Positions 1 through 64,000 of a DNA stretch of 64,000 nucleotides are shown here, piece after piece (position 1 is the stretch's first letter; the number at the start of each line of letters is the position of its first letter). The stretch lies in the NCBI GenBank assembly GCA_964553135.1, contig CAZKJL010000001.1:563946-627945 (forward strand). Reading direction: 5' to 3'. The position numbers and the translations under genes were made by a program. The DNA comes from an uncultured Candidatus Peribacteria bacterium (GTDB lineage Bacteria > Patescibacteriota > Gracilibacteria > Peribacterales > Peribacteraceae). A model generated the notes under the pieces. The model saw nothing but the letters and a program-made list of their open reading frames with translations. It was not told the origin of the DNA and searched no databases.

Positions 1-125
1 GTAAGTTTGTCGAAGAGCAGGTAGCGTAAGCCGTTGCTCACATAGGTTCAGCAGCCGGTGATACGGCGTATCTGTTTCGTATTTCGCGGTCCTCCTCTAT
101 AGTCTGCTGTGCTTTTTGACATCAT

Positions 126-200
126 GGGTCGGTAGCTCAGCGGTAGAGCAGTGCCCTTTTAAGGCATTGGCCGTGGGTTCAAATCCCACCCGACCCACCA
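126..200 (+). tRNA. tRNA-Lys (anticodon UUU), CCA encoded
   Basis: Cloverleaf read by eye: acceptor GGGTCGG/CCGACCC, D arm GCTC-AGCGGTA-GAGC, anticodon loop CTTTTAA, T arm GTGGG-TTCAAAT-CCCAC, 3' ACCA. Confidence 0.9.
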
Positions 201-497
201 ATGCCAAGCTTTTTCTTGGTGTACCATTTCCCCGTGCCTCACTTCGTCTACCTCGCCCGCTGTGCCGACGGTTCTCTGTACGCCGGAACGTGCGTGAATC
301 TCAAGGAGCGTGAGGCGAAGCACAACGATGGGACCGGGGCCAAGTACACGCGCAGCCGCTTGCCCGTGAAGTTCGTGTATCACGAAAGGAAGAAGACGCT
401 CTCCGATGCCAGGTCGCGAGAGGCTGCCATCAAAAAAATGAAGAGAGTTGCGAAACTCGATTTGATTCGAGGTAAGTCCGATACAATTCGCGCATGA
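201..497 (+). CDS. GIY-YIG nuclease family protein (UPF0213/YhbQ-like)
   Basis: FVYLARCADGSLYAGTCVNLKEREAKHNDGTGAKYTRSRLPVKFVY...SREAAIKKMKR matches the short GIY-YIG family pattern. The ATG directly abuts the tRNA CCA, so the exact start is uncertain. There is a 4-nt ATGA overlap with the next gene. Confidence 0.75.
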   Translation: MPSFFLVYHFPVPHFVYLARCADGSLYAGTCVNLKEREAKHNDGTGAKYTRSRLPVKFVYHERKKTLSDARSREAAIKKMKRVAKLDLIRGKSDTIRA

Positions 498-1252
498 TCG
501 ACAGTCACTGCCACGTCACCGCCAAAGAATTCGATGCCGACCGAGGCCTCGTCATCGAGCGCGCAAAAGCAGCCGGAGTCACGATGCTCATCACCATCTG
601 CGACGAGATGTCCGATATTCCCAAGTGTCAAGAGCTTGCCGAGAAGTTCGATCACATTTTTTATTCGGCAGGCGTGCATCCGCACCATGCAAAGCTTTTC
701 GATGCATCGCGAGATTTGCCGATCATCAGAGCTGCCGCAAACAATCCGAAGTGCAAAGCGATCGGAGAAATCGGTCTCGATTATCACTACATGAACAGTC
801 CGCGCGATACACAGCAACGCGTGTTCGAAGAGCAGCTCAAGCTTGCGAAAGAGTTGGATCTCCCCGCAGTCGTGCACTGCCGCGATGCCGTGGAAGACGT
901 GTGGACCATCGTGAGTCACGTGAAGCCGAAGAAGCTCGTCATTCATTGCTGCACGGAGAAGTGGAGCGATGTCGCGCGTTTCGTGGACGCGGGATACCTC
1001 CTCTCCTTTACGGGAATCGTGACGTACCCCAAGGCAGAAGACATTCGCGATACCGTGAAGCAGTGTCCGCTTGAGAGCTTGATGGTAGAGACCGATGCGC
1101 CGTATTTGGCTCCGGTACCGCACAGAGGCAAGCGATGTGAGCCGATGCATGTCATCGATACGGCGAAGAAGATTGCGGAGATGAAAGGCGTCGATGTGAG
1201 CGAGGTGGATCGAGTGACGACGGCAAATGCGAAGAAGTTTTTCTCGATCTGA
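494..1252 (+). CDS. TatD family metal-dependent hydrolase/DNase
   Basis: N-terminal IDSHCHV motif, GEIGLDYHY, VVHCRDA and VETDAPYL motifs typical of TatD. Confidence 0.9.
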   Translation: MIDSHCHVTAKEFDADRGLVIERAKAAGVTMLITICDEMSDIPKCQELAEKFDHIFYSAGVHPHHAKLFDASRDLPIIRAAANNPKCKAIGEIGLDYHYMNSPRDTQQRVFEEQLKLAKELDLPAVVHCRDAVEDVWTIVSHVKPKKLVIHCCTEKWSDVARFVDAGYLLSFTGIVTYPKAEDIRDTVKQCPLESLMVETDAPYLAPVPHRGKRCEPMHVIDTAKKIAEMKGVDVSEVDRVTTANAKKFFSI

Positions 1253-1260
1253 AGCGAATT

Positions 1261-1341
1261 GTTACTTCTTTGTCCGCCATCATTCCCACTTTTTTTGACG
1301 CAATTTGATTGTCACTTCTTTGTCCGCGACAAAGAAGTAAC
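1261..1341. repeat. Duplicated 17-nt motif GTYACTTCTTTGTCCGC; the second copy forms a hairpin with GACAAAGAAGTAA
   Basis: Copies at 1261-1277 and 1311-1327. The complement GACAAAGAAGT follows at about 1328-1338. Located just after the tatD-family stop codon. Confidence 0.6.
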
Positions 1342-1435
1342 CAAGAAAACGCTCTTGGCCGATACCCACCCTCATCCCCCGCTGCGGCGCGCTCCATCCC
1401 TTGGGATGTGGCTACTTTCGAATTCAGGCCGTGCT

Positions 1436-1474
1436 TCCTTGTACTCTTTGAATTCTTTGCAGTCCTTGCAATCC
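1436..1474 (+). repeat. 9-bp periodic intergenic array (TCYTTGYAN, about 4 units)
   Basis: TCCTTGTAC|TCTTTGAAT|TCTTTGCAG|TCCTTGCAA|TCC, 17 nt upstream of tRNA-Arg. Same family as the arrays at 12491, 15096 and 16231. Confidence 0.7.
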
Positions 1475-1491
1475 CCGTATACTTCGCCCGC

Positions 1492-1566
1492 GCTCCCGTA
1501 GGTCAATGGATAGACCGCTGGCCTCCGAAGCTGGAGATGCAGGTTCGATCCCTGCCGGGAGCACCA
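1492..1566 (+). tRNA. tRNA-Arg (anticodon CCG), CCA encoded
   Basis: Acceptor GCTCCCG/CGGGAGC, D arm GGTC-AATGGATA-GACC, anticodon loop CTCCGAA, T arm GCAGG-TTCGATC-CCTGC, ACCA. Confidence 0.85.
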
Positions 1567-1660
1567 TTCGACTCGCTACGCTCGCTCGTGGTCCTCGCAC
1601 TTCGGTGCTCGGGCCAATTTCACCGAGTCGAATGACCCTGAGCTTGTCGAGGCCTTCATC

Positions 1661-1688
1661 AAAAAACGCCTCCCTCAGAGGGGAGGCG
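1661..1688 (-). terminator. Rho-independent terminator for the 1717-2688 gene
   Basis: Hairpin CGCCTCCC-TCAGAG-GGGAGGCG followed on the minus strand by a T6 run (A6 at 1661-1666), about 30 nt after the stop codon. Confidence 0.6.
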
Positions 1689-1716
1689 TGTGAGCCCGAT
1701 GTGGGAACTTCTCCGC

Positions 1717-2688
1717 TTACTCGCTCACCACGATGCTCGCGGTGGCGCTTGATTTCAGGTGGTTGTGGTAACCCCAGGTTCCGGTCTTCGTGAAGGTGTA
1801 CTTGTACTCACCCCCGATGAGAATGCTCTGGGACTCGAATCCCGGAAGATCGGTGTGCGTGGGGTACGGGTTGCTGGCGATCAGGAGTTGGCCGTTGCTC
1901 TCGTTCTTGAACGTGACGGTGTCACCCTTCTTCACGTGGAGTACGGAAGGGGAGAAGCCGGTGTCACGGTACGTGACGACGAGCGTGCTCATGGGGTCCG
2001 TAGACGGCTCGCGGTCTTTGCCCGGAGTGCCGTACTTGGCCTTGGCTTCGATGGCCATTTTCACGACTTCGGCACGATTGATCGGAGCGAGCGGACGGAA
2101 CATGCCCGTGGGCTGATCGTTCACGTCCAGGTCACCGGAGATCACTCCTTTGAGTTGCAGAGCTTCGATGGCTTGGCCGTACGTCGTCGCGGTCTTCACG
2201 TCTTTGAAGGGCACGCCGCTGATCGTCGTCTTGAGATCGGCGCGGAATGCGGAGGCGATCATGGAAGCGACTTGAGCGCGCGTTGCGGGGCTGTCGAGAC
2301 GGAGCGTTCCGCTGACGGTGGGGAATGCTTCGGATTTGCCGACGGACACGTAGGCGGAAGCCCAGTGTGTCACGCCGCTGTCGACGACCGCGCCGTACGC
2401 GGCTTCGTCATAACCTGCGGATTCCGATGCGATCTTGAGTGCTTCGGCGATGGTCACGCTTTTCTCCGGACCGAATTTTCCGGTGAGCTTGCCGTTCACG
2501 TCACGGTAGCCCGTGGCGATGTTCGTCTCGGCGGCGGTCTGTACGTAGGTGGCGAACCAGGCCGACTGGGGCACATCGCTGAAGACGACGGTTTGTCCGT
2601 CGACGATCACTTGAATGCCGATGGCACCGGCCATGAGCGGCACGAGCATGCCGGTTATGCCGATGAGGGACAGAAGAGACTTTTTCAT
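1717..2688 (-). CDS. Secreted SLH-domain protein with C-terminal cupredoxin-like domain
   Basis: Signal peptide MKKSLLSLIGITGMLVPLMAGA. Repeated SLH-like segments (FSDVP..W...YV......I..GY; FKDV...TYGQAIEAL...GVISG). C-terminus VKKGDTVTFKNESN...WGYHNH is cupredoxin-like. Confidence 0.7.
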   Translation of the reverse strand: MKKSLLSLIGITGMLVPLMAGAIGIQVIVDGQTVVFSDVPQSAWFATYVQTAAETNIATGYRDVNGKLTGKFGPEKSVTIAEALKIASESAGYDEAAYGAVVDSGVTHWASAYVSVGKSEAFPTVSGTLRLDSPATRAQVASMIASAFRADLKTTISGVPFKDVKTATTYGQAIEALQLKGVISGDLDVNDQPTGMFRPLAPINRAEVVKMAIEAKAKYGTPGKDREPSTDPMSTLVVTYRDTGFSPSVLHVKKGDTVTFKNESNGQLLIASNPYPTHTDLPGFESQSILIGGEYKYTFTKTGTWGYHNHLKSSATASIVVSE

Positions 2689-2796
2689 AGGGAATGGAAG
2701 GAAGTGATGGGGAAGAGATGCACCTGAGACGTCGGCCTCGTGAGTTCATGACAAACCCCGCGTTGCCTCATTGCAAATTTTGTTTCGTGAATTTTT

Positions 2797-3309
2797 TCAG
2801 ATCATGCGGCTGTCGTATGCCCAGTGCAGCACCGCTTGGCGCTGCCTCCTGCGACACGTCAGATTTCCCGGCTCACAATTGTTCCTGATTTGCGCGATGT
2901 GCCTGCGGATGGCGAGCCAGCGCTTGATCTGCCTGTCGTCTTCCTGCGGCATGCGTCTGCCGCGGTAGTAGCGGCAATACCACTGGAACCAGCCGCGCGG
3001 GTCGGCGGGATGGATCCATCCTTTCTTCCGCCATATCGCGAGCGACTGACTCGCATTGATGCCGAAGAAGTTCAGCTTGGGATCATGTTTCTCGTGACAC
3101 AGTTTTGCTTTCTCAAACCAATCGGCCGGAAATTCGTCCCTGCAATCGGTCATGTATTTTCCGCCGAACACACCGAGCGTCAGCATTTGTTTCGGCGTGA
3201 GGTCCGGCGTGAAGCGGGGATCGAAATTCTTTCCTTCGGGCTCCGTGAGCTCGTAGCTGCAGTTTTTCTGCATCAGGTCGTTCACCGTTACTGTCCGTCG
3301 TTTGGTCAT
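2797..3309 (-). CDS. Conserved hypothetical protein
   Basis: Clean 170-aa ORF with non-shadow composition. Distinctive GWIHPADPRGWFQWYCRYYRGRR motif that I cannot assign to a named family. Confidence 0.55.
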   Translation of the reverse strand: MTKRRTVTVNDLMQKNCSYELTEPEGKNFDPRFTPDLTPKQMLTLGVFGGKYMTDCRDEFPADWFEKAKLCHEKHDPKLNFFGINASQSLAIWRKKGWIHPADPRGWFQWYCRYYRGRRMPQEDDRQIKRWLAIRRHIAQIRNNCEPGNLTCRRRQRQAVLHWAYDSRMI

Positions 3310-3397
3310 CGGTGGACATATCGTACATCGCTGACCGCACGTCGTGCCTTGTTTTTTTACGGAGAATCACTAAAGTGCTTTAGTTCTCAACCATTAT

Positions 3398-4825
3398 ATG
3401 AACACACGATCTCCTTGGTTCATCTTCGTCCTCGTTGCGGTCGCGCAGTTCATGGTGGTGCTCGACGTCTGCATCACGAACGTGGCGCTGCCGGCAATCC
3501 AGGCGTCGCTTCATTTCGATACGCACACGCTCCAATGGGTGGTGACGGCGTACGCACTCACGTTCGGCGGATTCTTGCTCCTTGGAGGCCGCGCCGCCGA
3601 TATCTTCGGTCATCGCAGAGTTCTCCTCGTGGGTCTGGGTGCCTTCTCCGTCTTGTCTTTGTTCATCGGTATCTCGGAGTCACCGATGATGCTCATCGTG
3701 CTTCGTGCGTTCCAGGGAGTCGCTGCCGCGCTCATGTCGCCTGCTGCGCTCTCGGTCGTACTCATCACGTTTCCCGAAGGCAAGGAGCGCAACCGCGCGC
3801 TCGGTCACTGGACCACGGTCGCCACGGGCGGAGCCGCCGTCGGCTTACTCCTGGGCGGGGTTCTCACGCAGTACCTCAACTGGCGATGGAACTTCTTCAT
3901 CAACGTGCCCATCGGTGTCCTCATTTCCGTCGCCATCGCCAAGCTTTTGCCCCACGAGAAACAGGAAACGGAACATCATGACTTGGATATTCCGGGTGCG
4001 CTGCTCGTGACGAGCGGCCTCGTGCTTCTCGTCTACGTCGTCAGCCAGGCTCCCGTGTGGGGTTGGACGAACGTCTGGACGCTCTCGGGCGGAGCCGCCG
4101 TCGTTGCGCTTCTTGCGACCTTCGTGTGGAACGAATCGATCAGCAAGCATCCGCTCATGCCGCTCTCCATCTTCAAGATCCGCAACATCACCGGAGCCAA
4201 CCTCATGAGCGCTCCCATTTCCGCGGGATCCTTCGGCATGTTCTTTCTGCTGTCTCTCTACATTCAGGGAGTGCTGAAGTATTCGCCGCTCATGGCCGGA
4301 CTGAGCTTCTTGCCGTTTCCCATCATCCTGGGCTCCCTCTCGCAGCGCATGGCCAGGGGAGTGACGCGCTTCGGATACACGCCGTTCCTCATCGGAGGAC
4401 CGCTCTGCGTCGCCATCGGCATCGCGTGGCTCACGCGCATTCCGGTGCTCGGCAATTACTGGGTCGACATTCTTCCCAGTGTCATCGTCATGCCCGTGGG
4501 CATGGCCATGACGTTCATGCCGCTCATGGTGGCCGCAACGTCGGGTGTCACGCAGAACGAAGCAGGTCTCGCCTCCGGTCTCATCAACACGTCGCAGCAG
4601 ATGGGAGGCGCGCTGGGTCTCGCCATTCTTTCCAGCATCGCCGCGTCGGTCACCGCAAGCAACATGTCACTCGGCGTCATGGAGGCAATGGTGCTCGGGT
4701 ACTCGCGTGCGTTCATGGCCGCGGTCGCCATCATCGTCATGGGTACCGCGATCGGTTTGGCACTCATTCGGAACAAAAAAGCATCGTCGAATGACGCAAG
4801 TCATGCGCACGTGCATGCACTGTAA
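3398..4825 (+). CDS. MFS transporter, DHA2/EmrB-like (14-TMS drug:H+ antiporter type)
   Basis: LDVCITNVALPAIQASL, LLLGGRAADIFGHRRV and about 14 hydrophobic segments over 475 aa. Confidence 0.85.
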   Translation: MNTRSPWFIFVLVAVAQFMVVLDVCITNVALPAIQASLHFDTHTLQWVVTAYALTFGGFLLLGGRAADIFGHRRVLLVGLGAFSVLSLFIGISESPMMLIVLRAFQGVAAALMSPAALSVVLITFPEGKERNRALGHWTTVATGGAAVGLLLGGVLTQYLNWRWNFFINVPIGVLISVAIAKLLPHEKQETEHHDLDIPGALLVTSGLVLLVYVVSQAPVWGWTNVWTLSGGAAVVALLATFVWNESISKHPLMPLSIFKIRNITGANLMSAPISAGSFGMFFLLSLYIQGVLKYSPLMAGLSFLPFPIILGSLSQRMARGVTRFGYTPFLIGGPLCVAIGIAWLTRIPVLGNYWVDILPSVIVMPVGMAMTFMPLMVAATSGVTQNEAGLASGLINTSQQMGGALGLAILSSIAASVTASNMSLGVMEAMVLGYSRAFMAAVAIIVMGTAIGLALIRNKKASSNDASHAHVHAL

Positions 4826-5257
4826 TCAGTTCGTCGAACCGAACGATTGTCGCACGCGATCCAAAATCTCCCCGCGGATCGCGGTTTCATCGGGCTTCGT
4901 CGGTATCTCGGATTGCCGTGCGAGCCGTCGTTGCATCTCGCCTTCGATTCCTGCCAGGAGTACGGGATGCAGCTCGTGCGGCACGTCGCATTTTTTCAGC
5001 AGATCCGCAGCGTCGATGTGCACGTATCCTCCCTGCAGACGTCTCTCTGCGATGATAAGAGTCACCAGTGCGGAAACTGCATCTCGTGTGATGGAAGAAT
5101 CCGCTCGCAGCGAGGAGCCCAATGCGAGAATGTTGATTGCCGCATGCCGAAAATCATCCAGCGCTTTTTGACGAATGACGCTCAAGGACGGTGCGTCGCT
5201 CGGAGTGACGACGGGAGTCGTGCATGCCTTCGCGTCGAAGCGGGGCTTATTGCTCAC
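4826..5257 (-). CDS. Hypothetical protein
   Basis: 143-aa ORF in the only plausible frame between the MFS gene and the low-GC patch. No recognisable motif. Confidence 0.4.
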   Translation of the reverse strand: MSNKPRFDAKACTTPVVTPSDAPSLSVIRQKALDDFRHAAINILALGSSLRADSSITRDAVSALVTLIIAERRLQGGYVHIDAADLLKKCDVPHELHPVLLAGIEGEMQRRLARQSEIPTKPDETAIRGEILDRVRQSFGSTN

Positions 5258-5304
5258 CGTTCCATGGTATCAGATGTGATGTTGATGTTTGTGCGAGTTT
5301 GTTT

Positions 5305-5333
5305 GGAGCTCCTTATGGGAGCTTATTACAGAA
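5305..5333 (+). repeat. Left copy of the 28-bp direct repeat flanking the Mrr-like gene
   Basis: GAGCTCCTTATGGGAGCTTATTACAGAA at 5306-5333. Contains an internal hairpin AGCTCC-TTATG-GGAGCT. Confidence 0.8.
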
Positions 5334-5368
5334 TAGTTCGAATAGTTACTTAGGGGTATATTTTATGC

Positions 5369-5881
5369 ATGTTCACAGATAAACGGTTTCAGAAGCTGAG
5401 GAGTATCGATGACATTGCGACCCTTGATCCTCGTGACTTCGAATGGTTCACCAAGTTTTTACTAGAGAAAAAAGGGCACGTAGGAGTTTGGGTTACGCAG
5501 AAACATGGAAAGCTAAACGGAGATGGAGGAGTAGATGTTGAATCCTCGTTCAATGGCATAAAGGTCTACACACAATGCAAACGTTGGCGCTCTACTTTTC
5601 GTGGAACATTTAAAGGCTTTCTTCCTGTTCGTGTTATTCGAGAGCTCGGAGGATGCATGCTTCGGGATAAAGTGACCAAGGGAATTGTTGTTACGACACT
5701 TAATTTTGAAGGGTTAGATAGAAGCGAGGCAGCAAAAATGAATATCGACCTGATTGGTCGGGAAGAAATTGTTACTGAAATGCTTCGAATCAATCCAAAA
5801 TTCCGTAGTGGATCACGCCTCGGATCGTTCACAATTTTCCGTCAGTTGCTGCTGGCGATTCGATGGTTGATGGTCGATTAG
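5369..5881 (+). CDS. Mrr-like restriction endonuclease domain protein (Mrr_cat)
   Basis: DPRDFEWFTKFLLEKKGH...GDGGVDVES...VYTQCKRW shows the D-(D/E)xK arrangement typical of the Mrr catalytic domain. Lies in a low-GC patch. Confidence 0.7.
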   Translation: MFTDKRFQKLRSIDDIATLDPRDFEWFTKFLLEKKGHVGVWVTQKHGKLNGDGGVDVESSFNGIKVYTQCKRWRSTFRGTFKGFLPVRVIRELGGCMLRDKVTKGIVVTTLNFEGLDRSEAAKMNIDLIGREEIVTEMLRINPKFRSGSRLGSFTIFRQLLLAIRWLMVD

Positions 5882-5885
5882 CTTC

Positions 5886-5913
5886 GAGCTCCTTGTGGGA
5901 GCTTATTGCAGAA
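5886..5913 (+). repeat. Right copy of the 28-bp direct repeat flanking the Mrr-like gene
   Basis: GAGCTCCTTGTGGGAGCTTATTGCAGAA, 26 of 28 identical to 5306-5333. Starts 5 nt after the Mrr stop codon. Confidence 0.8.
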
Positions 5914-6079
5914 AATGCCGAACATTCTCTTTTGGGGTCTGCCCGGCTTCGTCTGCGGACTGAGCCGAGGCATCGGGCGCTTTGATCGGAACAAAGCGAA
6001 ATCTCGGTGCAGCTCCCGAGGGAGTGAAGCCGGATGCCGGAGCTTATGTGGAACGGAACCACTATTTTCAGCTGTGAAT

Positions 6080-6256
6080 ATGGCATATAATCGGCATATG
6101 GTAGATTTTTTTGCGGAACTGTTTGATCTTGTGATGACCCCTTTTCAGGGTAAAAAGAATCATCCACATAAACGATGGCTTATTCTTCTGGGTGCGATTT
6201 TAATGCTTTTGGTATTAATTCTTGCTTCAATCCGACTATACAACATGTATCTATGA
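6080..6256 (+). CDS. Small membrane protein (hypothetical)
   Basis: MAYNRHMVDFF...RWLILLGAILMLLVLILASIRLY has one clear TM helix. The upstream part of the long ORF (5906-) looks non-coding. Start is uncertain (6080 or 6098). Confidence 0.3.
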   Translation: MAYNRHMVDFFAELFDLVMTPFQGKKNHPHKRWLILLGAILMLLVLILASIRLYNMYL

Positions 6257-6258
6257 AT

Positions 6259-6332
6259 TGGAGCGGGTAAGGGGAATCGAACCCCTGTCTGCGCCATGGC
6301 AAGGCGCCGTACTACCATTGTACGATACCCGC
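6259..6332 (-). tRNA. tRNA-Gly (anticodon GCC), CCA encoded
   Basis: The reverse complement gives GCGGGTA...; anticodon stem GCGCC/GGCGC with loop TTGCCAT; T arm AGGGG-TTCGATT-CCCCT; U73 discriminator plus CCA. Confidence 0.9.
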
Positions 6333-6388
6333 AGAAGAAAAAGAGCTAGCAGATGCTACACAAGCGAGTGCGCAGTGGCAAGGCACGC

Positions 6389-6652
6389 TTAGGCGGCTTC
6401 CGTTCGTTCCAGCTCGCGTCGGATGGCTTTGGAAAGGTGCAGGAAGGCCAGGATGGTCACGAGTGCCACCGTGGCGTCATCGGCAAAACCGATGAGCGGC
6501 AGCAGGTCGGGAATGACGTCGATGGGCAGAAGTCCGTACAGCACCCCGCCTCCGATGATCATTTTGGCGGAAAAGGGAGTGTCTTTGTGAAATGCCGCCA
6601 TCCACGCGATGCGAATTTTTTGTCCGAGCGTGAGACTTCGTGCGGGTTCCAT
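6389..6652 (-). CDS. YkvA/DUF1232 family membrane protein
   Basis: GGGVLYGLLPIDVIPDLLPLIGFADDATV is the DUF1232 signature. Confidence 0.75.
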   Translation of the reverse strand: MEPARSLTLGQKIRIAWMAAFHKDTPFSAKMIIGGGVLYGLLPIDVIPDLLPLIGFADDATVALVTILAFLHLSKAIRRELERTEAA

Positions 6653-6699
6653 GCACGGATCATACGCTTGTATACTCAGGACGCATCCCGACTTTTTCT

Positions 6700-7029
6700 A
6701 TGGCCACCAAGCAATCGACCGCCGAGTTTCTCCTGGAGCAAGTCTCCGGTGCCGGCCAGGTCCGCATCCGGAAAATGTTCGGCGAGTACGCCCTCTATTG
6801 CGATGAAAAAGTGGTGGCTCTCATCTGCGATGACAGATTTTTTCTGAAGCCCACCGAGGTCGCCAAGGACTTCCGCGCTTTCGAAGAAGGGCCGCCGTAT
6901 CCGGGATCCAAACCGTTTCTCATCATCGATGAAGATCGCTGGGATGACCGTGATTTCATGAGCGACGTCGTTCGTGCGACCGCCGCAGCGTTGCCCGCAC
7001 CGAAGCCGAAGAAGCTCAAGAAAAAGTGA
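6700..7029 (+). CDS. TfoX/Sxy N-terminal domain protein
   Basis: VRIRKMFGEYALYCDEKVVALICDDRFFLK is the TfoX_N pattern. Internal ATG at 6700 chosen as the start. Confidence 0.7.
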   Translation: MATKQSTAEFLLEQVSGAGQVRIRKMFGEYALYCDEKVVALICDDRFFLKPTEVAKDFRAFEEGPPYPGSKPFLIIDEDRWDDRDFMSDVVRATAAALPAPKPKKLKKK

Positions 7030-7030
7030 T

Positions 7031-7552
7031 TCAGCTTTGTTCACGCCACCAGTCGGGCTCGACGGCTCCCGGAAAGGACGTTCTGCCCCGCATCACCGTT
7101 TCCAGAATATCCGTCGGCCACGAGCCGTCCGGTTCGGCGAGAAGCGCACGCACCCGCTCCGTCGTCATTTCGGCCACTTCCTTCCAGGCTTTTTCACGCT
7201 GCAAAATCCGCAGCATGTCGGCTTCATCGGGATTCACCGTTTCTTCAATGATGGCGCGGATGCGGAGCGCCGAGCTGCTTTTGTATCTCTCGCGTGCATC
7301 GGCGATATGCGTCTGCACGTATTTGCGGGCCCGCATGTTCAGATCCCTGCCTACGATGCGGTGCGCCAGGTCACGTATCTTTCCCGATGCGGCCGAGAGG
7401 CACAGAAATTCGATCTCGCGACGGGTGTAACTGCGGATGACTTCGTCCAATCGTCGATCTTTCACGCCTTGGAGTTCGGCGTCGCCGGTCACGAGGAGTT
7501 CGCTCGCCGTGATCGTCGAGAGCCTCGCTTTAACGGATGGTTTTTCGGTCAT
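7031..7552 (-). CDS. Hypothetical protein
   Basis: ORF with normal composition. Start taken at MTEKPS (7552) to avoid overlap with mgtE. No family recognised. Confidence 0.45.
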   Translation of the reverse strand: MTEKPSVKARLSTITASELLVTGDAELQGVKDRRLDEVIRSYTRREIEFLCLSAASGKIRDLAHRIVGRDLNMRARKYVQTHIADARERYKSSSALRIRAIIEETVNPDEADMLRILQREKAWKEVAEMTTERVRALLAEPDGSWPTDILETVMRGRTSFPGAVEPDWWREQS

Positions 7553-7635
7553 GGGGGATGAGTATACGAATATTTCGTCCGAGCGCAGCTTTTCTTTTCG
7601 TGCGGGCGGGTATACCGTTCGGGTGCCCTTCTTCC

Positions 7636-8967
7636 ATGAAAGACAAATTGCTGCACCGGGCCGATGCGTTGCTTGCAAAGAAGCAGGACAAGGATTTGCG
7701 ACAGCTCTTGTCGCAGCAGGATTTTCACATCATCGCGCAGGTCATCGACGGCCTGACGCACGGCAAGAGAAAGACCTTTGCACTGCTTCCGCCTGAAAAG
7801 CAGGCCGAAGTGGCGCTCACGCTGAATGAAGACAGCAAGCGACGCATTTTCCCGCGGCTCTCGGACGAAAGCATCGCGCGGTTTTTGCACTTCAGCGATG
7901 AAGACGACGCCACGGATATCCTGCAGTATCTGTCGGTCCAACGGAGACAGGCGATTCTCTCCGCCATGCGTGGGGAGAAGAGCAAGAAAATCGAGAAGCT
8001 GCTGAAGTTCGGATCCGAGACCGCAGGCGGTCTCATGGACCTCAACTTCATTCTGGTGAAACCGGAATTCACCTTCGACGACGTGCTCACCAAAGTGAAG
8101 AAGCACATCGAAGGCAGTCGCGAAATGCCGACGGTGCTCGTGGTGGATGAGCACGCCAAGATCATCGGCTTCATTCCGGAGCGCGTGTTGCTCTTTCCTC
8201 CCCAGAACGCCACCGTCGACGACCAAACCATCGTGCTTCCGGTCGTCTCGCACAAAATGGACCGGGAAAAAGTGATGCAAGTCATGTCGCGGATGCGCTC
8301 GGAGGTGCTCTGCGTGGCCGACGAAGGCGAGCAGGTCCAAGGCGTCATCCATTTGCGCGACCTCATGAAAGTGGCGCAAGCGGAAGCCACGGAAGACATC
8401 TACCGCTTCGCGGGTGTGGACGTGGAAGAGCACGCTCTCGATTCCATTCTGGTGAAAGTCCGTCGCCGTTCGAATTGGCTGCTCATCAACTTGGTGACGG
8501 CGTTCATGGCGTCGTTCGTCGTGTCGCTGTTCCAGGGCACCATTGCCGCACTCCCCATCTTGGCCGTGTACATGCCGGTGGTCGCCGGACAAGGCGGCAA
8601 CGCCGCGACACAAGCGCTCGCGGTGGTCGTCCGCGGACTCGCGCTCGGCGAACTGCCGTGGGCCAAGGCCAAGCGCGTCATCATCCGAGAGGCGATGGCG
8701 GGAACGCTCAACGGACTCATCACCGGTGCGTGCGCCGGTATCGCCGCCGTGGCGTTCGGCGCGCATCCCATGCTCGGCGTCGTGCTCGCATCCGCCATGA
8801 TCATCAACTTGTTCGTCGCGGGCTTCTTCGGCGCTCTCATTCCGTTCGTGCTCAAACGCATGAAGATCGATCCTGCCATCGCCAGTACCGTGTTTGTGAC
8901 CACGACCACCGATATTTGCGGTTTCTTGGCTTTCCTGGGCCTTGGAACCATGCTTTTGCCCCGCTAG
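7636..8967 (+). CDS. mgtE: Magnesium transporter MgtE
   Basis: N-domain, tandem CBS region and C-terminal channel with PVVAGQGGNAATQ and FVTTTTDICGF motifs. Start at MKDKLL. Confidence 0.9.
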   Translation: MKDKLLHRADALLAKKQDKDLRQLLSQQDFHIIAQVIDGLTHGKRKTFALLPPEKQAEVALTLNEDSKRRIFPRLSDESIARFLHFSDEDDATDILQYLSVQRRQAILSAMRGEKSKKIEKLLKFGSETAGGLMDLNFILVKPEFTFDDVLTKVKKHIEGSREMPTVLVVDEHAKIIGFIPERVLLFPPQNATVDDQTIVLPVVSHKMDREKVMQVMSRMRSEVLCVADEGEQVQGVIHLRDLMKVAQAEATEDIYRFAGVDVEEHALDSILVKVRRRSNWLLINLVTAFMASFVVSLFQGTIAALPILAVYMPVVAGQGGNAATQALAVVVRGLALGELPWAKAKRVIIREAMAGTLNGLITGACAGIAAVAFGAHPMLGVVLASAMIINLFVAGFFGALIPFVLKRMKIDPAIASTVFVTTTTDICGFLAFLGLGTMLLPR

Positions 8968-8997
8968 AACGTCCGTGGATCCACGGCGTCCGAAATA

Positions 8998-9026
8998 TTG
9001 AATTTTTGGCTTATTTTTGCTATAAT
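8998..9026 (+). promoter_or_regulatory. Sigma70-like promoter for the pilin-like gene trio
   Basis: TTGAAT (8998-9003), a 17-nt spacer, then TATAAT (9021-9026), in an AT-rich gap after mgtE. Confidence 0.5.
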
Positions 9027-9066
9027 AATCAGATTGGTCCCAACACGTACATTCCTTCGTCGGCAT

Positions 9067-9483
9067 GTGGTCACGTCGCTTGTGGCGGTATCGTGCGCAT
9101 GCGCGCTTGCGTCAGTGGCGCTTGCGGCATGTCCGCCGGATAAGCAGCCGTGTAACAACCAGTGCATCGATGAGCGTGCCCTTTGCATCTTAGAGCCATT
9201 GCCCGGCGGTCCGTCCTTCATTCCTCCCGGAGGCATCGGTTTGCAGACGTTCTTTTATTACGTAAACAACGGCGTGTGGCAGTGGGCGTTTCGCATGGGC
9301 GTGGCCATCGCCGTACTCAACGGCGTCGTCGGAGGATTCCAAATGGTCATGAGCAACGGTGACAGCAGCAAGATGGACGCCGGAAAAAAGCGTTTCATCG
9401 GCTCGGCCATGGGTCTCATTCTGCTTCTTCTCTCCGCAACCATCCTGCAATTCTTGAACCCCATCGGATTCCAAGCCGCATGA
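9067..9483 (+). CDS. VirB2/TrbC-like small membrane protein (putative T4SS pilin), paralog 1
   Basis: Signal-like N-terminus (GTG start at 9067, downstream of the predicted promoter), two TM helices, and the shared motif GGFQMVMSNGDSSKMDAGKKRFIGSAMG. Confidence 0.5.
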   Translation: MVTSLVAVSCACALASVALAACPPDKQPCNNQCIDERALCILEPLPGGPSFIPPGGIGLQTFFYYVNNGVWQWAFRMGVAIAVLNGVVGGFQMVMSNGDSSKMDAGKKRFIGSAMGLILLLLSATILQFLNPIGFQAA

Positions 9484-10067
9484 AGACCAAGCTCCTCCGC
9501 CTTTCGGCATTCGCTCTCGCGCTTCTCGCGCCGGGTTCGCTCCACGCCCAAGAACTCTGGATTTACTGCGGCAATTTGCCGGGTTGTCCGTCGGGATTCA
9601 CCGAGCGCTTCACGGGCGTGCTCCGGCTGCTCCTCATCCGTCTTCCCGCCTACGTGTACGTTCTCGCCATTCTGTTCATCATGATCGGCGGCGCGTACAT
9701 GGTGCTCAGCGTCGGCGATGCGGAGAAGGTCACCAAAGGGAAAAAGACCATCACGTGGGCGCTCATCGGCATTTTCGTCATGCAATTTTCCGAGGCGCTC
9801 GTGAGTTTCGTCGGACTGGAAGCATCCACCAGAGACAGTGGTGCGGATCTCGTGGAATCCGTGGCAAATACGCTCATCGGATCCATCTTCGATCTTCTGT
9901 ACATCGCCCTGCTCGGAGTCGCCATTTACTGCGGCATGTGGATGGTTCTTTCCTTCGGTAAGGAAGACGAAATGAAGAAAGCGCAGGAAGGCATGTTTTG
10001 GGCGGCCGTCGGAGCCATCGTCATCAACCTTGCCGGAGCTCTCGTTCACGCATTCTCCACTCTCTGA
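9480..10067 (+). CDS. VirB2/TrbC-like small membrane protein, paralog 2
   Basis: Signal peptide MKTKLLRLSAFALALLAPGSLHA. Motif GGAYMVLSVGDAEKVTKGKKTITWALIG. 4-nt overlap with paralog 1. Confidence 0.5.
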   Translation: MKTKLLRLSAFALALLAPGSLHAQELWIYCGNLPGCPSGFTERFTGVLRLLLIRLPAYVYVLAILFIMIGGAYMVLSVGDAEKVTKGKKTITWALIGIFVMQFSEALVSFVGLEASTRDSGADLVESVANTLIGSIFDLLYIALLGVAIYCGMWMVLSFGKEDEMKKAQEGMFWAAVGAIVINLAGALVHAFSTL

Positions 10068-10069
10068 TC

Positions 10070-10423
10070 ATGCGTCGCATTCTCCCCGTCATCCTCGGCA
10101 TCCTCGTTCCGATTCAGGTGTTCGCCTATCGAATCACCGATTCGGGTTGGGATTGTCGCGGCTTCCTCAAGTGCGGCTCATCCACCGATGCCGTCACGCA
10201 AATCACGCTCACCATCATCACCGGAGTCACTGCATTCATCGGCGCGCTCGCCGTCGTCGTCTTCATGTACGGCGCCGTCCGCATGGTCACGTCGCAGGGC
10301 GATGAAGGGAAGGAAGCCGGCAAGAAAGCTCTCATTTGGGCATCCCTTGGCCTCGTTGCCGCCATTCTGACGGGTGCGGTCATCCGCTTCGTCACCGACT
10401 ATCTGTATCTGCTCGGGACCTGA
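10070..10423 (+). CDS. VirB2/TrbC-like small membrane protein, paralog 3
   Basis: Signal MRRILPVILGILVPIQVFA. Motif YGAVRMVTSQGDEGKEAGKKALIWASLG. Confidence 0.5.
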   Translation: MRRILPVILGILVPIQVFAYRITDSGWDCRGFLKCGSSTDAVTQITLTIITGVTAFIGALAVVVFMYGAVRMVTSQGDEGKEAGKKALIWASLGLVAAILTGAVIRFVTDYLYLLGT

Positions 10424-10463
10424 AACGCTTTAAGCTTTTCGCGTTTGGCTCTAAGCTTTCGCC

Positions 10464-12002
10464 ATGTCTCGACAATACGTGACGACGGCAATCGATTACC
10501 CCAATGCGGCTCCGCACATGGGTCACGTTCTTGAGAAAGTTCTCGCCGACGTCATCGTGCGTTGGTTCCGTTTGCGCGGTGACGAGGTCCGGTTCCAAAT
10601 CGGCACCGATGAGCACGGCATCAAAATCCAACAGACCGCCGACAAGGAAAGGCTGACCCCCAAGCAACTCGTGGACCGCAACGTGCCCCTGTTTCAGGAG
10701 CTCTACGGCAAGCTCGGCATTTCGGCCGACGTCTTCATCCGTACGTCGGATCGCACGGTGCATTGGCCCACCGTTCGTGAGCTGTGGCAGCGTCTGGCTT
10801 CGGCCAAGATGCTCGAGAAGCGCACGTACACGGGTTTGTACTGCGCCGGTTGTGAGCGCTTCCTCACGAAGAAGGATCTTGTGGAGGGGAAGTGCGACAT
10901 TCACAAAACGGCGCCGCAAGAAGTGAAGGAAGAAAACTGGTTCTTCGCGCTCTCCAAGGAAACGGAGTGGCTCAAGAAGCTTCTCAAAAGCGACTACAAG
11001 ATCATCCCGCAGTTCCGTGAGAACGAGACATTCGCGCTTCTGGATCAGGGGCTCGAGGACGTGTCGTTCTCGCGTCCCAAGAGCAGCTTGAGCTGGGGCG
11101 TGCCCGTTCCCGACGATGAGAACCAGACGATGTACGTGTGGTGCGACGCACTTACGAACTACATTTCGGGCATCGGATACTTCACCGATCACGAAGAGAA
11201 AAAGTGGTGGGACGATGCGACGGTGACGCACGTCATCGGCAAGGACATCGCCAGGTTCCACGCGCTCATTTGGCCGGCGATGCTCAAGTATGCCGAGGTG
11301 AAAACGCCGGATCAGCTCCTCATCCACGGATTCCTGACGAGCGAAGGTCAGAAGATGAGCAAGTCGCTCGGAAACGTCGTGAAACCCGAGGAAGTCCTGA
11401 CTCATTTCCATGGCAACCCCGATCCGCTTCGCTTTTATCTGAGCGCAGAAGTGCCCGTGGGCAACGACGGTGACTTCAGCTGGAAGCGCATCGATGAGGT
11501 CTACACGTCGAAGCTGGGAAACCAGCTCGGCAACATGCTGAACCGCGTGCTCGTCATGCTCAAGAAAGAAGGAAAAGATCTCGCCATTCCCGCCGACCCC
11601 GAGAGCGTCTCGGAAACCGTGAAGCAGTGGGGCGCATTCGCAACGAAGCTCGATGCGTTTGACGTGCACGGTGCGGTGCAACAAATCGTTCTGAGCGTCG
11701 ACAAAATGAACGCCGCGTTCAACGACGCACAGCCGTGGAAGCAGGAGCCGGACAAGAAAATCGTCACGCTCTCCACGTTCGCCGAGTGCCTCCGTCACGC
11801 CGCGCTCATGCTGCTTCCGTTCATTCCGCAAACGGCGCAGAACATGAGCCGCCAACTCGGCATACCGTACGCCGAGGACATGCTCGAAAAGAACTTCGTT
11901 CTCACCGAAGAAATGAAGGCCTGGGCCGGCATCAAGCAGTGGAAAAAGACGAGCGAACCGAGCATTCTTTTCCCGCCTTTGGAGAAGAAAGAAGCCGCTT
12001 AA
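10464..12002 (+). CDS. metG: Methionine--tRNA ligase
   Basis: The HIGH-type region PHMGHV, KMSKS present as KMSKSLGN, and class I anticodon-binding C-terminus. Confidence 0.95.
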   Translation: MSRQYVTTAIDYPNAAPHMGHVLEKVLADVIVRWFRLRGDEVRFQIGTDEHGIKIQQTADKERLTPKQLVDRNVPLFQELYGKLGISADVFIRTSDRTVHWPTVRELWQRLASAKMLEKRTYTGLYCAGCERFLTKKDLVEGKCDIHKTAPQEVKEENWFFALSKETEWLKKLLKSDYKIIPQFRENETFALLDQGLEDVSFSRPKSSLSWGVPVPDDENQTMYVWCDALTNYISGIGYFTDHEEKKWWDDATVTHVIGKDIARFHALIWPAMLKYAEVKTPDQLLIHGFLTSEGQKMSKSLGNVVKPEEVLTHFHGNPDPLRFYLSAEVPVGNDGDFSWKRIDEVYTSKLGNQLGNMLNRVLVMLKKEGKDLAIPADPESVSETVKQWGAFATKLDAFDVHGAVQQIVLSVDKMNAAFNDAQPWKQEPDKKIVTLSTFAECLRHAALMLLPFIPQTAQNMSRQLGIPYAEDMLEKNFVLTEEMKAWAGIKQWKKTSEPSILFPPLEKKEAA

Positions 12003-12152
12003 AGGCGTTTTTAGCCTACATCTGGCCTTTTCGGTCGATTTGGCGTATCATGAGATCACTCTCTTATCAGCGAGACCCGGAGCAGGGGGCACACATCAGT
12101 GACCACGGCGAGGGGAGGAGCGGGAGAGTCATTACTTCTTTCTTTTTATTTT

Positions 12153-12491
12153 ATGTTCGACCCAATGGCCGATCTCAGTAATCCCAGCAGCGACGATCCG
12201 CTCGCTCCCACGTCCAACTTTGCTCCGGCTCCCCAGTCTCGCCGTCAGGGCGGTGGCGGTGCAGGAGGAGGCATGGGCGGCGGCGCAGGCCGTTACGGTG
12301 AGGAGATTCACTCCATCACCATCCGCGCACGCCAGCGCACGTTCTACATCGATCTGAAGCAGTCCGGCAACGGCAAGTTCTTCAAGGTCTCCGAGAAGTC
12401 CCGCGGCGGACAGAAGTCCACGATCGTCTTCGACGTCGAGGATCTCCCGCACTTCATCAAGGCGCTGCAGGAGATGCAGACGAAGCTGTAG
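12153..12491 (+). CDS. PUR-alpha-like nucleic-acid-binding protein (DUF3276 family)
   Basis: Gly-rich N-terminus followed by IRARQRTFYIDLKQSGNGKFFKVSEKSRGGQKSTIVFDVEDL, the bacterial PUR repeat pattern. Confidence 0.7.
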   Translation: MFDPMADLSNPSSDDPLAPTSNFAPAPQSRRQGGGGAGGGMGGGAGRYGEEIHSITIRARQRTFYIDLKQSGNGKFFKVSEKSRGGQKSTIVFDVEDLPHFIKALQEMQTKL

Positions 12492-12530
12492 GAGTGCAAA
12501 GAATACAAGGAATGCAAAGAGTGCAAGGAA
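12491..12530 (-). repeat. 9-bp periodic intergenic array (TCYTTGYAN family, inverted orientation)
   Basis: The reverse complement reads TCCTTGCAC|TCTTTGCAT|TCCTTGTAT|TCTTTGCAC|TCC. Begins at the stop codon of the PUR-like gene. Confidence 0.7.
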
Positions 12531-12556
12531 CCCGGCTCAGGTCGGGTTCTTTTTTA
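12528..12556 (+). terminator. Rho-independent terminator between convergent genes
   Basis: GAACCCG-GCTCAGGT-CGGGTTC followed by TTTTTT. Confidence 0.7.
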
Positions 12557-12560
12557 TTTC

Positions 12561-13853
12561 TTATTCCGTAGGCACAACGTACCCGTTGATCGTCGGATTT
12601 TGTTGCAGCGTGAGCAGAATGATCTTCGCCGCTTCGGCGCGCGTGATGAAGTTTTCGGGGCGGAACGTACCGTCGCCGTAACCGCTCACGATGTCTCTGG
12701 AGGCTGCTGCGCCGACATACGGATGGAACCAGTCCATCTCGCGCACATCGCCGAAGGAGAGCGTCGTGCCGCTCGTCGACAGGGGATCGAGCTCGGTGGC
12801 GAGGCTCAGGATCTTGAGGGCCTCGGCGCGGTTCACGGGAGCGTCGGGACGGAACGTGCCGTCGTCGTAGCCCGAAACGATCTTGTAGTGTTCCGCGGTA
12901 TAGATCACTTTGCGGCGAAATGCGGCTTCGGGGTTTTCGTTGATCGGCGAATCCTTGCGTACGTCGGAGAACGTCACCGTCGCGTCGTCGGTTCTTGAAC
13001 GAAGTTTCGTGCAGCTCGAGAAGAGCGTCAGTTTCAGGAACTCAAACCGCGTGATGGCTTGATTCGGACGGAACACCACGCGCGAGTTCGGCGTTCCGAA
13101 ATTTTCGTCGTAACCGCCGATGAGCGGCGTCTTGTCCGGGAGAATGTAGACGCCTTGCAGCGCGCGAATGAACGGGAAGCTCCAGTCGCCCTCGTCGATG
13201 TCATCGAACGTTGCCGCGGGGAGCAGGTAACCCAAGCATGCGTTTTCACGCGCGTTTGCCCCTTCGTTTGCTTCCGTCTTGTCGTCGGTGCCATCGCGGT
13301 CGGTGTCCACGGCCATCGGGTTCGTGCCGCGCGCGAGTTCTTCGGCGTTCGTGAGGCCGTCACCGTCGGAGTCATCGGCCCTGGTTTGCGTCACTTGAGT
13401 TTGATCCAAGCCCGTCCGTGCCTCCCATTCGTCCGGAAGTCCGTTGCCGTTGAGATCGGTTCCGAATTTGGAGTCCAGCGGGAACGGATCGACGTTGTCA
13501 TTGATTCCGTCGCCATCCGAGTCCGGCACCTTGGGATCGGTTCCACGCAAAATCTCGTTGCCGTTCACCATGCCGTCGCCGTCACTGTCGAAGCTCAGGT
13601 CGTCGCTTCTGTCGAACGGGTTTCGTTTGGCGGCCACTTCCGATCCGTCGGACTCGCCTCCGCCGTCGGTATCGGCGTCGTAGGGATTCGTTTCGCCTTG
13701 GTCCACCACGCCGTTGCGATTCGCATCTTCCTGAATGTCCGTGAGTCCGTCACCGTCGATGTCTTGAGCCGTGGATGCCGAAAGCGTCGCCGGTACCTCG
13801 GCAAGCAGGAGTACCGCGGTGAGTAGTGCCGCCATTGACGCCCGTGCGTTCAT
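12561..13853 (-). CDS. Secreted protein with thrombospondin type-3-like Ca-binding repeats and C-terminal SLH domains
   Basis: Signal MNARASMAALLTAVLLLAEVPATLSA. Many DxDGDGxxDxxD repeats (DIDGDGLTD, DSDGDGMVN, DSDGDGIND, DSDGDGLTN). C-terminal FSDV/FGDV...VSGYDDGTFRP SLH units. Start overlaps the fmt stop (ATGA). Confidence 0.75.
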   Translation of the reverse strand: MNARASMAALLTAVLLLAEVPATLSASTAQDIDGDGLTDIQEDANRNGVVDQGETNPYDADTDGGGESDGSEVAAKRNPFDRSDDLSFDSDGDGMVNGNEILRGTDPKVPDSDGDGINDNVDPFPLDSKFGTDLNGNGLPDEWEARTGLDQTQVTQTRADDSDGDGLTNAEELARGTNPMAVDTDRDGTDDKTEANEGANARENACLGYLLPAATFDDIDEGDWSFPFIRALQGVYILPDKTPLIGGYDENFGTPNSRVVFRPNQAITRFEFLKLTLFSSCTKLRSRTDDATVTFSDVRKDSPINENPEAAFRRKVIYTAEHYKIVSGYDDGTFRPDAPVNRAEALKILSLATELDPLSTSGTTLSFGDVREMDWFHPYVGAAASRDIVSGYGDGTFRPENFITRAEAAKIILLTLQQNPTINGYVVPTE

Positions 13854-14713
13854 GAAAGGCGTTTGCCGTGAAGGAATGCCTGTCCCGTCATCGGTTTCCC
13901 GCCCGCGGGTTGCAGTGTCACGACATACAGCGTCGTGCCGTCTTTGCACGCCAGGGGCATGGCGCCCGTGACGGCCGTGAGTTCGGTTTGGAGCAGCTTC
14001 TTTCCTTCCCACGTCACGCCGGGCCATGGTGAAAGTGCGCGCACCATGCGGTCGATGGTTTCGGCCGTCATCGAAGCGGGGTCGGCAATCCCGTCCTTTT
14101 TTTCCAGCTTTCCGCAGAACGTCACGTCGGAGTGCATCTGCACTTTCTCAACGAGCGGCTCACTCAGCGTTCGCACCAGCAGTGCCGCACCCGCCGCCGC
14201 CAATTTGTCGTGCAGTGTCGTGAACGTCTCGCGTTCACCCAGCGTGATGCGTTCGGCCGAGAGAATCGGCCCGGCATCCAATTCCTTCACCATGCGCTGC
14301 ACGGTGACGCCCGACTCCTTATCGCCTTGCAGAATTGCATGTTGAATCGGCGATGCGCCGCGGAGCTTCGGGAGGAGTGATGCGTGCACGTTCACGGGTG
14401 CGATCTTCGGGAAACTCAGTACCTCGTCGGACAGGATTTGTCCGTACGACACCACTACCAAGAAATCCGCGGACGAACATGCGGCCTTGATGCTCGTGAA
14501 TTCGGCATTCAGCTTCTCCGGCTGCAAGACGGGAACCTTCAGGGCCTCGGCCGCCACTTTCACGGGAGGCGGCGTGAGTGCTTGTTTGCGTCCCACGGGT
14601 CTGTCCGGCTGCGTCACCACAAGTTTCACGTCGAACCGCTCATCGGCTGCCAATGCTTGCAGGCATGGAACGGCGAATGCCGAAGTGCCGAGAAAAACGA
14701 CGGATGAAGACAT
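13850..14713 (-). CDS. fmt: Methionyl-tRNA formyltransferase
   Basis: VVFLGTSAFAVPCL...VVTQPDRPVGRK...NVHASLLPKLRGASPIQ are canonical Fmt motifs. Confidence 0.9.
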   Translation of the reverse strand: MSSSVVFLGTSAFAVPCLQALAADERFDVKLVVTQPDRPVGRKQALTPPPVKVAAEALKVPVLQPEKLNAEFTSIKAACSSADFLVVVSYGQILSDEVLSFPKIAPVNVHASLLPKLRGASPIQHAILQGDKESGVTVQRMVKELDAGPILSAERITLGERETFTTLHDKLAAAGAALLVRTLSEPLVEKVQMHSDVTFCGKLEKKDGIADPASMTAETIDRMVRALSPWPGVTWEGKKLLQTELTAVTGAMPLACKDGTTLYVVTLQPAGGKPMTGQAFLHGKRLS

Positions 14714-14771
14714 CGAAAAAGATTGTAGCGTAATTCCGTCGGCGCATCGTTTCAGGTAGTATGGTCACTCC

Positions 14772-15092
14772 ATGAGTCACCGTTCCGTCCAGCTCGCCGG
14801 TATGATTCGCACGACGCTCGCGCGCACCGCGCTTGAGATCCCGCCGAACAAGGCGAAGGTGGTGAGCGTCACCGACGTGGAGTTGAGTGCCGATTTGGCG
14901 TATGCCGATATCTCGGTGAGCGCCATCGAAGGCGTGGAACACGCCGTGGCCTACTTCAAGTCACGCGGCAAAGAACTGCGCTCCATGCTCGCAAAACAGC
15001 TCACCACGTACACGGTTCCGGTTCTGCGGTTCCACGTTGATACGAGCGGGGAGAAGGCGGCGAGGATCGATAAGCTCATAGATTCTTTGTAG
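14772..15092 (+). CDS. rbfA: Ribosome-binding factor A
   Basis: 106 aa. VSVTDVELSADLAYADISVS...VPVLRFHVD is the RbfA pattern. Confidence 0.85.
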   Translation: MSHRSVQLAGMIRTTLARTALEIPPNKAKVVSVTDVELSADLAYADISVSAIEGVEHAVAYFKSRGKELRSMLAKQLTTYTVPVLRFHVDTSGEKAARIDKLIDSL

Positions 15093-15095
15093 AAC

Positions 15096-15182
15096 GGATT
15101 GCAAGGACTGCAACGCAAGCAAGGATTGCAAGGAACTCTTTTTTCCTTGCACTCGTTGCATTCCTTGCATTCTTTGCAATCC
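15096..15182. repeat. Inverted pair of 9-bp periodic arrays forming a long imperfect hairpin
   Basis: Left arm GGATTGCAAGGACTGCAACGCAAGCAAGGATTGCAAGGAA, loop CTCTTTTT, right arm TCCTTGCAC|TCGTTGCAT|TCCTTGCAT|TCTTTGCAA|TCC, followed by TGATTTTTAT. Starts 4 nt after the rbfA stop. Confidence 0.75.
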
Positions 15183-15268
15183 TGATTTTTATAACGAAAC
15201 AATCCAAACGTTTTTGACAGCTCAACTGGGTTGAGCCCGATGTTTCCCGTGACTACACTCCGTCCCTT

Positions 15269-16231
15269 ATGTTCGATGCGTCGCTCGCTTCTCAGGCACT
15301 CAAAACTCTCCAGGGAGCCAAGCGACTGAAGTGCGTGTGTCACCGCAATCCGGACGGTGATGCCATCGGTGCCGTCACGGGCGTTGCGCAGCTTCTGGAA
15401 GCCAATCTCCCGAACATTCCGGTGGAGCTGTACTGCGTCGATCCGTCGCCGCCGCTCTTCCATTTTTTGCACTCGGTGCATCGCATCAAGCAGGACCTCA
15501 AACCCGAAGAAGGGGACGTGTTTGTCTTCGTCGATTCGGCCGAGCCCAAGCTCACCGAGTACGACGTGCAATTTCCGCAGATTTTCGGCGGCACGTGGCC
15601 GTCGGTGTGCATCGATCACCACCAAACCAATCCGCGGTACGGAACCGTGAACATCGTCATTCCCGATGCGTCGTCCACCTGCGAAATCCTCGTGGCATTC
15701 GCCGATGCGCTCCGCTGGCCCATCACTCCGGATATCGCAACATCGCTCCTGACGGGTGTGTACACCGACACGGGCGGCCTCGTGCACAGCAATACCACGT
15801 CACGCGTGTATCGCACGGTTTCGCGCTTGCTGCGTGCCGGAGCCAGGCACCATGCTGTCGTTTTCAACGTCTTTCGTTCCATCAAACTTTCCACGCTGCG
15901 CTTGTGGGGCAGAGTGCTCGAGAAAATCAGCGTGACGGACGAAGGCGGTGCCATCTCGGCGCTCACCGAGAGCGACTTCAAGGCCACGGGTGCCGATTAC
16001 TCGGAGCTCACGGGCGCCATCGATTACGTGAACGCGGTACCCGGCATGAAATTTTCGCTCGTGCTCGCCGAACGTCAGGGCAAAGTGAAGGGTTCCATTC
16101 GCACACTCCGCGATGACGTCGATGTTTCCAAAATGGCGGCGCAACTCGATGGCGGCGGGCACAGAAAAGCCGCCGGGTTCGCGGTCACGGGAAAGCTGGT
16201 GCCGGAGGTGCGGTGGAAAGTGCAACAATAG
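15269..16231 (+). CDS. DHH/DHHA1 family phosphoesterase (NrnA-like oligoribonuclease/pAp phosphatase)
   Basis: CHRNPDGDAIGA, IDHHQTN, and C-terminal GGGHRKAAGF. Confidence 0.85.
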   Translation: MFDASLASQALKTLQGAKRLKCVCHRNPDGDAIGAVTGVAQLLEANLPNIPVELYCVDPSPPLFHFLHSVHRIKQDLKPEEGDVFVFVDSAEPKLTEYDVQFPQIFGGTWPSVCIDHHQTNPRYGTVNIVIPDASSTCEILVAFADALRWPITPDIATSLLTGVYTDTGGLVHSNTTSRVYRTVSRLLRAGARHHAVVFNVFRSIKLSTLRLWGRVLEKISVTDEGGAISALTESDFKATGADYSELTGAIDYVNAVPGMKFSLVLAERQGKVKGSIRTLRDDVDVSKMAAQLDGGGHRKAAGFAVTGKLVPEVRWKVQQ

Positions 16232-16287
16232 GAGTGCAAGGATCGTTGTCTTCCTTGTATTCGTTGTATTCCTTGAATTCCTTATCC
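16231..16287 (+). repeat. 9-bp periodic intergenic array (TCYTTGYAN family)
   Basis: GGAGTGCAAGGA then TCGTTGTCT|TCCTTGTAT|TCGTTGTAT|TCCTTGAAT|TCCTTATCC. Fills the gap between the convergent nrnA-like and virB4-like stop codons. Confidence 0.7.
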
Positions 16288-16289
16288 GC

Positions 16290-18221
16290 TTATTTCTGCT
16301 CGCTGCCTCCCTCGGCCCTTGCCTTCTCATCCGCCCGCTTCTTCATGACTTCCTCGGGCTTCGTGGTGATGATGGTGTGTTCGCTGGGGCTTGCCACCAC
16401 CTGAATGGCCACGTGGGTGTTGCCGGCGAAGAGCACGCCTTGTCCCACTCCGGAGTTCAGGAGCAGGTATTTCTCACCCTCCGTGAGGTAGAAGAGCTTG
16501 GCCAGGTTATCCACGCTTGCGGCGGACTGCTTCAGAAGCAGCTGCAGCGAGGTGTTGCTGATGATCGGTTTTCCGTACGGTGAGTTGATGAAGTCATCGA
16601 TATCCTGCGTGATCGTGGTGACACCCAGGTAGTACTTGCGAGCGCGCTTGATGAGTCCGTACAAGAACTGTGCGGAATCTTCGTACTGCATCAGGTTCCA
16701 TGCTTCGTCGACCACGAGGAGACGCTTGCGCATGTCGGAGCGGACGCGGTTCCAGAGGAAGTTCAGCACGACGTAGATGGCGATGGGGCGGAGCACGTCT
16801 TCCAGGTCGCGGATTTGGAACACGACCATTTCTTTCTCGAGCTCGATGTTCGTGGGGCGATCAAACAGTCCGGAGAAGCTGCCCGTGGTGTACTTCTGCA
16901 GGGTCTGCGCCATCGATTCGCCGCCGTTGCTCGTCATGAGCACGTCGATGAGGTCGTGGAGCGTGGGAGCTTCCATCTTTCCGGGCTCCTGCGTCTCGAG
17001 CGTGATGCCCTTGAGCGCGTAGGTATCGAGGATCGCACGGTCGAGGATTCCTTCTTCGGACGGCGTGATGGAGCCGAGCATCAGCTTGAAGAGACCGTGC
17101 AGGTTGATGGCCGCGCTTCTGAGCACTTCACCCACTTCGGCTTCCTCACCGCGGACGGCCTTCGGGAGGTCGAACGGGTTGATGCGGAACGAACTCTGGA
17201 GCGAGATGGGGATCATGGATCCGCCGACGGTGCGACACAGGTCCACGTATTCGTTTTCCGGGTCGATGACATAGGCCTGCACGCCCTGGATGAGCGAGCG
17301 CAGGATCTCCAGCTTCACGACGTAGGATTTACCGGCACCGGACGTGGCGAACACGTTGGCGTTGGCGTTCGGCAGGTCGAAGCGGTCGAAGATGATGAGC
17401 GAGTCGTTGTGACGGTTGATGCCGTAGAGCACACCGTGGTCATCGGTGAGGTCCGAGGAGCTGAACGGGAAGCTCGTGGAGAGAGCTTGGGTGTTCATGT
17501 TGCGGTTGAAGTCGAGCTCGTCCATGCAGTAGGGCAAGCAGCTGGTCCAGCCGTGTTCCATCTGGAAGGCCGTGGGCTTGGTGAGGATCAGCTTGCCTCC
17601 GAGGATCGCTTCTACGTCGGTCTGGATCTTCTTCAGTTTCTGCTCGTTCTCGGCGTAGATGGTGAAGTAGAACCCGAGCTGGAACAGTTTCTCGGATCCG
17701 CGTGCAAGAAGGTCACGCAGTTCTTCGGCGTCCTGCAAGGCCGCTTCGAGAGCAGGGTCGCGAACGATGCCACGCTGCTGGAGCATGCGGATGCTCGAAC
17801 GCATTTCGGCGACTTTCTTGCGGAGCATCTTCAGGATCACCTTGTTGCTCGCAGGGTAAATGAACATCGAGATGTCGATCTGAATGTCGAAGTTGATGAG
17901 CTGACTGAGCCAGTTGGGGTAAATCTGGCTCGGCCAGTTGTAGGCGTAGAAGCTGCGCGCCACGAGCTGCTCATTGAGCTGGATCATGGAGCGGTCGAAC
18001 TTCAGTCCGGCCGGCGCGATGACGTCGAGGAGTTTCTGCAGACCCTCTTCATACTTCTTCACGATTTCTTTTTCATCCTTGGTGAGTTCCAGGTCATCAT
18101 CGTCCTTGCTGAGGACGTCTTCGATGTCACGGTGCAGTCCCAGAAGTTCGTCGAGAACATCGAGGAGTTTTCCCGCGATCGGAGGAGCCGTTTTTTGTTT
18201 GTGTACAGCCATTTGTGACAT
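16290..18221 (-). CDS. VirB4/TraC-like type IV secretion ATPase (DUF87 family)
   Basis: Walker A FATSGAGKSYVV, Walker B LLVVDEAWNL, and overall VirB4-like length and layout. Start at 18221 or 18212. Confidence 0.8.
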   Translation of the reverse strand: MSQMAVHKQKTAPPIAGKLLDVLDELLGLHRDIEDVLSKDDDDLELTKDEKEIVKKYEEGLQKLLDVIAPAGLKFDRSMIQLNEQLVARSFYAYNWPSQIYPNWLSQLINFDIQIDISMFIYPASNKVILKMLRKKVAEMRSSIRMLQQRGIVRDPALEAALQDAEELRDLLARGSEKLFQLGFYFTIYAENEQKLKKIQTDVEAILGGKLILTKPTAFQMEHGWTSCLPYCMDELDFNRNMNTQALSTSFPFSSSDLTDDHGVLYGINRHNDSLIIFDRFDLPNANANVFATSGAGKSYVVKLEILRSLIQGVQAYVIDPENEYVDLCRTVGGSMIPISLQSSFRINPFDLPKAVRGEEAEVGEVLRSAAINLHGLFKLMLGSITPSEEGILDRAILDTYALKGITLETQEPGKMEAPTLHDLIDVLMTSNGGESMAQTLQKYTTGSFSGLFDRPTNIELEKEMVVFQIRDLEDVLRPIAIYVVLNFLWNRVRSDMRKRLLVVDEAWNLMQYEDSAQFLYGLIKRARKYYLGVTTITQDIDDFINSPYGKPIISNTSLQLLLKQSAASVDNLAKLFYLTEGEKYLLLNSGVGQGVLFAGNTHVAIQVVASPSEHTIITTKPEEVMKKRADEKARAEGGSEQK

Positions 18222-18283
18222 CAAACTATTATACCAGAAAGAAGCCGACTCTCCAAGGGGTCTCAAACGGTCTTTTCGATGGG

Positions 18284-19150
18284 CTACATGCCCTCAAACA
18301 GCACATCGAACTGTGCGTCCGTGTTGAAGCCGCCGCTCGTGCGGGACGAGCCCCGCTGGCGCTCGATGAGCTTCAGATCGTCGATACCGGGTACATCCAC
18401 CACTTTGGTGCCGCTGATGAGGGCCTCGCGATTCTTTTGAATTGCCAGGATTTTCTCGCCGTAGACGGTGAGCAACTTGTCGAGTGTCTTGATGAGTTCT
18501 TCCAGCTGTTTGCGGTTGAGGTCGGCGGCGGCGAAGGCGGACTGTTTCTCAGTGACCGCTTTCTGCAGTTCGCCGGCGTTGGCGAAATCCTTGTCGGCGA
18601 TCGCTTTCTTGAGATCGCGATCGGCTTGGCTCTTCTCTTTGCTCAGCGTGCGCAGTTCTTCCTTCTGCTGATCCAGAGAGGCGTTGAGTTCTTTGTAACG
18701 ATCATTGGCACGCGTCGCGACGTTCGTGAGAGCTTCCGTATACGTGTCCAGAGCCACTTGGCGGTCCGTACTGCGGTTGAGGAGGTCCGACACGTCCACC
18801 TGCAGAGCATCGGCGAACGCTTGGAGCAGCTCGAAGTCCGGGTCTTGCACCTGCTGCTGTGCGGACATGACCTGCGACTGCACCCCGATGCCGAGCAAGG
18901 CACCGCCCGCAGCCGATGCCGAGGGGGTGGTGGCGAGATACTGTGAAAGATAAATGCCGAGCAACGCCGAGGACCTGGCGCCTCGGGACCTCGTCACGTT
19001 CTGCATCAAGTTGTCGATCGACATCACGGCGCTGATGGCACCCTTTGTTTTCGGCGTCGGAGCATTCGTCTCTTGCTTGCTTCCGTTGCATGCCGAAAGA
19101 ACGCAGGCGAGAGTGATGCCGATGGCTGTCAGAGTTGTCTTTTTCATCAA
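18284..19150 (-). CDS. Coiled-coil lipoprotein, possibly T4SS-associated
   Basis: Lipobox LACVLSAC after MMKKTTLTAIGIT. The rest is predicted coiled coil. Lies immediately upstream of virB4-like on the same strand. Confidence 0.55.
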   Translation of the reverse strand: MMKKTTLTAIGITLACVLSACNGSKQETNAPTPKTKGAISAVMSIDNLMQNVTRSRGARSSALLGIYLSQYLATTPSASAAGGALLGIGVQSQVMSAQQQVQDPDFELLQAFADALQVDVSDLLNRSTDRQVALDTYTEALTNVATRANDRYKELNASLDQQKEELRTLSKEKSQADRDLKKAIADKDFANAGELQKAVTEKQSAFAAADLNRKQLEELIKTLDKLLTVYGEKILAIQKNREALISGTKVVDVPGIDDLKLIERQRGSSRTSGGFNTDAQFDVLFEGM

Positions 19151-19425
19151 TATATATTATACACTATTTATCTAAATATGTAAAATAAGCGATATTTGAT
19201 CAAGTATATGTGGAAAACCAGTCACTTGTTCACAAAACATCCACACAGTTATCCACACTTTGATCATATGTTGTGCACAAAAACGGGTGTACGATCGTGC
19301 ACAAATTTTGTGTTCAAAAGAGTGTATAAACATGAAGAAAAAGAGTGATCAAGAACAAATTATTGTAACGACTGTACATGTCGCTTGGACGGTATACAGT
19401 TGCGGCGTTCTCCTGATCACTTCCT
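19146..19425. promoter_or_regulatory. AT-rich intergenic region with a DnaA-box cluster (candidate oriC or DnaA-regulated promoter)
   Basis: Perfect TTATCCACA at 19249-19257. TTTTCCACA on the minus strand at 19209-19217. TTGTGCACA at 19271-19279. Weaker boxes at 19237-19245 and 19295-19303. A strongly AT-rich tract at 19146-19208, and several GATC sites. Confidence 0.4.
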
Positions 19426-21129
19426 TTGTTCGACCTCAGAGATAAACTAGCGGCCAAGGCACAAGAGATTTTGAAGACGAAAACAGGGGAGTCGACAGTC
19501 ATCCACTTCGATGTTTCTTTCGATGAAGGTAGGGGAGACCTGACCACCTCCGTTGCGCTTCAGGTTGCCAAAAAGTGCGGTATGAAGCCCCGCGATCTTG
19601 CCGACGAGTTGGCTGCCGCACTGAAGAAGGTGAAGGGCGTGGCTTCCACGGAAGTGGCCGGTCCGGGCTTTGTGAACGTCACGCTGGAACCCAAGGAGCT
19701 TCTCGCAGGACTTTCCGTTTCGCGCAAAGCGTGTTCGCCCATGAAGAAGAGGAAGGAGCAGCCGGTCATCGTCGAATACTCGCAACCGAACATCGCCAAG
19801 CCACTCGGTATCCATCACATCATCGGAACGGTGCTGGGGCAGGCGGTGAGCAATTTCTACGAACACGAGGGTTACCCCGTTCTGCGCTGGAACTACATCG
19901 GCGATTGGGGGACGCAGTTCGGCAAATTGGCCGTCGCCAAGGAAAAGTGGGCCAAGAACAAGGATACGCTCGGCATGAAGCTCGGCGATCTTTTGGATTT
20001 GTACGTGAAGTTCCACACGGAGGTCGAAAAGGATGCGACGCTCGAGGATCAAGGCCGTGCCGCCTTCCTCAAGTTGGAGAAAGGGGATGCGGATCTCAGG
20101 AAATTCTGGGAAGACGTCGTGACCGTCACGAAAGCATCGCTCAAGGATTTGTACGACCGACTCCACGTGTCGTTCGATTTGGACCTGGGAGAAAGTTTCT
20201 ACTCGGACAAAATGGATCCGATTCTTGCCGAGGGCAAGAAGAAGAAGGTCTTCGTGGAGGGAAAAGAGGGCTCACTCATCGTGGAATTCCCGGAGGACAG
20301 CGGCATTCCTCCTTATCTCGTACAGAAAGGAGACGGAGCGACGCTCTATTCCACACGCGATATCGCCCAGATGCGTTACCGCATGGATACCTACAAGCCG
20401 CAGAGCATCCTCATTTTCACGGATATCGCCCAGAAGCTCCACTTTGAGCAGCTGGTGGAGACGTGCAAGCGTCTCGGCTGGGAATTGCCGCCGTTCGAGA
20501 ACGTTCTGTTCGGACGCATGCGTTTCGCCGACAGGTCCATGAGTACGCGAAAGGGAAACATTCTCAAGCTCGAAGACGCGTTGGACGAAGCGGTATCCCG
20601 CGCCGAAGCGCTCATCGAAGAGCGCGGCGAGAAAATTCAGACCGACGACGCCGAAGGACTCGCCGAAATGATGGGCGTGGGTTCGCTCGTGTACGGAATC
20701 CTGAGCCAGAACCGCAAGATGGACATGGTGTTCGACTGGGACAAGATGCTCTCCTTTGAGGGCAACAGCGCACCGTACGTTCAGTACACGCACGCCCGCG
20801 CGCTCTCGGTCATCAGGAAGTCGGAACATGCGGCGCCGGAGTTGCCCGCCGCCGTGGAAACGCTCACCGCCAAAGAGCGACTTTTGGTCAAGCTGTTGCT
20901 GAATTTCGGTGCCACGCTCACGGAAGCGAGGACCGAGCATTTGCCCCACAAGCTCACGAATTATTTGTACGAACTCTGCCAAGCATTCAACTCGTTTTAC
21001 AACTCCGACGACATTTTGGACGCACCGGGCGACACCCGGACTTTCCGACTCGCTCTCACCGGTCTCACCGCACAGGTACTCAAGACCGGAGCCGAGCTTC
21101 TCACCCTCCGAGTACCCGACCGCATGTAA
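19426..21129 (+). CDS. argS: Arginine--tRNA ligase
   Basis: SQPNIAKPLGIHHIIGT (HIGH region), MSTRKG (KMSK-like), and C-terminal DALR anticodon-binding domain. TTG start. Confidence 0.9.
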   Translation: MFDLRDKLAAKAQEILKTKTGESTVIHFDVSFDEGRGDLTTSVALQVAKKCGMKPRDLADELAAALKKVKGVASTEVAGPGFVNVTLEPKELLAGLSVSRKACSPMKKRKEQPVIVEYSQPNIAKPLGIHHIIGTVLGQAVSNFYEHEGYPVLRWNYIGDWGTQFGKLAVAKEKWAKNKDTLGMKLGDLLDLYVKFHTEVEKDATLEDQGRAAFLKLEKGDADLRKFWEDVVTVTKASLKDLYDRLHVSFDLDLGESFYSDKMDPILAEGKKKKVFVEGKEGSLIVEFPEDSGIPPYLVQKGDGATLYSTRDIAQMRYRMDTYKPQSILIFTDIAQKLHFEQLVETCKRLGWELPPFENVLFGRMRFADRSMSTRKGNILKLEDALDEAVSRAEALIEERGEKIQTDDAEGLAEMMGVGSLVYGILSQNRKMDMVFDWDKMLSFEGNSAPYVQYTHARALSVIRKSEHAAPELPAAVETLTAKERLLVKLLLNFGATLTEARTEHLPHKLTNYLYELCQAFNSFYNSDDILDAPGDTRTFRLALTGLTAQVLKTGAELLTLRVPDRM

Positions 21130-21151
21130 TTTCGTTTTCTTTCTCTCTCCC

Positions 21152-22579
21152 ATGTCTCGTTCTTCTCTCACCTTCTTTCTACTCATCGTTTCCTTCGGGA
21201 TTCTGTTTGCCGGCTGCGGTCAGCCCGAACCGGACAAGAGCTTCGAGGAATTCACCTTCAGTGACAGCGATCTCGCGCAGGTCCAGAAGATGGCGAATTC
21301 CTCGGCGTCCTCCACCGGTTCCACGACGACACCCGATGACGGTGACTACACGAACGGCACCTCGGTGCTGAGTGTCGGCTCCGGCACGTCGATCCTCTCG
21401 GACGGCACCTCCACGGCCGCCGTGAGTGTGACGCCGGATAAGGAGAAGCAGGCGCTGTACGACGGACTTCGCGCTTCGGCGTTCGACCAGGGGGCGAACG
21501 TGTACCGCGTCAATAACCCGTTTTTGAACGTTCGACAAGCTATGGACGTGGGTTCCACGCTCGTCGCCAAGCTCAACCAGGGTGACATCGTCACGGTGCT
21601 CGACATTCCGAATGCCGAATGGGCCAAGGTGAAGACGACTGCCGGAGTGGAGGGCTTCGTGGCATTCCGCTACATCGCCAAACTGACGACGGAACAGAAA
21701 ATGCCCGAAGACAAGAAGCAGTTCGAAGGAAAGTACTTCGTGGACTTCGACTTCCTCAACATCAGAAAAGACCCCACGACGCAGGCCGAGAAGGTGGGCG
21801 AGCTTCCGGGACAGACCGTGCTCAAGCCTCTCTCCATGAATGGTGAGTGGGCTCGCGTTAGCTTCGGTGGCAAAGAAGGATTCGTCTCCACGCAGTACCT
21901 AAAGCCCTTCCTACCCGTGTTCTTGGTTCGTCAGGAGCAGTACAAGCTTCCCATCTTGCAGTACTACGCCGATGATTCGGCAAGCCTGAGCGCTCTTCCC
22001 AAGCAGGTCGCCGCACTCAAGGCCGCCGGCAAGAAAATCGTGACGCTGAAGACCTTGTACGACACGGTTCTCTCTCAGGAAACGCGCGACGCTCGCATCA
22101 ACCCGGACACGGTGGTCATCGTCATCGGCGGAGTGTCGGGCAAGAACGTTCGTGCCGTCTCCGATGCGCTCGAGAGCGCGAGCATCGGCGCCACACTCTT
22201 CATCCAGACGAAAGACGTGGGTCTGACGGGCGTGACGGAGAAGACGATTTTGAATCTGATGGCCAATGGAAACGACCTTCAGTCCGGCGGACACACGGGT
22301 GACGATCTCCGCTCCATGACGGACTCGCAGGTGCAGCTGGAACTCGGACAGAGCAAGAAGCTCCTCCAGGACATCACGCACAAAGAGGTCTACGCGTTCA
22401 ACTATCCGAAGGGCGGCGTGAACGACCGCATCATGAAGCAGGCCGCCGAGATGGGGTACCTGTTCGGTATCAGCCAGTCACCCGATACGAACTTCACACG
22501 CACGCAATTCCTGCGCTTGCCCACGCTCATCGTGAGTTCGGGCATGTCGCCGGAAGACGTCGTGAAGCTCACGAAGTAG
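21152..22579 (+). CDS. Lipoprotein with SH3b domains and C-terminal polysaccharide deacetylase-like domain
   Basis: Lipobox LFAGC. Two SH3b-like units (LNVRQAMDVGSTLVAKLNQGDIVTVL...WAKV; LNIRKDPTTQAEKVGELPGQTVLKPL...WARV). C-terminal region with GGHTGDDLRSMT resembles NodB-type deacetylases. Confidence 0.65.
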   Translation: MSRSSLTFFLLIVSFGILFAGCGQPEPDKSFEEFTFSDSDLAQVQKMANSSASSTGSTTTPDDGDYTNGTSVLSVGSGTSILSDGTSTAAVSVTPDKEKQALYDGLRASAFDQGANVYRVNNPFLNVRQAMDVGSTLVAKLNQGDIVTVLDIPNAEWAKVKTTAGVEGFVAFRYIAKLTTEQKMPEDKKQFEGKYFVDFDFLNIRKDPTTQAEKVGELPGQTVLKPLSMNGEWARVSFGGKEGFVSTQYLKPFLPVFLVRQEQYKLPILQYYADDSASLSALPKQVAALKAAGKKIVTLKTLYDTVLSQETRDARINPDTVVIVIGGVSGKNVRAVSDALESASIGATLFIQTKDVGLTGVTEKTILNLMANGNDLQSGGHTGDDLRSMTDSQVQLELGQSKKLLQDITHKEVYAFNYPKGGVNDRIMKQAAEMGYLFGISQSPDTNFTRTQFLRLPTLIVSSGMSPEDVVKLTK

Positions 22580-22844
22580 GGGATACATCATCGAATCAGA
22601 CCTAGAGCGGGAGATGGGGGTCTTCCGCTCTTTTGAATGTATGGAAGGCAGCCCTCCGGGTTTCCTTCCATAAACCATCCTTCCGGCAAGGTGCAGCTCC
22701 AGCGATGGGGCCCGCGAGACCCATCGCTTCGCTGCGGTCCTTTAAAAAATACGCAAGCGGCAACCAGGCTTCGTTGCCTGTCTTCGCGCACTTTTACCTA
22801 TACGCAAGCGCAAAAGCGACTCTGCTACCAAGTACCTTTCAGAT

Positions 22845-23156
22845 CTATTTTTTGGTACCGCTCGGGACCGAGTATTCCTTCATGAAGTCATCGAACATGC
22901 TGCTGCTTTGGTTCTTGGTGTACTCGGCGGCCGACGATGCGGCTTGGTTGGCGATCATCTTCATCAGTTCGGCGCCGTGGTTCACGAAGTACCATGCGCT
23001 CCACAGGAGGAGAACGACGGGAATCAGTGCGATCATGCTCTTGAAGAAGCCGCCCCACATGCGAAGTTTGTCGCGTTCGTCCATCTTGCGCAGATGTTCG
23101 ATGATTTCATCGAGTTTCGCTTCCACTCCCGCGGGTGTCGGTTTGGCTGGTGACAT
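22845..23156 (-). CDS. Small membrane protein (hypothetical)
   Basis: 103 aa with one TM helix (MIALIPVVLLLWSAWYFV). Confidence 0.45.
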   Translation of the reverse strand: MSPAKPTPAGVEAKLDEIIEHLRKMDERDKLRMWGGFFKSMIALIPVVLLLWSAWYFVNHGAELMKMIANQAASSAAEYTKNQSSSMFDDFMKEYSVPSGTKK

Positions 23157-23222
23157 GGGTGAATTGTAGAAGCGAACGGCGGACGGTGGCTAGTGACAGA
23201 TGACACGGAACATCGCGCACGA

Positions 23223-24284
23223 CTAAAAGCCGCGACGCCACTTGCGGAACCTCTCGAAGGCGTAGGTAAGCCAATATTTGCCCGTCACGGGGATATCGAC
23301 GCAGTGCATGAGGTTCAATAATTCTCCGCCGAAACCGGTCTTGAAGAGGGTGACCCCGGCAAACGGATGATTCTTGGACGGCGTTCCTTCCGCACTCAGC
23401 GGTGCGATGCCCCAGAAGTTGTAGGTCTTGTCCCCGCGCTTGATGGCATCGGTAATGGCCGTCCATTGCAGCAGGTAGCTCGCCGGAACTTTGGAGTGCG
23501 CCGAGTCGCTGGCGCCGTGGTGATAGCTCGTTTCACCCATGGCGTGCATGTGCACCGACGCGGCGATGACCTTCTCTTGGTAACGCGCAATGTAGAGCGT
23601 GCATTCTTTGCGAGGAGCGAAGCGTGCCACCTGAGCACGGAAGAATGCGTTGGTGTACGGAGTGAATCCGTGACGCTTCCTGGTTTCGTCGTGGAGGGCG
23701 ATAAACAGCGGCAGGTCGCGTACCGGGTCATCGGAGGCAGTCACACTCACGCCGTCGCGCCCCGCACGTCCTATGAGGTTTCTGGTCGTTTTACGCATAT
23801 CGGTCAAAATCTGCTCTGCGGAGCGGTTTTGGAGCGGTAGGTGCCATACATGTTCGGCGAGGAGGTGGAGGGGCGAGCGGACGGTCTTAATGTTCGCTTT
23901 CGCGAGTCCGTTCATCAGCACTGCGCCATCTTTTTCTTCCAGAAACGGACTCATGCGGATGAACGTGCAGCCGTGTTCGGCGGCGATCTTTTTGAGTTCA
24001 CCGAACAGCAACGGCAACAGCTCATCGAAATCGTTCGGCGTGAGGTCGTGCGCAAAGAGCGGCCCGTAGGGAACCGAGAGATGTTTGCCGCGTCTGGCGG
24101 GAACGATGTGAGCGAAGCACACGGCGATGGTCATTCCGTTTCGCTCCACGGCAACGCGCACCGGCGGCTGGCCGATGTCGTCGTACACGTCGCCCATCGT
24201 CCAGCTCTGGAGAAACGGCCGCCACGGTTGGCGGCTCAGGAAATCGTCCCAGGCGTGCGCATCGATATCCGTTCGGATCTGCAT
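23223..24284 (-). CDS. FemAB/MurM family peptidoglycan interpeptide-bridge aminoacyltransferase
   Basis: FLQSWTMGDVY near the N-terminus, YHHGASD and YLLQW motifs, and about 350 aa length typical of the FemAB family. Confidence 0.75.
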   Translation of the reverse strand: MQIRTDIDAHAWDDFLSRQPWRPFLQSWTMGDVYDDIGQPPVRVAVERNGMTIAVCFAHIVPARRGKHLSVPYGPLFAHDLTPNDFDELLPLLFGELKKIAAEHGCTFIRMSPFLEEKDGAVLMNGLAKANIKTVRSPLHLLAEHVWHLPLQNRSAEQILTDMRKTTRNLIGRAGRDGVSVTASDDPVRDLPLFIALHDETRKRHGFTPYTNAFFRAQVARFAPRKECTLYIARYQEKVIAASVHMHAMGETSYHHGASDSAHSKVPASYLLQWTAITDAIKRGDKTYNFWGIAPLSAEGTPSKNHPFAGVTLFKTGFGGELLNLMHCVDIPVTGKYWLTYAFERFRKWRRGF

Positions 24285-24316
24285 CGGAGGGATGGTAGCG
24301 TAGATCGGCCCGCAGA

Positions 24317-25492
24317 TCAGCTTTTCTTGATGAGTTCCGTGATGCGTTTTGCAAGCCTTGCAGCCTCAAACATCGTCATCGTGGGGTGTGTGGGCAGCGA
24401 GAGGATCGAGCGTCCCACATGTTCGGCATGGGGGTCCGTGCCTCGTACGTATCCGGCATGCGCTTCGTCCACCGTATCGGGACACACCACGCATCCGGTC
24501 CATCCGTCATCGAGATGAATGTTTTCTTGTTTCAGCACGTCACGAATGTCGTCTGCCCGCGGAACGAACAGCGGAAATTTTTGGAGCGGGAGATCCGCCG
24601 AGACCGCTCGGAGCATCGGCCAACCGGCACGTTTTCCGGCGTCGAGATACAGAGCCGTGAGCGCACGACGGTGTTTATTGATGGCTCCGAGGCGCGAGAG
24701 CGAATAATTCGCCAAGTACGCACAGGCATTCGGGATACGGTGCAGCACGGGGGACATGAATCCTTTTTTCTCCTGCGACGTGAGAACGGGTGCGAAAAAT
24801 CCGACTCTGTTCATGAGCCAAATCGCGGGCTTGAGGAGGGGAGTACCGGCGAGTCTGCGCACGACCGAGTACATGCGCGGTCCGTATTCCAGAAGTTTCA
24901 TCACCTGCCACCACGACAAATGCTCCGCCGTTCGTTCCAGCTCTTGAAGCGCAGGTTTCAAGCGGTCGTTCCTGCAGATGGCGGCGCCGCCCGAGATGCC
25001 GGAGATGGCTTTGTCTCGCCCGAAACTGAGGAGCAGGACGTCGCCGAGCGCACCGATGTGCGCGGGGCCTTTGGCATCGGGAATGATGTGCGCCATGTCT
25101 TCGATGAGGAGCAGGTGATGCTCGTCACAGACGGCACGAAGCGTTTTGGTATCGGACGGAATGCCGAACGTGTGCTGACAAATGATGGCGCGCGTGCGCG
25201 GTGTGATGAGCGTCTTCACCGCATGCGGATTCATATTGAGCGTCTCGGGGTCGATATCGGCGTAGACCGGAACTCCGCCCGCTGCATGAATGGCATTCGG
25301 GACCACGACGCACGTGTACCCCTGCACGATGACTTCTTCGCCCGAGCGCAGTCCCATGGCCTTGAGTACGGCGAGCAGCGCTTCGCGTCCCGAGAAAAAA
25401 AGTGCCGGTTCGGCGTGGAATTTTTCTCGCAGCGCGTTCTTGAGTTTCTTCGGCGAATGGCCGCGCACGTACTTCCACGGCACGTACGACAT
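24317..25492 (-). CDS. DegT/DnrJ/EryC1/StrS family PLP-dependent aminotransferase
   Basis: FFSGREALLAVLKA, VIVQGYTCVVVPNAI, and SFGRDKAISG (PLP lysine context). Start at MSYVPW. Confidence 0.8.
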   Translation of the reverse strand: MSYVPWKYVRGHSPKKLKNALREKFHAEPALFFSGREALLAVLKAMGLRSGEEVIVQGYTCVVVPNAIHAAGGVPVYADIDPETLNMNPHAVKTLITPRTRAIICQHTFGIPSDTKTLRAVCDEHHLLLIEDMAHIIPDAKGPAHIGALGDVLLLSFGRDKAISGISGGAAICRNDRLKPALQELERTAEHLSWWQVMKLLEYGPRMYSVVRRLAGTPLLKPAIWLMNRVGFFAPVLTSQEKKGFMSPVLHRIPNACAYLANYSLSRLGAINKHRRALTALYLDAGKRAGWPMLRAVSADLPLQKFPLFVPRADDIRDVLKQENIHLDDGWTGCVVCPDTVDEAHAGYVRGTDPHAEHVGRSILSLPTHPTMTMFEAARLAKRITELIKKS

Positions 25493-25583
25493 GCCGAGGA
25501 CGCGGCGCAGATACGCGGCGTCGACGTGAGGGCCGTAGGTGTGGTGAATCGTAGACACGGAGTGGAAAACTGAAAGTGGAAAG

Positions 25584-27128
25584 TTACACGGTGGTGAATT
25601 TTTCGATGACCCAGCTTGGCATGCGTCCGCAGCACACGAGCAGGCTGTCTTTGGGCACGGGCTGCGCCTTATTGGCCGGAAGCGCGTGATTGCCGAACAC
25701 ATCCGTAAAGTACGGCAGGAACCGGTCTTGCACCACGAACACGTCGTCGAAGATTTCCTCGGCGCGCTTGGCCAAGTTCATGTGGATCTCCGCTTCGCGT
25801 CCGCCGAGTTCGATGATGCCATCGATGACCAAAGTCTTCGTGGCATGCGGCTGATCTTTGGCCCAGTCGATGGCGGCGCGCAGACTTTCGGGGCTGGAGT
25901 TATAGGTGTCGTCGAGCAGCGTGACGCCGTTTTTGATCTTCACTTCGAATGTGCGGTTCATGGACGTGAAGTTTTTGAGTGACTGCGAAATTTGCTCGAG
26001 AGTAAGCCCCAAAGTCGCTGCCGCAGCAACTGCCAACAGAATGCTCGTGATGCTGTGCGTGCCCGCAATCGGCACCTCGAAGCGTTGTCCTTTTGCAGTG
26101 AAGGACAAACCGCGCGGCGTTTCCTCCACATCAAGCGCTTGGTAATCGGCGATACTCGTGCCGACCGTCGTCACTTTGCATCGGCAGCGTGCGATGAGTG
26201 CATCGGCAGCATCGTTATCACGGTTCACGAAAGCGTAACCGTGCGAAGGAAGTGATGCGAAGAGTTCGCCCTTTCCTTCGGTGATGGCTTCGCGTGAACC
26301 GAACAGCGAAATGTGCTGGTCACCGATGTACGTGATGATGCCCATCTGCGGCTGCGCGATGCTGCACAGCAGTGCGATCTCGCCTTTTTTATAGGCACCC
26401 ATTTCCACGATGAGAATACGGTTCGAATCCGCCGATTCTTTTCTGAGAACGGACGCGAGCCAGCGCGCCACACCCATTTCCGTATTCACGTGCGCAGGTG
26501 TGGAATAGGCGCCACGGGATTTGAGAATATGGCTCAGGAGCTCCTTGGTGGTGGTTTTACCGACACTTCCCGTAATCCCGATGACCGTGAGATTCTTGTG
26601 TGATGAACGGAGCCTTCGTGCGTTCGCGAACGTCCTGTTCTTCAGGAACATATCGACCGGAAGGAGCACGCTCCATGAGATGAGCACGAAGACCGGCGCG
26701 AGTACGGGGACGAGGAGTGTCAGCGTTTGCACGTCGCTGCCCGCGGAAAAGTTGAGAGCAAGTGTCGCACCTCCGAGCATCACGAACGAGACGCCCGAGA
26801 TCATCAGAGCTTTGGCCGTCCACACGGGGAGCGGCTGTTTGCGCAGAACGATTTGCGCCGCGGAGAGCGAGGCCAGGACGAAAATGCATGCCAGTTCGGC
26901 GGGCATCGTGTTCCCGAGAACGTGGAACCCGCTGAACACGAAGAGAATCAGCGTGAGCGGCGGACGGATTTTGCCGAAGAGCTGATGCCACCAGCCGGTT
27001 TCATCGAGATGCGTGCGGAGCCTGTCGATGCGCCATTCTTTGAGTTGCCACAAATGGACGAACGTCAGCAGGGGAGATGCCGACGCGAGGAGCGTCAAAA
27101 TCGTGGTGGCGAGGATAAGTTGGGTCAT
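25584..27128 (-). CDS. murF: UDP-MurNAc-tripeptide--D-Ala-D-Ala ligase (MurF) with N-terminal 5-TM membrane domain
   Basis: Mur ligase P-loop GITGSVGKTTTKELL at about aa 176. The central and C-terminal Mur ligase domains follow. The first roughly 165 aa contain five hydrophobic helices instead of the usual soluble N-domain. Confidence 0.8.
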   Translation of the reverse strand: MTQLILATTILTLLASASPLLTFVHLWQLKEWRIDRLRTHLDETGWWHQLFGKIRPPLTLILFVFSGFHVLGNTMPAELACIFVLASLSAAQIVLRKQPLPVWTAKALMISGVSFVMLGGATLALNFSAGSDVQTLTLLVPVLAPVFVLISWSVLLPVDMFLKNRTFANARRLRSSHKNLTVIGITGSVGKTTTKELLSHILKSRGAYSTPAHVNTEMGVARWLASVLRKESADSNRILIVEMGAYKKGEIALLCSIAQPQMGIITYIGDQHISLFGSREAITEGKGELFASLPSHGYAFVNRDNDAADALIARCRCKVTTVGTSIADYQALDVEETPRGLSFTAKGQRFEVPIAGTHSITSILLAVAAAATLGLTLEQISQSLKNFTSMNRTFEVKIKNGVTLLDDTYNSSPESLRAAIDWAKDQPHATKTLVIDGIIELGGREAEIHMNLAKRAEEIFDDVFVVQDRFLPYFTDVFGNHALPANKAQPVPKDSLLVCCGRMPSWVIEKFTTV

Positions 27129-27856
27129 GCCAAGGACATTCTAGCGCGGATGACGGCTCCGATCTCCTCGGCTTTGTCCCTGTGAACGCCGTGGCGGATA
27201 CCGGGGTAGGTGTGCAGTACGCTGCCCTGAATCGCTTGTTTCATGATGAGTGCATCGCCGTACGGCGTCATGCCGTCATCGGTTCCCCAGAAGATGTCGG
27301 TGGGCACGGAAATGTCTTTGAGAATCGGCCTCAAGTCTTCGTGCGTCACGCGAATCATCGTTTGTCGCATGATGTCCGATGCGCGCTCGTAGTCGTGCAC
27401 GCGCACGAGTCGGTACAGCAATGTTTTGCCGAGCGGTGCGAAGTACGACATCACGGGCATTTTCATCAGAAACTTCCCCGTCTTGGCGAGTGTGAGTCCG
27501 AAGATGCGCTTGAAGTGCCGCGGATGACGAATGCCTGCAGCGGCGCATAAGTAGAGATGCTCGATCTCGAATCCGAGTGACTTACGCCGTGCGAGCTTGA
27601 GCACGATGCGTCCGCCGTGCGAATGTCCGAGGAGTGAGATCGACGCGTGGGCCGGAACGTTCTTCAGAATCCATGCCTGCGTCCAATCCGCGTAGTCATC
27701 CACGCTCCACGGCGTCTTCGGTTCGGGCTCGGCACCGAAGCCCGGAAGATCGGGCGTGAGTACCTGCATATCGGCACCGCTGAGTGCTGCGCGGAGCTCG
27801 GTAAAAGACTCTTTGGAGCCGCCCCAGCCGTGTAGGCACACGAGAATATGCGTCAT
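27125..27856 (-). CDS. Alpha/beta hydrolase fold protein
   Basis: ILVCLHGWGG, nucleophile elbow GHSHGG, and C-terminal histidine context. 4-nt overlap with murF. Confidence 0.75.
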   Translation of the reverse strand: MTHILVCLHGWGGSKESFTELRAALSGADMQVLTPDLPGFGAEPEPKTPWSVDDYADWTQAWILKNVPAHASISLLGHSHGGRIVLKLARRKSLGFEIEHLYLCAAAGIRHPRHFKRIFGLTLAKTGKFLMKMPVMSYFAPLGKTLLYRLVRVHDYERASDIMRQTMIRVTHEDLRPILKDISVPTDIFWGTDDGMTPYGDALIMKQAIQGSVLHTYPGIRHGVHRDKAEEIGAVIRARMSLA

Positions 27857-27911
27857 CTCCGGCATTCTAGCGCAGGTTGCGACCGGGCGCGCCATCCGCT
27901 TCACTGCACGC

Positions 27912-28811
27912 ATGAGTCGTTTCGAGAAAGGTCTGGGCTACGCATTCGTCTCCGCGATCATTTGGGCGATCTTTCCCGTGCTCACGAAGCTGTCGTTCGG
28001 CACGATTTCGGCGCTTTGGTCGGCGGCCATCGGAACGTTTCTCTCCACGATCTTCTTCTTCGGCGTCATTGTGTACCGCGGCGAGCTGCGGCAAAAAGTG
28101 AGTGCGCTGTGCAAGAAAAGAATTTTCATCGCATGCATGCTCATCGGCGTCCTGTATTACGCATGTCTGTACGTGGGCATCAGCATGACGACACCGGGCA
28201 ACGCGGCCATCGTCTCGCTCATGGAAATTTTCTTCTCGTATTTGCTCATCAGTGTCATCGGCAAACATGAGAAGCTCGTCCCGGCTCACGTTCTCGGTGC
28301 GGTTTTCATGGTGGCGGGCACGCTCTTCATCTTGCTCCCGCAGAGCGGGGGAGGCGTGAATACGGGTGATTTCATCATTTTGTTCGGAGGTATCTTGCCG
28401 CCGCTCGGCAACCTGGCGATGCAACGCGCCAGGCAGGAGGTCTCCGCGGCGTACATCATGTTCTGGCGTTCGCTCGCGGGCTCCGCGATGCTCGCCGTCT
28501 TTGCCGTCGCTTTCGATGGACTGCCTACCACCGCTTCGGTGTGGGCGTCGCTTCCCGTGTTGCTTTGTCTCGGCTTCATCGTCTTGGGGCTTTCCAAAAT
28601 TCTGTGGATCGAAGCCATCCATCGGCTGCCCATTACGCAGACCATTTCGCTCGCCAGCATTCAGCCGTTCCTCACGATGCTCTTTGCGTACGCGCTCCTC
28701 TCACAAAAACCGGAGTGGGTGCAGCTCTACAGTTTGCCACCGATCATCGTGGGTATGTTTTTGCTCACGCGAAAATCCCGCATGTCTGCGGAGTCGCTTC
28801 AAGAACTGTAA
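27912..28811 (+). CDS. EamA/DMT family transporter
   Basis: About 10 TM helices in two EamA-like halves. Start at MSRFEKG. Confidence 0.75.
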   Translation: MSRFEKGLGYAFVSAIIWAIFPVLTKLSFGTISALWSAAIGTFLSTIFFFGVIVYRGELRQKVSALCKKRIFIACMLIGVLYYACLYVGISMTTPGNAAIVSLMEIFFSYLLISVIGKHEKLVPAHVLGAVFMVAGTLFILLPQSGGGVNTGDFIILFGGILPPLGNLAMQRARQEVSAAYIMFWRSLAGSAMLAVFAVAFDGLPTTASVWASLPVLLCLGFIVLGLSKILWIEAIHRLPITQTISLASIQPFLTMLFAYALLSQKPEWVQLYSLPPIIVGMFLLTRKSRMSAESLQEL

Positions 28812-29474
28812 TCATTTGGCGTTCGTCACGGTGCCGTCTCCCGTAATGGGAATACTGTCTCCCATGGCCAGGGGCTTGGCATTCCTGAGGATGTCACCGA
28901 GGGCTTTGATGCGAGCCAGGGATTCTCTCGCATTGTTTCTGATGATCGTGGACCATCGGTACTCCTGACGGTTGGCGCTCATGCCTACGGCGTCCACTTC
29001 GAGCGCATCAGCAATGAAGAGCGCGCGCGGCAAGTGAAACGTTTGCGAGACGATGATGACGCTCTCCACGCCGAAGATTTCTTTGGCGCGATAGACGCTG
29101 TCATACGTATCGAACCCGGCGTGGTCCATGAAGATGTCCTGTGCAGGGATTCCTTCGGCCAGGAGATTTTTTCGCATGACATCCACTTCGTCGTAGTACT
29201 TGCTGCCGTGATCGCCCGAGACGAGAATTTTTTGGACCTTTTTTTCTTTGTAGAGCGTCGCTGCGGTTGCCAGTCTGTCACTCAAAATCGCCGAGGCCGT
29301 ATTGCCGCGGACTTGGGCACCCAGCACCAGGGCCGTTTGTTTGGCGGGCACCTCGTTGAACTCGGTATAAAGGGAAGATTGCGCCGAAAGCACGATGTAC
29401 GCGTTGATCGCCAGGAAGATGACGATGAGCACGGCCAGCGCCGAAAAGCCGATTTTGAGCAGCTTGGAGATCAC
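28812..29474 (-). CDS. SanA/YdcF (DUF218) family protein
   Basis: N-terminal TM helix, ALVLGAQV, ILVSGDHGSKYYDEV and VSQTFHLPRALF are SanA-like motifs. Confidence 0.75.
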   Translation of the reverse strand: MISKLLKIGFSALAVLIVIFLAINAYIVLSAQSSLYTEFNEVPAKQTALVLGAQVRGNTASAILSDRLATAATLYKEKKVQKILVSGDHGSKYYDEVDVMRKNLLAEGIPAQDIFMDHAGFDTYDSVYRAKEIFGVESVIIVSQTFHLPRALFIADALEVDAVGMSANRQEYRWSTIIRNNARESLARIKALGDILRNAKPLAMGDSIPITGDGTVTNAK

Positions 29475-29563
29475 GGAAGCACTCTAACCCAATTGCGCGG
29501 ACTCACTGAGTGCATCTTTTTCTTTCCGTTGTTTTGCTGCATAATCTGCGGGCTTTCTCGTGT

Positions 29564-29583
29564 GTGTCACGGTAGCTCAGTTG
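29564..29583 (+). repeat. Orphan duplicate of the 5' end of tRNA-Met
   Basis: GTGTCACGGTAGCTCAGTTG at 29564-29583 is identical to 29657-29676, the start of the intact tRNA. The sequence after it does not fold as a tRNA. Confidence 0.8.
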
Positions 29584-29658
29584 CCTAGCCGAGCTTGCGA
29601 GGCGTCAGAAATAAGGGAAGCGCGGTTGCTCATCGTTCCTTTCGATCGGTTCATACGT

Positions 29659-29734
29659 GTCACGGTAGCTCAGTTGGTAGAGCATGGGACTCATAAGCCC
29701 AGGGTCGCCGGTTCAATCCCGGCCCGTGACACCA
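29659..29734 (+). tRNA. tRNA-Met (anticodon CAU, elongator-type; Ile2/lysidine type not excluded), CCA encoded
   Basis: Acceptor GTCACGG/CCGTGAC, D arm GCTC-AGTTGGTA-GAGC, anticodon loop CTCATAA, T arm GCCGG-TTCAATC-CCGGC, ACCA. Confidence 0.85.
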
Positions 29735-31413
29735 TACAGGTCGCTAATGTTATGACGGCTATCAGACTTCTCTGACTCAGGAATCATAAGCTCCAGAGTC
29801 ACGTCTGAGCCGTCAATTACTATGCGCTTCACAAGGTCATGAATGATGAGGCGTTTTGTTTCAAAATCCAGCTTCGCCAATGCCTTAGCGTACTTTTTTG
29901 CTATGTCCTTTGCGGCAATCAGACGCTCTCTCCGCTCCTCTGCATCCATCAGTTGAGACGCTATCGCTTCCAGGTCATCTGTGAGCTTAATTTTATCCTC
30001 TGTAATGCGCTTAGATTCTACCTCCAGTTCTCCTTCACCCTGATAGTCAAAACCCTTCTGATAGAGGTTCTTCACCCTCTGCCATTCTGCGGTTAATGCA
30101 TCAAACTCTTGCTGCTTCTCTGCTCTTTCCTGCTCAAGCTCGTATACATTCACTTTCTTTTTCTCTTCTTCCTCAATGCGCTTAATGAATACCTTGGGGT
30201 CAGATAACAACTGGGATACCTCCTGCCACACCCTTCCTTCAAGGATAGAACCCGAAATCTCTTTGTTATCACAAGGCGTAGGACTCTTACTCTTATTGGC
30301 TTTGCGACAACGATATTGCGGTAATTCGCCTATCTTTGTTTTCACGCCATCAATCGTTTTAATTTGAGGCTTCATGTAGCCCCCATAAGTAGACATGCAC
30401 CTGGCGCAATCCACTTTTCCAGAAAGCAGATATGTGTGCCTTCCCAGTTTTTGGGTGCGCTTGTTCTGTTCCAGTAGAGATTGTGCCTTCTTCCATATCT
30501 TTTTGCTGATGATCTGTGGACAAGGTATTGGAATCCAATCTTCCTCAGGATTCAGAACCTCCTTCATTTTTTTGGCTACAGCATCGTATTTCTTAGTCTT
30601 CTTTCCATAGTAATACAGGCCTGTATAGGCCTCATTCCTAAGGAGGCGGCCAACTGTTTTGTCGTGCCAGTAATTAGCTGGATTCACTTTGCGAATCTCC
30701 TTCTTGAGTTTCTTCTTTTTTCTGAGCTTATCCGCAACGCGGTCTGCCTGGGTTGGAATCTGTAAGGCATTCAATCGCTGCTGAATCTCGTAGGTTGTTT
30801 TTCTGTCTCTCACGAACCACTTAAATATCTTCTGCACGATCTTAGAAGTTTCAGGATTGATAGCGATTTTTTGGGAGTCAGGGTCTATGTCATAGCCATA
30901 TGAGTGCATCCCACCCACCCATTTCTTGTCTTTAGCAGCCTCAACTCTGCCTATGGCTGTGCGTTCCATAATTAAGTCCCTCTCCATCTCTGCAATGATT
31001 CCCAGGAGTCCTAGCATGAACTTTCCAAAGGTCGTTGTGGTGTTCACTTCCTGCTGAGACGTAGCGATGAAATCTATGTCTATATCCCTTAAATCCTCAA
31101 TAGCATTGAGCAGATAGCGCGTTTTGCGGAAGAATCTATCCAGCTTCCACACTAAGACCACATCAAACTCCTTCTTCTTCGCGTCCTCAAACAAGCGCGG
31201 TAACTCTGCTCTCTCGTGAATCTCAGACGCTCCTGAGAAGCCATCATCTATGTAGATATATTTCTCATTAAACGTATAAAGTTCGTCGTTTGCTGCCAGC
31301 CACTTCCGCATTTGTGATATCTGGGAGTCCTTTCCGTACTTCTCTCCTTGCTCAGTAGTACTCACACGAACATACATGCAAGCACGTCTCTTTGTGTTGT
31401 CTTCTTTCTTCAT
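29713..31413 (-). CDS. Large serine recombinase
   Basis: Resolvase catalytic domain (MYVRVSTTEQ, VLVWKLDRFFR), recombinase domain, zinc ribbon (CARC...CRKAN) and C-terminal coiled coil. The stop codon lies inside the tRNA-Met T-loop. Confidence 0.9.
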   Translation of the reverse strand: MKKEDNTKRRACMYVRVSTTEQGEKYGKDSQISQMRKWLAANDELYTFNEKYIYIDDGFSGASEIHERAELPRLFEDAKKKEFDVVLVWKLDRFFRKTRYLLNAIEDLRDIDIDFIATSQQEVNTTTTFGKFMLGLLGIIAEMERDLIMERTAIGRVEAAKDKKWVGGMHSYGYDIDPDSQKIAINPETSKIVQKIFKWFVRDRKTTYEIQQRLNALQIPTQADRVADKLRKKKKLKKEIRKVNPANYWHDKTVGRLLRNEAYTGLYYYGKKTKKYDAVAKKMKEVLNPEEDWIPIPCPQIISKKIWKKAQSLLEQNKRTQKLGRHTYLLSGKVDCARCMSTYGGYMKPQIKTIDGVKTKIGELPQYRCRKANKSKSPTPCDNKEISGSILEGRVWQEVSQLLSDPKVFIKRIEEEEKKKVNVYELEQERAEKQQEFDALTAEWQRVKNLYQKGFDYQGEGELEVESKRITEDKIKLTDDLEAIASQLMDAEERRERLIAAKDIAKKYAKALAKLDFETKRLIIHDLVKRIVIDGSDVTLELMIPESEKSDSRHNISDLYGVTGRD

Positions 31414-31465
31414 AGAAAGGATTATGCTTCAACTTGTGGAATAGTGAAAAAGTTTTCTACAAACG

Positions 31466-31495
31466 TATGTCGCGTAAGGAACATTATGCGACATA
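31466..31495. promoter_or_regulatory. Inverted repeat (possible operator) in the divergent recombinase/J-protein intergenic region
   Basis: TATGTCGC-N14-GCGACATA. Confidence 0.3.
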
Positions 31496-31653
31496 GAGAT
31501 TTTTGAAAATAACACACTATCTCATATTGTCTACATGGCCACCACCCTCCCCCAGGTTTCCGCTCTCCTCCCATCACCCGTCTTAAGCCCCACCAAAAAC
31601 TCTCCAGAGTCTCATCCCTCTCTGTTTCTGAATAAATTCTGTATGATGGAGCG

Positions 31654-33441
31654 ATGTTGGGCATCTTCCGCGTACTCTTTGGCAAACAAACATCAGGCAA
31701 TTCCCTAGTTTCCCAGTCCCCAGCAAAGAGTAATTCAAAGGGAACTCCATTTATTGATATCACTAAGGCAAAAATAGTTGTGCTCCCCAGGCTGCCCACA
31801 GCCAATGAATATCAAAAAGAGGGCATCTCTCATCCTCAGGAATACTGGGAGAGCTACAACAAAGGACAATCGCTCTATGGCAGAGGATGGTACGAGAAAG
31901 CCAAGGTGGAGTTTCTAAAGATTTACGATAATGAGCATGGGAATGCGTACTTCAGCCATCTCCTGCGAACGTACAGGCAGGGCGCAGAACGGTTTATAGA
32001 GAAGAAGAAATACGAAGATGCTCTACGCGAATACACGGAAATGTTTATAAAATGCCCTAATACAACGAATACGGATGTAAGGAAGTACAATAAACTCATT
32101 GATGCGATGGGGGCAGATGTGAAGAAAAAGCAGCTTATTGAAGTGGAGAAAGAGGAACCTGAATTTGTCTGCGATGGAAAAGTGATTGCCTTCCTTTCGG
32201 AAGCGAAGAAGCCCAAAGGCTTTAAGATTGAATACGATAACGAACGGCTCTCCCAGTATGCCCTTCGCAACAAAAAGCAGACGCTCACACCGCTGCTTCC
32301 GTACATCGTAGTTGAAGGCAACACAGTGCAGTACGCGGATACGGTTGAGTTCCCAAAAACGAGCCGCAAGCTCTACAGAATAAAAACAATACCAACTCCC
32401 TCTACCCCCTTCATGTTCAGTACGGAGGACTTACAGATTTACCTCTCTGACTGGCAATTCAATGAGCTACAGCACTTGGATGCATCCAGGTACACATCAG
32501 AGAAATACCATCTTCGGTGCATTGATATGGCTGGCGATCTTTCCGCTTTTGTCTTCACCATCGTTGATGAATGCTACCTAGTGAATGAGAATTTTAAGGT
32601 ATTCGGCGTATGGAGAGTTCCCTACAAAATTGATACGCAAGATGCAAAATATAAGAGAGAAACAAGGAGCGGAAACAATGGCAATGCTCAGAATACTGAT
32701 GTGCGCGAGGCACTGAATACCTTGGGAATCTCCAAAGATCAGCCCACCACAGACGATGTGAAACAGGCTTTCAGGCAGTTAACGAAGCAATATCATCCTG
32801 ACAAATACAAAGGCGAGGATGCGGAAGAGCGCACGAAGGCGATCATTGGCGCGTATGAACTCATTAAGAATGCGGACTTGCAGGGTGTGAATGCAGCGGA
32901 CATGGAAGATGAGTACTGGATGGAGGTGACACACACCTCAACATTTAATGCACACGGCTTTGAATTCACACTGCAAATGGGAATGGTGGTAGACCCTTCA
33001 GACTGGATATATGGAACTGGAATGGCGAAGGATGGCTCTCGTATTTACCTGGGTTGTTACTCAGGAAAAGTGTATTCCATCAACACGGAGGGAGTTGCGG
33101 ATATGGTCTACGTTATCCCCAGCGCAGAGCCAATATCTGAGATAATGGAATGCGGCGAATACCTTCATATATCTACATACTCACAGGTCTACATTATTCA
33201 TATAGAAGAACAGCGATTCATTAAAGCCATTCAACTGCATGGAGAAGAAAACGGTGCATCAGGATACGTTAAATACTATGAGGATGGATTCGTTCATGTG
33301 CTGGGTGATGCAGTTACAATCCATGACTGCAAAGGCGAAAAGTTAGGTTCTGTGAGCTTCGCAAAGAGTCTAAAATCTATCTGCGTTGCAGACGGGAAAT
33401 TCGTCTTTGAAACAGCTAGCAAACTGTATTTGTTTGGATGA
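31654..33441 (+). CDS. J-domain (DnaJ-like) protein with TPR-like N-terminal region and beta-propeller-like C-terminal region
   Basis: Central J domain DDVKQAFRQLTKQYHPDKYKGEDAEERTKAIIGAYELIKN with the HPD motif. The C-terminal roughly 170 aa have repeated beta-strand units (GSRIYLGCYSGKVYSIN, YLHISTYSQVYIIH, GFVHVLGDAVTIHD, GKFVFETASKLYLF). Confidence 0.7.
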   Translation: MLGIFRVLFGKQTSGNSLVSQSPAKSNSKGTPFIDITKAKIVVLPRLPTANEYQKEGISHPQEYWESYNKGQSLYGRGWYEKAKVEFLKIYDNEHGNAYFSHLLRTYRQGAERFIEKKKYEDALREYTEMFIKCPNTTNTDVRKYNKLIDAMGADVKKKQLIEVEKEEPEFVCDGKVIAFLSEAKKPKGFKIEYDNERLSQYALRNKKQTLTPLLPYIVVEGNTVQYADTVEFPKTSRKLYRIKTIPTPSTPFMFSTEDLQIYLSDWQFNELQHLDASRYTSEKYHLRCIDMAGDLSAFVFTIVDECYLVNENFKVFGVWRVPYKIDTQDAKYKRETRSGNNGNAQNTDVREALNTLGISKDQPTTDDVKQAFRQLTKQYHPDKYKGEDAEERTKAIIGAYELIKNADLQGVNAADMEDEYWMEVTHTSTFNAHGFEFTLQMGMVVDPSDWIYGTGMAKDGSRIYLGCYSGKVYSINTEGVADMVYVIPSAEPISEIMECGEYLHISTYSQVYIIHIEEQRFIKAIQLHGEENGASGYVKYYEDGFVHVLGDAVTIHDCKGEKLGSVSFAKSLKSICVADGKFVFETASKLYLFG

Positions 33442-33447
33442 GATGTC

Positions 33448-34767
33448 TTATTGAATCTGAGCCTCTGGTGTCCCAGTAGGGAGGGTTTCGGTTGCCAGCT
33501 TCGGAGGAGCTATTAGCTCAGTGACCATCTCTGGTAATTCTGGAAGTTCAGGCAGAAGGTTGCCCATGTCTTTCACCTTTTCCAGTGAGCGCGTCACGCT
33601 CTTCTGTCCAAGCCATGACTTGCCCACAGCATCGTTCCACGACTTAGAGGCATACTCTAGCCCTTTGTGAACGCCAACGAGCCTTTGAACGAAGTTCTCC
33701 AAGCGTCTACCCAGTTCTTTCACTTCTACGGAAAGTGCCTGAGCTTGTGTTGCAATTCTGTGCTGCCGCCATGCGTCAGCAATGAGCCAAATGAGAGGCA
33801 TGAGCGTTGCAGGACTCGTTACAATGACTTTCTGTGCCGCACAGTCCTGTAGCAACTCCTGGTCACATTCAAGTGCTGCTCTCATAGCGGCCTCACTGGG
33901 AATGAAGATCACAACGTAAGGTACTGAATCAGGTACGAACTCTTTATATTCGCGTTTTGTTAAATCTTTCACGCGATCTCTGAGCTTCGTACAAAACTCT
34001 TTATGCAGTAGCTTGCGCTCTTCATCGGTCTTAGCGTTATCTGCCGCCAGATAACTCTCGTACAGGGAGGCCTTGGCATCAATGGCAAGGGAGCGGCTGC
34101 TATGAGGGAGTTTAATGATGCAGTCTGGACGCAAACGGCGTCCCTCATCATCCAGGGATGTTGTCTGAATTGTGTAATCCGTTCCTTCTCTCAGATCACT
34201 CATTTGCAAGATATTTCTCAGCACTAACTCTCCCCATCGTCCGCGTACTGCGCCGCTAGTCGTTAGAGCGGTTTTAAGATGCTGAGTCTCCTCTATCAGC
34301 TTCTGTTCCTGTGTGCTCAATCCCTCAATCTGTTTTTCTAGCTGCGCGTACTTCACTGTCCTATCTGTCTCAAACTGAGTGATCTTGTCATTCGCACTCT
34401 TTAGCTGATCTGTCAGACCCTTCACTATGGATTCAATGGCTTGTTTACTGAGTTCCATTTTTCCCTCTGCTGCCGTAGTGATCTGAGTGAGGTCTTTTTT
34501 GGCACTGGCCTCATACAGTTTAGCCTCCTGCTCTAAGACTGTGGATGCCACTGCTTTAAAAGTGGTCTCCAATTTCTTCTCTGTTAACTGCATATCCTGG
34601 ATACGCAGATCGTAGGCCGTCTTAAGGTTCGCGATCTCGCTTTGATGCTGTAGCTCCTTTTGTACCATCTGGCCTCTCAGGGTGGCTATCGCAGCGTTAC
34701 GCCAAAGAAACACACCTACGCCTCCCAGCAGTCCGCCTAGGCCAATGAATAGAAGGTTGGTGAGCAT
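33448..34767 (-). CDS. rmuC: DNA recombination protein RmuC
   Basis: N-terminal TM helix, long coiled coil, and RGRWGELVLRNIL...LRPDCIIKLP...LAIDAKASL, the RmuC nuclease-like core. Confidence 0.85.
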   Translation of the reverse strand: MLTNLLFIGLGGLLGGVGVFLWRNAAIATLRGQMVQKELQHQSEIANLKTAYDLRIQDMQLTEKKLETTFKAVASTVLEQEAKLYEASAKKDLTQITTAAEGKMELSKQAIESIVKGLTDQLKSANDKITQFETDRTVKYAQLEKQIEGLSTQEQKLIEETQHLKTALTTSGAVRGRWGELVLRNILQMSDLREGTDYTIQTTSLDDEGRRLRPDCIIKLPHSSRSLAIDAKASLYESYLAADNAKTDEERKLLHKEFCTKLRDRVKDLTKREYKEFVPDSVPYVVIFIPSEAAMRAALECDQELLQDCAAQKVIVTSPATLMPLIWLIADAWRQHRIATQAQALSVEVKELGRRLENFVQRLVGVHKGLEYASKSWNDAVGKSWLGQKSVTRSLEKVKDMGNLLPELPELPEMVTELIAPPKLATETLPTGTPEAQIQ

Positions 34768-34815
34768 TTACGAATGGGAGTGAGTCTACCTCTGGGAGCT
34801 ATTTCTTCCAATGGC

Positions 34816-35238
34816 TTAATGGTTACGCCAATAATCAGAGACTTTCCGTGACTGAGCGAAGAAAAACTTGAGCCGCCCATCTGCATCCTCTTCTTTGGGA
34901 ACAAGGTACCCCAATTGCTCTGCTAAATCGTAAAAACCGTCCCCAGGTCTCCATGCTTCTTGGTTGTACACGATGGAACTCATCAGGAAACGTTCATTTT
35001 CATCCGTAATCTTCTTTGCATACTCCTCTGTTAGCTCACCCAGCATGTGGCGAAGCGCGAAGGAGTTAGCGTTCAGATGGATATGAGGAAGCTGATCATG
35101 CAGTCGGTCAGATAACTCACTATAGCTAATGACCCCCTCTGGGCTTTTGGCAATCGCGATAAGAAGCAGTTCAATCTTCTTCTTAGTGGGTTCCCACTCC
35201 ACGTCATCTTTGCCCATGTCATTGCGTATTGGTTCCAT
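34816..35238 (-). CDS. Hypothetical protein upstream of rmuC
   Basis: ORF 48 nt upstream of rmuC on the same strand. Start set at MEPIRND (35238) to leave promoter space; the ORF extends to 35307. No family recognised. Confidence 0.45.
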   Translation of the reverse strand: MEPIRNDMGKDDVEWEPTKKKIELLLIAIAKSPEGVISYSELSDRLHDQLPHIHLNANSFALRHMLGELTEEYAKKITDENERFLMSSIVYNQEAWRPGDGFYDLAEQLGYLVPKEEDADGRLKFFFAQSRKVSDYWRNH

Positions 35239-35310
35239 ACGAGAAAAAGGAATTGCGGTAAAGTGGGCTAAAATATACAGTAAAGACGCTTTCTTTTCTA
35301 CGCGCATTTA

Positions 35311-36276
35311 GTGAAGTTTGGCTTCCGCACACCATCACTCAAAAAAAGATTCGCAGCCAGAACATCTGTGAAGCGATTCGTGCGGCACTCTATGGGATTG
35401 AAGGCTCCTAGAGGAATGGGGATGCTCACAAACCCCAAGAAAGCCCTCTACAACAAGGTCTACAGGAAGACGACTTTCGGCATTGAGGATGTACTAAAGA
35501 GCGGCAAACGCACTGCATCTAAAGCCTCTCATTCTTCCGCTCCTGTTTCCCTCAACTCTATGTCCAAGCCGCCAATGGGTGCTTCTCAGAAGAAGATTTT
35601 ATGGATTGGAATTATTGGAACAATCGTCCTGATCTTCACTGGAGTTGGCGTAGTACTCGCGCCTTTCTTCCTCATTGGAGTGGTCTACTACTGGAATAAA
35701 ACTCCTGAAGTCAGGATGAAGAAGGCACTGACGATGAGCAATTACCTCTATAAGAAAGGACAGATACAAGAATCTATTGATGCTCTTTTGCCTTTTAAGG
35801 ATGCCAAAAACTATGAGGTCTCTAGCCGCCTCGCACATCGGTACGGACAACTGGGAAACTATGCAGAGGCAGAGACGTATGGAAGTTTTTGCTACGAGCG
35901 GAACCCTCATGACCTGGAGAATTTATATGTGCATTCCATCACTCTCTTTAATTTGAAGAAGTACAAAGAGTCGCAAGCAGCACTCTCCATTCTCCCAGAT
36001 TCCGCGCAGACAGAACCCATATTCGCAAACATCATCGGTGCGAACTACAACGGCATGGGGCAGGAAGATATAGCTGTAGAAATTTATAAGAAGTGCCTTG
36101 GCAGAAAGCAGAACATTGATGGTGAAGAGATCAGCATAGCCATTAACCTGGCGAAGATTCTCATTGAGAAAAAGAAGAAGGCAGATGCCAAAAAGTTCCT
36201 TCTGAGAATCCTCGCAGTTAGCCCAATGCATGAGGAAGCAACGGAACTGTTGGCGAAGACAGAGAAAAACGATTAA
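35311..36276 (+). CDS. Membrane-anchored TPR-repeat protein with basic N-terminal motif
   Basis: GTG start. N-terminus KFGFRTPSLKKRFAARTSVKR...GMLTNPKKALYNKVYRKTTF, TM helix ILWIGIIGTIVLIFTGVGVVLAPFFLIGVVYY, then TPR-like repeats. Confidence 0.6.
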   Translation: MKFGFRTPSLKKRFAARTSVKRFVRHSMGLKAPRGMGMLTNPKKALYNKVYRKTTFGIEDVLKSGKRTASKASHSSAPVSLNSMSKPPMGASQKKILWIGIIGTIVLIFTGVGVVLAPFFLIGVVYYWNKTPEVRMKKALTMSNYLYKKGQIQESIDALLPFKDAKNYEVSSRLAHRYGQLGNYAEAETYGSFCYERNPHDLENLYVHSITLFNLKKYKESQAALSILPDSAQTEPIFANIIGANYNGMGQEDIAVEIYKKCLGRKQNIDGEEISIAINLAKILIEKKKKADAKKFLLRILAVSPMHEEATELLAKTEKND

Positions 36277-39200
36277 TCGCTTATACGAATCTTCTCCGTG
36301 TTCTTGCACTTAGGATATTTGCTACATCCAAAGAACACTCCATATCGTCCCTTCTTGGGCTTCATTGTGCCTCCACAGCCAGGTAGCGGACACTCGTAAT
36401 GCTGCAAGCTCGTGATATCTATGCTCTCAGTCTTCTGCTTCCGTAGGTTACGAGCATTCGTTTTTGCGCCGCATTCGCTGCATTCAAAATAGACACCGAA
36501 CTTCCCATTCTTCCAAACCGTCTCACCATTGCAATCATCACAGAGAGGATTTTCTTTCTCGTGAATGCTGATGCCCTTTCCTCCCGAAGGAGTACAAACG
36601 AGTTGGGCTATCTGGCTGCATGTCTTCTTCCCAGGGATTCTCAACATGCTTTCTGAGGAGTTTGTATGAGAGAGAATGTTGAGGGAGCCATGCCAGAGAA
36701 TGGAGCCATCAATCACGCAAATCTTTTCATGCATCTTGGAGCGCAGATCAACAGTTACGCCTGTATCTATAAGGGCTTGCACGGCAGGAGTGAGGCCATT
36801 AGCCATGATCTCCCCCAGTTCCTCAATGGGACGGAAAACAAGGCGTATCAACACTCCACGCCTCTGGGCATCCTTCAGGAGTTCTACCCACCTACTAAGG
36901 CCATTGAGCGTCACGAATGGTGAGAAGATCGTGATGGATTTCTCCGCCTTCTGGATGTCTTGGGTGAATGCAGGATAGAAACTGCCTTCATTGAAAGCCC
37001 CTGCACTATCCATATCCAGCTTGAGCTTTGTTTTCGTGAGACGGTCTAGAGCGTCATGCCAGTCCTGATCGCCAATGGGTAACAGTTCGCGCACATCCAG
37101 CGGAGAGCCGTGCTTCTCAAAGTATTTCAGGATGTTCAATACCAACATGCCTTCCTTGGCGGTTCTCCGTAGGAACTCAAAATTGGCCACGAGGATGATA
37201 TGTTCCTTGGCGCGGCTGAAAGCCACATTCAGCAGTCTTCCGCCTTCCTCCTCTCTCTGTGATGCTGAGAGGAACCGCCCCAAGCGCACACCCTCTGAGT
37301 CCGTGAGATCAACAATCATTGTCTCTTTCTCATTCCCTTGGAAACGGTGAACGGTAGAAGCAAATGTTGCTGGCCTTCCCAGCTTATCCTCTATGAGTGA
37401 AGCAATGAGCTTCGTTTGCGCCGCATACGGAGACACAATGCCTAGTGTTTTATTTTCCTCATCTGCCTGAGGTAAATATTTCTTTTTAGCGAAGAAAGAA
37501 ACGATGTTACGAATGAGGAGCGCATGGAACAGGTTGTAGCGCGAATACCCTCCCAGTTTCATGGAAGCCCACGGATGGAATGCGGACGTATCAACGTATA
37601 ACAAAGGCTCTTTGGAAAGGGGCATCTTGGAGACATTCTTCCCTACGCTCACATCTGGAATCAGAGGATGATCGTAGTAGAAATGTTCATTGATGCAGTC
37701 ACAGATGGCTTTCTTCATACGGAACTGAATCTGGAGCGCACAAAGGTACTCAGGAGGCTTCTTGGACTGCACTTTCTCAGGAATGCCAGCCATCTCAAAC
37801 ACGTCTTTCTTGAGCCATTCCAGAGCCTTTGGCTCATCAGACATGACAATGGGTGAAAGCTGTCTGAAGTCCCCAGCGATGACCACGGATTGCGTAGCAA
37901 GCCCAGAGGCGTAATACGTCATGGGAAGCATGACCATGGAGGCTTCATCCACGATCACCACATCAAACTCTCTATGCAGATGCGACTCTAAGAACGTCCT
38001 GTAGACGGTTGTAGCCAGGATGCGGCAGTTCTTGAGTACCTGTTCACGGACGGCTGCTAACTGGGTATCAATCTCCTTCACTTGGAGGTACAGATTCTCA
38101 ATCTGCTTCTCTGTAGTGGCAATGGAGGAAGGATACGATACAACGTTAGGATGCTCCTTGAGCTTCGCTTCAATATCCTTCGTCAGTGCCTCTAGCTCAT
38201 CTGCTTCCTTCCCTGCATTGGCAACAGCCTTATCAATCTCTGATGCTGCGTCCACTGAGGATTTCCGCATGATCTCCGCTTGGCTCATCTCTCGCATGAT
38301 CTTTTCTGGATGCAAACCCAGCACCATGCGCTTGAGGGAGCCAGCGTTCTTCGCTCGTGCCAACTTCTCCTCCAAGGAGTCCTTTTTAGTCTGATACTGA
38401 GATATCTTTGCCGCCAACCCAGAGCGTTTCTGCTGATGGGCTTGGAGGGTCTTTGCGGAGAATTCCATCTTCTTTTCCGCATCCTTCAGTGCCTGATGGA
38501 AGCGGATGGCTTCTTGCATCGGCTGTATCTGTCCCTCTAGGTGTGAGATTTCCAGTACGAGCTTCTGCCTTTCCCCCTGTAGTCCTTCACTCAGGCGTTC
38601 CACGATCTCATCAATGAGCACTTGTTTGCCATGCTTCTCAATCAGTTCCACCTTCATGGCTGGCCCCAAGCGGATGACTGAGCCGCGTTGATACTCCTCA
38701 TCTGTCACTAAGCGCTCAGCGACTTTTTCCAGAGCAGTATCCACGGCAATGTTCGTATTGGATACGAGTAGCACGGAAAGCCCTTTGCGATAGAAGCCTT
38801 CTACGACTCGTGCCAGCGTTGTGGTCTTCCCTGTTCCTGGCGGCCCCCAGACATAGGTAACTTCACTGCCAAGAGAACGGCGGATGATTCTCTGCTTCTC
38901 CTCATTCATGCCGCCAAGCAGCGTCTCATCTAGCTCAGCATCAGCAGAGGCTATATTTCCTTCTCCAATGACCTTCTCAGCGAGTCCAGCGTTAAAAGCT
39001 GCCTCTCCGCTCTGCACTTCACCCAGACGCTCCTTGAGGCGTTCTAGAAGGAACGAGTTATCAATGATGATTCGCGCACTGGAGATCGTGTCTCCAAGAT
39101 CAGCCTCCAATGCCACGATCAATACGCCCTCATTCGTAGAAACGATGATGCCTGGGATATCATCTTTCCCACAGGCAAGGCGTATGGGTGAATCATCTTT

Positions 39201-39374
39201 CAACTGCGTACCTTCAATATCTTCTGAGAGAGGAAAGCGATAGAGGGTGTTTGTCCCTTCAGTCTGTAGGCGTTCTCCTCCGCGCACAGTGATTTGTTGA
39301 GAGTTACCTTTCTTGCGAATGGCGGCAACCTCTAGGCCCAAAGCCTCAATCATGTGCGTTAGATTGTCCGCCAT
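36273..39374 (-). CDS. SF1 (Upf1/DNA2-like, COG1112-type) helicase fused to a PLD/HKD nuclease domain and two topoisomerase-type zinc ribbons; Mokosh type II-like
   Basis: Walker A GPPGTGKT (aa 177-184), coiled-coil insertion, motif II VVIVDEASMV, FRMKK and VHRFQGNEKE helicase motifs, a single HKD motif MHEKICVIDGSILWHGSLN (about aa 881-899), then CDDC...CSEC and CPLPGC...GCSKYPKC ribbons. Confidence 0.8.
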   Translation of the reverse strand: MADNLTHMIEALGLEVAAIRKKGNSQQITVRGGERLQTEGTNTLYRFPLSEDIEGTQLKDDSPIRLACGKDDIPGIIVSTNEGVLIVALEADLGDTISSARIIIDNSFLLERLKERLGEVQSGEAAFNAGLAEKVIGEGNIASADAELDETLLGGMNEEKQRIIRRSLGSEVTYVWGPPGTGKTTTLARVVEGFYRKGLSVLLVSNTNIAVDTALEKVAERLVTDEEYQRGSVIRLGPAMKVELIEKHGKQVLIDEIVERLSEGLQGERQKLVLEISHLEGQIQPMQEAIRFHQALKDAEKKMEFSAKTLQAHQQKRSGLAAKISQYQTKKDSLEEKLARAKNAGSLKRMVLGLHPEKIMREMSQAEIMRKSSVDAASEIDKAVANAGKEADELEALTKDIEAKLKEHPNVVSYPSSIATTEKQIENLYLQVKEIDTQLAAVREQVLKNCRILATTVYRTFLESHLHREFDVVIVDEASMVMLPMTYYASGLATQSVVIAGDFRQLSPIVMSDEPKALEWLKKDVFEMAGIPEKVQSKKPPEYLCALQIQFRMKKAICDCINEHFYYDHPLIPDVSVGKNVSKMPLSKEPLLYVDTSAFHPWASMKLGGYSRYNLFHALLIRNIVSFFAKKKYLPQADEENKTLGIVSPYAAQTKLIASLIEDKLGRPATFASTVHRFQGNEKETMIVDLTDSEGVRLGRFLSASQREEEGGRLLNVAFSRAKEHIILVANFEFLRRTAKEGMLVLNILKYFEKHGSPLDVRELLPIGDQDWHDALDRLTKTKLKLDMDSAGAFNEGSFYPAFTQDIQKAEKSITIFSPFVTLNGLSRWVELLKDAQRRGVLIRLVFRPIEELGEIMANGLTPAVQALIDTGVTVDLRSKMHEKICVIDGSILWHGSLNILSHTNSSESMLRIPGKKTCSQIAQLVCTPSGGKGISIHEKENPLCDDCNGETVWKNGKFGVYFECSECGAKTNARNLRKQKTESIDITSLQHYECPLPGCGGTMKPKKGRYGVFFGCSKYPKCKNTEKIRISD

Positions 39375-39381
39375 AGTTAAT

Positions 39382-41487
39382 TTAGTAGTTGTAATCCTTC
39401 ATGCAGTAGCTGCCGTTAAGTGAATAGCCAGCGTTACAAAGGCATCTCTCATCCTCAACGCTGAAATATCCACCAGTCCCACAATACGATTTACGAACAC
39501 AACTGCCGTCCTTTGGGTAGTAATCGCTATCGCAGATGCAGCCACCAGTCTGCTGATTGAAGGTTCCGCCGTAGCAAGAAGGCTCTCTCACACAGCTTCC
39601 ATTCTGCTTGTAGTAGCCCTCATCACAATCACATGCGCCCGTCTGTCTGTTGTAGGTTCCGCTATAGCCACAAGCAAGGTATTCACTGATGCATGTGCCG
39701 CCCTGTGATACATATCCAGTGTTGCAGTAGCACTTCCCAGCATCCTCATCAAAACTGCTGTTATATGGACAATCCACTTCTTCGTAGCATTTTCCATCTT
39801 TAACGTAGTAACCGTAATCACATTCACACTGTTTTGCCGTGTAATTAAACGTGCTGTTTGAGACGCAGTTTGGAACCTTTACACATGTATTGTTATTGGC
39901 GTAGTAGCCAGTATTACAAACACAGCTTGCCTCTGCGTAGCTATAGAAAGCATTGGAGCCAAATTCTGAGCAATCATGCGTTGGAGTGGGTGCAGGAGGT
40001 GGAGTGCTAATGGTCGGAGTGGGAGGCGTTGTTTCACGATAGGTTGGCTGTTGCTGTGGAGTGCCAGACGTTCCGCTATTGAAATCAGAGGGGTCAAGAT
40101 AAGCCACACCTCTATGGCTCTCTGGGATGTTGCCCAAGAACGTCTCAACGCTGCTTGCTCCAATGGCAAACTTTACGCCATCAATGCTAAGGGTATTTAC
40201 GCCCACTACTTCACTTGCCGTATTCAATAGCGGCCCTCCAGAGTTACCATGAGTGATCTCCGCATCTGTTTGTATGAACTCCATCCCAGAATTAGAGGTG
40301 CGAACGGCACTAATAATTCCCTTTGTGATGCTCTCTGTGAAAGACTGAGGGCTACCGACTGCAAACACAGTCTGCCCCTGCCTTGCTGTTGATTGCAGGG
40401 ACAACGATGGAAATGGACTGGGATAATCCACAACAAAATCACCATTTTGGAGTACGAGATTCGTAACAGCCAATGCAGCAAGATCATTTGTTCCTCCACC
40501 TGTTGCAATTACCTGTGCAATACGCGCACGTTTCTGATCATCAACGATAATTACAGGAGGGCCAGAGCCAAGTGCATAGGTTCTATCTTCATAGGCAACA
40601 GGCTCAACAACGTGGAAGTTTGTAATGAGTGTGTAGTCATCAATGAAAAAGGCTGTTCCTTGCGAAACCGTATCATCGCCGCCTGGAACGATGACTGTAA
40701 CTACAGATGGAAGTGCTTTAGTAAGAACTTTAGAGGCATCGCCATCCTGTCTCCTAATTCGCTCTAGCTCCGCTTCAGCCTCATCCGTTTTCCCTCTCAA
40801 TTCATCCTGAACTTGCTGAGCTTCCCTGAGCAATTGGCTCACGCTGTTCTCAGGAGTGGCAATGCTGACTTTGATTTCTTCTTGTTTCTCCAGGGTGAAT
40901 TTTTGGGCTTCTGCAAGTTCAGAATCAGTCATACTCTTTTTGAGTTCCTCAAGAGCTATATCAGCTTTTTCATGCCCTTGAGCCTTAGCTAGACTCCACC
41001 AAACATAGGCCTTTGATCTACTCTCAGGTGCGCCCTTCCCTGACTCAAACACAATTCCCAAGTAGTACTGAGCCTCAGCATTTCCTTGATGCCCAGCCTT
41101 AGCGAACCATTCTTTCGCAGTGGGGAAATCCTGAGCAACTGCCTCTCCTCTGTAGTAGAGCAAACCCAGAATCAATTGAGCGGTTACGTTGCCCTGTTCT
41201 GCTGAGCGGCTTAGCCATTGAACAGATGTTGCAGCGTCTTTAGGTACTTCATTTTTCCCTACGAAAAATAATCCTGCCAAAGCCAATTGTGACTCCGCAT
41301 TCCCATCATTGGCGGATTTACGGAGAGCGACCATGTCTGTACTAGCCTCTGCCTTAGGGAAAGGGAGATCAGTTGTGCGATCTGCGAATGCACGAACTGA
41401 AAGAATTGCTAGAACGACAATAGAAAGACAGACTATGCTTCCCCCTATGACTAAGCCAATTTTAGAAGTATCAGGCTTGAGCGGCAT
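39382..41487 (-). CDS. Membrane-anchored Sel1-repeat / trypsin-like serine protease / Cys-rich-repeat protein
   Basis: N-terminal TM helix. Sel1 repeats (GNAESQLALAGLF, GNVTAQLILGLLYY, GNAEAQYYLGIVF). Coiled coil. Protease triad contexts TNFHVV, NDLAALAV, GNSGGPL. Pro-rich linker. Six repeats of about 32 aa with four cysteines each (C-x-C-x2-GYY-x4-6-C). Confidence 0.75.
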   Translation of the reverse strand: MPLKPDTSKIGLVIGGSIVCLSIVVLAILSVRAFADRTTDLPFPKAEASTDMVALRKSANDGNAESQLALAGLFFVGKNEVPKDAATSVQWLSRSAEQGNVTAQLILGLLYYRGEAVAQDFPTAKEWFAKAGHQGNAEAQYYLGIVFESGKGAPESRSKAYVWWSLAKAQGHEKADIALEELKKSMTDSELAEAQKFTLEKQEEIKVSIATPENSVSQLLREAQQVQDELRGKTDEAEAELERIRRQDGDASKVLTKALPSVVTVIVPGGDDTVSQGTAFFIDDYTLITNFHVVEPVAYEDRTYALGSGPPVIIVDDQKRARIAQVIATGGGTNDLAALAVTNLVLQNGDFVVDYPSPFPSLSLQSTARQGQTVFAVGSPQSFTESITKGIISAVRTSNSGMEFIQTDAEITHGNSGGPLLNTASEVVGVNTLSIDGVKFAIGASSVETFLGNIPESHRGVAYLDPSDFNSGTSGTPQQQPTYRETTPPTPTISTPPPAPTPTHDCSEFGSNAFYSYAEASCVCNTGYYANNNTCVKVPNCVSNSTFNYTAKQCECDYGYYVKDGKCYEEVDCPYNSSFDEDAGKCYCNTGYVSQGGTCISEYLACGYSGTYNRQTGACDCDEGYYKQNGSCVREPSCYGGTFNQQTGGCICDSDYYPKDGSCVRKSYCGTGGYFSVEDERCLCNAGYSLNGSYCMKDYNY

Positions 41488-42616
41488 GGTGTGAGTTTTG
41501 GAAATTTTGATATGCGAACGTGCCGCGCACTCCGTTTATTAAACCAAAAAGGAATACTATTGCGATTCCAATACCCGCTCCGCTGATCTGTCCTTCTGAA
41601 AACTGGAATGTCTTTTCAAGGATGAAGAGTACCAATCCAGCCACCGCTGCCGTACGAGAATAGAACTGCATACCTAATCCAATGACAGCAAAGAGAAGGG
41701 CATCCAACATTGCCCACGCATCAATACCACCTATGGATTGATCTGTAGCCAACGCAAACAGTGCAACTCCAGCAGTGAGAACCGCGATGACATACGCAAC
41801 TCCATAACCTTGCGCCACTGCCTTCTTCGCGCTCTCTATTGAATCAATTGTTAGGAACCACTGATTAGATGTTTTCTTCTTAGATGCAGTTACTATAGGA
41901 GTGGAAGCTGCCTTGGCAGATTGTTTTTTAGGAATGTCCATTTTCGTAGTAAAACCTTCCTGTTTCTTCCCCAAAAAATTGAGTTCCTTGGGGCCAAGGA
42001 TGCCAACACTGTATCCTGCTTTCTTCACCATTTTTATAGCATCTGCATACGCACAGAAGAACGCGATAATGCCAATGATGCCACCTAGAAGCAGTGAGCC
42101 TATAGCAGCGTATTTCCATGCGGATTTCCAGACCAATATCTCAATGGCAATCATGCAGTAAACGACTCCCAAGAATATAAGACCAGCAATCCCTGCTACA
42201 AAATCACTGTTAAGAATTGCAGCAAGAATAAGGCCAAGAATTCCACCCAGGAAAAAGACATTGCACCACTTCAGATGAACAGCGACCTTATCGGCTTTAC
42301 CGCTCTCTGATGGAACTGTTTTAACCAAAGCTGCTTTGGGTGGAGTGTGCGCTTGCGCTTTATGACTTCCAAAGCCCACATAAAGAACACAGTGGTATAA
42401 GCCCACTGCTACCAGATACACAACGAGGGGAAAAATGATGATTGCAGTCTTATCGTCCTCCTCCAGGGTCAATAAAATACCCAACAGCAAAGCCAATCCC
42501 GTGCCTCCTAAAATGAAAACTTCAGCGAGTCTGTTCCACCATTTTTCTTGTACTTCAAGCCTACGCGGAAACAGGGGCAGTTTCATAGCTTCAAAGATTA
42601 CAGGAGATGTAAGCAA
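41471..42616 (-). CDS. Multi-pass membrane protein (hypothetical)
   Basis: About 9-10 hydrophobic helices with a Lys-rich cytoplasmic linker. 17-nt overlap with the downstream protease gene. Confidence 0.6.
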   Translation of the reverse strand: MLTSPVIFEAMKLPLFPRRLEVQEKWWNRLAEVFILGGTGLALLLGILLTLEEDDKTAIIIFPLVVYLVAVGLYHCVLYVGFGSHKAQAHTPPKAALVKTVPSESGKADKVAVHLKWCNVFFLGGILGLILAAILNSDFVAGIAGLIFLGVVYCMIAIEILVWKSAWKYAAIGSLLLGGIIGIIAFFCAYADAIKMVKKAGYSVGILGPKELNFLGKKQEGFTTKMDIPKKQSAKAASTPIVTASKKKTSNQWFLTIDSIESAKKAVAQGYGVAYVIAVLTAGVALFALATDQSIGGIDAWAMLDALLFAVIGLGMQFYSRTAAVAGLVLFILEKTFQFSEGQISGAGIGIAIVFLFGLINGVRGTFAYQNFQNSHHAAQA

Positions 42617-42687
42617 GCACCAAGGCTAGATCGCATCGGAGGGGCTTATCCTATGCCAAGCACTGACGTTCTTTTCTACGCTCTAAC

Positions 42688-42900
42688 TCAGCGTCCGTGC
42701 TTAATTCGTGGGTCTTTCTTAGCTCTCTTCTGTCGTTCTTTATTGAACTCAGCAACATCAGCCTCTAGGAAAATTTTCCCAGCCGCTGTGTCTTGGAAGC
42801 GCAGTTTTCCCTTTTTAATCAATTCGTTAACTCTTGGCCTAGAGATGCCAAGGATACGAGCCACATCACCTATGCTTAAGACCTTTGGAAAGTTGTTCAT
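42688..42900 (-). CDS. Excisionase/MerR-type helix-turn-helix DNA-binding protein
   Basis: LSIGDVARILGISRPRVNELIKKGKLRF is an HTH_17-like pattern. Start at MNNFPKV. Confidence 0.65.
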   Translation of the reverse strand: MNNFPKVLSIGDVARILGISRPRVNELIKKGKLRFQDTAAGKIFLEADVAEFNKERQKRAKKDPRIKHGR

Positions 42901-43006
42901 AAAAAGCCAAACGTAGCGAAAACTCACACTATCGCTTGACTTTCTGTTTAGGTAGTTTGCACATAGATACTATCCATATAGAAAGGAGTCTGATAAATTA
43001 ACTTCC

Positions 43007-43408
43007 ATGTTTTCCATAAAGCACACCTTCGCCGTAATCCTTTCTATGATCGTTCTAGTCTCTTGCACCAAAGGGACAGACCCTAAGCTCTTGCAGGACG
43101 TGAGTACCTACAACGCCACTACACATCAGCAATACATGGAAACGTATCTGTCTTTTGTTGTGGCTCTTAAAGCAGGGGGATACGAGGAAACAGGAGACAG
43201 CATCAATAAATTCATGACGATTCAAGAGACTGCATCTGCGTTCTGGAAAGGGCTTGAGGTTCCTCCTGAGGCAGAAGGATACAAAGTACAAATGCTGGAT
43301 TCATTTGTAGGAGCCAAGGCAATAGACAAGCGATATGAGCAATACACCCAGGCCTATAAGTCGTTTCTCCAAACAGTATTTCCCAAAGGAGAAATCGCTT
43401 CTCAGTAA
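43007..43408 (+). CDS. Lipoprotein (hypothetical)
   Basis: Signal plus lipobox LVSCTKG. 133 aa. Confidence 0.5.
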   Translation: MFSIKHTFAVILSMIVLVSCTKGTDPKLLQDVSTYNATTHQQYMETYLSFVVALKAGGYEETGDSINKFMTIQETASAFWKGLEVPPEAEGYKVQMLDSFVGAKAIDKRYEQYTQAYKSFLQTVFPKGEIASQ

Positions 43409-43428
43409 GTCATTCCTTTCCTTTGCAT

Positions 43429-44586
43429 ATGGCTCCCAAGCCCAACATCCATAAACGTATCGCGCTCAGTTTTGGCGGATTCTTCCTGCTGCTTATGGCC
43501 TCCACTTCGTTTCTAGGTGCAGCAGAGCCAGTGATCACGGTTCCTCCAACTCAAGTCTATGCCAAAGGGAATCTTACCCTCACAGGCAGCATCACAGCGG
43601 ATTGCTTCTGCACAGTTAAGGCAACGCTGAGACTCGTGGAGGATTCAGGCAAGCCCTATGACCCCAAGGTAGTGGATGCAGCACTAGAGTTGAATGAGCA
43701 TGGGCAGTTCACCCATACTCTGTCTCTCGTAAACGATGAAAAGGATTCTGCCATCGGCATCACAGCAGAAGTCTCCCCTCGCTTCTGGTTCGGCTCACAG
43801 AAGACGGGCAAGGCATCAATCACTGTGAAGCCTCAGGAGACACCTATAGAGCTTGTAGACGCTCCTACGGAGTGGAAGGACAGAGAGATCATATTCACGC
43901 TCAAGCTGCTCTCAGGCTCCTCCGTAGACCTTAAGGGAGGACTGGCCACAGTACTAAGCAGTGAGCAGTATCCCTTCAAAGCAGAGTGGGCAGATATTCC
44001 AGGTTCCACGGATAGCAGGAAATTGGTGACGCTCAAAGGAGCGTTTGATACCGACTACAATCAGGAGTTTGAGGGGTTCAAGTTCACTGTGAAGGCGAAG
44101 GGCTACAAGACGCATGAAGAGACGATCAGGGTGAATAACCAGAACTACGATGCCAAGAGGGTTGCGGCGGACAAAGAGGCAAGCCAGAGAGAAATGAAGC
44201 TCCTGACGATGGAGCAGTTCAACTACGGTGACGATATCCAGGTTGCAGTGAGTAGGAACATCCCTAAGAGCAGAACCGTGGGATACAGGTACGTCCTCAA
44301 TCCTGATACATCTCACTTCATCCGCATTCTTGTGAGTGTAAAGAATGCCAGCTTGGGAGAAATCCATGTGAACCCCAACTACATCACGCTCAGAGACAGC
44401 ACTGGCTACACCTACAACCCTGATGAGGCTACCTACGGCCTCAACTATCTGGATGCCATTGATCTCCAGCCAGGCGGCGCAACCTCAGGTTGGCTGGCCT
44501 TCATCGTTCCCAAAGATGAGAAGGAACTGACGCTGATCTACAGCAGCTTTGATGGGACGATAACGAAGAAAATCTATGTGCAATGA
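43429..44586 (+). CDS. Secreted protein with C-terminal DUF4352-like Ig-fold domain
   Basis: Signal peptide. C-terminus ILVSVKNASLGEIHVNPNYITLRDSTGYTYNP...PGGATSGWLAFIVPKDEKELTLIY matches the DUF4352 pattern. Confidence 0.6.
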   Translation: MAPKPNIHKRIALSFGGFFLLLMASTSFLGAAEPVITVPPTQVYAKGNLTLTGSITADCFCTVKATLRLVEDSGKPYDPKVVDAALELNEHGQFTHTLSLVNDEKDSAIGITAEVSPRFWFGSQKTGKASITVKPQETPIELVDAPTEWKDREIIFTLKLLSGSSVDLKGGLATVLSSEQYPFKAEWADIPGSTDSRKLVTLKGAFDTDYNQEFEGFKFTVKAKGYKTHEETIRVNNQNYDAKRVAADKEASQREMKLLTMEQFNYGDDIQVAVSRNIPKSRTVGYRYVLNPDTSHFIRILVSVKNASLGEIHVNPNYITLRDSTGYTYNPDEATYGLNYLDAIDLQPGGATSGWLAFIVPKDEKELTLIYSSFDGTITKKIYVQ

Positions 44587-44864
44587 CCCTACCCCTCCCC
44601 CCACTTCTTTTAGGTTACGTCCTCACAAAGTGGCTTTAGCCCCTCGCGTAGAAAACTGAGCCTCAATGTCTCTCTGTAGACGGCAAATCCAGAGAAACAC
44701 ATAGACGATTTACGCATCAAGACACAGGGCGTATCCGTATCATTGTCAATTTTCGTTGTGCTGATGAGAAGCTGTTTTCGGCTAGAATATGAGTAAACCC
44801 TAAGAGGCGTAGCTGCTTAAGTACATTGTCAACTTACTGCGCTCTCCTTCGTTCCAAGAGGAAT

Positions 44865-45596
44865 ATGTATCAGTTAGAACTACAGCATGAAGACCAAAAA
44901 AGTGACTTACAGAAGCCACGATCTAATACTTTAAGCAAAAATAAATCAAGGATGAGGAAGGACATAGAAGAGCGTATTGGAAAGAGGTGGAGAGAAGTGG
45001 AGGACGATCTTAACAGTCGCATTCAGAACATGACGGAGCGTAGACACTGGCTCATCCGCTCCAGCCCTCAGATGCTTGCGGTTGCAGAGATGATATTGGC
45101 GCAAGAGAAACCCATGAAGATTGTGAGATTTCTACGCATGAAAGATACTCAAAGGTTTGGAGCCAACATCAGCGATGATGCTCTGCTACGACAAGTACTG
45201 CGATTTAAAGAGGAAGTAGTTTCCGCGTTGGAGAATGAAGAAGGGGATGATATTTCTATGAGCCGATTAGATTTCTACGCACGACTGTCAGGGAAGCATG
45301 TTGATATACACGCCATGATGACCAAGTTGATTCTTTTCCAAGAATCCAGACTCTGTATGGTTCTAGAAAAGGAAAATGAATGCACTCATGCCTGGATGAG
45401 AAATAAAGTAGACGGGAAGGCTGAGAAGAGGATGCAAAAAGCATGGAAAGAAGGCGGCAAAGAGCTTGATCTATACTGGAAACTTCTTATGTCCTTGGCT
45501 CTGTATGAAGCAATGAGTGGACGCATGAATCAGGAAGAACACGCGCATCTTCACCAAATCATCCGCACGAACAGAGAGTATTTTCCGCGAAGGTAA
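44865..45596 (+). CDS. Hypothetical protein (element-encoded)
   Basis: Long ORF in the forward gene block of the element. Start at ATG 44865 (a TTG at 44826 is possible). No family recognised. Confidence 0.45.
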   Translation: MYQLELQHEDQKSDLQKPRSNTLSKNKSRMRKDIEERIGKRWREVEDDLNSRIQNMTERRHWLIRSSPQMLAVAEMILAQEKPMKIVRFLRMKDTQRFGANISDDALLRQVLRFKEEVVSALENEEGDDISMSRLDFYARLSGKHVDIHAMMTKLILFQESRLCMVLEKENECTHAWMRNKVDGKAEKRMQKAWKEGGKELDLYWKLLMSLALYEAMSGRMNQEEHAHLHQIIRTNREYFPRR

Positions 45597-45638
45597 TTCA
45601 CTACAATGTGAAGGAGGTAGCAACCGATCTGATGACCT

Positions 45639-46574
45639 ATGGCGAAACTTATCCCACTCCCATCTGAGGAATTTAAGAAGCTGTCCCCCAGAGACAGGGT
45701 GGAAGCAAAGCTGTTGCTTTATAGGAAGCCAACACAGGAAGTCATACAGTATATCCGCAAGACATATGGGATGGAAAAGCCCACGGCTCTACCATCGTTA
45801 GATCGTGATGGTCTTTGTAGATATGCGAGACAATTGGTAGACGAATGGGGAGGAGCATTCTTCTCATCAGCAGACAGTGCCTTAGATATTGATTGGCTAA
45901 GCAACTACTGGATTCACTTCGTGTGCATTTTTGCAAAGCATCATGTGCTTCTACCACCTGATGATCTGGAAGAATTTACTGATGAGGAGGCTTACGCTTC
46001 CCTGGAAAAAGACAGGGCTGATAGATGGGCATGGGAAGGCAAATGCAGAGCAAGGCCAAACTATGATGATGAGAGATTTGATATAGAGGAATTCACAGAG
46101 ATGAAGGAGGAGGCACTAGAGGAACAATATGAACTGGCAAAAAAGAGTTTTGAGATTGCTAAGAAACGCCATAGCGATAAACAGATTATGGAAAGTGAGG
46201 ACTATTCGCCCTTTGATGACCGCATCGTATATAGCTCCCCCAGAGTTACGGTGAGCATGAGGCTTAATAAGGTGAAGGTACATCTCAATTCCAGGGCTAC
46301 GAAAGAGGACATGCTTAAAGCCTGGCATCATGTGGAGAGATGTCAGAGGATGATTAAGAGTGGTAAGGGAAAGGCAGCCAAGCACGATGAAGAGCTATTG
46401 GATATCTACAATGAGATTGCCGCATTGATGAGTGAGTGCGAGAAGGAGGGGCTGAGCAGTACGGCCACCGCAAAGAAGATTAATGATGAGCTAAACAACA
46501 TCCAAAAGCTCAAGTACTACAAGATCGGGTCTATGAGTAAGGTCATGCAGCGCGTCCGTACCTTGGAGTTTTAG
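45639..46574 (+). CDS. Hypothetical protein (element-encoded)
   Basis: 311-aa acidic ORF. No family recognised. Confidence 0.45.
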   Translation: MAKLIPLPSEEFKKLSPRDRVEAKLLLYRKPTQEVIQYIRKTYGMEKPTALPSLDRDGLCRYARQLVDEWGGAFFSSADSALDIDWLSNYWIHFVCIFAKHHVLLPPDDLEEFTDEEAYASLEKDRADRWAWEGKCRARPNYDDERFDIEEFTEMKEEALEEQYELAKKSFEIAKKRHSDKQIMESEDYSPFDDRIVYSSPRVTVSMRLNKVKVHLNSRATKEDMLKAWHHVERCQRMIKSGKGKAAKHDEELLDIYNEIAALMSECEKEGLSSTATAKKINDELNNIQKLKYYKIGSMSKVMQRVRTLEF

Positions 46575-46635
46575 GCCGCATAACCAGTACCGTTAAGTGT
46601 CACCGTTTTGATGACGTTTTTTTATAAGGTCTCTC

Positions 46636-46896
46636 GTGCTGACCAAGCATGTGATGACCAATCTGAAGAAGAAGCAACGGCAGTCTGCCCTATCCGCCTC
46701 TGAGATCAGGTGGAAGGTCGTCTATGCAGAGGCCTCAAAGGAATCTGAGAGGCTTCTTGATGATGTGGTAAGCAGAATTTACAGGTTTGGGATTCAGCAA
46801 AAACTCTTTGTGGAGAATGCCGATTGCACCGAAGCCCCCAAAGTCATGACCGTAACGGCAGCGATGCCTGAGGCCGTTCCTGCTTTGTCTTATTAA
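46636..46896 (+). CDS. Hypothetical protein (element-encoded)
   Basis: 86-aa ORF on the same strand as the block. Confidence 0.35.
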   Translation: MLTKHVMTNLKKKQRQSALSASEIRWKVVYAEASKESERLLDDVVSRIYRFGIQQKLFVENADCTEAPKVMTVTAAMPEAVPALSY

Positions 46897-46914
46897 TTTC
46901 CTTACTACTTTCTT

Positions 46915-47241
46915 ATGCATACCTTGATTTCCTTCTTTCCTTTCCAGCGGATAGAAGGCGAAGAAGAACTCTATCCGCGCTCCATACTAGGAACTAAGGC
47001 CAAGATTTTTCAGACCGATGATGGGTACGAAGTCCATGTTGTCTTGGCAGACGACAGAGTGGCGGATACAGGAGTACATCGCCCCTGCGAAACATATGAA
47101 GAGGCGGTTGCGTTGGCAGACGGAGTGATACGAGGCATGTCACTTGGCTACTTAGCAGGGGCATTGCAGTGGGAGGAGGACGGCGGACAACTAGATAACA
47201 ACGAGGAAGAGACCGAAACCAATTCCCCCTACGCATCATGA
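46915..47241 (+). CDS. Hypothetical protein (element-encoded)
   Basis: 108-aa ORF whose stop overlaps the next start (ATGA). Confidence 0.45.
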   Translation: MHTLISFFPFQRIEGEEELYPRSILGTKAKIFQTDDGYEVHVVLADDRVADTGVHRPCETYEEAVALADGVIRGMSLGYLAGALQWEEDGGQLDNNEEETETNSPYAS

Positions 47242-47504
47242 GCATATCCGAAATCCAGATAGTGCCTGTGAAGCCACAGGATGGCCTTATAGCGTTTGTA
47301 AGCTGTGTGTTGGATGGTGGTTACTTCATAGGCTCCATAGCCGTGCATACGAAGCTAGGAGGCGGCTACCGTCTCGTGTATCCCACTAAGCTGCTTGGAG
47401 ACAGACAATTGCACTACCACCATCCCATCACCAGGGAGATGGGTAAGCAGATTGAGGAAGCCATTATTCCTGTGGTGGAAAGAATGTTCTCTACTCACTC
47501 ATGA
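47238..47504 (+). CDS. SpoVG-like nucleic-acid-binding protein
   Basis: ISEIQIVPVKPQDGLIAFVSCVLDGGYFIGSIAVHT...YRLVYPTK...HHPITREMGKQIEEAI follows the SpoVG fold pattern. Confidence 0.55.
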   Translation: MSISEIQIVPVKPQDGLIAFVSCVLDGGYFIGSIAVHTKLGGGYRLVYPTKLLGDRQLHYHHPITREMGKQIEEAIIPVVERMFSTHS

Positions 47505-47830
47505 GTTATCTATTTCTTATTCATCGTGCGGACGCTCTTCTCTCTTCTGCCGTTGTTGCTACTACATGTGTCCAACTGGGTCAGTGTTTTGGCATCCGTG
47601 AGAGCAAAGTGATTGCAACACTGAGACGGTTTCAGTTCCGTGCGCGGCTTTGGCTTTCTAGAGCGAAGGTTGATGGCGGCACTGAGATAGCTTTCAAGAA
47701 TGACCAGCTTTGGCTTACCCAAGCCAGAGTTAGTCTTTGGCGAGAGATAGGCTCTTGGGATTGTGTGAACAGCATATCTGGAAGCCGCATCTGGGAAGCA
47801 TCGCACGTCCTTTCATCGCCAGTCCTATGA
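47501..47830 (+). CDS. Hypothetical protein, possible HTH
   Basis: Translationally coupled on both sides by ATGA overlaps. The LGQCFGIRESKVIATLRRF segment is HTH-like. Confidence 0.4.
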   Translation: MSYLFLIHRADALLSSAVVATTCVQLGQCFGIRESKVIATLRRFQFRARLWLSRAKVDGGTEIAFKNDQLWLTQARVSLWREIGSWDCVNSISGSRIWEASHVLSSPVL

Positions 47831-49059
47831 GTGACTATTCAGAACAGAACAGGCTTAACGCAGAGCGCATCTACAACACGCTCTCAGCCATGAAGTGTAA
47901 TCCTAGGAGAGCAGGAGGGTTCCAATGCTCGTCTCATTGCCCCTTCCATGAAGACGATAAGCCCTCTCTATCACTGGATATGCGGCAAGGAGTGTTCTAC
48001 TGCCACTCATGCCAGTCAGGTGGCACGGTGTGGGACTTTGAAGCCCTGCTTGGCAGCACGTCATACAGTTCCTTTGTGAAGGGGGGCGACCCTAGGAAGG
48101 GAAAGCAGCGCAAGAATGATAACCAAAGACTCGTGAGGGCTTTACAGCGGTACAACGAGATCGAGCCGCTGCCAGCGGACAAGGCAGAAGTTCTTAGATG
48201 CCATGATGATACAATCAGGTATTGGCATGACTGCTTATTGTCTTCAAAGGAGGCGCGGCGCATGGTCACTGGCAAATATGAAGAGGCGTTCGTCCGCAGC
48301 TACTACCACTGGCAGACGAAAGAGAGGATAACCACGCCTCATAACTATGTTAGCCCCAGATTCACCTTGGAGACCGTGCGCCAATTCAGGATAGGGTATG
48401 CCCCTAAGTCGTCTATAGAGCTAACCAATATGCTGAGAGCGAAGTACTCAGAAGAAGTCATTATAGGAACAGGACTCGTGAGAAGACACGGCGGCTCAGG
48501 ACTGATTGCCTCCTTTGCTGGGCGCATTATTTATCCATACCTTCTCCAAGGTAAGCCTTGCTATGCGATAGCCAGGATTACACCCGATTCGCCAACGAAC
48601 CTTTCAGACTGCAAATACCTGAAACAAAAAACGCGAGATAGAAAATACAGCTTCCCTCTGCGTAATCCTCCTCTTTTCAATCAGGATGCCATATGGACAC
48701 ACCAAAAAATTCTGATTACGGAGGGGGTTACAGATGCGATCAAGGCATGTGAGGCAGGAGTGTCAGCTATATCACCCGTCACTATCGCCTTCATAAACAA
48801 GCATCTTGATCTCATAGCTCACATGCTATTGGGAAAAGATGTGGTCATCTGCAATGACAATGAAGAGAACGGCGCAGGAGAGAAGGGCATGAGACACATG
48901 GAAGAGCAACTTAAAAAGCGAGGTGTGGACGTGCGTTGCATGACCTTGCCCAGAAAGGCAGGGCAACCGAAGGTGGATGTATGTTCATTCATCAATGACC
49001 AAGGAGCGGAAGCCTTTCTAGCCGAAATAAAGTCTCAGACTGGCATCGTTTTCCCTTAG
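47827..49059 (+). CDS. DNA primase (CHC2 zinc finger plus TOPRIM, DnaG-like)
   Basis: CPFHEDDKPSLSL...FYCHSCQSGG zinc finger. TOPRIM motifs ILITEGVTDAIKA and VVICNDNEENGAGEKG. Confidence 0.8.
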   Translation: MSDYSEQNRLNAERIYNTLSAMKCNPRRAGGFQCSSHCPFHEDDKPSLSLDMRQGVFYCHSCQSGGTVWDFEALLGSTSYSSFVKGGDPRKGKQRKNDNQRLVRALQRYNEIEPLPADKAEVLRCHDDTIRYWHDCLLSSKEARRMVTGKYEEAFVRSYYHWQTKERITTPHNYVSPRFTLETVRQFRIGYAPKSSIELTNMLRAKYSEEVIIGTGLVRRHGGSGLIASFAGRIIYPYLLQGKPCYAIARITPDSPTNLSDCKYLKQKTRDRKYSFPLRNPPLFNQDAIWTHQKILITEGVTDAIKACEAGVSAISPVTIAFINKHLDLIAHMLLGKDVVICNDNEENGAGEKGMRHMEEQLKKRGVDVRCMTLPRKAGQPKVDVCSFINDQGAEAFLAEIKSQTGIVFP

Positions 49060-49289
49060 TCTTTGGCCTTAAGTTTCTTGTTGCCCACTCTCTTATCCGT
49101 CTTTGCCAGCAGTGCGCGAGTCTTCTTAAGCGCGGCAACATCGCTCTCAAAGAATATCTTTCCAGAGGCGGTCTGTTGGTACGGCAACTCACCAGCGTTG
49201 GCGATGTTATCTACCTGCTGAGGTGTTATCCCCAGGAATTTAGCGGCATCCAGACGAGCCATGACCCGTTCTCTCATTTGCTGATTCAT
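49056..49289 (-). CDS. Excisionase-family HTH protein (putative Xis/regulator)
   Basis: LDAAKFLGITPQQVDNIANAGELPY...GKIFFESDV is HTH_17-like. Adjacent and divergent to the integrase. Confidence 0.6.
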   Translation of the reverse strand: MNQQMRERVMARLDAAKFLGITPQQVDNIANAGELPYQQTASGKIFFESDVAALKKTRALLAKTDKRVGNKKLKAKD

Positions 49290-49393
49290 GGCCTATATCA
49301 TACCAAAGCCAGTCTCCCAAGGAAGGCAATATTTGTCTATTAGGTCAACATTATATACTTGTCTATTAGACAAACATATACTATGCTTAGCTC

Positions 49394-50323
49394 ATGGAAA
49401 TCACCACCTCACGTTCACTCACGGCAGTCCCAAAACAGATTCACTCCGCCTACATCCAGGCATTTATTAAGAACCAGAACACCTTCAACACGCGAAGGGA
49501 TTACAAGCAGGAGGTGAACCTGTTCTATCGCTCTGTGGGGAAAAACATGGAGCAAGTAACTCTGCATGACCTGATCTCATACAAAGAACAGTTAGAGAGC
49601 AGAGGCCTTAAGCCAGCAAGCATTGCCAAGAAGCTGACCGTGCTGAGGAGGCTCTTCACATTTTTCTATGAGCAGGGAGTGCTGCCCACCAACCCAAGTG
49701 CTGGCTTGAAGCTCCCTAAAGTAAAAAATGAAACCACGCGCACGATTCTCTCTCTCGCTGAGTGTAACCGTCTGCTTTCCAGCATTGGCGCATCCACAGT
49801 CATGGGCCTAAGAGACCGAGCGATCTTGGCACTCCTCTGCATTAATGCGCTCAGGATTTGCGAGATATCTAGAGCTAATGTGGGAGATATAATCCAGAAC
49901 GATGGATGTGTAGCGCTTAGGGTGCATGGAAAGGGCGGACGCGAGGATGAGACGCGCCTGAGAGAAGACGTGCTGAATGCCATCAATGCCTATCTGAATG
50001 CGAGAGGAGAAGTGAAGGCTGATGAGCCATTATTCGTAGGCTCAACGCATAGAAAGGGTGAAAGAATCTCAACGCGAACCATCCAGCACTTCGTGAAGAA
50101 ATACATGAAGAAGATAGGTATTAACAGGCCTACGGTGGTAACGCACTCGCTGCGCCATTCAGCAATTTCCGCTCTCATAGAAGCAGGAGTGTCCCTGTTG
50201 GATACACAAACCTTCGCACGGCACTCCTCAAGCGTTGTAACCCAGCGGTATATCCATCAGAAAGACAAGATGAAGAACCATGCGGTACTCAGAAATCCTA
50301 TAACAATGCTGCCCCTGGAATAG
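49394..50323 (+). CDS. Tyrosine recombinase/integrase (XerC/D-like)
   Basis: N-terminal SAM-like domain. Catalytic contexts ALRICEIS (R), HGKGGRE, HSLRHSAIS (HxxR), and RHSSSVVTQRYIH (catalytic Y). Confidence 0.9.
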   Translation: MEITTSRSLTAVPKQIHSAYIQAFIKNQNTFNTRRDYKQEVNLFYRSVGKNMEQVTLHDLISYKEQLESRGLKPASIAKKLTVLRRLFTFFYEQGVLPTNPSAGLKLPKVKNETTRTILSLAECNRLLSSIGASTVMGLRDRAILALLCINALRICEISRANVGDIIQNDGCVALRVHGKGGREDETRLREDVLNAINAYLNARGEVKADEPLFVGSTHRKGERISTRTIQHFVKKYMKKIGINRPTVVTHSLRHSAISALIEAGVSLLDTQTFARHSSSVVTQRYIHQKDKMKNHAVLRNPITMLPLE

Positions 50324-50523
50324 CACCTGAAACCATCTGTAATTGAATGCGTTCTTGCTTCGTTAGTTCCCTTACATAAGCCACTTTCCAGTTAATCAGT
50401 ATCAGGTAATAATATTGGCGACCCGTGCTACCATTCAACTTCGCTTCGCGAAGTCTCATGGCAAGCCATCGAGGTTCAACTTGTCCTGAACGGAGTGAAG
50501 GATCCCGGCCCGTGATACCGCTC

Positions 50524-51051
50524 TTATTCTACTGGCCCAGAAACCTCAGGAGCTCGCTCCTGAGATGGCGGGCTTAAGGGATTCGATTGGGATTTCTCCG
50601 TAACTCGTGTGACGAATTTTTCGCTCCACTTTTTGATACGTTCCTCTTGGCCATACGGCTCATTCACAATAATGAGCGGTGGCGACAGGTGCTTGCCATG
50701 ATGTTCCCTCAGGAATCGCATGAAATGCTCCGTGCAACGTGTCGTGAAGAAATAGCGATCGTCTCCTAGGCTGATAAGTCCAACACTTTTTCCGCCGAGA
50801 TTCACGTCCTTCGCTTGCCCGAAGAGCAATTCGTGCATATGCATGTTGAGCTGACCCTCGACTCCATTCATGTTCCATGTACCAGACCCGAGAATGAGTA
50901 CATCTCCTTTGAGTAAATCTTCCGCAGTTGCCAATTCGGCTCGTGTACTCGTTACCTGCAGCCCTGCGCTGCGCAGAAGGGGGGCGAGGATTTCGACGAC
51001 ATATTCCGTATGTCCACTCGTCGAAGCGTAGATGATATGGATGGAAATCAT
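50524..51051 (-). CDS. Flavodoxin
   Basis: IIYASTSGHTE FMN-phosphate loop and LILGSGTW. Start at MISIHI. Confidence 0.75.
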   Translation of the reverse strand: MISIHIIYASTSGHTEYVVEILAPLLRSAGLQVTSTRAELATAEDLLKGDVLILGSGTWNMNGVEGQLNMHMHELLFGQAKDVNLGGKSVGLISLGDDRYFFTTRCTEHFMRFLREHHGKHLSPPLIIVNEPYGQEERIKKWSEKFVTRVTEKSQSNPLSPPSQERAPEVSGPVE

Positions 51052-51114
51052 GTGAAAAGCAGAATATAGACACTCCCCACACGAAGCCATCCTGACTTCC
51101 ATGCCATTTGCGCC

Positions 51115-51717
51115 TCATTGCGTCATGCTCCTTTTCTGCAGGTGGTGGTGGACAACCTGACTGACTGCGATTGCCGTGAAGACGATGACGGCATACCCGG
51201 AAACAATCTGAAGCGTGCTTGTGCTCGTCGGCAGATAGGACTTCAGCATCGCAATGAAAAAGATGGAATACCACGATGTGAAGGATATGGCTCCCATGCA
51301 GAATGCAATGGCGCGCATCTTGTGTATTGCATGATGTGTCCGAACGGGGTGACTTAAAAAGGAAAATTTGATCATGCGCGGAGCAACGAACTTATGCATG
51401 AGAATGCCGTTGATCGTGAGGACGACCAGGATGCACGCCTTCGCGAGAAAGGCAGGTGAATGACTGAAAACCGGTGGATCCGATGCAAAGAGTGCGATGC
51501 CGGACGCATACAGGATGAACAGGGCCGTCATGATGGCATTGGAGAGCATGTGCATGACCTCCGCTTCCTTTTTGGAGATTTTAAAATCTCTCAGGAAGTT
51601 GAAAAACAGCATGTCGGCAATGGTTGCACCTCCCATCCCAAGAGCCACACCGATGAGGTGAAGGGTGAGAAATATGCGTTTGTGGACTGAGAAAAATTCG
51701 ATGATTGATTCTTCCAT
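51115..51717 (-). CDS. Integral membrane protein (hypothetical, about 5 TM)
   Basis: Hydrophobic helices throughout 200 aa. No family recognised. Confidence 0.5.
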   Translation of the reverse strand: MEESIIEFFSVHKRIFLTLHLIGVALGMGGATIADMLFFNFLRDFKISKKEAEVMHMLSNAIMTALFILYASGIALFASDPPVFSHSPAFLAKACILVVLTINGILMHKFVAPRMIKFSFLSHPVRTHHAIHKMRAIAFCMGAISFTSWYSIFFIAMLKSYLPTSTSTLQIVSGYAVIVFTAIAVSQVVHHHLQKRSMTQ

Positions 51718-51828
51718 TTCGTTTCCATGCTAGCGCCGAAATTCGTTCCGCTCCAGAATACTTTGTCATTTTCACGCCTCTCCTCCTTCGTATCGGCGCA
51801 GGTGCGGTCGTTCTGATACTATCCGCTC

Positions 51829-52431
51829 ATGCGTACATCGTTTGTCGTCATGTGTTTGGGCTTACTCGCGGGATTGGCCGGTGGCGTTCTGGCCGTCGTT
51901 TTTCTGCAGCCGTATATGCATGGCAATGACGCTCTCATTCGAGATTTTTATCGTACGGAGAATGCGGTCCATGTGAGTCCCCACGGCTTGCGCAAAAAGA
52001 TGGACGATCGAAAAGCCGACTACATTCTCGTCGATCTTCGCAGCAAGGAGGAATACGAGCGTGAGCACATCGCGGGTGCCATCAGTATTCCGGCGTACAG
52101 CGACCCCGATACGTCGGCGTACGGCGATGTGGAAAGAATCGTCGGTGCGTTCAAGGCGTTGCCCCAAGGCAAGCCCATCATCGTTTACTGCTACTCCATG
52201 CCGTGCATGACGGGCCGAAAAATCGGTCTCATGCTCACGGAGCACGACATCTACGTCCAGCATCTCGGTATTGGCTGGAATGAATGGAGACATTTTTGGA
52301 ATCTGTGGAATCACGAGCATGAATGGGCTTCCGTAAAAGTGAGCGACTACGTCGTGTCCGGGGCGGAGCCGGGCGAAGCCACAAGCAAGCCGACCATTTC
52401 TCCCTGCTCCGAGGGACAGTTTGGATGCTGA
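51829..52431 (+). CDS. Membrane-anchored rhodanese-like domain protein
   Basis: N-terminal TM helix. ILVDLRSKEEYEREHIAGAISIP and active-site loop context VYCYSMPCMTGRK. Confidence 0.7.
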   Translation: MRTSFVVMCLGLLAGLAGGVLAVVFLQPYMHGNDALIRDFYRTENAVHVSPHGLRKKMDDRKADYILVDLRSKEEYEREHIAGAISIPAYSDPDTSAYGDVERIVGAFKALPQGKPIIVYCYSMPCMTGRKIGLMLTEHDIYVQHLGIGWNEWRHFWNLWNHEHEWASVKVSDYVVSGAEPGEATSKPTISPCSEGQFGC

Positions 52432-52499
52432 AAAGACGTTCATCGATTCACTGAAAAACGCGGCCACCGAGGTGACCGCGCTTTGAGTGTGTAAGGAGA

Positions 52500-53033
52500 C
52501 TAGAACGAAAGGTCCAAGTCGGCCTTGCCGTGCGCATTCACATTGAACGCGTTCTGGACTTTCTTCTTCAGCTGGCCCAGGTGGCGGCCTCTGTCCTTGT
52601 CGTTGTCGCGGTCCGTCTCGGCCTTCACTCTCACGCCTGCGGAGAGGTTACAAGCCTTGATGGCGTCGTTGAACGTCTTCCAGGCGGCTTTGGTGTCCGT
52701 GCGGTACGAAGCGCGGGCGTCGGCCATCGCTTTGACGTACACGTCGACGGCGGCCTTGAGGGCGATGCGACGGTCGTTGTTATTCGCGATGAGATACGCG
52801 GCCTTCAGCGAGGCGCGACGAGTCGTGATCGCGGCGATCACTTTGGCGTTGTAGTTGGTACGAGCGGTGAGTACGGCGCCCTCGCGGACATCGACTGCGT
52901 TACCCATACACGTGAGATCGGCGGAGCTGGCCACCGACGTATCGGTCGTGACTGCAACGTCTTCCGCAAAGGCGGGTGCTGCGAGCGAAGCGCTCATCAT
53001 GAGGGCGGCTGCTGCCGCAATAAGTTTGTTCAT
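52500..53033 (-). CDS. Secreted hypothetical protein
   Basis: Signal MNKLIAAAAALMMSASLAAPAFA. Ala/Lys-rich helical remainder. Confidence 0.45.
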   Translation of the reverse strand: MNKLIAAAAALMMSASLAAPAFAEDVAVTTDTSVASSADLTCMGNAVDVREGAVLTARTNYNAKVIAAITTRRASLKAAYLIANNNDRRIALKAAVDVYVKAMADARASYRTDTKAAWKTFNDAIKACNLSAGVRVKAETDRDNDKDRGRHLGQLKKKVQNAFNVNAHGKADLDLSF

Positions 53034-53121
53034 GGGAAAGAGGGGTAAAGAAATAAAACGAGTGATGCACCTACGACGGGCGATCATTCAGATTCTTACA
53101 CCGATGGAAAGCGATCCCACT

Positions 53122-53472
53122 TCAGAGCAAGTACCACAGCGCGATGGTCATGCAGACCAGCCCCGTGTCGCGGACGGCGATTTCGTTCCAGCCGATCTGC
53201 GTGAGGATGGCGATGAGGTGCACCGTGGCGAGTAGCGCACCGATCTTCTGCAGAATGCGCTTGGGTACCAGTACCATGACGGCAATGACGATTTCGGCGA
53301 CTCCCGTGACCGCAAGCCACGTGTCCACGCTCATGCCGAAGAGTCCGTCCATCCAGAGAGGCATCCAGTCCACCCACAACGCGGGGTGCACGAATTTATC
53401 GATGCCGAAGTACAGGAACACGAATGCGACGCCGCAGATAAGGGTCCAGCGAGCTGTGGTGATGGGTGACAT
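53122..53472 (-). CDS. DoxX family membrane protein
   Basis: 116 aa with 4 TM helices. FGIDKFVHP and GVAEIVIAVMVLVP resemble DoxX. Confidence 0.6.
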   Translation of the reverse strand: MSPITTARWTLICGVAFVFLYFGIDKFVHPALWVDWMPLWMDGLFGMSVDTWLAVTGVAEIVIAVMVLVPKRILQKIGALLATVHLIAILTQIGWNEIAVRDTGLVCMTIALWYLL

Positions 53473-53508
53473 GCGCGTATGCTACCACCGACGTTTCCCA
53501 CTTTCCCT

Positions 53509-54099
53509 ATGAAGTACGCCCTCCTGTTGTCTGCCACACTCTTGTCGCTTGCCGCGTGCACGCCCAAAGAACCCGCCAAGAATCCCGATCCCAACCACAC
53601 ACATGCCGATTTCGCCGTCTGGATCGGTGGAGGGCAGATCGATTTCTCGGGTGAGCAGTACATGTCGGGCAGTTCCGCCGAAGCCGAGCATGCCGACGCG
53701 CATGACGAGTATTACCACCTGCACGACGGCAACGGACACGTCGTTCATCGCCACAAGCCGGGGCTTCCCATCGGTCAGTTCTTCGATTCGCTTCCGGGCA
53801 TGCGCTACGAAGGCGACCAGTTCAAGTTCCTGGAATGTCTGCAGTGCCAACATGCGCAGGGCTCGTACACCGTACGTTTGTACGTGAACGGCGAGGAGCA
53901 AAAAGTGGGCAGCGCGTACGTGTTCAACGACAATGATCATCTCCTCATCACCGATACGGTCGACCCCGTGCAGCTTCGCAAAGAAATCCGCATGGTCACG
54001 GATGATGCGTGCATGTATTCCAAGACGTGTCCCGAGCGCGGTGAGCCGCCCACCGAAAATTGCATCGCCGATCCCACGGTGCCCTGCGTCGTCCGGTAG
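53509..54099 (+). CDS. His-rich lipoprotein (possible metal-binding)
   Basis: Lipobox LSLAAC. HTHADF, EHADAHDEYYHLHDGNGHVVHRH. Confidence 0.5.
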   Translation: MKYALLLSATLLSLAACTPKEPAKNPDPNHTHADFAVWIGGGQIDFSGEQYMSGSSAEAEHADAHDEYYHLHDGNGHVVHRHKPGLPIGQFFDSLPGMRYEGDQFKFLECLQCQHAQGSYTVRLYVNGEEQKVGSAYVFNDNDHLLITDTVDPVQLRKEIRMVTDDACMYSKTCPERGEPPTENCIADPTVPCVVR

Positions 54100-54102
54100 A
54101 AC

Positions 54103-55323
54103 CTACGACCTCACCCTCACCCGTGCCCGGAACATTCCCATGGAGCACATGAATTCGAAGTCCTTCGTCGGCGTCACGGGTCCGATCCAGTTGGGGCCCT
54201 GATTGACGGGTTGCAGAACGTTGAACGCCGGTATGGCCATTTGCGACAAGCAGCCCGAAAGCTGCGACGGGGCGGTGGCGTAGATCCACGTGGGCATGCC
54301 GCCCTGCACCGTGAAGGTGGGTTCGTTGTATCCCTCGTTCTGCACGGTCACGGAAATGATTTGCTGACCGTTCTTATCGATGGTGACGTTGGGGTCCGCG
54401 GCTTCGCTCGCAGAACAGCAGGGGATGAGCGAGTGGATGCTGATGCCGGTGAGCGCGAAGCCCGTCCGTACGTTCATGACGCCCAGGAAAATCGACATTG
54501 TTCCCGCGAAGACCAGAAAGAATTTTCCGACTTTTCCTTCCGTGAACGAACCCACGGCGCTGATGCCGAGGAGCGACGGGAGCGTGCCGAGTGCGAACAC
54601 GAGCATGATGACCGCTCCACCCGTGAATGAGCCCGATCCGAGTGCCAAAAGCTGCATCGACTGGGTGAATCCGCACGGCACGAAGTACGTCACGGCGCCC
54701 AGGGCCGATGCCGCGAACACGTTGTCCGATTCACCGAGCGCGCGGATCCGCTTCATCATTCCTTGCGGCAGCGGCACGCGGCAGTATTTTTTCGGGAGAA
54801 TGTGCAGGATGTTGAGACCGAGCACGATCATGACCAGCGCGATGAGCATCTGCAGGACGCCCGTTGCGCGAACGGAGGGCAGGAGCACGTGGCCGAGGAG
54901 GCCCGTGAGTCCGCCGAACACGAAGTACCCCGCGACACGGCCCAGGTTGAAGTTCAGCAGAGGCACGAATTTTTCCCAATGCGATGCCTTCGGGTGCGAC
55001 TCCACCCATTTGGCAGACACCGAGAGCAGGAGTCCGCCGACGAGCGCCAGACAGCTGCTGGCCGAGGCCGTAAGTCCGATGACGAAAATGGCGCCCATGC
55101 CCGCGGCATGTTCCGTGTTCTGAGCGAAGGAAATGAGATCGAGCGAGCTCGCCAATTTGTAGACCGCGGTGATGAGCACGAGCATGCCGCCCGCCTTGAG
55201 AAGATTCGACGAATACGATTCGTTCGTGGAACACGATGCACAAGCGTTTTGCGTGACGGAGCGGCGGACCTTTGTCTTCTTACTCGGCATGGATTTCAGT
55301 ATACCGCTCCGTATCATCGCCAC
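54103..55323 (-). CDS. TauE/SafE or DsbD_2-like membrane protein fused to a C-terminal cupredoxin-like domain
   Basis: About 6-7 TM helices followed by ISVTVQNEGYNEPTFTVQ...FEFMCSMGMFRARV, a beta-sandwich pattern. The start could be at 55290. Confidence 0.55.
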   Translation of the reverse strand: MAMIRSGILKSMPSKKTKVRRSVTQNACASCSTNESYSSNLLKAGGMLVLITAVYKLASSLDLISFAQNTEHAAGMGAIFVIGLTASASSCLALVGGLLLSVSAKWVESHPKASHWEKFVPLLNFNLGRVAGYFVFGGLTGLLGHVLLPSVRATGVLQMLIALVMIVLGLNILHILPKKYCRVPLPQGMMKRIRALGESDNVFAASALGAVTYFVPCGFTQSMQLLALGSGSFTGGAVIMLVFALGTLPSLLGISAVGSFTEGKVGKFFLVFAGTMSIFLGVMNVRTGFALTGISIHSLIPCCSASEAADPNVTIDKNGQQIISVTVQNEGYNEPTFTVQGGMPTWIYATAPSQLSGCLSQMAIPAFNVLQPVNQGPNWIGPVTPTKDFEFMCSMGMFRARVRVRS

Positions 55324-55361
55324 AAACTTTGTCGCTGAGTTCTTTGTGATACTGTGTGCTC

Positions 55362-56894
55362 ATGAAAAGGAACGTGCCCGTCACGATGGCCACGCAACAC
55401 CCCGACAACGCCACGACACCGTGGTGGCACGACAAGCCGTTCGTGGCAACGCAGGATGAGCTGGAGGAGCTCATGCTCCTCTTCAAGGAACTTCCCATCG
55501 ACGAATACATGTGGGACTGGGAAGGAAAATACGTCGATGAATCCGTCGGTGAGAAATTGTTCTCGCGCGGAGCGGATTTCTTCGCCAAGAAAGTGCTCGG
55601 TCGCGACGTGCACCTGACGTACCGCATCCCGGCATTCGACGGAGAAAAAATGCACCGTATGGCCCGCGCTCTCATGAACGTTCTGGCGCTTGCCGACTTG
55701 GGGAAGGATATCGGGCTCAAAAGTCCGCCCGTCACCGAAATGTTTCTGCCTCTCACGACGTCCGCATCGCAGCCCGCCAAGGTTCGTGCCGCGTTTCGCG
55801 ACATCGCCGGTTACCACCGCGCCGTGTTCCACAAAGGAAAGAAGAAGGACGAAGAATTGCTCTCGCTCTTCGATGTCACGCCGCTCGTCGAGGACGTGGG
55901 TTCGCTCCTCTCCATCGAAAAGATCATCAAACCGTACTGGACCGGCCTTCTGAAAGAATGCCCCGAGGCGAAGCAGCGTGGGCAGCGCCTGTTCATGGCC
56001 AGGTCCGACCCCGCCATGAACGCAGGTCTCGTCCCCGCCGTTCTCGCCGTCAAAGTGGCGCTCAGTACCGCCAAGGCCGTGGGCCGCGAGCTCGGCATGC
56101 AGGTATACCCCGTCCTCGGCACGGGTTCGCTCCCGTTCCGCGGCAGCGTGAATCCGTCGTACGTCGATACGTTCCTCACGCAGTACGCGGGCGTGCGTAC
56201 GTACTCCATTCAGTCGGCGTTCCGCTACGACTATCCCAAGGACGAGGTGCGCAAGGCGCTCATCAAGATCAAAAAAGAAGTGCCGCTCCGCAGGACCGTG
56301 AGCGTGAGCGAGTCCGATACGGTCAAGATCAAGAACGTGTGCACTCTCTTCACGCAGATTTGGCAGCCGACGGTCGAAGCCATCGCTCCGCTCATCAATG
56401 AGGTGGCCGCTTACATTCCGCCGCGTCGCGAACGCATGCAGCACATCGGACTCTTCGGTTACAGCCGCGGCGTCGGGAAGGTTCGCCTGCCGCGCGCCAT
56501 CGGTTTTACCGCTGCGCTCTATTCCGTCGGCATTCCGCCCGAACTCATCGCCACGGGCCGTGGGCTTGTGGCTGCCGGAAAAGCGGGTCTCCTCGATACC
56601 GTCGAGGAGTTCTACCCCGCGATGCGCGAAGACCTCAAGCATGCCGGAAAATATTTGAACCGCGAGAATCTTGCGATGCTCGCCAAGAAGAAGTCGGTGT
56701 TCAAAGACATTCAAACGGACATCGATGCCATCGAAAAAATTCTGGAGATCGAGCTCGTGCCCACGAAGCCGCATCACCTCGTGCATCGCAACATTACGTC
56801 CTCCATCTACCAGCGTTTGCAGGGCGGTGCCTCCAAGGAATCCATCCAGCGCGACATCGTGGAGGCTGCCACGATCCGAAGAAGCCTCGGGTGA
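55362..56894 (+). CDS. ppcA: Archaeal-type phosphoenolpyruvate carboxylase (PepcA family)
   Basis: About 510 aa. N-terminal VPVTMATQHPDN, RSDPAMNAG, and GTGSLPFRG, characteristic of the short archaeal-type PEPC. Confidence 0.8.
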   Translation: MKRNVPVTMATQHPDNATTPWWHDKPFVATQDELEELMLLFKELPIDEYMWDWEGKYVDESVGEKLFSRGADFFAKKVLGRDVHLTYRIPAFDGEKMHRMARALMNVLALADLGKDIGLKSPPVTEMFLPLTTSASQPAKVRAAFRDIAGYHRAVFHKGKKKDEELLSLFDVTPLVEDVGSLLSIEKIIKPYWTGLLKECPEAKQRGQRLFMARSDPAMNAGLVPAVLAVKVALSTAKAVGRELGMQVYPVLGTGSLPFRGSVNPSYVDTFLTQYAGVRTYSIQSAFRYDYPKDEVRKALIKIKKEVPLRRTVSVSESDTVKIKNVCTLFTQIWQPTVEAIAPLINEVAAYIPPRRERMQHIGLFGYSRGVGKVRLPRAIGFTAALYSVGIPPELIATGRGLVAAGKAGLLDTVEEFYPAMREDLKHAGKYLNRENLAMLAKKKSVFKDIQTDIDAIEKILEIELVPTKPHHLVHRNITSSIYQRLQGGASKESIQRDIVEAATIRRSLG

Positions 56895-56913
56895 CCTGTG
56901 GTATCATTCGGGT

Positions 56914-57471
56914 ATGACGAAAGCTTCCGATCCAACGAAATCGTCGGGCTCTTCCGCGGGAGACCACGACGATCTGGCCGCAAAGGTGAAGGCCGCGCAG
57001 GCCGCTGACTCCGACACCGCGGCACTGCTCAAGAAAATCGATGAGCTCTCACAGCAGCTCAAGCAGGCCACCGAAACGGCCGCTCGTGCGCAGGCCGATT
57101 TGCAGAACGCCAAGATCCGCATGGAACGCGAGGCGGGGGATCTGCGTAAGTTCGCCTCCGAAGCGGTGCTCCTCAAGCTCCTTCCGACCATCGACAACTT
57201 GCAGCGGGCTCTCAAGTCACTGCCCAAAGATCTCGCTGAGCATCCGTGGGTGAAGGGCATCGTGGCGCTGGAGCAGAGCTTCATCAAGCAGGCCGCCGAT
57301 ATGGGCTTGAAGAGTTTTGAGTCCGTCGGTCAGCCGCTGGATGCAGAACGCCACGAGGTGTTGATGCAGGGACCGGGCAAGGCCGGCACGGTCACGGACG
57401 TCATCGAAGACGGGTACGAACTGCACGGCAAAGTCGTTCGCCCAGCGAAAGTGAAAGTCGGGGGCGGTTAG
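56914..57471 (+). CDS. grpE: Nucleotide exchange factor GrpE
   Basis: Coiled-coil N-terminus. DLRKFASEAVLLKLLPTIDNLQRA and C-terminal beta domain HEV...GYELHGKVVRPAKVKV. Confidence 0.85.
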   Translation: MTKASDPTKSSGSSAGDHDDLAAKVKAAQAADSDTAALLKKIDELSQQLKQATETAARAQADLQNAKIRMEREAGDLRKFASEAVLLKLLPTIDNLQRALKSLPKDLAEHPWVKGIVALEQSFIKQAADMGLKSFESVGQPLDAERHEVLMQGPGKAGTVTDVIEDGYELHGKVVRPAKVKVGGG

Positions 57472-58031
57472 CCCGCGATCAGCTTGGATCCGGCGATGAA
57501 GACCAGAATCCCGAGCATGTTCATGAAGAAGCTCAAGACCGCGAACGCACGTTCGTTGATGTTCGTCATGGAACTCACCAAGATCACGCCGAATTCATCG
57601 GGCAGAGGAGAAGCGATGACGAGACCGGCGAAGCACCATACGAGATATTCGCGCACTTTCTCGGGCACGCTCTCGTGATGCAATTTGCGGTGTGCCCACG
57701 TCACGATGCGCGTGGTGCGGAGCTTGTGGATTTCTTCGTGGAAGAATTCGAAGCGCATCACGTGAAAAATCAGGAGGTCGGCGAGGAGTGCTCCGAATGC
57801 ACCCACGGCTGCGCCGAGCCACGGATTCAGGGAGTGGCCGATTTCCAAAAAGATGCCGATGCCGAACGGCGCCGTGAATCCGAACGTGAAGAGGAGTCCT
57901 CCGATGAACGCCGCCATATACTCGCTCGCTCCTTGCGTTCCGTGGAGCCAGTGCAGTCCGCCCATCATGTAGAGGCCGTACGCCAAACACGTCGTGAACA
58001 GGAGGAGCAGCAGCCGAGGGTATTCTTTCAT
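57468..58031 (-). CDS. Integral membrane protein (hypothetical)
   Basis: 5-6 TM helices. 4-nt overlap with the grpE stop (convergent). Confidence 0.45.
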   Translation of the reverse strand: MKEYPRLLLLLFTTCLAYGLYMMGGLHWLHGTQGASEYMAAFIGGLLFTFGFTAPFGIGIFLEIGHSLNPWLGAAVGAFGALLADLLIFHVMRFEFFHEEIHKLRTTRIVTWAHRKLHHESVPEKVREYLVWCFAGLVIASPLPDEFGVILVSSMTNINERAFAVLSFFMNMLGILVFIAGSKLIAG

Positions 58032-58072
58032 GATACGCATCAGACTATTATAACAAATTTTAGCCGATGCGT

Positions 58073-59362
58073 CTACTGTTTGATGGCTTGTGCAAACTGT
58101 TCCCCACGATCCTCGAAGTTCTTAAAATGCCCGTAACTCGGCGAAGCGGGGGAGAGGAGGATGATGGAGTGCAAAGTGGAAAGTGAAGAGTGAAAAGTTT
58201 TTGCAGTTTTTACGGCGTCGTGCATTGTCTTTGCATCAAAGAACGTCACCGTGGCGCCGGCTTTTTCGATGGCCTTCTTGATCGTTGCTCCGCTGTCGGG
58301 GAGCAGGATCACCGTCTTTACGTTCGAATTCTTGATGCGCTTCGCGAGCGGCGTGAAGTCGTAGCCGCGGTCTTGCCCGCCGAGGATCATGGTCTGCACG
58401 GCGTCACCCAGGGCATCGAGTGCCGCGACGGCCGACTCTGGCGTGGTGGAGATGGAGTCGTTGATCCACTCCGTGCCGTCTTTTTTGGCGACGGACTCCA
58501 GGCGGTGCGGGAGTCCTTTGAACGCTTTGATCGCGGCGATGGCCACGTCTTTGTCGACCCCGAAATAGCGCGCCACCTTGAGTGCTGCGGCGATGTTGCC
58601 GAGGTTGTGTGCTCCCTTCAAATGGATCTCACTCAGCTTCACGGGAGAGTCTTCGTGCGAGAAGTGTGTTTTGACTCCGATGCTCTCATCGGCGATCTGC
58701 TTCGCTTCGGGAGAAGCGCTGTGGAAAATGACGACGTCACCGGCTTTCTGGAATCGTGCGATGCGCTTCTTGGCGCCCAAATATTCTGCGAGTGAACCGT
58801 GATAATCCAGGTGCTCCGGAAAGAACGATGTCACGACCGCGATGTGCGGACTCGATGTCAGTTCCATGAGTTGGTAACTACTCAATTCATGAACAAAAAT
58901 TGTATTCGAATCGGCATCCGCGATGTGGGCGATCGCCGGTTCTCCGATGTTCCCGACGAGGAAGACTTTTCGTCCGTCTCTCTTCAGAATCTCGTAGATC
59001 AATGAGGACGTCGTACTCTTTCCTTTGGATCCCGTGACACCCACGACGGTGGCTCCGGTCTTGGCGATCGTGTCCAAGAAAATCTGCGTCGAAGACGTGG
59101 AAAGCGGAAGGTGGAAAGAGGAAAGTTCCTTCGGGGGGATGCCGGGGGATTTGATCACCGCGTCGAATCGGTTCAAGTCCTCCGTCCAAGAATCGCCGAG
59201 TTGCGATGCGTATGTCTTCGGTACGTCAATCGTCGGACTCTTGTCGGCGATGGTGACGGATGCATCGGGCGCGAACCGTTCCAGTGCGGCGGCCATCGCA
59301 CGTCCTTCGCGGCCGAAGCCCAGAATGCAGATCTTTTTGCCGTTAAGGTCCTGAATGCGCAT
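58073..59362 (-). CDS. murD: UDP-N-acetylmuramoylalanine--glutamate ligase (MurD)
   Basis: ICILGFGREG Rossmann N-terminus, P-loop GVTGSKGKSTT, LLSPASPSYGHFKNFEDRG C-terminus. The start ATG overlaps the upstream stop (TAATG). Confidence 0.85.
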   Translation of the reverse strand: MRIQDLNGKKICILGFGREGRAMAAALERFAPDASVTIADKSPTIDVPKTYASQLGDSWTEDLNRFDAVIKSPGIPPKELSSFHLPLSTSSTQIFLDTIAKTGATVVGVTGSKGKSTTSSLIYEILKRDGRKVFLVGNIGEPAIAHIADADSNTIFVHELSSYQLMELTSSPHIAVVTSFFPEHLDYHGSLAEYLGAKKRIARFQKAGDVVIFHSASPEAKQIADESIGVKTHFSHEDSPVKLSEIHLKGAHNLGNIAAALKVARYFGVDKDVAIAAIKAFKGLPHRLESVAKKDGTEWINDSISTTPESAVAALDALGDAVQTMILGGQDRGYDFTPLAKRIKNSNVKTVILLPDSGATIKKAIEKAGATVTFFDAKTMHDAVKTAKTFHSSLSTLHSIILLSPASPSYGHFKNFEDRGEQFAQAIKQ

Positions 59363-60732
59363 TACGCCTGGAGGATAAACGGTTGGAGGAATTCGGGAAT
59401 GAAGTGCTCGCCCGCCGGTTTCAGCGTCGTTTCGATGAGTGCGTCGCCGTCCGTGATGCGGGGAAGGACGTCGTTGACGAACATCTTCATGGCTAAGCTC
59501 CCCTTGAGCTCGCCGCGTTTGTGCGCGAGCAGGAATGCAGCTTTCGTTTCGTCCGGCGTACCCACGCATTCGAACGGCTTGAATTTTTCGAGACCCAGCA
59601 GCTCGCGATACAGCGGGAGCAGCGCTTCGCTGTCGTAGAAGTTGCCGCCGAACATTGTGAGCAGGTCTTCTTTGGGCAGGAATGCGGCCATGCACGAGAA
59701 CACGAAGGCGCACTTGGGACACTCCCCGCACCAGCGGACGTCGCTGCGCTCTTCTTCCAGGATCTTCCAGTTCTTGTTGCAGCTCGTGGCCCGCTCGAAG
59801 TACTGCGGATACCGGGTGAAGATTTCGGCGATCTTGAGTTCCGAGAGGGGACGAAGCGCGCTGAAGTAGTCGACCTCGGTGCGAATGGTGTCCTTGAGGT
59901 AGCGGCGCAACATGCGCTCGAACTCCACGGACTTGCTCCACTGGTGGTTGATGACGGCGCCCTTGTACTCCACGTTGCCTTCGTTGGCGCTCCGTTCATT
60001 GCTCATGGCGACGGCATCGAAGTCGTAGAGCAGGGCCATGAGGCACGAGAGAATCGAGAGATATGCCGTGATGGGCACGTGGCCGTTCAGTGCTCCTTCT
60101 TTGTTGAGGTCGAACAAGTTCCCGGAGAGCATGCGCCGTACGGTGATCATGGGCATGCCCGATGCATGCGAAAGCTCATCGATGATGGGATGCGGTTCCA
60201 TGCGCACAAGCGTGACGTTGGCGCCGGACGTGCGCAGCAGTTCCACGGTGGCCATGGAGTCTTTGCCGCCGCCGATGGGGACCAGAATGCGCGGAGTCGT
60301 CGATTTCTTCGCCGAACGCAGCGTCATGGCCGGCAGCTTCTCGGGGTTCGGCGGCTCTTTGTTCTTCACGACGGGGAACTTCACGATGCCGCGGAAGTCG
60401 ATGTTGTTTTGGTAGAAGAATTCCCCGAGACCCTTCTCGTACACCGTGTTCCAGAATTTCGTCTCGGCCAAATTGAGCGGGCCCGAATCCACTTTGATGC
60501 TGCGCGGCAAGCACGTTTTAAAGTAGCTGATGCCCCCGATGATGTGCAGCGCGAAGAGCAGGCGTTCGATCTGCCAGTAGTGCTTGTTGAGCGTTTCATC
60601 GCTGACGCCCTCGGGCAGCAGGATCGTTTCCTCGAAATACTCGTCATCGTCCAACATGTAGCGGAGCGAGATTTTGCCGGCGTGGTGGTTCCACGAGTAA
60701 CTGGAGAACCGAAAGGTGGAATACGATTTCAT
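59362..60732 (-). CDS. MurL-like protein (putative UDP-MurNAc-L-Ala-L-Glu epimerase; PP-loop-like fold)
   Basis: About 456 aa. PIGGGKDS PP-loop-like motif. NERSANEGN, WCGECPKCAFVF, FECVGTPDE. Translationally coupled to murD. Confidence 0.5.
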   Translation of the reverse strand: MKSYSTFRFSSYSWNHHAGKISLRYMLDDDEYFEETILLPEGVSDETLNKHYWQIERLLFALHIIGGISYFKTCLPRSIKVDSGPLNLAETKFWNTVYEKGLGEFFYQNNIDFRGIVKFPVVKNKEPPNPEKLPAMTLRSAKKSTTPRILVPIGGGKDSMATVELLRTSGANVTLVRMEPHPIIDELSHASGMPMITVRRMLSGNLFDLNKEGALNGHVPITAYLSILSCLMALLYDFDAVAMSNERSANEGNVEYKGAVINHQWSKSVEFERMLRRYLKDTIRTEVDYFSALRPLSELKIAEIFTRYPQYFERATSCNKNWKILEEERSDVRWCGECPKCAFVFSCMAAFLPKEDLLTMFGGNFYDSEALLPLYRELLGLEKFKPFECVGTPDETKAAFLLAHKRGELKGSLAMKMFVNDVLPRITDGDALIETTLKPAGEHFIPEFLQPFILQA

Positions 60733-60774
60733 GAGTGCTCATCATACCGCATTTTTGCTCTGCGCATGGCCTTT

Positions 60775-61440
60775 TTAAGCCGTTTTCCGGAGCCATATGC
60801 AGTTGCCATCGCAATGCAGAACGTCGAGCTTTTTCTCACGCACGTACTCGCGTGCACGTTCCTCCGATCCGTCATCGAAGAGTTCATCCCGGAGCGTCAC
60901 GATGAGCACTCCGTCGTCATCAAGCAGCGCGATCATTTCATTCATGATGTTGTCGCACAGAGTGGCGTCATACTCGAACGGACTCTTCGGTGCGTTGAAG
61001 ATGTTGAAGCACGCGACGATGTCGTACGGCCGTTCGAGCGACGTTGCCCAATCTCGTTTCGTGAGATCCAGCACGCGGTGGTCGTACTTCGCCTTCGGAT
61101 TCGGGCGAATATCGATGCCCGTGACCTCCGCACCGAGTGTGGCCAGCATTTCGGCAAAGAACGGGGGATAGCGGTCGCGGAAGGCGTTCCCAAGCACGTA
61201 CGGTTCGGTGGATCCGCAACCGACGTCGAGCACACGGAGGCCCTTCACCTTCGGTCCCAGTGCGGCAACGGCGTGCACCTCGCGCATGTCGGCGATATCG
61301 AAGTCGACTTCCCCCCACATGGCATCGACCGTCGAGAAGAACAGTTCTTGTGCCCCGAGAAACTTGGGTTCACGGAAAAGTCCCGCGGGATCCGTGCGTT
61401 CTTTCATACGCCGCAGGTAATCGAGATCGATGGATATCAT
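60775..61440 (-). CDS. Class I SAM-dependent methyltransferase
   Basis: VLDVGCGS motif I. Start at MISIDL, because the longer ORF runs through the tRNA-Leu gene. Confidence 0.7.
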   Translation of the reverse strand: MISIDLDYLRRMKERTDPAGLFREPKFLGAQELFFSTVDAMWGEVDFDIADMREVHAVAALGPKVKGLRVLDVGCGSTEPYVLGNAFRDRYPPFFAEMLATLGAEVTGIDIRPNPKAKYDHRVLDLTKRDWATSLERPYDIVACFNIFNAPKSPFEYDATLCDNIMNEMIALLDDDGVLIVTLRDELFDDGSEERAREYVREKKLDVLHCDGNCIWLRKTA

Positions 61441-61442
61441 GA

Positions 61443-61527
61443 TGGTGCCGAAGGAGGGAATCGAACCCTCACACCTTGCGGTACACGATTTTGAGTCGTG
61501 CGCGTCTACCAATTCCGCCACTTCGGC
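61443..61527 (-). tRNA. tRNA-Leu (anticodon CAA), long variable arm, CCA encoded
   Basis: The reverse complement gives GCCGAAG...; anticodon stem CACGA/TCGTG with loop CTCAAAA; extra arm; T arm GAGGG-TTCGATT-CCCTC; ACCA. Confidence 0.9.
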
Positions 61528-61588
61528 AAAGAGCACGCCAAGCGTACAGCGTTTTACGCTCGGCTTCCATGCCGTCGTGACGTCTTGC

Positions 61589-61774
61589 TCAGGCCAACTT
61601 GCTCAGATCCGAGTTAGCGCGCGAGCGCTGTGCTTGGAGTGCCGCGATATCGCGATCCAGCTGCGCAACTTCGCTGCGAAGCAGATCTTTCTGCTTTCGA
61701 ATGAGTTCTTCCGTACGCCGCTTCTGTTCATCGGCCTGTTTCATCTGCTGCGCCAGGTCTTGTGAGGTTGTCAT
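61589..61774 (-). CDS. Small coiled-coil protein (hypothetical)
   Basis: 61-aa charged helical ORF starting MTTSQDLAQQ. Confidence 0.35.
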   Translation of the reverse strand: MTTSQDLAQQMKQADEQKRRTEELIRKQKDLLRSEVAQLDRDIAALQAQRSRANSDLSKLA

Positions 61775-61908
61775 AATGAAAAAAGGGAAGTGATATCTCA
61801 AGATGAGACGTGCCATGCGTATCTTTCCTTACCGTTTTCGAACCATTTTGCGTACGCGTCCATCATAAAAGCATCGGTTCGTCCGTCTCCGTAGTACCAT
61901 TTGTCTCC

Positions 61909-62157
61909 ATGAAGCTCTGGTTCCGCGCCAAAAATTACGGCTGGGGATGGTACCCGTCCTCGTGGCAGGGCTGGGTCATCCTGCTCCTCTACATCCTGCT
62001 CATGGGTGTCACGGGGCTCGGCATCGACGGCGCATCGCATTCCGTCAGTGACACGCTCATGATCGTGGTCCCGCTGTGGGTGCTCTATACGTGCATGCTC
62101 CTCCTCATCTGCATCGCCACGGGCGAAAAGCCGCGGTGGCGTTGGGGCAAGGATTAG
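61909..62157 (+). CDS. Small membrane protein (hypothetical)
   Basis: MKLWFRAKNYGWGWYP motif followed by two TM helices. Confidence 0.45.
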   Translation: MKLWFRAKNYGWGWYPSSWQGWVILLLYILLMGVTGLGIDGASHSVSDTLMIVVPLWVLYTCMLLLICIATGEKPRWRWGKD

Positions 62158-63365
62158 GCCTTTTGACCTTCCGTCGTCGTGATCGGCATGGAGCCCGGAG
62201 GAATCATCTCGGCGGTTTCGTGGATGGTGCCTGTGAGACCGGGTACGAGGTCCATTTCTGCTCGCGTCAGTCTGATGCGATCGGCCGCAGCTTTCGGGAC
62301 GAGGCGCATGCTCATGGTTTCCGCGTCGTACATGTCTTCGGTCACGAAGCGTCCGCCTGCGACTTCCGAAAGCGGCACGTCGACGATCTGTCCGCCGCGG
62401 TACGACACCATGCGTCCGTAGAGATCGTTGCTCGCCAGAAGCCCTGCGTACGCACCGAGTCTGGAGGCGAATACGGCGTCGTGAGCCACGGGTGCGCCGT
62501 TGCGCGCGTGGTAACCCACGACTTGCGTCTGGGTGCCGAGGCCCGTTGCATTCTTGATCATGAGCGACAGTCTGTCGCCCGCACCCTTGAGCTTGGGGTG
62601 TCCGAATGAGTCCACTTCGGCGTCGTCATCGGGCGGAAAGTATCCTTCGGAGACGGCGATGACCGCGTTGCGCACCGGCCTGCCGTTGCTGTCACGTTCG
62701 TTGTACACCTCGTTGATTCTTCGCATCAGCACTTGTTCGTCGATGGGGAACTCGGGAATGAGCACGATGTCCGCTCCGCCGGCTTCGCCTCCGTGCAGCG
62801 TGATCCATCCTGCGTTCCGTCCCATCACTTCCACCACGGCAACGCGACTCATGGACTGTGCGTCCACGCGCATATCGCGCATCTGTTCCGCAGCGCGGTT
62901 CACCGCTGACTCGAAACCGAACGTCCGGTCCGTTCCCATGACATCGTTATCCACGGTCTTGGGTACGCCGATCGCGCGCACGACGCCGTGCTCCTGCAGT
63001 TCGCGGGCTTGCCCCAGCGTGTCATCGCCACCGATGGCGATGATGCCCGTGAGTCCGTATGCCTTCACGGTCTCGGCCACTTGGTCGTATTGGTCGTGCT
63101 TGATCTTCGTTCGTGAGCTTCGCAGTGTGGTTCCTCCTTGGCTCAAGAGGTCATGCAGCTCTCGGCGCGTGAGGTCGGAAAGTCTGATGACATCTTCCCG
63201 GGGCTTCAGGAGCCCCTTCCATCCTTCCGGAATGCCGATGGCTTCGTGACCGTCAGCCTTCAGCTGACGTGCGGCCGTGGAAAGAACGGCGTTGAGGCCG
63301 GGAGCGATGCCGCCGCCGGTGAAAATACCGACGCGCTGCTTGGGAAGTGTGGAGGGGGTGTTCAT
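62154..63365 (-). CDS. pfp: 6-phosphofructokinase, PPi-dependent-type signature
   Basis: GIFTGGGIAPGLN, IGGDDTLG (Asp at the position that distinguishes PPi-type enzymes) and PKTVDNDV (Lys). Confidence 0.8.
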   Translation of the reverse strand: MNTPSTLPKQRVGIFTGGGIAPGLNAVLSTAARQLKADGHEAIGIPEGWKGLLKPREDVIRLSDLTRRELHDLLSQGGTTLRSSRTKIKHDQYDQVAETVKAYGLTGIIAIGGDDTLGQARELQEHGVVRAIGVPKTVDNDVMGTDRTFGFESAVNRAAEQMRDMRVDAQSMSRVAVVEVMGRNAGWITLHGGEAGGADIVLIPEFPIDEQVLMRRINEVYNERDSNGRPVRNAVIAVSEGYFPPDDDAEVDSFGHPKLKGAGDRLSLMIKNATGLGTQTQVVGYHARNGAPVAHDAVFASRLGAYAGLLASNDLYGRMVSYRGGQIVDVPLSEVAGGRFVTEDMYDAETMSMRLVPKAAADRIRLTRAEMDLVPGLTGTIHETAEMIPPGSMPITTTEGQKA

Positions 63366-63470
63366 AGGAGGCGCACTATTTCATGTGTCGGTTTGTGTCG
63401 CAAGTTTTGATGCGGGCAGTGGTTCGTTTCGCTCATTTGCTTGCTCCAAAGAGGCGGGTACGATTGCACC

Positions 63471-64000
63471 GTGAAGATCGCGTCGCTGTCTCCGGCGGTC
63501 ACGGAAATTCTCTTCGGCATCGAGAGACAGAAGGGGATCGTCTGCGTCGACCAGTTCAGCGACTTCCCGGAAGCTGCCAAAGCGATTCCGCGCCTCAAGG
63601 GACACCAGAACATCGACATCGAAGCGCTTCGCGCGCACGCACCCGATGTCGTCTTCACTTCAACCGTCGTGCAAGAAAAATTGGCGGCGCATCTCAAGGC
63701 CGAAGGATTCGCAGTGATTCACCAAGACCCGCGTTCCGTCGCAGAAATTTACGAATCCATCCGCAGCATCGGAGTGCTCGTCGATGCCGTCCCTCGTGCC
63801 GAGGCGCTCATCGCATCCATGCAGCAGGGGTTCAACGACACCAAGCGCAAAGCAGGTTTACTGCCGCGCAAAGCCAAGATGTACGTGGAAGAGTGGCACA
63901 ATCCGCCGATGGTCAGTGGGAATTGGGTTCCTGAGATCGTGAAGCTCGCTGGTGGAATTTCGTTGGATGTCGGGATTCAGACGAACGGCAAAAATCCTTT
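63471..64000 (+). CDS. ABC transporter periplasmic binding protein, BtuF/FecB-like (partial; runs off the window)
   Basis: My own translation from GTG 63471: VKIASLSPAVTEILFGI...IVCVDQFSDFP...PDVVFTS...YVEEWHNPPMVSGNWVPEIVKLAGG. Open to the window end. Not listed in the ORF track because it has no stop. Confidence 0.65.
   Translation, partial: MKIASLSPAVTEILFGIERQKGIVCVDQFSDFPEAAKAIPRLKGHQNIDIEALRAHAPDVVFTSTVVQEKLAAHLKAEGFAVIHQDPRSVAEIYESIRSIGVLVDAVPRAEALIASMQQGFNDTKRKAGLLPRKAKMYVEEWHNPPMVSGNWVPEIVKLAGGISLDVGIQTNGKNP

What the first reader, a model, noticed from the sequence alone, without database searches (positions are those of the whole stretch)
1436..16287. Family of 9-bp periodic intergenic arrays (TCYTTGYAN)n placed right after stop codons
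Arrays of 4-5 units occur at 1436-1474, 12491-12530 (inverted), 15096-15182 (two arrays in inverted orientation forming a hairpin of about 40 bp per arm) and 16231-16287. Each starts within a few nt of a stop codon, or lies just before a tRNA, and each ends in TCC. Most lack the T-run of a simple terminator. The exceptions are a separate canonical terminator next to the 12491 array and a T-rich tail after the 15096 hairpin. I saw no copy inside the foreign island, which fits a host-specific REP/MITE-like or protein-binding element. The 9-bp phase is unusual for REP elements.
Basis: seen in the sequence. Interest (0 to 1): 0.6.

Follow-up and report, generated by a model that had tools for sequence, protein, structure and literature searches.

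The report
Nine-base repeat arms of IVS-like cassette

Summary
(TCYTTGYAN)4-TCC arrays lie at all four places, with 15 two-unit hits against 0.31 expected. The window belongs to a 1.36-Mb Peribacteria genome. That genome holds 50 such loci: 20 foldback hairpins, about 29 single arms and one full cassette.

In the full cassette (C1:92276-92743) the same arrays bracket a PF05635 gene (S23p/Avd-like four-helix bundle). All four PF05635 genes of the genome are bracketed by inverted tandem-word arrays, each with its own word. Every hairpin has the purine-rich (GGA) arm first, 44 to 0 over the two 9-mer families. Arms have a fixed length of four units plus TCC. The GGA arm starts 0-15 nt after a stop codon.

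Comparison with two congeners shows:
- one precise insertion directly after a TAG;
- indels of whole units;
- 17 of 22 orthologous sites occupied, but mostly by a different word family;
- the most abundant of the three counted families in each genome matching the arms of its resident cassette at one syntenic site.

A sister 9-mer hairpin sits inside the 23S rRNA gene as a true intervening sequence.

Most copies are not canonical terminators, and the two arms do not co-vary. Best reading: gene-less and single-arm derivatives of an IVS-like selfish cassette. The way it moves is not known.

The parts
1436..1474 (+). Single arm (TCC-type on the + strand): 4 units plus TCC, 17 nt upstream of tRNA-Arg
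   Evidence: unit count
1311..1435 (+). 'famB' dispersed repeat (about 110-125 nt, about 5 copies in the genome) that adjoins the 1436 array. It begins with a perfect 14-bp mini-hairpin (GTCACTTCTTTGTC CGC GACAAAGAAGTAAC) whose arms resemble one repeat unit
   Evidence: no Rfam match
12492..12530 (-). Single arm. The GGA-rich strand is the sense strand of the PurA-like gene, and the stop TAG 12489-12491 is fused in register (TAG GAG TGC AAA GAA...). The same arm is present in congener G002 with one unit (9 nt) fewer
12531..12556 (+). Separate canonical intrinsic terminator (CCCGGCTCAGGTCGGG plus T-run), conserved in G002; not part of the repeat
15093..15185 (.). 93-nt gene-less foldback element. 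The 5' arm is 15096-15134 (GGA-type) and the 3' arm is 15143-15183 (TCC-type). It lies directly after the rbfA TAG and is precisely absent from G002 (TAG|TTTTT)
16232..16281 (.). Foldback with a truncated 5' arm (16232-16243, GGAGTGCAAGGA) and a full 3' arm (16243-16281). It fills the gap between the convergent nrnA-like and VirB4-like stops. Contigs of a wastewater strain carry 27 nt (3 units) more in the 5' arm. G002 and G001 carry hairpins of other word families at the same site

Best explanation
The arrays are the terminal arms of a small, IVS-like selfish cassette. Its complete form is: stop codon, then a purine-rich arm (N-TRC-AAR-GA)x4 + GGA, then a PF05635 gene (S23p/Avd-like four-helix bundle), then a pyrimidine-rich arm (TCYTTGYAN)x4 + TCC.

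Most copies have lost or never had the gene. They exist as 75-nt foldback hairpins or as single arms, in the way MITEs relate to a transposon. They lodge immediately 3' of stop codons and are replaced there by copies of whichever word family the resident cassette carries.

Shown here:
- the arm-gene-arm architecture;
- the fixed chirality and fixed arm length;
- insertion, deletion and unit-number polymorphism;
- conserved occupancy of sites with turnover of the word family;
- agreement between the most abundant of the three counted families and the arms of the resident cassette.

Inferred, not shown:
- the PF05635 protein recognises the phased words of its own arms, on DNA or RNA, and is needed for spread;
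- in transcripts the long imperfect stem is cut by RNase III as in rRNA intervening sequences, so that at gene ends the element is nearly neutral or sets the mRNA 3' end.

The catalytic step of copying is unknown. The cassette encodes no recognisable transposase, and the genome has no reverse transcriptase.
For: 1. A PF05635 gene at G000 C1:92348-92662 is bracketed by this finding's arrays at 92276-92320 and 92708-92743.

2. All 4 PF05635 genes of the genome have inverted tandem-word arms, each with its own word: a 9-mer, a heptamer, another 9-mer and an approximately 8-mer. So do 12 homologues in related genomes and many in other phyla.

3. An orthologous pair across genera keeps a similar word (C3:25549 and L065), while the four paralogues within this genome differ.

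4. Chirality: 19 of 19 fam1 hairpins and 25 of 25 fam2 hairpins have the GGA arm first, as in the cassette.

5. Arm length is fixed at 4 units plus TCC in 69 of 87 and 74 of 96 arrays. A freely slipping microsatellite would not behave this way.

6. Position: 35 of 68 arrays start 20 nt or less after a same-strand stop codon in GGA-sense. Only 2 are this close to a gene on the other strand. By gap type the loci are convergent 22, tandem 25, divergent 3, against a background of 237, 629 and 237.

7. Mobility:
- the 93-nt hairpin is precisely absent at TAG|TTTTT in G002;
- four further sites are empty in G002;
- there is a 9-nt unit indel and a 27-nt three-unit indel.

8. 17 of 22 orthologous sites are occupied in G002, mostly by a heptamer GGTAGCG hairpin.

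9. The cassette at the syntenic X|recJ site has different arms in each congener, and the pattern counts follow the arms:
- G000: fam1 arms; counts for fam1, fam2, heptamer = 135, 79, 4;
- G001: fam2 arms; counts 0, 27, 3;
- G002: GGTAGCG arms; counts 29, 24, 189.

10. A gene-less fam2 hairpin forms the tip of a 165-nt insertion in a 23S rRNA hairpin loop. RNase III is encoded.
Against: - No biochemical or expression data exist; there are no RNA runs.
- PF05635 has no known catalytic activity. No consistent target-site duplication was found: one site has TCTAG...TCTAA against a single CCTAA, the others have none.
- G002 carries 29 fam1 hits but no close fam1-type PF05635 gene (best 41% identity). 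G000 carries 79 fam2 hits without a fam2 cassette. Copies therefore persist without the cognate gene, or the gene is missing from the draft assembly.
- The match between the most abundant family and the resident cassette rests on three genomes only, and only three word families were counted.
- fam1 has a resident gene yet has more single arms (31 of 65) than fam2 (13 of 49). That is not what a simple 'younger family' model predicts.
- Conserved site occupancy could also mean that a hairpin is needed at those sites.
Confidence: 0.6

Rival explanations
1. REPIN-like elements mobilised by the genome's single RAYT-like HUH (Y1) transposase. On this reading the hairpins are the replicating units, the single arms are decayed copies, and the PF05635 cassettes are passengers or merely share the hairpins.
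For: One PF01797 match lies at C2:298223-298402 (30.7 bits, above the cut-off). Its ORF has HUH (PDHIHLL) and Y...DYPWSS motifs, and its stop codon is followed after 4 nt by a fam1 hairpin (C2:297940-298023). Hairpin size (about 75 nt), extragenic position, the excess in convergent gaps and decay to single arms resemble what is described for REPINs (own knowledge: Bertels and Rainey 2011).
Against: Of 43 homologues in metagenomes, 1 has a tandem-word array in its flanks. The 67%-identical syntenic homologue (L090, after rpsU) has no hairpin. The G002 orthologue is flanked by a hairpin of an unrelated word (heptamer). It is hard to see how one conserved enzyme would switch specificity, whereas the PF05635 proteins do differ (41-59% identity). 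The arms are phased words, not a short palindrome.
Confidence: 0.15
2. Host-selected 3'-end RNA elements (bidirectional terminators, or stabilisers against 3' exonucleases) that are kept because a hairpin is needed after these genes. The PF05635 genes would simply insert into their loops.
For: There are strong folds (mean -34 kcal/mol against -14 for shuffles; z = -9). The elements sit directly after stop codons and are enriched in convergent gaps. 17 of 22 sites stay occupied in G002 although the sequence family changes. In the shared single arm, the three substitutions between G000 and G002 all fall on variable positions.
Against: Only 6 of 35 hairpins have a T-run. The two arms are barely more complementary at variable positions than arms taken from different loci (0.547 against 0.492; 0.693 against 0.640), so there is no compensatory maintenance of the stem. 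About 29 loci are single arms that cannot fold. The 12492 arm needs a separate terminator next to it. Five sites are empty in G002 with the genes intact. The word tracks the PF05635 subfamily.
Confidence: 0.15
3. Arrays of CsrA-binding sites (repeated A(N)GGA motifs) that titrate or recruit CsrA on 3' UTRs.
For: A CsrA gene is present (C2:379146-379292, 70 bits). The sense strand carries AAGGA/AAAGA every 9 nt. C and T tend to alternate at unit position 3 (94 alternating against 44 non-alternating neighbours), which spaces the GGA motifs about 18 nt apart.
Against: In hairpins the GGA motifs are base-paired rather than in loops. Hairpins of unrelated words (GGTAGCG, AAGACNN, GTGCGAAA) occupy the same sites and the same kind of cassette. 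The link to PF05635 explains more of the data.
Confidence: 0.04
4. Translated sequence: read-through tails (E-C-K)n after TAG, or small Cys-rich or hydrophobic peptides.
For: One frame of each strand is always open: (C/Y)-K-(E/D) on one and (L/F)-(A/V)-(I/V/L/F) on the other. TAG is often fused in register. A LysRS-HD open frame reads through a hairpin in both G000 and G002.
Against: The register relative to the upstream stop is not constant (21 in that frame against about 16 in the other two). The ATG in the adjoining 'famA' repeat is not conserved. Sister families with other periods (7, 8) cannot keep a frame.
Confidence: 0.03

Closest known systems
23S rRNA intervening sequences carrying an S23p ORF (Coxiella burnetii, Leptospira; PMC4990558)
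   Same: A small element bordered by terminal inverted repeats that form a long stem around a PF05635 ORF. It is regarded as selfish and is sporadically distributed. Here a gene-less sister hairpin lies inside the 23S rRNA gene itself, and RNase III is encoded.
   Different: The copies in this finding lie after protein-gene stop codons, not in rRNA. The arms are phased tandem words of fixed number. Most copies lack the gene or have one arm only. They are numerous (50 plus about 35 loci in 1.36 Mb) and turn over between congeners.
REP / REPIN elements with their RAYT transposase (own knowledge: Nunvar 2010; Bertels and Rainey 2011)
   Same: Extragenic hairpin doublets of about 70-110 nt with decayed singlets, lineage-specific families, and an excess at gene 3' ends. 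One RAYT-like gene is present and abuts a hairpin.
   Different: The arms are tandem 9-mers, not a short GC-rich palindrome with a GTAG foot. Homologues of the RAYT-like gene are not flanked by such arrays. The gene found inside the arms is PF05635, not a transposase.
Cyanobacterial STRR heptamer repeats and long simple-sequence repeats with 5-11-nt units (own knowledge: Mazel 1990; Mrazek 2007)
   Same: Short tandem words repeated a few times, dispersed in intergenic DNA, often downstream of genes, with unknown function.
   Different: Here the period is 9, the number of units is fixed, the arrays pair as inverted arms with fixed chirality, and they bracket a specific gene family.
Avd of diversity-generating retroelements (PDB 4DWL; PMC10053308)
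   Same: The protein in the cassette belongs to the same fold and family. The best solved relative is 2GSC, E = 4e-28, with 5 chains in the entry. Its homology to Avd is noted in PMC10053308. In both cases the protein is a small accessory partner of a nucleic-acid copying process.
   Different: The genome has no reverse transcriptase, and there is no template or variable repeat pair.

Membership tests
IVS-like S23p (PF05635) cassette | Terminal inverted repeats that form a long stem | tested here: met
   The hairpin at 15093-15185 folds at -45.8 kcal/mol, z = -9. 35 hairpins have a mean of -34 kcal/mol against -14 for shuffles.
IVS-like S23p (PF05635) cassette | The arms enclose a PF05635 ORF | tested here: met
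   Met for one fam1 copy: C1:92276-92743 encloses a PF05635 gene scoring 112 bits. The four window copies are gene-less derivatives.
IVS-like S23p (PF05635) cassette | Located inside the 23S rRNA gene | tested here: not met
   No fam1 copy lies in rRNA. A sister fam2 hairpin (C3:46472-46552) is the tip of a 165-nt insertion in a 23S hairpin loop near Rfam model position 2240.
IVS-like S23p (PF05635) cassette | The stem is cut by RNase III in the transcript | not testable with these tools
   An RNase III gene is present. No RNA runs are available.
MITE (non-autonomous transposon derivative) | Gene-less copies share their ends with a gene-bearing copy and are polymorphic for presence | tested here: met
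MITE (non-autonomous transposon derivative) | Target-site duplication | tested here: inconclusive
   One site shows TCTAG...TCTAA against a single CCTAA. The rbfA site and two others show none.
MITE (non-autonomous transposon derivative) | The cognate element encodes a transposase | tested here: not met
   The only ORF between the arms is PF05635.
REP/REPIN-RAYT | The RAYT gene is flanked by its own REP sequences | tested here: inconclusive
   In G000 a fam1 hairpin lies 4 nt after the stop of the RAYT-like gene. Only 1 of 43 homologues elsewhere has word arrays in its flanks, and the 67%-identical syntenic homologue has none.
REP/REPIN-RAYT | The unit is a short (20-40 nt) imperfect GC-rich palindrome | tested here: not met
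   A single arm does not fold (-7.4 kcal/mol). The arms are tandem 9-mers.
Intrinsic terminator | GC-rich stem followed by a T-run | tested here: not met
   6 of 35 hairpins have a T-run. The 12492 arm has a separate terminator beside it.
Diversity-generating retroelement | Reverse transcriptase present | tested here: not met
   No PF00078 match in the genome.
CsrA-binding RNA | GGA motifs presented in loops or single-stranded stretches; CsrA present | tested here: inconclusive
   A CsrA gene is present. GGA motifs are exposed in single arms but paired in hairpins. Binding cannot be tested here.

The most novel reading that the evidence does not exclude
PF05635 (S23p/Avd-like) proteins are the sequence-specific recognition subunits of an undescribed class of mobile element. 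On this reading each protein subfamily reads the phased words of its own arms. It directs the copying of arm-loop-arm units into sites directly 3' of stop codons or into existing hairpins, overwriting older families. The catalysis might come from a host enzyme such as the single RAYT-like HUH protein. Classical 23S rRNA intervening sequences would then be the special case in which such an element lands in rRNA.
Probability: 0.25. Interest if true: 0.9.

Novelty: new variant of a known kind. Interest (0 to 1): 0.7.

Why it matters
PF05635 proteins ('23S rRNA intervening-sequence protein', 'four helix bundle protein') are found across many bacterial phyla and have had no assigned function since they were described in rRNA intervening sequences; PMC11270868 still calls the domain functionally uncharacterised.

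This small genome, together with two congeners, offers a natural experiment. One syntenic cassette carries three different protein-plus-arm alleles. In each genome, the most abundant of the three counted gene-end hairpin families matches the resident allele. Orthologous sites stay occupied while the word family changes.

That turns a vague 'selfish element' label into testable claims: specific binding of each protein to its own phased words, and dependence of hairpin spread on the protein.

There are also practical consequences.
- These elements break short-read assemblies. Contigs in the sequencing runs end at the arrays.
- They can be read through as coding sequence, as in the LysRS-HD frame.
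- They create false ORF extensions.

Tried and rejected
- Read-through or peptide coding was considered because two frames are always open and TAG is often in register. It was rejected because the register is not constant and the candidate ATG is not conserved.
- CsrA sponge: CsrA is present, but unrelated words occupy the same sites and cassettes.
- Known RNA families: nothing was found in the window, in famA or in famB.
- Retro-copying: there is no reverse transcriptase.
- A rule of 'five cores per arm matching a pentamer' fits the Peribacteria families, and 2GSC has 5 chains. Arms around homologues in other phyla have 5-9 units, so the rule is not general.
- RAYT as the driver: flanks of 43 homologues were checked, and only 1 has a word array.
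- RNA-seq: only DNA metagenomes hold this organism.
- Co-occurrence of fam1 arrays with a fam1-type PF05635 gene fails in G002. G002 is a 40-contig draft, so this is weak evidence either way.
- Literature searches for the tandem-word arm architecture found no description of it.
Full report
**1. The observation**

- Each array is (TCYTTGYAN)x4 followed by TCC.
- The two-unit pattern gives 15 hits in the window against 0.31 expected.
- Tandem Repeats Finder reports periods of 9 and 18.
- The flanking genes were identified by Pfam: TatD, MetRS, a PurA-like protein, RbfA, an NrnA-like DHH protein, a VirB4-like ATPase and SLH proteins.
- The arrays at 12492, 15093 and 16232 begin 0-3 nt after a TAG. 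The array at 1436 lies 17 nt before tRNA-Arg.

**2. The family in the genome**

The window is C1:563946-627945 of a 1.36-Mb, 57% G+C genome in 4 contigs. Earlier notes of this scan name it as Peribacteria, a candidate-phyla-radiation lineage, and the nearest public homologue of its cassette protein is indeed from a Peribacteria MAG.

- I found 68 strand-specific arrays in 50 loci.
- Period 9 is a strong outlier among periods 5-15, with 102 regions against 2-23.
- There are two sister 9-mer families. In sense orientation they are fam1, AAR-GAA-TRC (this finding), and fam2, AAR-GAA-ACC/TCC. Intermediates of the form AAGGAATCC also occur.
- Arms have exactly 4 full units plus TCC in 69 of 87 (fam1) and 74 of 96 (fam2) arrays. 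This gives five TCN cores 9 nt apart.
- At unit position 3, C and T tend to alternate between neighbouring units, 94 against 44. This explains the 18-nt period.

**3. What the arrays belong to**

I tested that lead for fam1.
- Two fam1 arrays 387 nt apart (C1:92276-92320 and 92708-92743) enclose a 122-aa ORF with the PF05635 signature.
- The genome has four PF05635 genes. Each is bracketed by inverted tandem-word arrays with a different word: the fam1 9-mer, the heptamer AAGACNN, the 9-mer GGAAGGTGT, and an approximately 8-mer GTGCGAAA.
- Twelve homologues in related genomes are all bracketed in the same way. Many of the 42 homologues from other phyla also are, with periods 6-9.
- The ortholog of C3:25549 in another genus (L065) keeps a GGTAGGT-type 9-mer, whereas the four paralogues within this genome differ from each other. 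In these cases the word follows the protein subfamily, not the host.
- The closest solved structure is 2GSC, with E = 4e-28 and five chains in the entry. PMC10053308 notes the homology of this family to the DGR accessory protein Avd.

**4. Anatomy rules**

- Every hairpin has the purine-rich arm first: fam1 19 to 0 and fam2 25 to 0. This is the order found in the gene-bearing cassette.
- In GGA-sense, 35 of 68 arrays start 20 nt or less after the stop of a same-strand gene. Most of the rest are the distal arms of hairpins.
- The stop codon is often fused in register, as in TAGGA-N-TGCAA.
- By gap type, the loci are convergent 22, tandem 25 and divergent 3, against a background of 237, 629 and 237. 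My gene calls are rough, so these numbers are approximate.
- Hairpins are about 75 nt long and fold well: mean -34 kcal/mol against -14 for shuffles. Only 6 of 35 are followed by a T-run.
- The two arms of a hairpin are hardly more complementary at the variable positions than arms from different loci: 0.547 against 0.492 (p = 0.05) and 0.693 against 0.640 (p = 0.02). The stem is therefore not maintained by compensatory change.
- Within fam2, the left and right arms carry different, family-wide unit variants. This points to copying from a master sequence rather than local slippage.

**5. Comparison with congeners and strains**

G002 has about 88% nucleotide identity and is syntenic. G001 has about 77% protein identity.

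*Window sites*
- (a) The 93-nt hairpin at 15093-15185 is precisely absent in G002, where the sequence reads TAG|TTTTT. There is also no array at that junction in G001.
- (b) The 12492 arm is shared with G002, which has one unit fewer. The three substitutions all fall on variable positions.
- (c) The nrnA|virB4 gap holds a fam1 element in G000, an approximately 8-mer GTGCGAAA-type hairpin in G002 and a GTAGTAA heptamer hairpin in G001.
- (d) Contigs of a wastewater strain carry three more units in the 5' arm at 16231. The G000 copy is therefore a hairpin with a truncated arm.

*Genome-wide sites*
- (e) I compared 22 further orthologous sites.
  - 17 are occupied in G002. Most hold a GGTAGCG heptamer hairpin, two hold fam2 and one holds fam1.
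  - Four are empty, and one holds an unrelated 780-nt insert.
  - At C2:236946 the 75-nt insert is flanked by TCTAG and TCTAA where G002 has a single CCTAA. Other sites show no duplication.

*The syntenic cassette*
- (f) The cassette between gene X and recJ sits at the same site in all three genomes, behind a conserved TAG-NGGAAAAGNC-GG spacer. Its arms and protein differ in each genome:
  - G000: fam1 arms.
  - G001: fam2 arms, with a protein 59% identical that carries one in-frame TGA.
  - G002: GGTAGCG arms, with a protein 41% identical.
- Pattern counts for fam1, fam2 and the heptamer are 135, 79, 4 in G000; 0, 27, 3 in G001; and 29, 24, 189 in G002. Among these three counted families, the commonest in each genome is therefore the one on its resident cassette.

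**6. Link to rRNA**

The 23S rRNA gene (C3:45745-48554, - strand) has a 165-nt insertion in a terminal loop near Rfam model position 2240. The insertion folds into one long stem-loop (-86.8 kcal/mol), and its tip is a gene-less fam2 hairpin. So the same kind of hairpin is both a gene-end element and a true rRNA intervening sequence in one genome. RNase III is encoded. The Coxiella IVS has a 28-bp terminal stem cut by RNase III around an S23p ORF (PMC4990558). PF05635 ORFs have been seen in CPR rRNA insertions (PMC11270868).

**7. Mechanism**

The data support a cassette-and-derivative relation and turnover at fixed gene-end sites. They do not show how copies are made.
- There is no reverse transcriptase.
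- The cassette has no transposase.
- One RAYT-like HUH gene exists and happens to be followed by a fam1 hairpin. Its homologues elsewhere are not flanked by word arrays, and its G002 orthologue is followed by a heptamer hairpin.

I take binding of the PF05635 protein to its own phased words as the most likely recognition step. I take RNase III processing as the most likely fate in RNA. Both are inferences.

**8. Rivals**

- A host-selected terminator or stabiliser role fits the conserved occupancy of sites. It does not fit the lack of T-runs, the lack of arm covariation, the many single arms or the empty sites.
- CsrA binding, translation and chance are unlikely.

**9. Novelty**

I found no paper describing tandem-word arms, gene-less hairpins at gene ends, or family turnover for PF05635 cassettes. 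Earlier notes of this scan report the same architecture in other genomes. Those notes are unchecked leads that agree with what I tested here.

New in this report:
- the link of this particular 9-mer family to its own PF05635 gene;
- the chirality and fixed-length rules;
- the three-allele syntenic cassette and its match to the commonest counted family;
- conserved site occupancy with replacement of the family;
- the rRNA copy;
- the RAYT-like gene as a candidate partner.

Noticed in passing
window 1311-1435; genome C1:279000-279237, 385550-385794 and 8 more: Two longer dispersed repeats adjoin single fam1 arms on their TCC-5' side. 'famA' is about 240 nt with 10 copies. It contains a perfect 13-bp hairpin and a terminator-like hairpin flanked by A- and T-runs. 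'famB' is about 110 nt with about 5 copies, one of them in the window. Every copy found so far lies on the + strand of C1. Neither has an Rfam match. They may be non-coding cargo of the same kind of element, or a second element that targets the arrays.
   Followed up: partly
genome C3:39574-41736 (outside the window): A single open frame joins a lysyl-tRNA synthetase to an HD-domain protein through a fam1 hairpin, read as NAKTATTAKNAKSSSQSLPSLQSSQ. In G002 the same junction holds a heptamer hairpin that is also open in frame, and the length difference is 15 nt. The hairpins seem to be tolerated as a translated linker, or they have removed a stop codon.
   Followed up: partly
genome C3:45745-48554 (23S rRNA gene): Besides the 165-nt insertion tipped by a fam2 hairpin, the 23S rRNA gene has an insertion of about 80 nt at model position 1457. 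Between model positions 1302 and 2043 it has about 800 extra nt in total. The content of the extra sequence was not examined.
   Followed up: partly
genome C2:298060-298490 (- strand): A single-copy RAYT-like (IS200/Y1, HUH) gene lies directly after rpsU. It is syntenic in a 67%-identical relative, and in G000 a fam1 hairpin follows 4 nt after its stop. A short array-like remnant (GAAGGAAGGACCAAGG) lies between rpsU and this gene.
   Followed up: partly
genome C2:379146-379292 (- strand): A CsrA homologue (70 bits) is present in this small CPR genome. Its neighbours, for example FliW, were not examined.
   Followed up: no
window 5302-6258 and 7004-7588: Contigs of a related wastewater strain (run X5) skip 955 nt and 583 nt here, the second with 23 other letters in between. 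These are strain-level indels near tRNA-Gly that are unrelated to the arrays.
   Followed up: no
window 12099-12491: The gene whose stop is fused to the 12492 array encodes a PurA/DUF3276-like protein, a family annotated as binding single-stranded nucleic acid. This is probably a coincidence.
   Followed up: no
whole genome: Period 7 also stands out, with 23 regions against 2-9 for the other periods apart from 9. At least part of this is the AAGACNN arms of the PF05635 gene at C1:338348 and a few GGTAGCG hairpins (C1:273967, 367905).
   Followed up: partly

Follow-up and report, generated by a model that had tools for sequence, protein, structure and literature searches.

The locus examined here raises the question of which of two recombinases placed an island of ~20.8 kb in a tRNA-Met gene of a Peregrinibacteria/Peribacteria (CPR) chromosome, since the island carries a large serine recombinase (LSR) at one end and a tyrosine recombinase at the other, both with intact catalytic residues. 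Having analysed the whole stretch of 64,000 nucleotides around it, hereafter the window, we favour, at a probability of roughly 0.7, an integrated plasmid-like mobile island that was placed in the tRNA by its LSR and whose LSR gene is split at attP.

The boundaries are those of a tRNA-integrated genomic island: an intact tRNA, its 3' end repeated at the far side, an integrase gene on the margin and a deviant composition. The integration target is the 3' end of tRNA-Met on the attL side (29659-29734, plus strand; anticodon CAT, intact cloverleaf; ARAGORN, and Rfam RF00005 at 66.8 bits). Within this gene lies the left copy of an 18-bp direct repeat, ATCCCGGCCCGTGACACC (29716-29733, plus strand), and the right copy, ATCCCGGCCCGTGATACC (50502-50519, plus strand), forms the outer attR boundary; the two agree at 17 of 18 positions, so that the first-pass annotation, which had placed an element with such repeats in tRNA-Met, is upheld by the tRNA searches and the repeat scan. 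The full repeat, ATCCCGGCCCGTGA[C/T]ACC, spans the T-loop's final 3 nt, the 3' strands of both the T-stem and the acceptor stem, the discriminator and CC. Its 14-mer, ATCCCGGCCCGTGA, occurs twice in the 64-kb window (at 29716 and 50502), and no more often when up to 2 mismatches are allowed. Of the third, internal copy that had been envisaged, the window holds no close example but does hold a degenerate tRNA-3'-end-like site, GACCCGTGCTACCA, at 50420-50433 (plus strand). ACC is the sole block common to all att copies compared, and crossover probably took place at the discriminator/CC end, within the left repeat copy. GC content steps from 0.57-0.60 to 0.44-0.50 precisely at the tRNA end, and low GC runs ~1.2 kb beyond the right repeat, across a flavodoxin gene and a 200-aa ORF.

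The LSR gene (29713-31413, minus strand; 566 aa, or 554 aa from Met13; phrog_95 integrase, 349 bits) lies at attL and the tyrosine recombinase gene, with an Xis-like gene, at attR, just as the annotation had laid them out. Two lines of evidence identify the former product as a large serine recombinase. Its catalytic domain (Pfam Resolvase PF00239, 114 bits) aligns with the catalytic-domain structures of LSR and TP901-1, with the motif YVRVSTTEQ and its S18 intact and with R16, Q22, D92, R93 and R96 invariant in an alignment (A1) of 23 LSR homologues at 39-65% identity; beyond it follow Recombinase (PF07508) and Zn_ribbon_recom (PF13408) domains, and the AF2 model of a homologue, P0014, has long helices spanning residues 425-515, flanked by beta elements, in keeping with a zinc-ribbon/coiled-coil region.

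The gene runs into the tRNA itself: its stop codon falls within the tRNA, 3 nt to the left of the repeat, and the tRNA acceptor and T arm, read in antisense, supply its last 7 codons (GVTGRD*). Most of the 23 A1 homologues likewise end in YG[AV]TG[RQ]D* or a close variant, the antisense-translated tRNA 3' end. The overlapping opposite-strand tRNA is seen in the DNA of L011/L017, L014 and L191 (Met), L101 (Gln), and L194 and L019 (Leu), and contigs L190, L192 and L193 end within tRNA sequence. The close homologues thus stand tail-to-tail with the tRNA gene that they overlap, the integrase gene abutting attL, with the exception of P0014 (locus L018), where there is no tRNA. Overlap with a tRNA also occurs at ~27 of 80 loci of distant LSRs, from Parcubacteria, Dojkabacteria, Saccharibacteria, Actinomycetota, Bacteroidota and Myxococcota; it occurs in 0 of 40 IMG/VR phage LSRs, though for many of these the provirus sequence has been cut off at the LSR stop. 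Across the elements compared, the att identity blocks measure 10-18 bp: L026 has a 10-bp repeat, and L011, an LSR-only element at tRNA-Met (62% LSR identity, no tyrosine recombinase), has the 12-bp repeat CCCGTGGCACCA at both ends. Because the LSR-tRNA overlap is clade-wide and L011 has its repeat at tRNA-Met with an LSR only, the LSR, not the tyrosine recombinase, is most likely the enzyme that inserted the island.

Integration of LSRs into tRNA genes has been documented, if termed rare, and serine recombinase elements in tRNA include mycobacterial AICEs at tRNA-Leu and phage phiRSM at tRNA-Ser (PMC3218068). With both of these the island shares a serine recombinase that probably targets a tRNA 3' end, and with AICEs also its small size, its integrative and probably replicative make-up and its lack of virion genes. 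It departs from them in its CPR host, its lack of an FtsK/Tra gene, the overlap of its LSR ORF with the tRNA and its added tyrosine recombinase; the phiRSM enzyme, moreover, is a small resolvase-type recombinase rather than an LSR.

At the far end of the island, an open frame (50298-50501, minus strand) continues the LSR ORF by 67 aa, in the LSR's own reading direction and frame, over the reconstructed attP. It includes a conserved C-terminal peptide (CTP) of ~30 aa, ...GSTGRQYYYLILINWKVAYVRELTKQERI..., just inside attR, and may alternatively be taken as an independent 53-aa ORF (50298-50459). The window and L011 agree at 13 of 28 residues in their read-through tails, with 5 synonymous codon differences. 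Searching 1.84 billion representatives with HMMER returned three small ORFs with the CTP motif (P0200-P0202, E 2e-6 to 2e-5), in which it comes after a G-x-T-G/C junction (alignment A2), and in the LSR P0014 (599 aa) the CTP is fused in frame. In the AF2 model of P0014 the LSR body is predicted with confidence, residues 552-572 form a disordered linker encoded by att, and the CTP folds as strand and helix (pLDDT ~65). The chromosomal context of this fused example is one that a simple model does not account for. In the window attR is compound: the CTP adjoins the inner degenerate core at 50420-50433, the positional homologue of the att core in L011, P0200-P0202 and P0014, and not the 18-bp repeat. 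The frame is open over the 81 nt between this core and the repeat, which could be chance (p ~0.09). No CTP motif was found distally in L014, L101 or L019, whose boundaries there are undefined or beyond the DNA examined. The CTP being in frame across attP and fused in P0014, the arrangement suggests an attP within the LSR gene and an exchange of the enzyme's C-terminus on integration.

The left half of the island is occupied by cargo, beginning with a 595-aa J (DnaJ) domain protein (31654-33441, plus strand; Pfam, NCBIfam), an RmuC-family protein (33448-34767, minus strand; PF02646, 245 bits; PADLOC RTasRmuC, 162 bits), a 163-aa ORF upstream of the RmuC gene (34816-35307, minus strand) and a TPR-repeat protein (35311-36276, plus strand; Pfam). 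Three minus-strand genes come next: a 1033-aa protein (36273-39374) that joins an SF1 helicase (AAA_11/AAA_12), a PLD nuclease (PLDc_2) and a Top1-type zinc ribbon; a 701-aa protein with Sel1 repeats and a trypsin-like protease (39382-41487; Pfam, NCBIfam); and a 381-aa ORF with no assigned family (41471-42616), recognised from the ORF layout. Judging from their order, these genes are probably one operon. The 1033-aa protein is a candidate Mokosh (MkoA/MkoC)-like defence protein, with PADLOC matches to MkoA (205 bits) and MkoC (136 bits) and, as in Mokosh type II, a single protein holding both an SF1 (Upf1-like) helicase and a PLD nuclease. Its best MkoC match covers model positions 813-1112 of 1136, leaving the N-terminal part without a match, and it differs from Mokosh in this, in the added C-terminal zinc ribbon and in the apparent operon with the Sel1/trypsin-like protease and the 381-aa ORF.

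The right half begins with an HTH_17 (MerR/excisionase-type) regulator (42688-42927, minus strand; Pfam), with homologues in L014, L101, L097, L191 and L194 (tblastn), that is divergent from a plus-strand block of small or unknown ORFs (43007-47830) without virion-protein matches in Pfam or PHROGs. These encode, in order, 133 aa, a DUF4352 surface-type protein (43423-44586), 256 aa, 311 aa (no homologues and no usable model), 86 aa, 108 aa, a SpoVG-like protein and 109 aa. The SpoVG-like ORF (47238-47504, plus strand) scores 25 bits, under the Pfam cut-off; its homologues in related elements do match PF04026, and L011 and L194 have homologues at 61-65%. It is followed by a DnaG-type primase with a CHC2 zinc finger, catalytic core and Toprim domain (47737-49059, plus strand; Pfam, PHROGs; TIGR01391, 100 bits), so that the primase/SpoVG-like block noted from the letters alone is indeed present. 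The same reading had seen no virion or conjugation genes, and Pfam, PHROGs and NCBIfam agree, returning no match to capsid, portal, large terminase, relaxase or T4SS; several ORFs are wholly matchless, and the sole 'terminase small subunit' matches are weak ones from the HTH_17 proteins. IMG/VR holds no close relative of the island. The structural or satellite hallmark genes of a prophage or phage satellite were thus undetected, among ORFs several of which are orphans, and the relaxase, coupling protein, T4SS and FtsK-type translocase domains of an ICE or IME are absent from all island ORFs.

Could the island instead be a fixed, immobile remnant, its recombinases relics and its repeat and read-through frame vestiges of its past? 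Every copy seen is integrated, with 100% identity among several metagenome samples: neither an empty site nor a circular junction nor an excised form of the island was found, Logan contigs with identical proteins all show the integrated state, and a JGI metagenome scan anchored on DUF218 gave no synteny. The compound, partly degenerate attR and the lack of recognisable transfer machinery point the same way. We nevertheless consider decay unlikely, as the large ORFs are all open, neither recombinase has lost its catalytic residues, the GC content remains far from the host value and the repeat has a single mismatch.

The tyrosine recombinase has a claim to the insertion that must be weighed against that of the LSR. 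This XerD-like protein of 309 aa (49394-50323, plus strand; Pfam PF00589, PF02899) has a SAM-like N-domain and, in alignment to XerD (1a0p), all of the catalytic R, K, H-x-x-R, H and Y. Divergent from it is a small HTH_17/Xis-like protein (49056-49289, minus strand; Pfam, PHROGs); the pair is kept in L097 and L101 (tblastn). In the spacer between the two genes lie two near-palindromic operator-like motifs, TTGTCTATTAG (49329-49377), a motif with three matches against 0.4 expected, all within this spacer, and L097 has the same motif pair at the equivalent place. The enzyme falls short of the XerC/XerD equivalogs (TIGR02225, 139 bits against a cut-off of 330), no shared dif-like site or other recombination site was found near the gene among 8 loci compared, and every examined context of its homologues is a mobile element. 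An identity of 18 bp exceeds what an LSR requires and is typical of tyrosine integrases, which counts against the LSR, and a 17/18 repeat of a tRNA 3' end had been read as a tyrosine-integrase footprint. On that reading the tyrosine recombinase and its Xis-like HTH partner inserted the island classically, and the LSR is a passenger or a resolution or inversion enzyme; the intact enzyme does adjoin the HTH_17 protein, its gene stops 178 bp short of the right repeat, and homologues occur in LSR-less islands, for example beside the tRNA-Pro 3' end in L097. We regard this as quite improbable, in view of the LSR-only relative with an equivalent repeat at tRNA-Met, of the LSR-tRNA overlap across the clade whichever the tRNA, and of the variable place of the tyrosine recombinase, which lies distally in both the window and L101 but directly upstream of the LSR, beside neither att end, in L014, L190, L191 and L194. 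It also lacks the arm-binding domain of heterobivalent (lambda/P4-type) integrases. Classical tRNA islands and prophages carry P4-type or lambda-type tyrosine integrases (Williams 2002, as cited in PMC3218068 and PMC4701971). The island resembles them in its intact tRNA at one end, its 3'-end repeat at the other, its deviant GC and its accessory and defence cargo; it differs in that the tRNA-adjacent integrase is a serine recombinase and the tyrosine enzyme is XerD-like, without an arm-binding domain, and not consistently att-adjacent.

Serine and tyrosine recombinases occur together in 7 of 11 related elements (the window, L014, L101, L190, L191, L192/193 and L194), and the tyrosine recombinase is a frequent partner or accessory module of the LSR. 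This recurrence, which extends to elements of 7-9 kb, too small for two, makes a chance tandem fusion unlikely. The fusion that the first-pass annotation had raised as a possibility, which would here join an LSR element with defence cargo (29.7-42.9 kb) to a tyrosine-recombinase element with the replication genes and the 18-bp repeat (43.0-50.5 kb), can point to the divergent HTH_17/operon junction at 42.9-43.0 kb, the inverse orientation of the right-hand block relative to L014, the inner and outer tRNA-like cores at attR, which hint at more than one integration event, and a tyrosine recombinase family broader than the LSR clade, but it is very doubtful given that no att-like copy lies between the halves, that the SpoVG-like replication module belongs with the LSR, being present in LSR-only elements (L011 and the P0012 contig), and that the CTP, in the LSR frame, sits at the far end past the tyrosine recombinase gene.

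We thus return to insertion by the LSR, for which the following course may be proposed. attP would lie in the 3' part of the LSR ORF, where the disordered linker is encoded, and crossover would occur at the tRNA discriminator/CCA end; the LSR gene would then be split on integration, since attP is inside the ORF and the crossover at the tRNA end, leaving an integrated-state enzyme that ends in GVTGRD* and a CTP segment at attR. The element brings a copy of the tRNA 3' end, so the tRNA stays intact and a short direct repeat is left behind. Solely the excised circle would encode the full LSR-linker-CTP protein, and the exchange of C-termini may favour integration when excised, and stability or altered directionality when integrated. 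The circle probably replicates by means of the SpoVG-like protein and the DnaG-type primase, and the XerD-like recombinase, with the HTH_17 protein and operator, would most plausibly resolve circle multimers, or perhaps offer a second route of integration or excision.

An att site inside the cognate integrase gene, with exchange of the C-terminus, has been described for the tyrosine recombinase Mx8 Int, reportedly less active in its integrated form, and for LSRs of streptococcal rumA ICEs (PMC4701971); a conceptual parallel is mycobacteriophage BPs, where attP lies in the repressor gene and immunity is integration-dependent (PMC4557955). As in Mx8 and the rumA ICEs, integration of the island would swap the 3' end of the gene and yield different C-termini in the integrated and excised forms. 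Unlike in these, the partner would be a tRNA gene read in antisense and the displaced segment a short conserved peptide, modelled as strand and helix.

It is conceivable, though we hold this tentatively and think it unlikely, that the LSR gene is built around its att site as an RDF-free switch of directionality or stability, operating with the XerD-like enzyme as a two-recombinase system. Here the att core would encode the disordered linker and integration into the tRNA would detach the strand-and-helix CTP, such that different enzymes would be made before and after integration, or else an enzyme and a free peptide, while the XerD-like recombinase would supply the complementary reaction, be it excision or circle resolution. 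If true, this would constitute a two-recombinase integration/excision system, so far seen in CPR bacteria, in which directionality is achieved without a conventional RDF.

The island begins at the 3' end of tRNA-Met(CAT) (29659-29734, + strand), one of five tRNA genes in the window, where an Rfam scan returned no RNA family besides tRNAs; precisely where the tRNA ends, GC content steps down from 0.57-0.60 to 0.44-0.50. The 14-mer ATCCCGGCCCGTGA occurs only twice in the 64 kb, at 29716 and 50502, and extends to the direct repeat ATCCCGGCCCGTGA[C/T]ACC (17 of 18 positions identical), the left copy of which covers the end of the T loop, the 3' strand of the T stem, the 3' acceptor strand, the discriminator and CC. 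With the repeat, the tRNA-Met, the GC step and the gene content all confirmed, the first-pass annotation described the feature accurately; the third internal repeat copy that it proposed to look for has no close counterpart in the window, even at up to 2 mismatches. Local alignment of the tRNA 3' end to the mid-island (42.5-43.1 kb), the sequence upstream of the large serine recombinase (LSR) gene and the right flank likewise gave nothing longer than 8-9 nt, and a whole-island scan for inverted or direct repeats around modules found chance-level pairs, save for an operator-like pair at 49329-49377. Past the right repeat, GC stays near 0.50 for ~1.2 kb (50524-51750; host 0.57-0.60) across a flavodoxin gene and a 200-aa ORF, neither of them with homologues among the sequences that flank related loci. 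An earlier insertion at this tRNA may have left the stretch behind; the search to its right revealed no additional tRNA-like repeat.

Where our reading departs from the earlier one is in the origin of the 18-bp repeat, which had been taken as the footprint of a tyrosine integrase. The LSR gene (566 aa, 29713-31413, - strand) has its stop codon inside the tRNA, its final codons (GVTGRD*) reading the acceptor and T arm in antisense. When 23 homologues (39-65% identity) were aligned, most proved to terminate in YG[AV]TG[RQ]D or a close variant, and wherever the DNA of relatives could be inspected the LSR ORF overlaps an opposite-strand tRNA: tRNA-Met at loci L011/L017, L014 and L191, tRNA-Gln at L101, and tRNA-Leu at L194 and L019, with the contigs of L190, L192 and L193 ending within tRNA antisense sequence. 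Furthermore, L011, whose LSR is 62% identical to that of the window, has a 12-bp flanking repeat, CCCGTGGCACCA, at its tRNA-Met site and carries no tyrosine recombinase. This LSR-only repeat and the clade-wide LSR-tRNA overlap together argue against the tyrosine-integrase footprint. The repeat in locus L026 is 10 bp long, and the remaining relatives have no repeat of at least 10 bp, as expected given that an LSR requires only a dinucleotide of identity. In our reading, the repeat arose because the element has to restore the tRNA 3' end and because attP and attB half-sites resemble each other.

The same arrangement recurs further afield. Among distant LSRs, tail-to-tail tRNA overlap was detected in ~27 of 80 loci (Parcubacteria, Dojkabacteria, Saccharibacteria, Actinomycetota, Bacteroidota and Myxococcota). 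In those from Saccharibacteria, Actinomycetota, Bacteroidota and Myxococcota (L046, L052, L064, L067, L068, L072, L075, L076, L078-L080, L083, L086, L090, L091 and L096), 7-116 nt of the ORF overlap the opposite-strand tRNA. Such an overlap was seen in 0 of 40 phage LSRs from IMG/VR, many of these proviruses being trimmed at the LSR stop codon, and the IMG/VR relatives of the window LSR (best match 28% identity) were not informative. LSR insertion into tRNA genes has been called rare (PMC3218068); tRNA-gene targeting by LSRs seems far commoner than that.

The tyrosine recombinase (309 aa, 49394-50323, + strand) is XerD-like, with a SAM-like N-domain and the full R-K-HxxR-H-Y catalytic set, lacks an arm-binding domain, and scores far under the XerC/XerD equivalog cut-offs. 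Its homologues at 50-62% identity form ~70 clusters, those with a named source coming from Peribacteria or Peregrinibacteria, and all contexts examined are mobile-element-like, including an LSR-less island, L097. Relative to the window enzyme, subtype A is 56-59% identical and subtype B, the form found directly upstream of the LSR, 41-44%. The gene's position shifts between elements: it lies directly upstream of the LSR and co-directional with it in L014, L190, L191 and L194; in L192 it is ~2 kb upstream, and the window and L101 carry it at the far end. The two recombinases occur together in 7 of 11 elements, which, with no internal att copy, disfavours the chance tandem fusion of two elements raised in the first-pass annotation. 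From the clade-wide LSR-tRNA overlap, the LSR-only locus L011 and the shifting position of the tyrosine recombinase, we conclude that the LSR is the probable tRNA integrase of the island. For the tyrosine recombinase we favour a role in resolving multimers of the excised circle as it replicates; alternatively, it may provide a second route of integration, or one of excision. No robust shared motif emerged as a site near the tyrosine recombinase genes of eight loci. The 11-mer AC[TC]GCTATTAC, present only in L014, L190 and L191 just past the subtype-B stop codon and before the LSR, could be such a site or merely conserved gene-end sequence.

A divergent HTH_17 partner of the tyrosine recombinase (the Xis-like gene at 49056-49289, - strand) is kept in the window, L097 and L101. 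The spacer between the two genes holds a near-palindromic pair (49329-49377), TTGTCTATTAG with a second copy TTGTCTATTAGACAA, and the TTGTCTATTAG motif pair recurs in the equivalent spacer of L097 (7930-7985); it is probably the operator of the HTH_17 regulator. In LSR-less L097, the 1.26-kb HTH_17-tyrosine recombinase pair sits between 22-nt direct repeats (7677-7698 and 8937-8958; 19 of 22 identical, ...TTCTTTGTCTTGA) and may be a small mobile cassette of its own. The boundaries of the L097 island were not definable, the tRNA-Pro 3' end matching over 8 nt only.

Joining the two repeat copies in silico, as in an excised circle, lengthens the LSR ORF of the window by 67 codons, to 633 aa, and that of L011 by 22; the read-through peptides are GSTGRQYYYLILINWKVAYVRELTKQER and GATGCQLSYLVLVSWKVGCIRQMSKKDR, respectively. 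Of 28 positions, the two extensions agree at 13, five of these with different synonymous codons, and their replacements are mostly conservative. With the window extension as query, phmmer picked out three small ORFs among 1.84 billion representative proteins: P0200-P0202 (E 2e-6 to 2e-5), which share G-x-T-G/C-x-Q-x-YY[VI]IL[IV]xWK[VM]A[YC]VRE[ML]TKxERI behind a variable N-terminus. In the LSR P0014 (599 aa, locus L018 of contig CAIJNU010000060.1), 81-83% identical to P0012 and P0013, which both have the tRNA-type tail, this conserved C-terminal peptide (CTP) is fused in frame, and the locus has no tRNA. In its AF2 model (mean pLDDT 80), the canonical LSR body closes with a beta-hairpin (531-547) and is followed by a disordered stretch coded by the att-core region (552-572) and by a C-terminal strand (573-580) and helix (581-598) at pLDDT ~65. 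The unsplit P0014 gene adjoins host-like peptidoglycan genes (L018 10001-11800) on a contig that stops 376 bp beyond; a tandem junction, an alternative insertion route and an assembly chimera are all possible.

The simplest reading of these sequences is that attP would sit within the LSR ORF, in its linker-coding stretch, and that integration would exchange the CTP for the tRNA-antisense tail. This architecture is drawn from six sequences (the window, L011, P0200-P0202 and the fused P0014), since in most relatives the DNA examined stops short of the distal end; a search for the CTP motif in L014, L101 and L019, where the distal boundaries are undefined, did not find it. We would only infer that the swap might alter LSR activity or directionality. 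Two aspects of the island are known in kind, namely LSR elements inserted into tRNA genes and integrases with attP inside their own gene; att sites within the cognate integrase gene have been described for Mx8 Int and for the LSRs of streptococcal rumA ICEs (PMC4701971). A conceptual parallel to the C-terminal swap is found in mycobacteriophage BPs, whose immunity depends on integration (PMC4557955).

The right end of the island is compound (50420-50519). An inner, degenerate tRNA-3'-end-like core, GACCCGTGCTACCA (50420-50433), lies 82 bp inside the outer 18-bp repeat, with 68 bp between the cores; the CTP abuts this inner core, not the 18-bp repeat, and the LSR frame stays open over the intervening 81 nt. 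The 81-nt stretch aligns weakly to the inner core and CTP start (score 42 versus 29 +/- 4.6 when shuffled; 8 of 500 shuffles reach 42), a weak statistical hint that the outer unit is a duplicate of them. The 8-mer TTCAACTT also occurs twice within attR, at 50435 and 50475. Two readings are possible: either the current attR is the outer repeat and the element carries a diverged duplication of the core and CTP start, or the current attR is the inner core, the outer repeat having been left behind by an earlier member of the family. Across the att copies compared (window attL, both right-hand cores, L011 attL and attR, and P0014 attP), the ACC at the tRNA 3' end is the sole block in common, suggesting a crossover at the discriminator/CCA. 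The predicted junctions are tRNA ...GGTTCAATCCCGGCCCGTGAYACC + GCTCTTATTCTACTGG (attB-a), tRNA ...CCCGTGACACCA + TTCAACTTCGCTTCGCG (attB-b), ...GGAGTGAAGGATCCCGGCCCGTGAYACC + ATACAGGTCGCTAATG (attP-a) and ...TATTGGCGACCCGTGCTACC + ATACAGGTCGC (attP-b).

Searches for the empty site and for circular junctions, both proposed earlier, found neither. Contigs with identical LSR, tyrosine recombinase or flavodoxin proteins (Logan assemblies SRR142713xx and an 874-kb NCBI contig) belong to one and the same strain, are 100% identical to the window and are all occupied. One Logan contig with the LSR, L001 (window 29702-32925), has its two ends within the tRNA (29702) and within the J-domain gene (32925); since k-mers are shared there, the break within the tRNA is expected and says nothing of an alternative junction. 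The left-flank DUF218 protein identified seven homologous loci in JGI metagenomes, none with an adjacent tRNA-Met. Close LSR homologues in GTDB genomes come from Candidatus Peribacteria or Peregrinibacteria MAGs, so the host is a CPR bacterium with a small genome. We compared the window flanks (27125-29734 and 53122-59362) with L014, L191 and the P0012 contig. In these relatives p116, p196, GrpE and Mur ligase lie 5' of tRNA-Met, and in the window they lie beyond attR; the abhydrolase of the window's left flank matches their far-side flank. Given these swapped host flanks, the tRNA and island appear inverted as a unit relative to related genomes.

The island's gene content includes a DnaG-type primase and a SpoVG-like ORF, the latter with 61-65% identical copies in L011 and L194. 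The replicase varies across the family, with Rep_O in L011 and PriCT/AAA_25 in L101, L194 and the P0012 contig in place of the DnaG-type primase. Window cargo includes a 1033-aa helicase-PLD-zinc-ribbon protein matching the MkoA/MkoC models of the Mokosh anti-phage system, as well as RmuC-family, J-domain and TPR proteins; relatives carry methyltransferase/ResIII/SMC-type genes or a RelA_SpoT protein. The helicase-PLD gene lies on the - strand (36273-42616) with genes for a 381-aa ORF of unknown function and a Sel1-repeat, trypsin-like protease (701 aa), in an apparent three-gene operon; to our knowledge, the protease partner is no part of the Mokosh systems described so far. A 311-aa orphan ORF had no homologues and a single-sequence AF2 model of pLDDT 42. 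Pfam, PHROGs and NCBIfam gave no capsid, portal, terminase, relaxase or T4SS match among the window ORFs, and no transfer mechanism is recognisable in the element family, which looks like one of small, integrative, probably replicative, defence-carrying elements. The reading of the island should be changed to that of a putative serine-integrase island of a tRNA-targeting LSR family, in which attP is predicted to lie within the integrase gene and the XerD-like recombinase is accessory.

Where large DNA cargo is to be inserted, serine integrases are the principal tools, and their usual natural targets are protein-coding or intergenic sites. The island leads to a sizeable clade that targets conserved tRNA/tmRNA 3' ends, with members in CPR bacteria and more distant ones in several further phyla. 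Since the integrase ORFs of this clade run into the tRNA, their att sites can be predicted. Should the exchange of C-termini prove to change activity, it would offer a simple and testable control of directionality that needs no separate directionality factor. The island also shows a recurrent pairing of serine and tyrosine recombinases. The mobile elements of CPR genomes are poorly characterised, and the island documents one of them: an integrative element that apparently replicates and carries defence genes, in a CPR genome of ~1 Mb.

Follow-up and report, generated by a model that had tools for sequence, protein, structure and literature searches.

A class-C J-domain protein with a helical and beta-propeller-like scaffold on a tRNA-Met island of a Candidatus Peribacteria bacterium

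What would a mobile island do with a J-domain protein of its own, and onto which target would such a protein steer the Hsp70 of its host? This question is raised by one gene in a stretch of 64,000 nucleotides from an uncultured Candidatus Peribacteria bacterium, hereafter called the window. The ORF for a 595-aa protein that was claimed in the preliminary description is present in the ORF list (Table 1), and its exact product is labelled P0001 in our comparisons. The start codon is backed by N-termini that are conserved among homologues. A Pfam scan of the 595-aa protein showed the J domain as the sole family above cut-off, and the protein therefore belongs to class C; the DnaJ Gly/Phe and zinc-finger regions are absent as claimed, and the DnaJ C-terminal domain is absent as well. 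PADLOC-DB 2.0.0 gave no credible match to the protein (a match to MTase_II at E 0.003 is spurious), and no description of the family was found in the literature on J domains in defence, DnaJ with propellers, TerB-C, or leading regions with DnaJ. These three results agree with the earlier statement that the architecture lies outside described systems. The AlphaFold2 (AF2) model of the protein has a mean pLDDT of 83.6 and a pTM of 0.66. The hydrophobic peptide at its N-terminus is kept in close homologues; a predicted transmembrane helix replaces a peptide of this type in eight of 179 relatives, and a ninth relative has an internal one. The N-terminal peptide (aa 1-29) may serve in membrane association.

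The J domain itself is genuine and its HPD motif is intact, as had been claimed. Residues 356-407 fit the Pfam DnaJ profile (PF00226) with E 3.8e-10 and 40.1 bits, above the curated cut-off of 27.8, and the motif QYHPDKY was located at 32791-32805. Sequence searches of the PDB with the 595-aa protein returned J domains only (best single-sequence E 2.1e-6), and the family profile matched PDB J domains with E down to 6.4e-18. In the AF2 model, the helices of the J domain span residues 347-356, 366-380, 390-406 and 414-417. HPD is kept in more than 90% of 35 aligned members and, in the wider set of relatives, in 160 of 169; among the aligned members K370 in helix II is invariant, and R374 and, in helix III, A400/Y401 are nearly invariant. 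The J domain is canonical and under selection. Three members (P0011-P0013) have lost HPD, suggesting that stimulation of DnaK is dispensable at least in those members. We predict that the J-protein of the window stimulates DnaK, the host Hsp70 being assumed as the partner. A grpE gene had been placed elsewhere in the window, but this was not confirmed: GrpE and DnaK signatures were absent from a six-frame motif scan, no Pfam match to either was found among the candidate ORFs scanned in the window, and neither turned up when about half of the small ORFs that were still unannotated outside the island were concatenated and searched against the PDB with phmmer. Two ORFs checked in this search encode a VTT-domain protein (57468-58040) and a Mur ligase (58073-59941).

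Table 1. Positions of the features discussed, in window coordinates
Feature	Residues	Window position	Strand	Basis or description
tRNA-Met		29659..29734	+	ARAGORN
Large serine recombinase, divergent neighbour at island edge		29713..31413	-	Resolvase + Recombinase + Zn_ribbon_recom (Pfam)
Left attachment repeat		29716-29733		3' end of tRNA-Met; repeat family D3
J-protein gene		31654..33441	+	595 aa, class C, helical and beta-propeller scaffold with nested J domain
Hydrophobic N-terminal peptide MLGIFRVLFG, then disordered linker	1-29	31654..31740	+	pLDDT <50
Five-helix helical-hairpin (TPR/PPR-like) region	62-152	31837..32109	+	AF2 helices
Beta-strand region upstream of J domain	171-336	32164..32661	+	AF2 strand pattern
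Insertion: linker, J domain and long beta-hairpin	~326-448	32629..32994	+	missing from J-less relatives
J domain, helices I-IV	347-417	32692..32904	+	Pfam DnaJ, PDB J domains, AF2
HPD tripeptide	H381-P382-D383	32794..32802	+	loop joining helices II and III
C-terminal blades	450-594	33001..33435	+	AF2 strands, conserved motif
RmuC-family nuclease, N-terminal hydrophobic helix, convergent with J gene		33448..34767	-	Pfam RmuC E 8.8e-73
Tyrosine integrase		49394-50323		right attachment repeat just beyond
Right attachment repeat		50502..50519	+	17/18 identical to tRNA-Met 3' end

The regions around the J domain have been described as a TPR-like N-terminus and a C-terminus of repeated beta-blades. 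The AF2 model supports the first in so far as it contains five helices (H62-76, 80-89, 97-116, 120-133 and 139-152), whereas the TPR profile does not, because the match to Pfam TPR_2 (E 0.035, 14.7 bits) is below the cut-off of 27. Positions 115-191 of the family profile match designer pentatricopeptide-repeat (PPR) proteins at E 1.6e-11, and "helical-hairpin repeat" is a safe description of aa 62-152. The C-terminal blades were recovered: AF2 places about four 4-stranded blades in aa 450-594, and Foldseek with the full-length model returned WD40-type propellers only (E ~1e-9, probability 1.0). These alignments cover both beta regions, over ~385-400 columns, with TM-scores of 0.25-0.46 and rmsd of 11-16 A, and no propeller family (WD40 or other) was found by Pfam at E<=0.1 in the 595-aa protein. 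The conserved core of the family begins at about aa 232-250 and corresponds to profile positions ~248-600. To see whether the blades might close into a single 7-blade propeller, a core-only model was compared in Foldseek; WD40 proteins were matched again, but with TM-scores below 0.5. The most conserved motif of the family, DWIYGxGxSxDGSRIYLGCYSGKxY, lies in the C-terminal blades, and D450, W451, Y453, L466, G467, S470, G471 and Y474 in it are invariant.

The J domain does lie in the middle of the protein, as described, but the regions on its two sides are not independent domains; blades are present upstream (aa 171-336) as well as downstream, and AF2 resolves two 4-stranded blades at aa 240-321. 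How the two sides belong together is seen in relatives that have no J domain. In P0057, P0070, P0086 and P0085, two collinear stretches of the profile (hmm 31-341 and 454-605) abut each other, and in the residue alignment of P0057 the flanks "...WKTP" and "DEITGTF...RIYLGC" are connected via ~15 aa. The C-terminal motif of the J family is also present in P0057. Because J-less relatives join both flanks by a loop of ~15 aa, the J domain and the beta-hairpin are an insertion in one scaffold. This topology, in which a J domain is nested within a helical and propeller scaffold with blades on both sides, appears to be new.

Three of the J-less proteins connect this scaffold directly to a known defence system. 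P0057, P0070 and P0086 contain TerB-C and match SngA of PADLOC at E ~1e-22, and at these three loci the J-less scaffold forms the N-terminal part of the SngA-like TerB-C proteins. The genes after P0070 encode SngB (E 5.6e-155) and SngC (E 7.8e-193); SngB orthologues with 76-82% identity to the SngB of the P0070 locus follow P0086 and P0057, and at the P0086 locus SngC follows too. Successive genes of the P0085 locus encode the scaffold, a TerB-C protein and a BrxC_BrxD ATPase. By their gene content, we assign the P0057, P0070 and P0086 loci to Shango, whose anti-phage activity has been validated by experiment (10.1101/2022.05.11.491447; 10.1101/2022.11.11.516204). What the window protein has in common with Shango is the helical and propeller scaffold of ~490 aa, which is the N-terminal part of these variant SngA proteins. 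In contrast to Shango, the window protein has neither TerB nor TerB-C (Pfam) nor a PADLOC match to SngA, and it has a J domain, which none of the Shango proteins has. The genes beside it encode a serine recombinase and RmuC, whereas SngB and SngC adjoin J-less relatives only. As judged from these domains and neighbours, the window protein has a module in common with Shango but is not a Shango member.

The J family is rare. It comprises about 150 clusters at 50% identity, of which ~145 score E<=1e-30 against the family profile, and was found only at 13 loci when one genome per species was taken for 185,579 species. Across ~35 clusters at 90% identity, members that range from 100% to as little as 25-30% identity all keep the full-length architecture, and the variable N- and C-terminal extensions of members contain only DUF805 and TerB-C by Pfam and gave nothing in a PDB sequence search. 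The homologues that come closest, at 80% and 51% identity, are from Candidatus Peribacteria, and a fragment of the flank is 70% identical to a Candidatus Peribacteria sequence. The spread is patchy, over Candidatus Peribacteria, Desulfobaccales, Bacteroidota, Planctomycetia, Aminicenantes, Thermodesulfovibrionales and one methanogen. The copy in Methanobacterium is broken into two ORFs. A phage origin was considered and rejected: no relatives with the family motifs were found in IMG/VR (2.9 million viral contigs), and the only match in INPHARED (50,697 phage records) is a J-domain stretch of 56 aa. With such a patchy spread, and in variable contexts rich in defence genes and mobile elements, the homologues are not consistently housekeeping co-chaperones.

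That the protein is encoded by a mobile element, as had been claimed, is upheld. The J gene lies in a 20.8-kb island of low GC integrated in tRNA-Met; the island is bordered by tRNA-Met and by a repeat that matches its 3' end in 17 of 18 positions, and a serine recombinase gene adjoins the J gene. The drop in GC covers about 30-52 kb of the window. Besides the att repeats, two recombinases and RmuC, the island contains an SF1 helicase-PLD protein and a protease.

The RmuC gene is the closest neighbour on the other side, with its stop codon 6 nt from that of the J gene, and its best match in PADLOC is the DRT-associated RmuC. The J and RmuC genes form a 3.1-kb block that recurs in another Peribacteria genome: 31618-34754 of the window and 9965-13098 of locus L014 are 83.9% identical, and the flanks differ. 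In the Shield system, ShdA, an RmuC protein, defends alone and is modulated by accessory proteins, which are the peptidase-like ShdB and ShdC-E without recognised domains (PMC10270631). Shield has been reported in Pseudomonas only, and about 70 ShdA homologues lie within DISARM loci (PMC10270631). The RmuC of the window, with its N-terminal hydrophobic helix, can be likened to ShdA by layout, and its travelling together with the J gene recalls the nuclease and accessory proteins of Shield. However, the domain content of the J-protein is unlike that of ShdB-E as described in PMC10270631, and the J and RmuC genes converge, whereas the Shield accessory genes lie downstream of shdA in one operon.

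Neighbours at other loci were compared by all-vs-all clustering of 21 and then 39 dereplicated loci, and 110 flanking proteins were counted by their Pfam and PADLOC families. An obligate partner gene was ruled out by these comparisons, as the commonest neighbour family accounts for no more than 4 of the 110 flanking proteins from 38 dereplicated loci. This suggests a stand-alone protein that uses a host factor. The J gene is most often found among genes for nucleases, helicases and recombinases. The neighbourhoods include genes of defence type (HsdR, DrmD, OLD/GajA-like, LmuB-like, PDC-S37/Hhe-like helicase-nuclease and FokI-like), toxin-antitoxin genes and transposases, and many loci have no recognisable defence gene within two genes of the J gene. 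As evidence for a role in conflict, these neighbourhoods are guilt by association of moderate strength. The preliminary description had left the choice among takeover, replication and defence; the neighbourhoods, together with the scaffold common to Shango, narrow the proposed function to a conflict role.

Since the scaffold occurs in J-less form in Shango, the J-protein probably steers host Hsp70 onto a specific target in conflicts. There is precedent for chaperones in this setting: phage sensing by bNACHT25 depends on host DnaJ (PMC12169576), and DnaJ-domain fusions are predicted within conflict systems that contain HSP70 and GrpE (PMC7159879). The reading that we tentatively favour, and to which we give slightly less than an even chance, is that this class-C J-protein delivers a target bound by its scaffold to host DnaK in conflicts with phages or mobile elements, with defence as the preferred direction. 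As a specialised class C (type III) co-chaperone and cargo of the 20.8-kb tRNA-Met island, it would use the helical and beta-propeller scaffold as a recognition module; in some Shango SngA proteins, the J-less scaffold takes the place of the TerB-N/TerB half. The canonical J domain, set with the beta-hairpin in a loop of the scaffold, would recruit host DnaK (Hsp70) and trigger ATP hydrolysis, and DnaK would clamp onto whatever the scaffold holds. In the favoured form of defence, an invader protein or a host protein altered by the invader would be captured and handed to DnaK, resulting in its sequestration or unfolding. Alternatively, binding of the target would expose the J domain and derail DnaK function, so that infection is aborted. 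That the scaffold is a sensor, what its client is, and that the direction is defence and not counter-defence are what we infer from these comparisons. A more specific version is possible but rather doubtful: the protein may be a single-gene immune or counter-immune device, in which a Shango-type scaffold keeps the J domain autoinhibited in its loop until an invader protein binds, and host Hsp70 is the effector. Its output would be destruction of the function of the invader protein, or a collapse of proteostasis that aborts infection.

Several other explanations have to be weighed against defence by target delivery. Some viruses and phages encode J-domain proteins that exploit host Hsp70, such as the polyomavirus T antigen and Rki of phage RB43, and the island protein might likewise serve its element. 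It would then be a factor of counter-defence or establishment. Its scaffold would hold a protein of the host, such as an enzyme of restriction or defence or a factor of the nucleoid or of replication, and its J domain would make the DnaK of the recipient remodel or inactivate that protein, so that the element becomes established more readily after entry or excision. A serine recombinase gene within three genes upstream of the J gene, at or near the element edge, in five dereplicated loci (the window and four others) is in line with this, as is the J gene of L002, an element that resembles a phage satellite and encodes a DnaB-like helicase, an HTH protein and a small terminase. So are core-only homologues on conjugative or mobilizable repABC plasmids of Roseobacter (hhalign probability 99.7%, E 5.7e-27): on one plasmid the gene comes directly after that of ArdC, a bona fide anti-restriction protein (ArdcN + MPTase-PolyVal), upstream of relaxase and coupling protein genes, and on another it lies among ParB-like, H-NS, SSB, DUF932 and RadC genes. 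This setting looks like a leading or establishment region; such regions of plasmids are described as rich in anti-defence genes (PMC11541004). However, the plasmid homologues consist of the core alone and lack the N-terminal module, the scaffold without a J domain is a Shango component at three loci, and relatives are absent from the viral contigs and reduced to one short J-domain match in the phage records. L018 and L019 are moreover chromosomal defence islands without obvious mobility genes. We regard a counter-defence role as unlikely.

A link to the neighbouring enzymes would be another possibility. The J-protein would direct DnaK to the adjacent membrane-anchored RmuC (ShdA-like) or, at other loci, to a DUF2130 protein or SNF2/SF1 helicase-nuclease, and as the dedicated regulator of a two-gene system it would hold the nuclease or helicase inactive or activate it, by analogy with the Shield accessory proteins. 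The 3.1-kb J-RmuC block with different flanks on both sides in the window and L014 speaks for such a pairing. In L007 (42%-identity clade) RmuC is encoded two genes away from the J gene, a DUF2130 gene follows the J gene in the same direction after a gap of 2 nt in the 34%-identity clade, and SNF2 or SF1 helicase-nucleases recur near the J gene in 3-4 clades each. The modulation of the Shield RmuC by accessory proteins, the ShdA homologues in DISARM loci (PMC10270631) and, in L018, a DrmD of full length encoded two genes away from the J gene point the same way. Nevertheless, RmuC is found within two genes at only 3 of the 38 dereplicated loci, and 4 of 110 neighbours is the most that any family reaches. 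RmuC (window and L014) or SNF2 helicase (L005, L007 and L008) is convergent with the J gene, so these pairs are not operons, which counts against a dedicated regulator. RmuC and DUF2130 were also tried as one family and rejected (hhalign probability 0.6%, with very shallow alignments); lacking detectable homology, they do not make the recurring partner one family. We consider a dedicated regulator improbable. Class-C J-proteins with idiosyncratic domains occur in many bacteria, and on this ground, and from the split Methanobacterium copy, the gene could be imagined to encode an ordinary host co-chaperone with a housekeeping task, or to be decaying and functionless. Integration in a low-GC island, sporadic spread over unrelated phyla and highly variable neighbourhoods oppose this, and conservation over the full length, with motifs that stay invariant down to 25-30% identity, argues against decay; we find it hardly credible.

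Class C (type III) J-proteins include bacterial DjlA, CbpA and HscB and the eukaryotic TPR-J proteins DNAJC3/P58IPK and DNAJC7. As in these, one canonical HPD J domain is combined with a non-DnaJ module that specifies client or location, and a helical-repeat region is within the same polypeptide. In the window protein, by contrast, the J domain is not terminal but inserted with a beta-hairpin in a scaffold of beta-propeller type, and the gene is sporadic cargo of islands and plasmids, not a conserved host gene. No described J-protein with the same scaffold was found in PDB sequence searches or the literature. The predicted GAP1-N2 GTPase conflict systems also fuse J domains to a beta-rich or repeat module (FNIII-DnaJ) or to TPR and have an Hsp70 arm, but genes for HSP70, GrpE and GTPases belong to those systems themselves (Kaur et al. 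2020, PMC7159879) and are absent from the most frequent neighbour families of the J gene, and their domain partners and taxa are other ones. With bNACHT25 (PMC12169576), the shared feature would be that host Hsp70 co-chaperone machinery serves the recognition of infection; bNACHT25 borrows the housekeeping DnaJ, whereas the island protein supplies the J domain itself and lacks a NACHT module.

If defence by target delivery is true, a gene of a mobile element redirects the universal Hsp70 chaperone to one chosen target, and the same scaffold can couple recognition to a helicase/ATPase defence machine, as in Shango, or to Hsp70. If the single-gene device is true, the J insertion would be an output module interchangeable with TerB-C/ATPase/helicase signalling. 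The J domain nested in a propeller loop adds an architecture to the catalogue of J-domain proteins, and the scaffold with and without J domain is a natural experiment for domain swapping. The family would then give a handle on the targets recognised by the sensor part in systems of the Shango type, and on the role of chaperones in bacterial immunity, a theme that so far rests mainly on the DnaJ dependence of bNACHT25.

The J gene encodes a class-C J-protein, so assigned because neither a Gly/Phe region nor a zinc finger nor a DnaJ C-terminal domain was detected in its product. The J domain (aa 356-407) is canonical. DnaJ was the sole Pfam family over its curated cut-off in the protein (E 3.8e-10, 40.1 bits against 27.8), and J domains were its sole matches among PDB sequences, reaching E 6.4e-18 when the family profile was the query. 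This bears out the preliminary description, which reported a J domain with HPD and without Gly/Phe and zinc-finger regions. From 35 homologues, AlphaFold2 produced a confident model (mean pLDDT 83.6, pTM 0.66). The N-terminus had been called TPR-like and the C-terminus propeller-like; five helices are predicted in the former, although TPR_2 remained sub-threshold (E 0.035), and about four blades in the latter; beta strands are also predicted upstream of the J domain. Foldseek searches of PDB and viral models with this model returned WD40-type propellers only (E ~1e-9), with modest TM-scores of 0.25-0.55; the alignments span ~385 columns and therefore take in the beta regions that flank the J domain. 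Separately, family profile positions 115-191 (window protein aa ~105-175) match designer pentatricopeptide-repeat proteins in PDB (E 1.6e-11). The match runs through the motif T-N-T-D-x-x-x-Y-N-K-L-I, and hairpins of the PPR type are uncommon in bacteria.

The J domain is nested within a conserved scaffold. Four relatives, P0057 (1212 aa), P0070 (1074 aa), P0086 (924 aa) and P0085 (756 aa), match the family profile over hmm 31-341 and, collinearly, over hmm 454-605, and in these proteins the two segments abut (aa 29-338 and 342-489 in P0057). Residue-level alignment placed a ~15-residue junction between the flanks '...FYWKTP' and 'DEITGTFISRDASRIYLGCSSG' in a J-less relative, where the window protein has ~120 residues (aa ~326-448) that make up a linker, the J domain and the hairpin. 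Thus, the beta regions on either side form one scaffold. The J-less proteins carry a C-terminal TerB-C domain and hit PADLOC SngA, the TerB protein of Shango, over its C-terminal half (E ~1e-22). P0070 is followed by the ATPase SngB (E 5.6e-155) and the helicase SngC (E 7.8e-193), P0086 by an SngB orthologue and SngC (82% and 73-88% identity, respectively, to those of P0070) and P0057 by an SngB orthologue (76%); at P0085, scaffold, TerB-C and BrxC_BrxD ATPase are successive genes. The anti-phage activity of Shango has been validated by experiment, and the system's TerB part is thought to be the sensing end (10.1101/2022.05.11.491447; 10.1101/2022.11.11.516204). Since the scaffold occurs both in Shango variants and in the J family, it is a module that a genuine defence system can exchange, wired to TerB-C, ATPase and helicase in the former, whereas in the latter it is wired to a J domain.

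A search of 5.8 billion proteins gave 35 clusters, nearly all of 575-625 aa and aligning end to end at 25-100% identity. Across them, K370, A400 and Y401 of the J domain are invariant, the strongest invariance lies in the first blades C-terminal to it (DWIYGxGxSxDGSRIYLGCYSGKxY), and HPD is retained in more than 90% of members. HPD was lost in one small subclade, P0011-P0013 (loci L007/L028; YYPEE, YD-SQ, YDPQ), which kept the rest of the protein; P0011 adjoins an SNF2 helicase and RmuC. When the family profile was run exhaustively against 1.84 billion representatives, 145 clusters scored E<=1e-30. Among 179 tallied sequences, 97 were full-length and 59 core-only (roughly profile 248-600, with other N-termini in front); HPD was present in 160 of the 169 with a J region, and a transmembrane helix was predicted in nine, N-terminally in eight of these. 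With one genome per species, only 13 loci were found among 185,579 species, including Candidatus Peribacteria (80% and 51% identity; probably the lineage of the host), Desulfobaccales, Bacteroidota, Planctomycetia, Aminicenantes, Thermodesulfovibrionales and others. IMG/VR contained no family relatives, and the sole match in a phage collection was a 56-aa J-domain hit. The only archaeal copy, in Methanobacterium sp. ERen5 (CP099988, L025 10553-11556), is probably a horizontally acquired pseudogene, because it is split into ORFs of 133 and 206 aa and is without the N-terminal part. The N-terminus of core-only P0130 (669 aa; residues ~10-35, GLPDLFLLIDRKPLFVECK) resembles by eye a VRR-NUC / PD-(D/E)xK nuclease motif, which would be fused to the J-propeller core. 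A ~700-aa subfamily (P0119, P0125, P0132, P0143 and the L062 protein) has an N-terminal ~350 aa with conserved motifs ('GRxxxxLxxWLEKxGxIxRxxxGKTYxLY', '...PLPxSPxxW...', 'DRPDPAFRK') and no Pfam or PDB match; the 'LPxLP' strand motif recurs in the window protein at aa 40-50.

Location on a mobile element, also proposed earlier, held: the J gene is cargo of a 20.8-kb island, bounded by the tRNA-Met end and its repeat, and GC falls from 0.55-0.60 outside to 0.45-0.50 across ~30-52 kb. The island also encodes a DnaG-like primase. Three consecutive minus-strand genes on it may be an uncharacterised system: an SF1 helicase (AAA_11/AAA_12) with PLD nuclease and Top1-type zinc ribbon, MkoA/MkoC-like in PADLOC (E 4.8e-61), a 701-aa Sel1-repeat and trypsin-like protease, and a 381-aa protein with no match. 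The RmuC nuclease resembles the Shield effector ShdA in layout. In the Peribacteria locus L014, RmuC abuts the helicase-nuclease, without the two genes that lie between them here. A grpE gene elsewhere in the window was not confirmed by a six-frame motif scan, Pfam on candidate ORFs and a PDB search of about half of the remaining unannotated small ORFs outside the island.

Features of the J protein (aa, AlphaFold2 model) and of the DNA around its gene (window positions)
Feature	Position	Strand	Remark
J gene	31654-33441	+	595-aa ORF
QYHPDKY	32791-32805		HPD-bearing J-domain motif
Disordered tail	aa 1-29		predicted
Five helices	aa 62-152		predicted
Beta strands	aa 171-336		predicted
Four J-domain helices	aa 347-417		predicted
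Long beta-hairpin	aa 421-446		predicted
About four 4-stranded blades	aa 450-594		predicted
TraG/VirB4-like P-loop ATPase	16290-18266	-	P-loop_TraG E 6.7e-25; high-GC flank outside island
Exact repeat of tRNA-Met first 20 nt (29657-29676)	29564-29583		93 nt upstream of tRNA-Met gene; may be remnant of second tRNA copy or earlier integration event
tRNA-Met	29659-29734		left island boundary
Left attachment repeat	29716-29733		last 18 nt of tRNA-Met
Large serine recombinase	29713-31413	-	divergent from J gene
Inverted repeat, 12-bp stem	31466-31495		TATGTCGCGTAAGG...ATGCGACATA; in 240-nt recombinase/J gene divergent region; overlaps promoter-like hexamers; could be operator or recombinase site
RmuC nuclease	33448-34767	-	N-terminal hydrophobic helix MLTNLLFIGLGGLLGGVGVFLW
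163-aa protein and 321-aa TPR protein	34816-36276		no family match (163 aa); TPR_19 E 2e-9 (321 aa)
Helicase-nuclease, protease, 381-aa protein	36273-42616	-	three consecutive genes
Tyrosine integrase	49394-50323
Right repeat	50502-50519		17/18 identical to tRNA-Met end; just past integrase

We clustered the neighbour genes in 39 dereplicated loci and tallied the 110 proteins within two genes of the J gene against Pfam and PADLOC. No neighbour family occurred more than four times among these 110, so that the J gene has no obligate partner and behaves as a stand-alone gene. The recurrent neighbours are conflict or mobility hardware: serine recombinases (5 loci), SF1 helicase-nucleases (4 loci, one PDC-S37/Hhe-like, 1573 aa), RmuC (3 loci), SNF2 helicases of DrmD/BrxH type (3 loci), DUF2130 (2 loci), OLD/GajA-like ATPase-nucleases (2 loci) and IS21 genes (Pfam IstB_IS21 and rve, two proteins each). 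No homology was detected between RmuC and DUF2130. Dense islands occur among the loci, for instance L018 with HsdR, DrmD, J, AriA/OLD-like and LmuB-like genes, and L019, where DUF2130, OLD-like, J and SF1 helicase-REase genes follow one another in the same direction; the L002 element is satellite-like and carries toxin-antitoxin genes. J and RmuC form a 3.1-kb block 83.9% identical to L014 9965-13098, with unrelated flanks, which hints that they may work as a pair in this clade, although the two genes are convergent and most loci are without RmuC.

An HPD-bearing J domain binds DnaK in its ATP-bound state and sets off hydrolysis, whereupon DnaK locks onto a nearby polypeptide; the specificity of class-C J-proteins comes from their non-J modules. 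The most economical reading would be that the scaffold binds one particular protein, onto which the J domain directs the action of host DnaK. In defence, an invader protein could be neutralised, or the J domain could become exposed and cause abortive collapse of chaperone function; in counter-defence, a host factor would be neutralised. Phage sensing by bNACHT25 depends on host DnaJ (PMC12169576), and predicted HSP70/GrpE conflict systems include DnaJ-domain fusions (PMC7159879). Mainly because of plasmid contexts, defence is not strongly preferred to counter-defence. In a tblastn search of 72,556 plasmids, four from the Roseobacter group encoded 'J domain-containing proteins' that match aa 287-594, and hhalign confirmed their true homology to the core (99.7%, E 5.7e-27). 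On one, a bona fide ArdC anti-restriction gene precedes the homologue's gene, which is followed by relaxase and coupling protein; on another, the homologue's gene lies among ParB-like, H-NS, SSB, DUF932 and RadC genes. Both contexts resemble leading or establishment regions, where anti-defence genes are known to cluster (PMC11541004). We hold the DnaK-directing mechanism as a whole tentatively, at slightly less than an even chance; a functional J-protein in a conflict role is more probable than that, and defence specifically less so.

The architecture had not been recognised among described systems, and our literature searches likewise found no description of this J family. The observation is real and of more interest than first described, and its earlier interpretation is partly supported. 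In summary, the window protein is a J-domain co-chaperone of a new architectural type with a putative role in conflict, and the shared scaffold module ties it demonstrably to a validated defence system.
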